A DNA stretch of 19,726 nt from Acidobacteriota bacterium. Lineage in GTDB: Bacteria; Acidobacteriota; UBA6911; JACQSX01. The notes below the pieces were generated by a model. That model did no database searches. It was not told the DNA's origin and worked only from the letters and a program-made list of their open reading frames with translations. The stretch spans positions 1 through 19,726 of the forward strand of contig DASXQR010000113.1 in NCBI GenBank assembly GCA_036507075.1, in the 5' to 3' direction. Made by a program: the position numbers and the translations under genes. Of the stretch, positions 1 through 19,726 are shown in pieces (within the stretch, counting starts at the first letter, position 1; the number at the start of each line of letters is the position of its first letter).

Positions 1-185
1 GCGCGCGCTGCCGCCTCGAGCGCCTGCCGGGCGTCCTGCCGGGTGCCATAGGCGACTTGCGCGACGATTTCGCCGCTGGCAGGGTTTTTCACAGCGATCT
101 CCTTCCCGCCGGACCCGGTGGTCCATTGACCGTCGATATAAAGCAGCCGATCAGTCACCAGTTCTTCTCTTTTTTGTGTAGCCAT
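1..185 (-). CDS. NAD(P)-dependent aldehyde dehydrogenase, N-terminal part (runs off the window edge)
   Basis: Manual translation from ATG at 185 gives MATQKREELVTDRLLYIDGQWTTGSGGKEIAVKNPASGEIVAQVAYGTRQDARQALEAAAR, the typical ALDH N-terminus (LYIDGQW...NPAxGE...A.xAA). An SD-like AAGGGGGAG lies upstream. Not in the ORF track because it is truncated. Confidence 0.9.
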   Translation of the reverse strand, partial: MATQKREELVTDRLLYIDGQWTTGSGGKEIAVKNPASGEIVAQVAYGTRQDARQALEAAAR

Positions 186-210
186 AAAGTGCTCCCCCTT
201 TAGTCGAACG

Positions 211-266
211 TCACTCCCCCACTCCCCCACTCTCCCACTCTCCCACTCCCCACTCACTCCCACCCC
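211..266. repeat. Degenerate 8-nt tandem array (CTCYCCCA)n, G-rich on the mRNA strand, overlapping the lipase stop codon
   Basis: ctccccca ctccccca ctctccca ctctccca ctcccca ctca ctccca cccc; seven C-tracts of 3 or more. Confidence 0.9.
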
Positions 267-1552
267 AGCGATTGCCGGATCGCTGTCCAGGATTCCTCGG
301 AAAACAAAGTCCCTATCTCTTCCAAATCCTGCCAGGTGAGATGATCGTCGTCCCCTTGTTTGGTTCGAAACACCAGGTTATCCGCGGCTGCGATGGCCGC
401 GACATCCACGGGCACAAGGGTTGTCTTGTAAAAGGAATTGATGGCAGCGATAAATTCATTAGCAACGATCGCCTGCCCGGTCCGGGTGGGATGTATCAAA
501 TCGAGACTGAAAATACCTCCCAGGAAAGACCCGGTGAGGCGAAGGTTTCCCACCGCAACTCCCTCCCTGCGAATACGACGCAAGAGCGCGTTGCTATCCA
601 CCACGGGAAACCCTCTTTGCTCTGCCAGCCGCGCGATCACGTTGTTGTATTGCTGCGTGCGCTCCCGAATCGCCCTGACCTCCTGGGCGGTCAAAACCAG
701 ATTGGGAGGCAGCGGGCCCTGGGCCTGCCCTTGCGCGATCTGCAGCAAAGTAGGAATGGCGGTGGCCGGAATCAGATCCTCCGGACCCACTCCGAGCACA
801 AACTGAACCAGCGGAGCGGGCACGCCTGCGGCAGCCGCAAGCTCGGGAATAGTGAAGAAGAACGCCGCCGACGGGACATCCGCAACGTTGGCCACCGCGA
901 TCCTGGCTCCGGTTGCCAGCACGCGATTGATCACTTCGGTAATATTGTCCCGGAAGCTTTCCAGGGAAGGCAGGTTTGCCGATCCGGCTGACGCGGGACC
1001 CAGAGCTTCGTTATTTCCCAGCCAGATGGTGGCAAAAGTGGGCTTTAAAAACTCGGCCTGTTCGACCTGACTTCCAGCCGGTGCGATCGGCGCCACCAGA
1101 CCCGGCAGCCCCAGGATCAGGTTGGTGAGAATGTTGTCAGGATTGAAGAATGCAGCCGAACCGACCGGTCCCACCGGTCTTTTACGAAGCGCGGCGTCGG
1201 CGGTGTGTCCCGGCACACCCAGATTGGTTGCCATCAGCAGCGGAAAGATACGACCGGTGGAGGTTCCCGGCCTGGGCTGAAGATTGGGCGGAAAACCGGC
1301 AGAAATCAATTGCAGTTCGTTCGGAATTCCGGGTCTGGCCACCAGCGGCACAAACACGAAGGTGCGCATCTGGGCGGAGAGCAGCACCGGATATGCCGCC
1401 CTTTGGCCATCCTCATTCAGTGAACCGCTGATATAGCCCGCCGTTAAGCTGTCACCCACCGCGACGTATGAGAGGAAGGAAGGCTGCTGCGCCTGAAGTG
1501 CGCCGATCAGCAAAAGGGCGAGAGCTGCGAGAATCAAAATCCTGCGAAACAT
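254..1552 (-). CDS. Secreted SGNH/GDSL-family lipase/esterase
   Basis: Signal peptide MFRRILILAALALLLIGALQA; block I YVAVGDSLTAG, block II NLGVPG, block III WLGNNE, block V SLDLIHP. Start placed at 1552 because the upstream ATGGAGGT supplies an SD (GGAGGT). Confidence 0.9.
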   Translation of the reverse strand: MFRRILILAALALLLIGALQAQQPSFLSYVAVGDSLTAGYISGSLNEDGQRAAYPVLLSAQMRTFVFVPLVARPGIPNELQLISAGFPPNLQPRPGTSTGRIFPLLMATNLGVPGHTADAALRKRPVGPVGSAAFFNPDNILTNLILGLPGLVAPIAPAGSQVEQAEFLKPTFATIWLGNNEALGPASAGSANLPSLESFRDNITEVINRVLATGARIAVANVADVPSAAFFFTIPELAAAAGVPAPLVQFVLGVGPEDLIPATAIPTLLQIAQGQAQGPLPPNLVLTAQEVRAIRERTQQYNNVIARLAEQRGFPVVDSNALLRRIRREGVAVGNLRLTGSFLGGIFSLDLIHPTRTGQAIVANEFIAAINSFYKTTLVPVDVAAIAAADNLVFRTKQGDDDHLTWQDLEEIGTLFSEESWTAIRQSLGWE

Positions 1553-1570
1553 AAAAACCTCCATTACCGG

Positions 1571-1611
1571 TTTAGAAATTCAACTTCGCTCCCATTTAGA
1601 AATTCAACTTC
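1571..1611. repeat. Exact 17-bp direct duplication of the receptor gene's 3' end, including the stop codon
   Basis: tttagaaattcaacttc at 1571-1587 and 1595-1611. Confidence 0.9.
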
Positions 1612-4600
1612 ACCCCGAACTGAATCTGCCTTGGGTCAAAGGCGGAAGTGAAACCGAGAGGCGCCGTCGGCGAGCCGCGAAATCCTTTCACATCCGACTT
1701 GTCTATCGCCAGGCCGACTACATTATTAACACCGGAAAAATTGGGGCGATTGAAAAGGTTGAAAGCCTCGGCGATCAACTCCAGGTTTCTCGCTCCGTCG
1801 GAGCTGAAGCTCAGCTTTCGCGCGATGCGCAGATCCATGGAAATAAAATTGGGGCCGCGGCCGGTATTTCTCCCCGCGATCTGACCGCCGGCGGTGGCAT
1901 CGCATGGCTTTTGGAGACACGGACGATCCGTCTCGTCATGGGTGTCTCCGTTGGCGTCAAAGCCGACCAGGAGATTAAACGGGCGGCCACTCGAATAAGT
2001 CACGATCGGGGCCACCACCCAGCCGGAAAGCAGGTTCTTGACCGCCTTATTATCGGAATCGCTGTGGCTGGCGATCACGCCGCTTACCACCAGGCGGTGC
2101 CGTTCATCAAAAGTGGACAAACTCTTTTCCGAGCGGAGGTCGCGCTGGTTATTTGGCTGCAGCGGGGTGATGAAGTCAGTGGCGTCGTCGATGGCCTTGC
2201 CGTAAGTGTAGGAGACCTGGAACGAGTGATTATGGCTGAACCGCTTCCGCCCGGAAAAAGTGAGGCCATGGTAGATCGACCTGCCGGTGGTCTCGATCTG
2301 GTTGATCTGGATGAAGCGCGGATCCAGCCCCGGCAGCGCAAAGCGGTTGGGGCCAGTCTGGCGGACATTGATATCCCGCGAGCGGATAATATGCAGTCCG
2401 CGATTCAGATTGTAATCGATCGACACTGCCAGATCGGTGAAGATTTCATGTTCGATTCCAAGACTGGCTTGATGACTGTAAGGTGTGTCGATCTTTGCAG
2501 CCTGCGGCAGAATGATCGACGGCGTGCGCCCCGGCGGCAATCCCAGCGCTGTGAGACGCTGCGCGGTGAGCGGGCCAAGCTGGCGGAAATTGGCGAAAAC
2601 CGTAGCCGAAGTGGTTGTGGTTCCGGGAAGCCCGGTGAGCGGCACGAATACCTGTGAAATCTGGCCGGATAAGACCTGGCTCACGAAAGCGATGGCGTTG
2701 TAGAAGCTTGAATAATAGAGCCCGTATCCGCCTCTCAGCACGGTTTTCCCTGACCCTCCCGGGTCCCAGGAGAAGCCTGCGCGCGGCGCAAAATTGTCGG
2801 TGTCGTTGACCGATCGGAATTCAAACTGGAACGGCGGCGCGGCATTGACGACATTGGAAGTTTTCGGTCTCAGCTCCACGTCGTAGCGCAAACCCAGATT
2901 GAGCGTGAAATTCGGCCGGACCTTCCATGAGTCCTGCAGGTAGGTGCCGAACTGGGTGTACCGGAAGCGCGTGTTCGGATCGCCAAAGCCCTGGAAAAAC
3001 GAAGTAGGAAGCCCGAAGTTGAACGATTGAACGGCGCTGATCGGATCAGAAAGCGCCGGAACAAGATCTGCGCGCCCCAGTTGCACCAATGCCGCTCCCA
3101 CTCCGCTCGCGACAGTCGGTCCTCCAAAATTGTTTAACAAAAGCGCCAGTGGAATGCTGCTCGCCGAGAAGAAAAAACGCCCTCCCAGAAAAACTTCGGC
3201 CGCCCCTCTTAAAAACGTGTAGTTGTAATCAATGCCGGTCTTCAGTGTGTGATTTCCTGAAATAAAAGTGAAGTTGTCAACCAGTTGATAGAGCTTCTCG
3301 TTGTAGCGGGTGGGATTGAAAAACTCACGTCCGAATTCCGCCACGCCTGCCAGCGTGATCTGCGGGCCAATGGGATCGTTTGTCTGGACTGTGTTCTGAC
3401 GGCGCGCCGCCTGAAACTTGAATTCATTGAGGCGATGCGGGTCGACCACGTGCGTGTCGGAAAGTACAAACGAGGTATCCTCGGTGTCAAAGGATACGCC
3501 GTTGGAGACGCCTTTGAGCGCCCCAAACTCCGCATTGCCGTTGAATCCCCTGGTGATGCTGAAGCGGGTGAAAAGCTGGTTATTCTGGGACACCAGAAAA
3601 TCATTTTTAAGCGAGAAGGTGTTCTGGTCCGCGCGGAAGGGAAATGTTCCGCTCTCGCGCTGAAACAGAGCGAGCGTGCCCGGGAAATTAAGAGGGGTGG
3701 TGTTCAACACTCCAAGTTGCGGATTTGCCAGCGCCTGAGCGAGCTCGCGCAGCGCCGGGACCGGAGCCTGGCCCAGAAAATCAAACAGCCGCCGCTGCGA
3801 TGTTGTCAGGCCGAAAATGCTGGGATCGTTCAGAAAGGTGACAAACAGCGATTCATCACGGTCCAGCCGCTCAAAACTTGCGAAGAAAAAAGATTTATCC
3901 TTCTGCAGCGGCCCGCCCACGGTGCCACCCCACTGCTTGCGCTGGAACTGCGGGTCTGGGCCGAACGCAAAATGGTTGCGCGCGTCGAAGCGCTTATCGC
4001 GAATGAAGTAAAAGACGTTGCCGTGGACCTTATTGCTTCCCGACTTGGTGACGATGTTGATCACGCCTCCCTGAGCGCGCCCAAACTCGGATGAGAACGA
4101 ATTGCGGTTGACCTGGAATTCGCTGATCCCTTCCTGGCTCAAAATCGAAAACGAGGAATTGGAAATCGAGTCGATGTTGTTGACGCCGTCAATGGTGATT
4201 GCGTTGGAACGCCCGTTCTGGCCGTTGAACGAAAGACCGGAGCTGGGCGCCTGCACCGCGGCGAAGCGCACCATCGAATTCCTGGTAGTGACCCCGGGCG
4301 TGAGCAGCGTGAAATCAAGATAGTTGCGCCCGTTGATCGGAAGGTTGTCGATCTGCATCTCGCCGATGGTATTGGACTGCTGCGTCTTGCTGATTTCCAG
4401 GATCGCCGCATCCTCCTGCACCACGATTTCCGTTTGCGTAGCCGACACGGTCATGACGAGATCGACGCGCGCAAATTGACCCACCGTAATGCTCACTCCT
4501 TCACGCACCTGCGTGCTGAAACCCGGCAGTTCGGCGCGCACTTCATACAATCCCGGAGGCAGCAACGGAATGCTGTACTGCCCTTCATCATTGGTAAGGG

Positions 4601-4790
4601 TCGACCGCGTAAGGGAGATCGCCTTATTGGTCGCCGTGACCGTGACTCCCGGAACAACCGCGCCGCTTTGATCCTTGACGGTCCCTTCCAGAGTGCCGGC
4701 AGTGGCCTGCGACTGGGCCGAAAGGAATTCAGAATTGAAGGTGAACAATACTGAGAGAAAGAGTAATCCGACACGCATCAAACAGCGCAT
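1596..4790 (-). CDS. TonB-dependent receptor-like outer-membrane protein with an N-terminal carboxypeptidase-regulatory-like domain (Oar-like)
   Basis: Signal peptide; GTVKDQSGAVVPGVTVT...LPPGLYEV domain; plug motifs LPINGRNYLDFTLLTPGV and EFGRAQGGVINIVTKSGSN; barrel motifs YLQDSWKV..TLNLGLRYD and FAPRAGFSWDP; C-terminal RQIQFGVKLNF ending in Phe; SD AAGGAGG. Confidence 0.93.
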   Translation of the reverse strand: MRCLMRVGLLFLSVLFTFNSEFLSAQSQATAGTLEGTVKDQSGAVVPGVTVTATNKAISLTRSTLTNDEGQYSIPLLPPGLYEVRAELPGFSTQVREGVSITVGQFARVDLVMTVSATQTEIVVQEDAAILEISKTQQSNTIGEMQIDNLPINGRNYLDFTLLTPGVTTRNSMVRFAAVQAPSSGLSFNGQNGRSNAITIDGVNNIDSISNSSFSILSQEGISEFQVNRNSFSSEFGRAQGGVINIVTKSGSNKVHGNVFYFIRDKRFDARNHFAFGPDPQFQRKQWGGTVGGPLQKDKSFFFASFERLDRDESLFVTFLNDPSIFGLTTSQRRLFDFLGQAPVPALRELAQALANPQLGVLNTTPLNFPGTLALFQRESGTFPFRADQNTFSLKNDFLVSQNNQLFTRFSITRGFNGNAEFGALKGVSNGVSFDTEDTSFVLSDTHVVDPHRLNEFKFQAARRQNTVQTNDPIGPQITLAGVAEFGREFFNPTRYNEKLYQLVDNFTFISGNHTLKTGIDYNYTFLRGAAEVFLGGRFFFSASSIPLALLLNNFGGPTVASGVGAALVQLGRADLVPALSDPISAVQSFNFGLPTSFFQGFGDPNTRFRYTQFGTYLQDSWKVRPNFTLNLGLRYDVELRPKTSNVVNAAPPFQFEFRSVNDTDNFAPRAGFSWDPGGSGKTVLRGGYGLYYSSFYNAIAFVSQVLSGQISQVFVPLTGLPGTTTTSATVFANFRQLGPLTAQRLTALGLPPGRTPSIILPQAAKIDTPYSHQASLGIEHEIFTDLAVSIDYNLNRGLHIIRSRDINVRQTGPNRFALPGLDPRFIQINQIETTGRSIYHGLTFSGRKRFSHNHSFQVSYTYGKAIDDATDFITPLQPNNQRDLRSEKSLSTFDERHRLVVSGVIASHSDSDNKAVKNLLSGWVVAPIVTYSSGRPFNLLVGFDANGDTHDETDRPCLQKPCDATAGGQIAGRNTGRGPNFISMDLRIARKLSFSSDGARNLELIAEAFNLFNRPNFSGVNNVVGLAIDKSDVKGFRGSPTAPLGFTSAFDPRQIQFGVKLNF

Positions 4791-4825
4791 TCAGCGGCCC
4801 TCCTTGAGAATCGAGAAATGTGGCT

Positions 4826-4855
4826 ACGATAATGTCAGTCGTCCAGGAAAGTCAA
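4826..4855 (-). promoter_or_regulatory. Possible sigma70 promoter for the receptor-lipase genes
   Basis: TTGACT (4850-4855), 18 bp spacer, TATCGT (4826-4831) on the minus strand. Confidence 0.4.
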
Positions 4856-4881
4856 ACGTAGTCGGGAAGGCACTGCCGAAC

Positions 4882-4965
4882 TTACTCTTCTTTACCGCCC
4901 CACTCCCCTTCATAACCCTTTTGCCCCCCTTCATACCCCTTCATAACCCCCCCAACCCTGTCCCC
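4882..4965. repeat. Degenerate 9-10 nt tandem array (CCCTTCATA family) overlapping the MBL gene end
   Basis: cccttcata at 4906, 4927 and 4937 plus decayed copies; same unit as the array at 14334-14439. Confidence 0.8.
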
Positions 4966-5896
4966 AGTACTCAACTCCGCCTCGGAGTTCGCTTGCGGCC
5001 CGTCCGTTTTCTGCCGCGTAGTCCAGGTGCGACGTGATTTCCGACAGGGCGAGAAATCTGTGAACACCGTCCGCATCGGGGAAGACCTGCAGCGAGAGCT
5101 GCCAGGCCGTCCAACTGCCGGCGGAAAGCAAACCCAGAATCTTCTGCTGGCGCTGCGCGATCAACGCTTCCAGGTCTCTGCGGTAGGAAGAGTAGTCGTG
5201 GACCGGTTTGCCATGACTGGTCCAGCAGAATGCCGGGGCGGCTTGGGAGAGTTTTTCAAGTGAATTGAGGTAGTGGGAAAGCGCGGGGAAGCGCGACCCC
5301 TTCTTGACGGGATCCGGATTGAGCAGAGGATTCGGCGAGATTCCGTCGAGCACCATATCTCCGGCGATCAAGACACGGGTTGCTTTCTCAAACAGGCAGA
5401 TGCTCCCGGGCGTGTGTCCCGGCGTGTGAATAACTTTCAGGGCTCCCCGGTCGAAATTCAGAAATTCCCCGTCGGAAAGCGGGAGTGCCTGAGCTATTGG
5501 TTCGCAGTATTGTTCCAGGCCAAGGTAGGCCTGCTGGAACTGCCCGATGGTTTCGCGCGGCACGCCGACAGTTTCGAGCAAGCTCTGGAAGTAATGATAG
5601 TCTCGTCGCTTCCGAAGATTGTCGAGTTCCCATTCATGCGCGAGAATCGCGCATCCGCTCTCGCTTTGAATCTGGCAGGCCTGGCCGAAATGGTCCTCGT
5701 GCGAATGTGTCAAAATCAACTTTCGAATCTGGGAGGGGCGGATGCCGTGCTGCTTCAGCCCGTCTCGCAAAGCCTTCCAACTCTCGGAGTGCTTGGGGCC
5801 GGCGTCAATCAGCGTCAGAGGATCCTGACGGACCAGGTACAGATGCACCGGACCGATATCGAGGGGAGTGGGAACGGTAATCTGGCGGAAATCCAT
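4931..5896 (-). CDS. MBL-fold metallo-hydrolase, last gene of the fad cluster
   Basis: LIDAGP, THSHEDH (HxHxDH), HTPGHTPG, AGD, SHG motifs; C-terminal extension (TAWQLSLQVF...LSEITSHLDY) resembling a winged helix. Confidence 0.9.
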   Translation of the reverse strand: MDFRQITVPTPLDIGPVHLYLVRQDPLTLIDAGPKHSESWKALRDGLKQHGIRPSQIRKLILTHSHEDHFGQACQIQSESGCAILAHEWELDNLRKRRDYHYFQSLLETVGVPRETIGQFQQAYLGLEQYCEPIAQALPLSDGEFLNFDRGALKVIHTPGHTPGSICLFEKATRVLIAGDMVLDGISPNPLLNPDPVKKGSRFPALSHYLNSLEKLSQAAPAFCWTSHGKPVHDYSSYRRDLEALIAQRQQKILGLLSAGSWTAWQLSLQVFPDADGVHRFLALSEITSHLDYAAENGRAASELRGGVEYWGQGWGGYEGV

Positions 5897-6147
5897 GCGG
5901 TTTCGGATTACGGTTTGCGGGTTACGGGTTGTCGGGTTGTCGGGTTACGGGTTAAGAAGCGCCACTTCAGGCTAAATGATGTCCCTTTGTGTCTTCGTGT
6001 CTTCGTGGCGATCAGTTTGTGAATAATCTGGGCTTGCGGTCGCGGTACTGAGAAATCCGCAAGTGAACCTCGTAACCCGACAACTCGGAACCCGAAAACC
6101 CGTAACCCGATAACCCGCAACGCGACAACCCGACAACCCGCAACCCG
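5897..6147. repeat. Inverted tandem-repeat element: (CGGGTTN1-2)n arm, ~110 bp core, (AACCCGN1-2)n arm
   Basis: Left arm 5897-5953 (cgggtta/cgggttgt units); right arm 6066-6147 (aacccga/aacccgt/aacccgc units). Confidence 0.9.
5949..6035. repeat. Dispersed repeat, copy 1 (GGGTTAAGAA...CTTCGTGTCTTCGTGG...GTTTGTGAATAATCYGGGCTT)
   Basis: 5985-6035 aligns with 14257-14308 with 5 mismatches and 1 indel; both copies are preceded by gggttaagaa. Confidence 0.85.
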
Positions 6148-6153
6148 GCTGCT

Positions 6154-7917
6154 TTACCGGGCGATTGTGCGCTGCGCGATTCGACGGTGAATCTCGATCA
6201 GGTTGACCGGATCGTAGCGGAAAAACTTTTTCAGGACCGAGAAGTAAGTGCGCAGCGTGTCTCCTTCGGCCAGTGCCGGAACAGCTTCGCGAGACTTGGA
6301 TTCCGCCGTTTGTACCGCTTCGTACAGATAGCCGCGAGCCAGGTCCGCGAAAGCGGCAGCGGTATCCGCATTGCTCTTATCCTGCGCCTGATGCGCGCGC
6401 ACCACGGCGCTTTCGGCCGCGTAGATTTCCATCACCAGATCGGCAAAAAGCATCAACACTTCCTGCTGCTCGCTCAATTGCTCGCCAAACCTCTGCGTGG
6501 CCAGACCGCCGACAAACAGGGCTGCCTTCTTCATTCCGGCGATCACCGCGTATTCGGGCGCGAAGGGACCGGTCGAGGGTGCGGGGCGATCCAGCGAAAG
6601 AATTTCCTCCTGCAGCTTCTTTGCCGCCTGCAGGAAGGGAATCTCGCCACGCAGGGCTCGGCGCATGATCATGGCTGGAATAAGAAGACGGTTGATTTCG
6701 TTTGTGCCTTCAAAAATTCGATTGATGCGCGAATCGCGGTAGTAGCGCTCCACTGGATATTCCTGGCTGTAGCCGTTTCCACCAAAGATCTGCACCGCTT
6801 CGTCGACGATGTAATCCAGGTACTCGCTGCAGCATACTTTGACGATCGAGCATTCGACCGCATACTCTTCAATCGCCTTCAGCCTGTCTTCCGGCGAGGT
6901 CGCGCCCTCGCGGGCCCGATCGATCCAGCCGACCGTGCGGTAGACGATACTTTCTCCCACCCATGCGTAAATGGACATGCGCGCCAGCTTCTGCTGGATG
7001 GCCCCGAAACTCGAGATCGGCTTGCCGAACTGATGGCGTTCATTGGCATACTGCGCCGCCTGGCGGATCACTTCTTTGGCGCCTCCGATGCAGCTTGCGC
7101 CCAGTTTGTAACGTCCGATGTTGAGAATGTTCAGGGCAATCCTGTGTCCCTTGCCTGTTTCTCCAAGCACGTTCTCAGCCGGCACGCGGGCATTCTGCAG
7201 GATCACCTGGCGGGTGGAAGAGCCTTTGATCCCCATTTTCTTTTCTTCCGCGCCCACGGACACTCCGGGAAAGGCTTTCTCCACGATGAACGCGGTGAAA
7301 TCGGTTCCGTTAATTTTGGCAAAGAGCACAAACAGGTCCGCAAAACCGGCGTTTGTAATCCACATTTTGCTGCCGTTGAGGGTGTATTCTTTCCCGTCGG
7401 CCGAAGGCACGGCGGTGGTCTTGGCCGCCAGAGCGTCCGATCCTGATTCAGCTTCAGTGAGCGCGTAAGCGGAAATCAGCTCTGCCGCCGCCAGTCGCGG
7501 CAGGTATTTCTGTTTCTGTTGCTCGCTTCCGAAAAAGACAATCGGCAATGTCCCGATTCCGCTGTGTGCACCGAAGGTCGCGGCAAAGGAGGCCGACCAT
7601 CCCATGCGTTCCGCGACCAGGCAGGAACTGGCCTCATCGAGGCCCAGGCCGCCGTACTTTTCGTCAAACGTAATGCCGAGCAGTCCGATTTCGGCCGCCT
7701 TGCGCAGCAACTGCCGGCTGAGCTCGTGCTTTCCATGCTCCAGCTCCTCCAACTGCGGAAGCACTTCCCGGCGGATGAAATCTTCCGTGGTACGGGCGAT
7801 CATTCTGTGTTCTTCCGTGAAAACTTCAGGCGAAAAAAGCGAGCCCACTTCAGGGCTTTCCAGAAGAAAACTTGCGCCCTTTACAATCCGGGTCTCTTTT
7901 TCAGCAACGCGGGACAT
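6154..7917 (-). CDS. fadE: Acyl-CoA dehydrogenase (Bacillus FadE / VLCAD-like, 587 aa)
   Basis: EKYGGLG, AYALTEAESGSDA, LNGSKMWITN, ERHQFGKPI, QIFGGNGY, RIFEGTNEINR. Start MSRVAEK at 7917 with GGAG SD; the longer ORF-track start reads through a repeat element. Confidence 0.93.
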   Translation of the reverse strand: MSRVAEKETRIVKGASFLLESPEVGSLFSPEVFTEEHRMIARTTEDFIRREVLPQLEELEHGKHELSRQLLRKAAEIGLLGITFDEKYGGLGLDEASSCLVAERMGWSASFAATFGAHSGIGTLPIVFFGSEQQKQKYLPRLAAAELISAYALTEAESGSDALAAKTTAVPSADGKEYTLNGSKMWITNAGFADLFVLFAKINGTDFTAFIVEKAFPGVSVGAEEKKMGIKGSSTRQVILQNARVPAENVLGETGKGHRIALNILNIGRYKLGASCIGGAKEVIRQAAQYANERHQFGKPISSFGAIQQKLARMSIYAWVGESIVYRTVGWIDRAREGATSPEDRLKAIEEYAVECSIVKVCCSEYLDYIVDEAVQIFGGNGYSQEYPVERYYRDSRINRIFEGTNEINRLLIPAMIMRRALRGEIPFLQAAKKLQEEILSLDRPAPSTGPFAPEYAVIAGMKKAALFVGGLATQRFGEQLSEQQEVLMLFADLVMEIYAAESAVVRAHQAQDKSNADTAAAFADLARGYLYEAVQTAESKSREAVPALAEGDTLRTYFSVLKKFFRYDPVNLIEIHRRIAQRTIAR

Positions 7918-7965
7918 ATTTTTCTCCAATCTTGTCTGCAGCGGGTCGGCGGCAGTGCTGTCACG

Positions 7966-8203
7966 GCAGAGACGCAGCGCCGTAGGCTGCCAAAAGCCGT
8001 CTACGTCTACGAGCACGTGCACGCCAATGTCCACGACTACGTCTACGATTTCGCTCGGTTTCGTCACAGACTGAAGAGAATTGCAGGCTGTTTGTAGAAG
8101 ACGTTGTCGTGATCGTGGACTTGAGACGTGGTCGTTGACGTGCACGTGCTTGTGGACGTAGACGGCTTTTTGGTTGCGGCCTATGGTCACGCTGTGTCTC
8201 TGC
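7966..8203. repeat. Large nested imperfect palindrome with hexamer (GTCYAC) inner arms
   Basis: 7966-8049 is the reverse complement of 8112-8203 (GCAGAGACRCAGCG / CCRTAGGCYGC / AAAAGCCGTCTACGTCYACRAGCACGTGCACG...), with a ~62 bp unique loop. Confidence 0.92.
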
Positions 8204-8226
8204 GTTGAAGCTTTTCGCCATCATGA

Positions 8227-9369
8227 TTAAGTCAAGTTTTCCAAAATTCCGGCGGCTCCCATTCCGCCGCCGACACACATGGTCACCATTCCGTATTTGG
8301 CCCGGCGGCGCTGCATCTCGCGCAGAATACCGGCAACCAGTTTGGCGCCCGTGCAGCCGAGCGGATGCCCCAGCGCAACGGCGCCTCCATTCACGTTGAC
8401 CCGCTCGAGAAGCAGGCCGGCGGTTCGGATCACCGCCAGAGCCTGGGCGGCAAAGGCTTCATTCAGTTCGATCAGTTCGATCTGATCCAATGTGAGACCG
8501 GCTTGGTCAAGAGCCTTCGGGATAGCCGCAACCGGGCCGATGCCCATCATTTCCGGTGTCACTCCCGCAGTAGCAAAGGCGACCAGCCGGGCTGCGGGCT
8601 GAAGGTTCAAATCGCGCATCGCTTTCTCGGAAACCACCAGTGCTGCCGCCGCGCCGTCGGACATCTGCGACGAATTGCCGGCAGTTACCGTGCCGCCGTT
8701 CTGAAAAGCGGGTTTCAGCGCGGCCAGGGCGGAAAGGGAAGTGTCGGGCCGCGGCCCTTCATCGAGTGTGAATTCGTGACCGTTCACTTTCACCGGCACC
8801 AACTCATCGTCAAACAGTCCGGCATCCTGCGCGTGTATCGCCTTTTTGTGGCTTTCCAGTGAATACTGATCCTGTTCCTCGCGCGAAATATTGAAGTGCC
8901 GCGCCAGATTCTCGGCGGTCAATCCCATATTCAGGTACACGTCAGGGTAAGTGGCCACCAGCGTGGGGTTTGGTGAAACCTTGTGGCCGCCCATCGGCAC
9001 CATGCTCATGCTCTCGGTCCCCCCTGCCAGGATGCAATTGGCTCCTCCGGCGGCGATGCGGTCGCAGGCAAGCGCAATGGCTTGCAGCCCACTGGAGCAG
9101 AAGCGGTTAATGGTCATGGCGGAAGTCGAGTGCGGCAGGCCCGCTCTGAGACTCGCGATCCGGGCCACATTCATACCTTGCTCGGCTTCAGGCATGGCGC
9201 AGCCCAGAATCACGTCGTCCACAGATTCTTGAGGCACTGAAGGATGGCGACGGAAAATCTCTTCGAAGACTGCAGCCGCCAGATCATCGGGCCTGGTTTT
9301 GCTCAACGTTCCCCGTGGTGCTTTTCCGACGGGCGTTCGAAGACAGTCAATAATGTAAGGTGTGTTCAT
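8227..9369 (-). CDS. fadA: Acetyl-CoA C-acyltransferase (3-ketoacyl-CoA thiolase)
   Basis: [10 protein letters not shown] (catalytic Cys), [29 protein letters not shown]. Confidence 0.95.
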
Positions 9370-9385
9370 AAAAAACTCCTTGCCA

Positions 9386-9620
9386 CGGGTTACGGGTTTT
9401 CGAGTTACGAGTTTTCGGGTTACCGGTTTTCGGGTTTTCGGGTTACGGGTTTTCGGGTTTTCAGGTTACGGGTTTCAAGCTATGAGTCAGATGTGAATTA
9501 CCGATCCTCGGATTCAGAAATTCGAACTTGCCGTCCCGAACTCGTAGCTTCCAACCTGCAACCCGCCAGTAACTCATAAACCCGAAACCCATAACCCGTA
9601 ACCCGAAAACCCGAAACTCG
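9386..9620. repeat. Inverted tandem-repeat element: (CGGGTTA/CGGGTTTT)n arm, core, (AACCCG)n arm
   Basis: Left arm 9386-9476; right arm ~9535-9620, more decayed towards the core. Confidence 0.9.
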
Positions 9621-9632
9621 TCACTGGCCCGC

Positions 9633-12005
9633 TCAATTCCTTAGAGGTTTACCCGTCTTCAACATGTGCTGGATGCGTTCCTGCGTTTTGCGCTCGCCGC
9701 ACAATGAGAGGAACACTTCGCGCTCCAGGTCCAGCATATCCTGCTCGCTCATGGTGGCGCCGGCAGGACGATTCCCGCCCGTCAAGATCCAGGCGAGCTT
9801 GCGTCCGATATGAGCGTCGTATTCGGAAATATAACCGGCGCGGAGCATCATGTGCACGCCAAGCTCCAGGACGGCGCGCGCGTCTGTTCCGCCCGCTGGC
9901 AAATCCTTTCGCTGCAACGGCGCGCGATATGCCTGCGAAGCGAGATAAAGCGCCTGGCGTTTGGCGTCCTCAATCAAACGCGATCGCTGCAGGGTGAGCG
10001 GAACGCAGCGAGAGATAAAATTCATGGCACGTGCCTGGAGCGCACTCTGGGAAACTTTCGCCGTCCCGATCGTTTCAAAAGTGCTCCGCAATGCCTTTTC
10101 CAGGGGAACTTCCGGGGATGAATCGATGTTTTTGATGAAAAGCTCCTTGGTTCCGCCGCCCGCCGGAATCAAGCCGACGCCGACCTCGACCAGGCCCATG
10201 TAAAGTTCGGCAAAAGGCTGGCAGAAACGCGCCGCGAGACAGATCTCCGCGCCGCCCCCGAGCGTCAACCCGAACGGCGCGCAAACCACGGGCTTGGACG
10301 CAAACTTGATCGAGGAAGTCATATCCTGGAACTTGCGAATCATGAGATCAATGTCGTCCCAGTTTTCATCCTGGATTTCCAGCAGGAGCATCATCAAGTT
10401 CGCTCCCGCCGAAAAATTTTCGGCGTAGTTGCCCACCACCAGCGCATCGAAGCGGGATTTGAGCGTCTCGATGGCGGCATCAGCCATTTCGACCGCATCG
10501 GGGCCGAGTGTATTCATCTTTGAATGGAATTCCAGGCATGCCACGCCATCGCCCAAGTCGTGAAGGCTTGCCCCGTCGTTCTTTTGAACCGGCAAGCTGC
10601 GCTTCAAGATTTCAGTAGCACGGTTCAGTGGCGCGTATCTTGTCCAGGCGAGGTCAAAGTACTCGCCGTTCCGGTAAAAACTGGAGGCATTGGCATGCAG
10701 CATGCGCTCCACGTTCAGCGGGAGGGGATGGCCCTCGGATTTCCACTTTTGCGCCGACCACTGTACTCCGATCTGGTCCCACAACTGGAAAGGCCCGAGC
10801 TCCCAGTTGTATCCCCATCGCATGGCGTCATCGATGGCCACCGGAGTTTCGCTGATTTCGGGAACTTTTTCAGCCGCATAGCAAAACAACGGCATCACTG
10901 TCTGCCAGACGAAGCTCGAGTATTTGTCCTCGGCGCCCTGGAACAATTTCTGTAGCCGCTCCCCTACTGATTCCACTGAGGCGAGCAAGTCAAGCGCGGG
11001 GATCTGCGGCTTCTGCCGGGGTCGATATTCGATCGTTTTCAAGTCCAGTGTCTGGATTTCACCGCCTGCTTTGTCTTTGCGGTAAAATCCTCCACCGGTC
11101 TTTTCGCCCAGCATTTTCCTCTCAAACATTGTGCGCAGCACCAGCCGCGCGGATTCAGGCAGTTCAAACAGCTCTTTTTCCCGAGGGAGCAACTCCTGAA
11201 GATTCTTGCCGACGAAAGTGAAGACATCGAGACCGACAATGTCCGCCAAACGGAAGGTCGCCGATTTGGGGCGGCCCAGGAATGTCCCCGTCAACGCGTC
11301 CACTTCCTCGATAGTCAGGCCCATCTCAAACGCGCTGCGAATTGTGGATATCGCCGCAAAAGATCCAATCCGGTTGGCTATGAAATTGGGGGTGTCTTTG
11401 GCACGCACTATCTGCTTGCCGAGAAAACGCTCACAAAACTCCGACAGGGTGGCGACAACGGCGGGATCCGTGTCGGCGGTGGGTATGATTTCGACCAGCC
11501 GCATGTAGCGGGGTGGGTTGAAGAAGTGAGTTCCGGCCCATCGAGGCTTGCGTGAAGCCGGAAAAACCGAAGCGATCGAGTAAATGGGGATGCCCGACGT
11601 GTTGGAACTGAGTATCGCGCTTTGCGCCGCATGGGGCAGCACGCGCTCCAAAAGCTGCCTCTTGGCTTCGAGATTTTCCACTATCGCTTCGATAATCCAA
11701 TCGCATTGTGCCAGCCGCGGCAGATCGTCTTCGAAATTCCCGATTTCGATATAAGCGGAAAGTTCCGGCGTGAAGAATGCCGCGGGCTTCACCTTGAGGG
11801 CAAATTCCAGGCCGGACCGGGCATAGCGGTTGCGGAATTCCGGGTGAGACGGATCGAGTTTTTTCTTTTGCTCCTGCTCGCTCAACTCTTCGGGAACCCG
11901 ATCGAGAAGCAGGCACGGAATGGATGCGTTGGCAAGGTGGGCGGCAATCTGGGCGCCCATGGTGCCCGCACCGAGAACGCCGACCTTTCGGATCTGAGAT
12001 TTCAT
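9633..12005 (-). CDS. fadN: 3-hydroxyacyl-CoA dehydrogenase / enoyl-CoA hydratase (FadN type)
   Basis: GAGTMG Rossmann motif, EAIVENL, SSNTSGIP, HFFNPPRYM, followed by a crotonase domain (FSAGANL, GGGAE, GLVEVGVGLIP) and the C-terminus MLKTGKPLRN. Start ATG at 12005 overlaps the ligase stop (TGATG). Confidence 0.93.
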   Translation of the reverse strand: MKSQIRKVGVLGAGTMGAQIAAHLANASIPCLLLDRVPEELSEQEQKKKLDPSHPEFRNRYARSGLEFALKVKPAAFFTPELSAYIEIGNFEDDLPRLAQCDWIIEAIVENLEAKRQLLERVLPHAAQSAILSSNTSGIPIYSIASVFPASRKPRWAGTHFFNPPRYMRLVEIIPTADTDPAVVATLSEFCERFLGKQIVRAKDTPNFIANRIGSFAAISTIRSAFEMGLTIEEVDALTGTFLGRPKSATFRLADIVGLDVFTFVGKNLQELLPREKELFELPESARLVLRTMFERKMLGEKTGGGFYRKDKAGGEIQTLDLKTIEYRPRQKPQIPALDLLASVESVGERLQKLFQGAEDKYSSFVWQTVMPLFCYAAEKVPEISETPVAIDDAMRWGYNWELGPFQLWDQIGVQWSAQKWKSEGHPLPLNVERMLHANASSFYRNGEYFDLAWTRYAPLNRATEILKRSLPVQKNDGASLHDLGDGVACLEFHSKMNTLGPDAVEMADAAIETLKSRFDALVVGNYAENFSAGANLMMLLLEIQDENWDDIDLMIRKFQDMTSSIKFASKPVVCAPFGLTLGGGAEICLAARFCQPFAELYMGLVEVGVGLIPAGGGTKELFIKNIDSSPEVPLEKALRSTFETIGTAKVSQSALQARAMNFISRCVPLTLQRSRLIEDAKRQALYLASQAYRAPLQRKDLPAGGTDARAVLELGVHMMLRAGYISEYDAHIGRKLAWILTGGNRPAGATMSEQDMLDLEREVFLSLCGERKTQERIQHMLKTGKPLRN

Positions 12006-13576
12006 CAGTGCACCCGCTTGGTGTGTCCCGCCCAAAATGGCTCGCGCAGCTCGCGCTTCAAGATTTTTCCGGTGCCGCCCTTGGGTAGGGCTTCGCGAAA
12101 GTGAAAAACTTTTGGCACTTTGAAGGCCGCCAGATGCTTCCGGCAGTAAGCGTCCATTTCCTCAGCGCTGATGGGCTTGCCCGAGCGCGTGACAATTAGC
12201 GCGCAGGGAGCTTCACCCCATCTTTCATCCGGGATCGGAATCACGGCGCACTCCAGCACATCGGGATGCGCATAAAGAACGTTTTCGATTTCCAGCGAGG
12301 GAATGTTCTCTCCGCCGCTGACGATGATGTCCTTCTTGCGATCAACGATCAGAAGATAATTTTCCGAATCGATCACGCCCATGTCTCCGGTGTGAAACCA
12401 GCCGTCTTTAATCGCCTCCCGTGTGGCTTCCGGCTGGTTCCAGTATCCTTTCATCACCGCGTCGCCTCGCAGCACGACCTCGCCCACTTCTTTTCCATCC
12501 TGCTTCACGTCTTTGCCTTCGGCGTCGACCACGCGCGCCTCCATTCCGATAAATTCGATGCCGGCGGTGGCAAGCCAGTTGGTGCGTTCCTCCAGGGAAT
12601 GATCCAGCAGCGTGTCCTTGATATGCGCCGTGGTTGCCACCGGAGAGGTTTCCGTTAGACCATAGCCTCCCCGCACATCATCGCAGAAGACCTTCCGCAT
12701 GTTGGCTATCAGCGTAGGATTGGAAGCGGCGCCGCCGATCATGACGTGCTGCACGGAACTGAGATCTGCTTTCACTTTTTCCTGCGCCTGAAGAAGGGCA
12801 ATCGCCATGGTGGGCACCAGGCAGAAGGTGGTGACTTTTTCGCGTTCGATCAGATGCAGCACTTCCGCGGGATCGAACCGACGGAGCATGACATGCCTGC
12901 CGCCCGTCGCCGTTACGGTGTGCGGGCTTCCCCATCCATTGACGTGAAACAAAGGTATGGTGTGCAGATAGACCTCCGAATCTTTGGGACGAAGAGTGGC
13001 CATGTTGGAGTAGGCGTGCAGGTAAAGGTTGCGATGCGTAAGCATCACGCCTTTGTTGTTTCCTGTAGTCCCGCTGGTGTAAAAGAGCTCGGCCACTTCA
13101 TCCTCATCGATTCCCATGTCAAAATGGTAGTGATCGGGCGCGGACGCAATCAAACTCTCGTAGCTGATTTCTCCGTTACCGGCCGTCAGTGGAATGGCGT
13201 GAACCACGCCGCTGCGGCTGCAAGCCTGCACCATCGGCGCGAACTCGGCATCATAAAACAGAAATTTCGCCCCTGCATCTGCGACGATGCCGGCCAGTTC
13301 TTCGGGCCGCAGCCGCAGATTGAGGGGCAGCAGGATGCCGCCGGCCTGCAGCACGCCGTAGTAGGCTTCCAGCAATCGATGGCAGTTAAAGCTCAGGTAA
13401 GCGACGCGGTCTTTCGGCCTCAGTCCCAACGCCTGCAGGGCGTTTCCGCATTGATTGGAGCGCTGCGCAAACTGCGCATAAGTGAAACGCTCCTGGCCGC
13501 AGACCACTCCCGTCTTGGTTCCGTAGAGCCGGGCGGCGCGTTCTTTAAACCGAATCGGTGTCAAAGGCACATTCAT
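12005..13576 (-). CDS. fadD: Long-chain fatty-acid--CoA ligase (AMP-binding)
   Basis: YTSGTTGNNKG, GYGLTET, GWFHTGD, DRKKDIIVSGGENI, LPKGGTGKI. Confidence 0.88.
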   Translation of the reverse strand: MNVPLTPIRFKERAARLYGTKTGVVCGQERFTYAQFAQRSNQCGNALQALGLRPKDRVAYLSFNCHRLLEAYYGVLQAGGILLPLNLRLRPEELAGIVADAGAKFLFYDAEFAPMVQACSRSGVVHAIPLTAGNGEISYESLIASAPDHYHFDMGIDEDEVAELFYTSGTTGNNKGVMLTHRNLYLHAYSNMATLRPKDSEVYLHTIPLFHVNGWGSPHTVTATGGRHVMLRRFDPAEVLHLIEREKVTTFCLVPTMAIALLQAQEKVKADLSSVQHVMIGGAASNPTLIANMRKVFCDDVRGGYGLTETSPVATTAHIKDTLLDHSLEERTNWLATAGIEFIGMEARVVDAEGKDVKQDGKEVGEVVLRGDAVMKGYWNQPEATREAIKDGWFHTGDMGVIDSENYLLIVDRKKDIIVSGGENIPSLEIENVLYAHPDVLECAVIPIPDERWGEAPCALIVTRSGKPISAEEMDAYCRKHLAAFKVPKVFHFREALPKGGTGKILKRELREPFWAGHTKRVH

Positions 13577-13585
13577 GGAGGCTTC

Positions 13586-14179
13586 TCACGTGGAGATTCC
13601 GCGGAAGAATGTCTGAAATATCGCATCCGCGGTGGAGGCTAACGGATATTTCTTTTTGCTTAACATCCAATTGGTTGTCATTTCATCCAGCGCGCCGAAA
13701 AGCACCTTGCTGGCAATGCTGCTGTCCACGTCTCTGCGGATGGTGCCGTTTTTTTGTCCCGCTTCGATCACGCTGCGAATCACTCTCAGATACTCGGCCA
13801 CCCGGGTGGCGGAGAACTGCTCCATGAACTTGATCGAATGCCGCAGTTCCACTTGAAAGACCACTGCCAGATCGGCGTCGTTTTCCATCAGTTCCAGATG
13901 CATTTTAATAATCTTGCGAAGCCTGGCAACCGGATCTTTCAGTTGCGACAGCTCCCGATTGATGCAGTCCATCACCTCATCCATCACATGGTTGAAAATG
14001 GAAACCAGGATGTCGTCCTTGTTTTTGAAATAGAGGTAGACGGTGCCGTCGGCCACGCCCGCCTGGCGGGCGACATCGGCCACCGTAGAGTTGAAGAATC
14101 CGCGCCGGGCAAAGACTTTAATTGATGCCTTCAGGATGGTGTCGTATTTTTCGTAATGGACCGCGCGCTGCGCTTTCAT
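13586..14179 (-). CDS. fadR: TetR-family fatty-acid degradation repressor (B. subtilis FadR/YsiA type)
   Basis: HTH AGVADGTVYLYFKNKDDIL plus C-terminal VFQVELRHS and FGALDEMTTNWML..KYPL closely resemble B. subtilis FadR as I recall it. Start at 14179 preferred; 14200 is possible. Confidence 0.88.
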   Translation of the reverse strand: MKAQRAVHYEKYDTILKASIKVFARRGFFNSTVADVARQAGVADGTVYLYFKNKDDILVSIFNHVMDEVMDCINRELSQLKDPVARLRKIIKMHLELMENDADLAVVFQVELRHSIKFMEQFSATRVAEYLRVIRSVIEAGQKNGTIRRDVDSSIASKVLFGALDEMTTNWMLSKKKYPLASTADAIFQTFFRGIST

Positions 14180-14181
14180 AG

Positions 14182-14199
14182 TGAATGAATATTCATTCA
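14182..14199. promoter_or_regulatory. FadR operator (perfect 18-bp palindrome)
   Basis: TGAATGAATATTCATTCA matches the Bacillus FadR box TGAATGANTANTCATTCA and lies just upstream of fadR. Confidence 0.9.
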
Positions 14200-14228
14200 T
14201 TTTAGCCGGGCCCGGAGGAAAAGAGCAA
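14199..14228 (-). promoter_or_regulatory. Probable sigma70 promoter of the fad operon
   Basis: TTGCTC (14223-14228), 18 bp spacer, TAAAAT (14199-14204); the predicted start site falls inside the operator. Confidence 0.65.
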
Positions 14229-14246
14229 GCAAAAGTCTGGGGCATG

Positions 14247-14308
14247 GGGTTAAGAACTTCGTGCCTTCATGTCTTCGTGGCAATCATGTTTGTGAATAAT
14301 CCGGGCTT
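14247..14308. repeat. Dispersed repeat, copy 2
   Basis: gggttaagaa-cttcgtgccttcatgtcttcgtggcaatcatgtttgtgaataatccgggctt, homologous to 5949-6035. Confidence 0.85.
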
Positions 14309-14333
14309 ATGCGCGCGGTTCGGCTGGCAATCG

Positions 14334-14439
14334 CCCTTCATCCCCTTCATCCCCCCTTCATCCCCTTCATCCCCTTCATCTCCCCTTCATAACCCTTCAT
14401 AACCCTTCACAACCCTTCACAACCCTTCACAACCCTTCA
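14334..14439. repeat. Tandem array of 11 CCCTTCA-containing 9-11 nt units starting at the TPR stop codon
   Basis: Units ccccttcat, aacccttcat and aacccttcac; the TGA stop is part of the terminal unit. Confidence 0.95.
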
Positions 14440-14922
14440 ATTCACCCGCCTTTTTAGCTGCCGGATCGCTTCCAGAGCCACCACGTAATCGGGCTGCAGC
14501 CGGGCGGCTTCCTGAAAATGGAAAAGGGCGCGATTAAACAACTCTTTGGCCAGGAAAATGCGCCCCAGATTGAAATGCGGGAAATGGTATGACTCGTAAC
14601 GGGGAGCCCGAATCGCCTTGCGCAGCCATGGGATCGCCTCGTCCAGTTTGCCCTTCTGGATCAGATATGCCCCGATGTCGTTGTAGGGGTTTCCAAAATC
14701 AGGATCGACGTTAATCGCCTTGCGGCATTCGGCAATGGCTTCGTCCAGCCGGCCCTGAAAGCTGTAGGTCCATCCGAGAAACGTGTAGGCTTCTGCGGTG
14801 GGGAAAGCTTCGATGGATTCTTTGTAGTATTGCTCGGCCAGGTCCAACTCCCCTTCCACCTGGTGCTGGTAAGCCTGGCTGAATAATTCCCACGCAAGAG
14901 TTAAGTCTTCCTGGTCTGCCAT
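14437..14922 (-). CDS. Tetratricopeptide-repeat protein
   Basis: Successive TPR motifs (AEAYTFLGWTY...EAI, NPYNDIGAYL...EAI, PHFNLGRIF...AL). Confidence 0.9.
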   Translation of the reverse strand: MADQEDLTLAWELFSQAYQHQVEGELDLAEQYYKESIEAFPTAEAYTFLGWTYSFQGRLDEAIAECRKAINVDPDFGNPYNDIGAYLIQKGKLDEAIPWLRKAIRAPRYESYHFPHFNLGRIFLAKELFNRALFHFQEAARLQPDYVVALEAIRQLKRRVN

Positions 14923-15021
14923 CGTGCGGAATTTTACAACCTTCTGCCGGCGCGCAATAGGGCGCCGATCACTTGCGCGGTAAAGTTATAGAAATAAGGT
15001 ACATCGACTCTCTTGGCACAC

Positions 15022-15175
15022 TTCCGAATACGGGTTGCGGGATGCGGGATGCGGAATGCGGAATGGCATATGTCCAACTTGATTCTTCCAAACCAAGAAC
15101 CAGTCTTTTTTTCCAAGCCGAGATCGGAATCGCTCCCTATTCCGCATTCCGCATTCCGAAATCCGCATTCTGGAA
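15022..15175. repeat. Inverted tandem-repeat element: (GCGGRAT)n arm, ~73 bp core, (ATTCCGC)n arm
   Basis: Left 15022-15065 ttccgaatacgggttgcgggatgcgggatgcggaatgcggaatg; right 15139-15175 attccgcattccgcattccgaaatccgcattctggaa. Confidence 0.9.
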
Positions 15176-15234
15176 AGGTTTTGGCCTGTGGCCGACTGCG
15201 ATCTCAAAGTGTCTCTGCAGTCAACTCGACTTTC

Positions 15235-16290
15235 CTACAATTCTTCCAGAATCGCGTCGGTCATCTGGCGCGTTGAAAGCGCCTTGCCGGCGGGATGCAA
15301 ATCCGCCGTGCGGCAACCCTTCTCGAGAGCCGCGCCCACAGCCCGGCGGATTTGCGCGGCCCCATCAATAATCTTCAGGGTGTGCTCGAACAGCATGGCG
15401 ATACACAGGATGGAAGCAATCGGATTGGCGATTCCTTTTCCCGCAATGTCGGGAGCGGTGCCGTGAATCGGTTCGTAAAGCGCCTTTCCGCTTCCCAGGC
15501 TCGCGGAAGGAAGCATTCCAAGCGATCCCGCGATTACGGCTGCTTCGTCGGTGAGGATGTCTCCGAACATGTTGTTTGTGAGTACCACATCGAAGCTCGA
15601 AGGCGTGGTTATTAACTGCATCGCAAAGCTGTCAACCAGACGGTGTTCCAGTTGAACGTCCGTGTAGTGGCTGTGAACGTCGGTAACGACATCGCGCCAC
15701 AGCCTGGATGTTTCCAGAATATTGGATTTATCGACACTGGTAACTTTCTTCCTGCGATTGCGGGCGGTTTCGAACGCCAGGCGCGCGATGCGCTCGATTT
15801 CAGGACGCGTGTAGAGTTCCGTGTCGACAGCGCGATCCTTTTCCCGGTGTTTCGGCTGGGCGAAGTAAATACCGCCTGTCAGTTCCCGGAAGAACAGGAT
15901 GTCTGCGCCTCTGATAATCGAGGGTTTCAAGCTCGAGCTGTCTTCCATGCCCCGCCAGACATAAACCGGCCTGAGGTTGGCAAAAAGCCCCAGCTCCTTG
16001 CGCAGCGTCAGGAGCGCTCGCTCGGGCCGCCGCGCCAGAGATTCGTTGTCCCATTCCGGTCCTCCCACGCAGCCCAACAGCACAGCGTCGCAATTCCTTG
16101 CCTTCTCGAGTACGGAATCCTGAAGCGCCACGCCGTGCGCCTTGACGCTGGCGCCCCCCGCCAACTCTTCTGCCAGATCCAAACTGACAGCATGTTTGCG
16201 GGCACACCGCTCCAGCACTGCGACGGCGCTGGGAATCACTTCAGTGCCGACACCGTCGCCGGGAAGCACCAGTAGTTTCAGTCGTTTCAC
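15235..16290 (-). CDS. leuB: 3-isopropylmalate dehydrogenase
   Basis: LPGDGVGTE, VGGPEWD...RPERALLTLRK..LFANLRP, RELTGGIYF, VDKSNIL, NMFGDILTDEAA, YEPIHGTAPDIAGKGIANP; GTG start with GGAG SD. Confidence 0.92.
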   Translation of the reverse strand: MKRLKLLVLPGDGVGTEVIPSAVAVLERCARKHAVSLDLAEELAGGASVKAHGVALQDSVLEKARNCDAVLLGCVGGPEWDNESLARRPERALLTLRKELGLFANLRPVYVWRGMEDSSSLKPSIIRGADILFFRELTGGIYFAQPKHREKDRAVDTELYTRPEIERIARLAFETARNRRKKVTSVDKSNILETSRLWRDVVTDVHSHYTDVQLEHRLVDSFAMQLITTPSSFDVVLTNNMFGDILTDEAAVIAGSLGMLPSASLGSGKALYEPIHGTAPDIAGKGIANPIASILCIAMLFEHTLKIIDGAAQIRRAVGAALEKGCRTADLHPAGKALSTRQMTDAILEEL

Positions 16291-16309
16291 GGCCTTGCTC
16301 CGTAAGGAT

Positions 16310-16374
16310 ATTGCCGATTTAAAAATTGGAAACTTTCAATTTTCAAATCTTTAAACCTTCAAATTTTCAAATTG
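16310..16374. repeat. AT-rich inverted 8-nt repeat element (TTTGAAAA / TTTTCAAA) overlapping the cupin stop
   Basis: gatttaaaaattggaa (16316-16331) pairs 14/16 with tttcaattttcaaatc (16334-16349); further ctttaaa/cttcaaa/tttcaaa units extend into the cupin gene. Confidence 0.75.
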
Positions 16375-16686
16375 ATTGGGCGCCATCACGACAGCGACGA
16401 TCGCCCGATTGCCGGAATGGTTGGCAATCCCGTGCGCCATCCCGGCGCTTGCAACCGCCGCTTGATTTTTTTGCAACGGCTGCTGCTCGCTTTCCAGCGT
16501 GACTTGGACCGTTCCTTCAAGGACCAGATAGATCTTGTCATTGGCGGCATGCCGATGGACTTGTTGCTCCTGGCCCGGCTCGAGACAGTAAATATCAAAA
16601 AACATCCTTGGGCTGGAGAAGAGATTCTTCTTTTTGAATTTTACGCTCTGAAATTCCGCACTTTCAATCAGATCGAATATCTGCAT
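16351..16686 (-). CDS. Cupin-domain protein
   Basis: LEPGQEQQVHRH..NDKIYLVLEG and AGMAHGIAN cupin motifs. Confidence 0.9.
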   Translation of the reverse strand: MQIFDLIESAEFQSVKFKKKNLFSSPRMFFDIYCLEPGQEQQVHRHAANDKIYLVLEGTVQVTLESEQQPLQKNQAAVASAGMAHGIANHSGNRAIVAVVMAPNQFENLKV

Positions 16687-16748
16687 GGCTTCACCGTACG
16701 CGCCGTCTCCGGCTTAGATCTAATGGTTGCCGCATCGAGCCGAGTTGC

Positions 16749-17044
16749 TTAGAAGTTGTGAAAGAATCGACGCCACCGGGCTTGTCCCGTGAGAAAAAAT
16801 TGTGACCGGAGCTGCGGCTTTGCCGCCCATCGTGCGGAAAGGCTCCACCTTTCCGGCAGAGCCATTTTTCACATTCTTCCTTTCTCCGCAAACCGAGGCG
16901 CAGCCTCGGTTTGCGGAGAAAGGATGGAGGGCATCGCCCGGAAAGGCAGAGCCTTTCCGCACGATGAGGCGGCAAAGCCGCAACTCCACTTCGATTTCTT
17001 CTCACCTTCCAAGTCTGGTGGCATCGATTTTTTCACATATTCTT
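16749..17044. repeat. ~295-bp nested REP/REPIN- or MITE-like palindrome
   Basis: Arms 16749-16855 and 16938-17044 are roughly 80% complementary by eye; perfect 22-bp central stem 16878-16899 / 16903-16924 with loop GCA. Confidence 0.92.
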
Positions 17045-17083
17045 ACGCGCGTCCGACACGAGTGGAAGCCCCTTCTTTCTACA

Positions 17084-17144
17084 CTCCCCCGCTCACCCAC
17101 TGCCCCGCTCTCGCGCTCCCCCGCTCTCGCGCTCCCCCACGCTC
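17084..17144. repeat. Degenerate 8-nt tandem array (CTCYCSCG-like) encoding the HAD C-terminus
   Basis: ctcccccg ctcaccca ctgccccg ctctcgcg ctcccccg ctctcgcg ctccccca; related to the array at 211-266. Confidence 0.88.
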
Positions 17145-17827
17145 AACTTTTCAAACAGAGCTGACAGCCGCCTCACCCTTGCGCCGTCAAAATTGGAATG
17201 CAGGTTATCCCGATCCAGCAGCACCGCCTGCATTCCGGCTTTACGGGCGCCGTAGTAATCGTGTGAAGGCGAGTCACCGACATAGCATGCGTTCGCCGGC
17301 TTTGCATTTGCCTGTACGCAGGCGGCCAGGAATATCCCGGGATCGGGTTTTGCGACCCCCACGCGCGCGGAGATGGTGACCTGCGCGATCCAGGGCTGCA
17401 AGCCAAGGTCCTTCAGCAATCCGGAAAGCCGGGAGTCAAAATTAGAAATCAATCCAATACGGCAGCCATTGCGTGTCAGAAGTTTCAGTGTGGCGGCGGC
17501 ATCAGGATAAAGCTGCCAGCAGCGCGCGGTGGCAAATGAGCGAAACAGATAATCAAAGTACGGGTCCAGGTCGAGGGTGATACCTGCCCGCCGGCAAACT
17601 TCGCCCACCAGGTTCTTCCACCACTGACGTTCGAATTCGCGTACGCGGGTCCGTTTGGGCGTCGTCATGGGCGGCGAAGCATCGAAAACTTCATGGAATA
17701 TATGCTCCATCAGGCCGGGGTCCGCGTGAGCGCCAAAAAGTTGCGCGGCTCGCGCATACTGTCCTCCCACGCTGCCGCGCACGCCAAACAAAGTCCCAAC
17801 CGCGTCAAAGAAAATCCACGTCATCAT
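17093..17827 (-). CDS. HAD-superfamily hydrolase, subfamily IA (REG-2/HDHD3-like)
   Basis: FFDAVGTL, ISNFDSRL, KPDPGIF, YVGDSPSHDYYGA. Confidence 0.92.
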   Translation of the reverse strand: MMTWIFFDAVGTLFGVRGSVGGQYARAAQLFGAHADPGLMEHIFHEVFDASPPMTTPKRTRVREFERQWWKNLVGEVCRRAGITLDLDPYFDYLFRSFATARCWQLYPDAAATLKLLTRNGCRIGLISNFDSRLSGLLKDLGLQPWIAQVTISARVGVAKPDPGIFLAACVQANAKPANACYVGDSPSHDYYGARKAGMQAVLLDRDNLHSNFDGARVRRLSALFEKLSVGERESGGARERGSG

Positions 17828-18152
17828 CGGTTTCGGGTTTTCGGGTTTCCTGGTTTCGGGTTACGCGTTTTCGGGTTACGGGTTTTCGATTTACGGGTTT
17901 TGTCTGAAGATTCGGATTCAAGATTGAAAGTTCGAAAGATCAAACCGAATTGAGTTTCGATCCTTAATTGGAAGTTATTCTACCAAGCCGCAACTCGAAA
18001 CCCGCAACCGCTACCCGCAACCCGTAATCCGGAACCAGCAAACTCGGAACCCGGAACGCGCAAACCCGGAACCCGCAAACTCGGAACGCGCAAACCCGCA
18101 AACGCGCAAACCCGCGAACACGCAAACCCGTGAACGCGCAAACCCGGAACGC
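17828..18152. repeat. Inverted tandem-repeat element between divergent genes
   Basis: Left arm 17828-17901 (cgggttt/cgggtta); right arm ~17988-18152 (aacccgc/aacccgga/aacgcgca); ~85 bp core. Confidence 0.92.
17977..17985 (-). promoter_or_regulatory. Possible extended -10 promoter for the HAD gene, inside the element core
   Basis: TGG-TAGAAT on the minus strand. Confidence 0.4.
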
Positions 18153-18165
18153 GCCGGTGCGACCG

Positions 18166-18171
18166 TATAAT
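18166..18171 (+). promoter_or_regulatory. -10 box for a probable leaderless transcript
   Basis: Perfect TATAAT 6 nt before ATG at 18178; no SD. Confidence 0.65.
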
Positions 18172-18177
18172 ATCCTT

Positions 18178-18810
18178 ATGCCTGAGAAATATTTGCTGGA
18201 AACGCGCGCCGTTCCTCCGTTTTACAAGAACGGCTATCTGCTCGCCTGCGCGCAAACAGGAGAAACGGTGCTGATCGATCCCGGAGATGAAGTGCAGGAG
18301 CTGGCCGCAGTAGCTGACCGGCGAAACTGGACCGTGAAATACATTTTGCTCACGCACGCACACATGGATCATATTACCGGGGTCGATTTTGCCAAGAGGC
18401 GCTATTCCGTCCCTATTTTCCTGCACAAGGACGATGAATTTTTGTACACCGGTCTGGCGCAGCAGGGTGAGTGGTTTGGAGTTCGGCTGAGCGCTCCCCC
18501 TCCGGTGGATAAATATTTCTCCGACGGCGGCACAGTCGAATGGGGAAAGCTTAAAGCCGAGGTGATTCACACGCCGGGTCATTCGCCGGGAGGCGTATGT
18601 CTGAAGCTGGATAACCTGGTGATCGCCGGAGACACGCTCTTTGCCGGCAGCATCGGCCGCACGGACCTGCCCGGAGGCGATGCGACCACCCTGATTCGGA
18701 GCATCAAGACGCGGCTCTTGCCGCTCCCGGATCACGTCATCGTCTATTCCGGCCACGGTCCGGAAACGACAATCGGCCAGGAACGAAGAACAAATCCCTA
18801 CTTAAATTGA
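18178..18810 (+). CDS. MBL-fold metallo-hydrolase (glyoxalase II / YcbL-like)
   Basis: LIDPG, THAHMDH, HTPGHSPGG, GDTLFAGSIGRTDLPGG, SGHGPETTIGQERRTNP. ATG at 18178 chosen; the ORF-track GTG start lies in the repeat arm. Confidence 0.93.
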   Translation: MPEKYLLETRAVPPFYKNGYLLACAQTGETVLIDPGDEVQELAAVADRRNWTVKYILLTHAHMDHITGVDFAKRRYSVPIFLHKDDEFLYTGLAQQGEWFGVRLSAPPPVDKYFSDGGTVEWGKLKAEVIHTPGHSPGGVCLKLDNLVIAGDTLFAGSIGRTDLPGGDATTLIRSIKTRLLPLPDHVIVYSGHGPETTIGQERRTNPYLN

Positions 18811-18895
18811 GCACGAATTTTCACGAATGACACGAATTTCACGAATCTTTAAATTAGTTTCGTGAAATTCGTGGAATTCGTGAAAATTCGTGCTC
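18809..18895. repeat. 37-bp-stem hairpin built from CACGAAT tandem units between convergent genes (possible bidirectional terminator)
   Basis: 18809-18845 and 18859-18895 are complementary at 35/37 positions, with a 13-nt loop. Confidence 0.93.
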
Positions 18896-19726
18896 TACAT
18901 CGCAATTCGTAAGTACTCGCTCAGCTTAAGCCGGTCGACATTCCCCCCGCTCAGGATTATGCCCACTTTCTTGCCGGCGAAATCCGCTTTTTTGAAAAGG
19001 ACCGCCGCCGCCGGCGCCGCGCCGGAGGGTTCCACCAGTATCTTGATGCGCTCCAGCATGAATACCAGCGCGTCAATCATCTCCTGGTCGCTTACCAGCA
19101 GAATTCCTTCAATCAGCGCTTTGACGATGGGAAACGTCAGCTCGCCCGGAGAGGATACCTGCAATCCGTCTGCAATGGTGTGCGGCACAGGAATGCGCAC
19201 GCGCTCGTTCTTCTGAAAGGAAAGAAACGTATCGTTGGCAGTTTCCGGCTCCACTCCGTAGATTCGAATGCCCGGAGAAAGATGTTTTGCCGCAGTGGAG
19301 CACCCCGCCATCAGCCCGCTGCCGCTGACCGACGTCAACAGGAAGTCCAGATGCGGGACATCCTCCAGTAATTCCACCGCCGCTGTTGCCTGACCGGCCA
19401 TGATCAGGTAATCGTCAAAGGGGGGAACCATGATGGCCCGCCGCTCGCGGCAGATTCTTTCGCCCATTTCCTCGCGGTTTTCGCCGTAGCGGTCATAAAA
19501 CACGATTTCAGCGCCATATCCGCGTGTGGCGTTGACCTTGGCCTCGGGAGCATCTTGCGGCATGACAATAGTCGCCTTGATACCAAGCAGCCTTGCCGTC
19601 AAAGCAACCGCCTGCGCATGGTTGCCGGAGGAAAACGCCACTACCGCCGATACTCTCTTCTTCTCGGTCTCGGCTTTGATCTTGTTGTAAGCTCCGCGGA
19701 ACTTGAATGCGCCACCGCGCTGCAGA
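18895..19726 (-). CDS. PLP-dependent Ser/Thr dehydratase-family ammonia-lyase (threo-3-hydroxyaspartate ammonia-lyase / serine racemase-like), 5' end outside the window
   Basis: Manual translation upstream of the ORF-track start gives LQRGGAFKFRGAYN (PLP Lys); also SSGNHAQ, PPFDD..IMAGQAT, TIADGL, VEPSGA, ILSGGNVD; no C-terminal ACT domain. Confidence 0.92.
   Translation of the reverse strand, partial: LQRGGAFKFRGAYNKIKAETEKKRVSAVVAFSSGNHAQAVALTARLLGIKATIVMPQDAPEAKVNATRGYGAEIVFYDRYGENREEMGERICRERRAIMVPPFDDYLIMAGQATAAVELLEDVPHLDFLLTSVSGSGLMAGCSTAAKHLSPGIRIYGVEPETANDTFLSFQKNERVRIPVPHTIADGLQVSSPGELTFPIVKALIEGILLVSDQEMIDALVFMLERIKILVEPSGAAPAAAVLFKKADFAGKKVGIILSGGNVDRLKLSEYLRIAM

Follow-up and report, generated by a model that had tools for sequence, protein, structure and literature searches.

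The closest described relatives of the elements treated here are REPINs, non-autonomous hairpins that lie between genes in hundreds of copies, each class being tied to a roughly single-copy, repeat-flanked RAYT gene encoding an HUH Y1 transposase (PMC5581495). In the 23S rRNA intervening sequence (IVS) of Coxiella, an S23p/PF05635 ORF sits inside a long stem that has spread horizontally, and the S23p protein is seemingly not made in vivo (PMC4990558). Intergenic 7-mer arrays near stop codons are described from Xanthomonas and Nostoc (PMC4692102) and, as TAACTGA repeats, from Beggiatoaceae (PMC4679880). Xanthomonas arrays often form inverted pairs, and repeat-free orthologous sites are noted in Bacteroidetes; G-quadruplex or translational roles were proposed, the available text of both papers names no cargo gene, and Rehm et al. 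regarded heptamer repeats as generally not associated with mobile elements. The DGR protein Avd forms a pentameric, positively charged barrel (PMC6182149). Croucher et al. (PMC4774983) predicted that elements gain by switching on at competence.

The window, by which we mean the whole 19,726-nt stretch of DNA analysed, holds 15 genes and thus 14 junctions, 11 of which contain short-period degenerate arrays (Table 1). A preliminary description had placed repeats at 12. Arrays at most junctions stand, whereas the twelfth, between SGNH- and TonB-like genes, contains only a direct duplicate, 17 bp long, of the gene end, and 1571..1611 was accordingly rejected as a tandem arm. Both tight junctions are array-free, as first described: fadN and fadD overlap, and fadD and fadR are 9 bp apart. 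When junctions alone were scanned, a TRF score of 40 was passed by 10 of 13, versus 1 of 2600 shuffled junctions; the array at 4905-4950 extends beyond the stretch covered by that test and scores 41-50 in the whole-window array scan. Inverted pairs are clear at six junctions (beginning at 5899, 7998, 9386, 15026, 17829 and 18810; folding z -3.8 to -16.3, both strands counted), and a small pair lies at 16308-16373. Over 97 bp, the core at 5955-6051 matches half of a C59 element of the CACGAAGA family at 96% identity, so that elements nest. The proposed plan of arm, unique core and reverse-complement arm thus holds for the pairing but not for the uniqueness of every core. The long hairpin at 16751..17043 is a separate family, unlike the tandem-arm elements. 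The window contains no rRNA match and, as the preliminary description stated, no mobilising gene.

Table 1. Repeat features of the window, with arms, gene context and relatives
Feature	Tandem array	Type	Arms or parts	Gene context	Relatives
212..263	212-263	Lone arm, GGGGAGTG octamer family		Overlaps SGNH-like stop codon	Cognate cassette a frameshifted FHB on C231 (word cosine 0.60 to FHB_C231 flanks)
1571..1611		17-bp direct duplication, read directly from sequence	1571-1587, 1595-1611	3' end of TonB-like gene	
4895..4955	4905-4950	Lone arm, CCCTTCAT 9-10-mer family		Overlaps MBL stop	No cognate gene found in G000
5899..6147	5899-6147	CGGGTT-family inverted element	Arms 5899-5954, 6066-6147; half CACGAAGA element enclosed at 5955-6051		Word cosine 0.82 to FHB_C73; core 0.71 to GxxExxY_C59
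7960..8200	7998-8170	CACGTC/GTCYAC-family inverted element		Between fadE and fadA	Intact FHB cassette on C37 has the same arm word and outer end; 310 BLAST matches
9386..9617	9386-9617	CGGGTT-family inverted element	Arms 9386-9475, 9578-9617	Between fadA and fadN	Cosine 0.91 to FHB_C73; core without homologue (BLAST, genome)
14257..14439	14334-14439	Nested remnant	Half CACGAAGA element 14257-14319, short non-tandem piece, CCCTTCAT arm 14334-14439	CCCTTCAT arm overlaps TPR stop	
15026..15170	15026-15170	GCGGAAT-family inverted element	Arms 15026-15065, 15139-15170		
16308..16373	16330-16373	Small AT-rich TTTGAAAA-type array, partly inverted		Overlaps cupin stop	No cognate in word comparison with G000 cassettes
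16751..17043		Long non-tandem REP/REPIN-like hairpin, z about -20			96 BLAST matches genome-wide
17084..17138	17084-17138	Lone arm, GGGGAGCG octamer family		Translated in frame into HAD gene end	Cosine 0.50 to FHB_C231
17829..18154	17829-18154	CGGGTT-family inverted element	Arms 17829-17901, 17988-18154	Between divergent HAD and MBL genes	Junction repeat-free in G002
18810..18895	18810-18895	CACGAAT-family near-perfect hairpin		Between convergent stops	C140 GxxExxY gene as cognate, cosine 0.87; 252 BLAST matches

Contigs from run X1, which may derive from the source sample, and from run X2 reproduce the array-bearing stretches 5958-8287, 5958-9429 and 16939-18115 with 0-2 differences. The arrays are therefore no assembly artefact, an outcome that had been named as refuting. 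No strain polymorphism was discernible at any element in these contigs; contig joints at 15064-15146 were considered as excision, but their inner letters differ and they were read as other family members. In relatives, orthologous junctions are empty, occupied by other families, or hold an FHB gene, so that the empty sites sought at the outset exist.

Genome-wide, 1598 strong arrays were counted versus 4 in a shuffle. Arrays occupy 1332 of 3530 junctions of at least 30 bp, as defined by rough, in-house gene calls, and are denser in the window than in the genome. Of 1252 pairs of neighbouring arrays, 607 are inverted and just 34 direct, where random pairing gives 3.7% inverted, and the above-chance pairing expected by the preliminary description is thus borne out. 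The arm words are few and fixed, polarity is fixed (563 of 576 pairs), paired arms lie outside genes in 1135 of 1150 cases, and own arms beat same-family arms as complements in 237 of 343. The claim that a lone arm is the first arm fits only the window; 199 left-type and 181 right-type lone arms on the mRNA strand rule out such polarity, including an anti-Rho version of it. An Rfam search returned nothing except sub-threshold miRNA hairpin matches.

Elsewhere in the same genome, full members consist of a left arm of tandem words, a promoter, an RBS, one small gene and a complementary right arm. The gene encodes either a four-helix bundle (FHB; S23p/Avd fold, PF05635) or a GxxExxY nuclease (PF13366), the two kinds of cargo that the preliminary description had named from other genomes. 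No others were found between complementary arms, the larger cores being nested hairpins or ordinary genes lying between two elements. Nor did we find a DDE transposase with matching TIRs between such arms, or an HUH Y1 gene inside tandem arms, the Y1/RAYT genes lying separately in the genome. Two reverse transcriptase (RT) matches occur, neither on an FHB contig; as a partner, the single full-length one was rejected, resembling a group II intron RT that is unlinked and not under the motif described below. Four intact FHBs have a pI of 8.6-10.8, and we know of no catalytic site in the FHB. GxxExxY cargo is of PD-(D/E)XK type. The cognate genes for the window words CGGGTT and GGGGAGT are frameshifted.

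The proposal that the window arrays are cargo-less copies gained support. One deletion derivative, retaining a promoter remnant, the RBS and the last FHB codons, occurs at 12 dispersed loci. A gene-less derivative thus multiplied as a unit. There is also turnover at orthologous sites. Against the proposal, gene-less cores keep the promoter in only 3 of 477 cases and protein-level cargo remnants in only 3 of 576; 262 of 406 cores are singletons, and capture from genes was rejected as their origin, only 1 of 175 best matches falling inside a called gene. We see evenly balanced odds that the arrays belong, as members without a gene and frequently nested or half lost, to roughly twelve families of small palindromic, putatively mobile elements. 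No target-site duplication above control was detected in four families, where the longest flanking direct repeat equals control (e.g. 3.93 versus 3.86), with the qualification that the pattern ends of three of the four may fall inside arms.

Arm word and protein go together. Inverted arms flank 71 of 80 GTDB relatives of the FHB on C199 (direct arms, 13), and the 20 relatives placed on a tree, from three phyla, have a common GGCAG-type word (19 by label, 1 by eye). A common word was found in 0 of 190 same-genome FHB pairs and in 9 of 12 cross-genome pairs of at least 70% identity. Words are 7-mers for 38 of 45 FHBs and 8-10-mers for 12 of 12 GxxExxY genes, and cassette words of the same genome account for 813 of the 1598 strong arrays. 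As judged by sequence comparison, protein clade predicts arm word and each word has one FHB per genome. This coupling points to sequence-specific recognition and argues against the earlier idea of recognition by structure alone, although plain co-inheritance could also cause it. For GCGGAAT, the commonest word in the genome, no cognate was found in G000; the cognate FHB clade is present in G001 and at metagenome locus L396; of 121 metagenome matches, 2 were FHBs from that clade, the right arm being visible for one.

A bipartite promoter-like motif (70 matches of at least 16 bits versus 0 in a shuffle) lies upstream of comEA, comEC, comFC, comM, dprA, ssb, recA and the minor-pilin operon, as well as radC, recG, uvrD, recQ and ERCC4. 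It also precedes 10 of 12 Y1 (IS200/RAYT) transposase matches. From its shape, position and targets, we infer that it is a promoter. A model trained on 12 competence and recombination genes alone gave at least 19 bits for 11 of 13 own cassette genes and at least 8 bits for 15 of 20 host-family FHBs, against a background of 37 of 485 genes at 8 bits and 11 of 485 at 12. The motif regulon recurs in G001-G003. Copies of the motif also occur close to a candidate ECF sigma factor (C17:71533-72094) in G000, G001, G002, G007 and G015. The motif precedes 6 of 24 FHBs outside the host family, and 1 of 29 GxxExxY genes phylum-wide and 5 of 80 GTDB FHB relatives, which led us to reject a universal promoter link; cassettes elsewhere seem to be mostly promoterless and inside operons. 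What is new is a competence-type motif ahead of cassette genes and Y1 transposases in the host family, not phylum-wide. In Blastocatellia, a second motif, in comM and FHB leaders, marks 12 of 42 FHB leaders versus 0 of 38 others; a stricter pattern gives 11 matches genome-wide versus 15 in the control, and the other genome-wide matches are not competence genes. RadC was found in 1 of the 5 genomes of that comparison.

The presence of a competence-gene motif on cassette genes suggests that the elements act or spread during DNA uptake. Under our preferred reading, to which we assign a probability of about 0.5, they are non-autonomous, putatively mobile hairpins of single-stranded DNA (ssDNA), following REPIN/RAYT-like logic and timed to competence. 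Each protein would recognise its own word in trans on ssDNA, the FHB, which is basic and probably pentameric, serving as an adaptor that binds the word and GxxExxY nicking DNA as a PD-(D/E)XK enzyme. Insertion or copying may be left to the recombination machinery of the host (RecA/DprA/ComM) or to an HUH enzyme expressed alongside. Competent cells contain plentiful ssDNA and tend to lose inserts through transformation, and expression at that time would allow elements to spread or persist. The logic would be that of REPINs and RAYTs, carried out by other proteins.

If the arrays instead acted as RNA-level intervening sequences, transcript stems would be cut by RNase III, being tolerated or processing operon mRNAs, while the proteins bound repeat RNA and spread needed no enzyme of its own, gene conversion or recombination sufficing. 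We think this rather unlikely, even though cargo family and fold are those of IVS S23p, RNase III cuts out the Coxiella IVS (PMC4990558), pairs begin a median of 8 nt past the stop codon, and many cassettes elsewhere lack their own promoter. Selection for hairpins on the mRNA strand was rejected (more stable in 153 of 294, p=0.45), and the same strand comparison disclosed no G-U bias favouring that strand. Divergent gaps are filled as well (80 pairs). RNA-level action also leaves unexplained both the promoter common to DNA-uptake genes and Y1 transposases and a PD-(D/E)XK cargo with an intact D..E-x-K motif.

Uptake sequences of Neisseria and Pasteurellaceae are the model for a further alternative, in which small genes retained by the host in the competence regulon mark or protect incoming word-bearing DNA, or destroy wordless DNA, and biased uptake or recombination drives words into gaps. 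Many unrelated FHB and GxxExxY clades bear the host's own promoter variant, each word has one gene per genome, arrays adjoin stop codons, and RAYTs have been argued to be domesticated, perhaps acting on incoming DNA (Bertels et al., PMC5581495). Such domesticated transformation tags are nonetheless improbable in our judgement: cassette genes are patchily distributed and move between phyla, 5 of the genome's 13 own copies are damaged or incomplete, gene-remnant derivatives have multiplied whole, and inspection of the cassette proteins disclosed no export signal. Slippage with fold-back repair at terminator-like hairpins, the small genes being mere passengers, would suit the unequal, degenerate arm copy numbers and many unique cores but is very hard to reconcile with few fixed words of fixed polarity, one protein clade with the same word across several phyla, near-identical copies at distant loci, and arms at which no terminator-like match was detected, intrinsic terminator counts equalling those of the shuffle.

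Beyond this window, we would extend the ssDNA-hairpin reading only tentatively, at somewhat short of even odds, to a widespread word-addressed class for which FHB and GxxExxY proteins are ssDNA trans factors, repeatedly wired here, with most Y1 transposases, into the competence regulon. One genome ties PF05635, GxxExxY, heptamer-type repeats and RAYTs to one regulatory input. If the reading is correct, natural transformation is the stage on which hairpin repeats spread, the large families PF05635 and PF13366 gain a function, bacterial heptamer repeats an origin, and the persistence of RAYTs, a question raised in PMC5581495, a testable reason. Because timing (competence), substrate (ssDNA hairpins with a named word) and protein-word pairing are predicted, the reading lends itself directly to assays of binding, cleavage and transformation. 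For a soil lineage in which we found neither described, the analysis also supplies a candidate sigma factor and a promoter motif for competence; our literature search, with most subscription journals and supplements outside its coverage, found no paper on the cassettes or promoter link.

Among known systems, the heptamer repeats match these arrays in unit length, position near stops and inverted pairing, and differ in the roles proposed and the lack of a named cargo gene. The Coxiella IVS likewise spreads horizontally and has the same ORF family within a stem, the latter a likeness that concerns full-length members elsewhere in the genome rather than the window copies. Here, however, the elements occupy hundreds of gaps between protein genes rather than an rRNA gene, and their ORFs have their own promoter and RBS. 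The FHB fold matches Avd (PDB 4dwl, TM 0.72), but there is no DGR and no linked RT. An internal-deletion derivative of a gene-bearing element in 12 dispersed copies recalls MITEs, although DDE-dependent MITEs differ from what is seen here, with no target-site duplication and no DDE-encoding partner with matching TIRs. REPINs are nearest in the number of intergenic hairpins (607 inverted pairs here), the missing target duplication, and one cognate gene per repeat class; they differ in that the arms here are tandem 6-10-mer words enclosing an FHB or PD-(D/E)XK gene rather than an HUH Y1 transposase. The true Y1/RAYT genes here are separate, yet have the same promoter motif. Hairpin cassettes and competence-promoter Y1 transposases do not figure in the available text of Croucher et al. 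(PMC4774983). As in competence regulons, an upstream motif is common to genes for DNA uptake and processing.

The arrays are real and belong to an undescribed class of element. Arrays of short-period words (arms) were found at 11 of 14 junctions of the window, which is all of C113 (C numbers denote host contigs) in a 6.1-Mb genome of 233 contigs (95.7% complete). The preliminary description counted 12; the twelfth is a direct 17-bp duplication of the TonB-like gene end (1571-1611), possibly a scar. By TRF on junctions alone, 10 of 13 passed versus 1 of 2600 shuffled, and the folding energies of six clear inverted pairs lie far below those of shuffled sequences. Contigs of two sequencing runs, one of which (X1) may be the source sample, reproduce the arrays and discount an assembly artifact. 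Gene content is ordinary (fadR-fadD-fadN-fadA-fadE, two MBL hydrolases, leuB, cupin, HAD hydrolase, threonine dehydratase and others); the genes without NCBIfam match are presumably cupin, SGNH and TonB-like, as read from sequence. Arms extend, in frame, over the final codons of the SGNH-like (254-263), MBL (4931-4955), cupin (16351-16373) and HAD (17093-17138) genes, and the conserved end of the CACGAAT family often supplies or abuts a stop codon. The fadR-like gene is closely preceded by a short palindrome (14180-14203), likely its TetR-type operator.

Across the host genome, 1598 strong arrays were detected, mostly 7-9-mers, versus 4 after shuffling. Inverted pairing, as proposed, is well above chance: it joins 607 of 1252 neighboring arrays (within 1.5 kb) versus 3.7% of random pairs, and only 34 of the 1252 are in direct orientation. 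Pair polarity is fixed (563/576). By our own rough gene calls, 1135 of 1150 paired arms lie outside genes and pairs start a median of 8 nt past a stop codon. The idea that lone arms are first arms fell, as they lack strand preference (199 versus 181), and cores proved unique only in part; 262 of 406 are singletons, whereas the clustered rest largely hold other hairpin families in the loop. In 237 of 343 cases, an arm matches its partner in the element better than the family's other arms. Target duplication, sought in four element families, was not found. IVS-like elements working at the RNA level are an unlikely alternative; greater hairpin stability on the mRNA strand was looked for and was absent (153/294).

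The suspected cargo-bearing versions exist. The host has seven four-helix-bundle (FHB; PF05635/TIGR02436) loci (8 TIGR02436 matches) and six loci of GxxExxY (PF13366) nuclease-type genes, nearly all between complementary arms and each with a different word. Words of these resident cassettes are matched by 813 of the 1598 strong arrays, including window families (Table). No resident gene was found for the GCGGAAT word, the FHB clade of which occurs in relative G001 and metagenome locus L396; comparison with host cassettes assigned no gene to CCCTTCAT or TTTGAAAA. A derivative of the C37 cassette, retaining promoter remnant, RBS and last codons, occupies 12 loci; gene-less forms therefore multiply. 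Most gene-less cores are traceless (promoter kept in 3/477, protein remnant in 3/576), and the two dissectable window remnants are pieces of nested elements. The FHB structure model (pLDDT 93.5) matches Avd and also 2gsc and 2rld, both entries of five chains. The intact FHB proteins are basic, and D..E-x-K is kept in four intact GxxExxY proteins.

Orthologous junctions turn over, as anticipated; comparison was with relatives outside the genus, which places the element ends only approximately. The HAD-MBL gap lacks repeats in G002. In the fadN-fadA gap, G001 and G007 carry word families other than the host's and G006 carries a non-tandem hairpin; in G012 and G025 this gap is short. Downstream of fadA, a full FHB cassette is present in G007. 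The cupin-HAD gap of G001 holds another family. Beside dprA in Pyrinomonadaceae, the gap next to what we take to be a tRNA-Sec-like gene contains an FHB cassette in two genomes (L461, L464, L465; G172, G174) and gene-less elements with other words in three (L460, L462, L463).

Word and protein are coupled. Among 80 GTDB relatives of the C199 FHB, arms are inverted in 71 and direct in 13, and all 20 placed in a tree (every fourth), from three phyla, share one word family. Among 50 FHBs of the host and relatives, word sharing is 9/12 at ≥70% identity, 5/13 at 60-69% and 1-2% below 50%, with 0/190 for same-genome pairs. Because tree columns are few and kin non-independent, these data are evidence of coupling and not of recognition. 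Most arms of FHB cassettes are 7-mers, and those of GxxExxY cassettes are 8-10-mers.

Between left arm and gene, cassettes have a common two-box motif (TTCGCA, ~17 nt, GTTATGT). A matrix from nine cassette leaders found 57 host sites at ≥20 bits and 0 in a shuffle; a refined matrix found 70 at ≥16 bits. Sites at ≥25 bits number 61. Competence or recombination genes follow 13 of them, FHB/GxxExxY genes or their remnants 12, and Y1 transposases 11; the other 25 stand before different genes or before none. The 13 targets in the first set are comEA, comEC, comFC, comM, dprA, a minor-pilin operon and radC, together with recA, ssb, recG, recQ, uvrD and ERCC4. Uptake genes mark competence rather than SOS, and we read the regulon accordingly. 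Several start codons lie 0-1 nt past the 44-nt motif, as would be expected of a -10 box and leaderless mRNA. The window's best site scores 11.3 bits, with no strong copy.

A reverse matrix, trained only on 12 competence/recombination leaders at sites located by the first matrix, scored 11 of 13 own cassettes at ≥19 bits, the two misses being 5'-broken copies; at ≥8 it detected 15/20 family FHBs, 6/24 other FHBs and 37/485 background genes. Pattern sites exceed controls in G001 (49 versus 5) and G003 (31 versus 5) and are near control level in G002, G007 and G015; downstream genes in G001-G003 include dprA, recA, ssb, radC, comEA-like, Y1 and FHB. By eye, cassette leaders resemble their own host's dprA variant in G010, G013, G015, G021 and G023. 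Of 116 genomes of the class, 55 have the pattern, usually in 1-5 copies, a range that overlaps with controls. Its presence at 1/29 GxxExxY genes across the phylum and at 5/80 GTDB FHBs speaks against generality. Blastocatellia have a CACCC..CCGCT motif in comM leaders (L466-L470) and 12/42 FHB leaders (e.g., L193, L203, L228); its stricter form showed no genome-wide enrichment there. Domesticated transformation tags are a somewhat less probable explanation still than RNA-level elements.

An ECF sigma factor is a candidate competence sigma. The motif occurs within the 3' end of its gene and divergently upstream of it, and also near the orthologues in G001, G002, G007 and G015. Genes under strong motif copies are candidate new competence or element genes, and the seven of eight scanned (all except C28:575-931) gave no convincing Pfam/NCBIfam family. 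A group II intron-type RT (C146:65461-66669; L313) lies beside a motif-preceded opposite-strand ORF without matched family. REP-like hairpins were seen by eye upstream of several host Y1 genes.

Features of the window and host genome
Feature	Location	Remark
CGGGTT window word	C73	cognate FHB, word match
CACGTC window word	C37	cognate FHB, word match
GGGGAGT window word	C231	cognate FHB, word match
CACGAAT window word	C140	cognate GxxExxY, word match
CACGAAGA window word	C59	cognate GxxExxY, word match
Long non-tandem hairpin family, REP/REPIN-like	window 16751-17043	96 BLAST matches
Y1 (IS200/RAYT-type)	C122, C85, C201, C107, C32, C223, C225, C163, C167	motif upstream of 10/12 matches
ECF sigma factor, then zinc-finger/TPR anti-sigma-like gene	C17:71533-72094 (L080:2534-3094)	minus strand
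Genes under strong motif copies	C48:57222-58103, C97:18644-19267, C28:1997-2368, C28:575-931, C87:5355-5624, C83:143915-144415, C30:17300-18253, C192:97720-99135	

We favor, at a probability of about 50%, non-autonomous hairpin elements that an FHB or GxxExxY protein would serve in trans through its own word. The protein would act at a single-stranded DNA stage, where binding, cleavage and a route of insertion are predicted, and the motif would be a working promoter that times expression to competence in the host lineage. Slippage is a very improbable source of the arrays. What makes the system important is chiefly the map of words to proteins, together with the link to the competence regulon, both open to direct testing.

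The literature searched, supplements excepted, contained no description of the cassettes or promoter link, and such a gene appears as a table entry in PMC5524665 (seen in part). Comparison drew on portions of papers on REPIN-RAYT (PMC5581495, PMC3116915), heptamer repeats (PMC4692102, PMC4679880), the rRNA IVS (PMC4990558), the DGR protein Avd (PMC6182149) and mobile element activation at competence (PMC4774983). MITEs have a target duplication and a DDE partner, and the elements have neither. With the rRNA IVS they share the protein but not the location. They work like REPIN-RAYT, but are set apart by the enzyme that defines that system.
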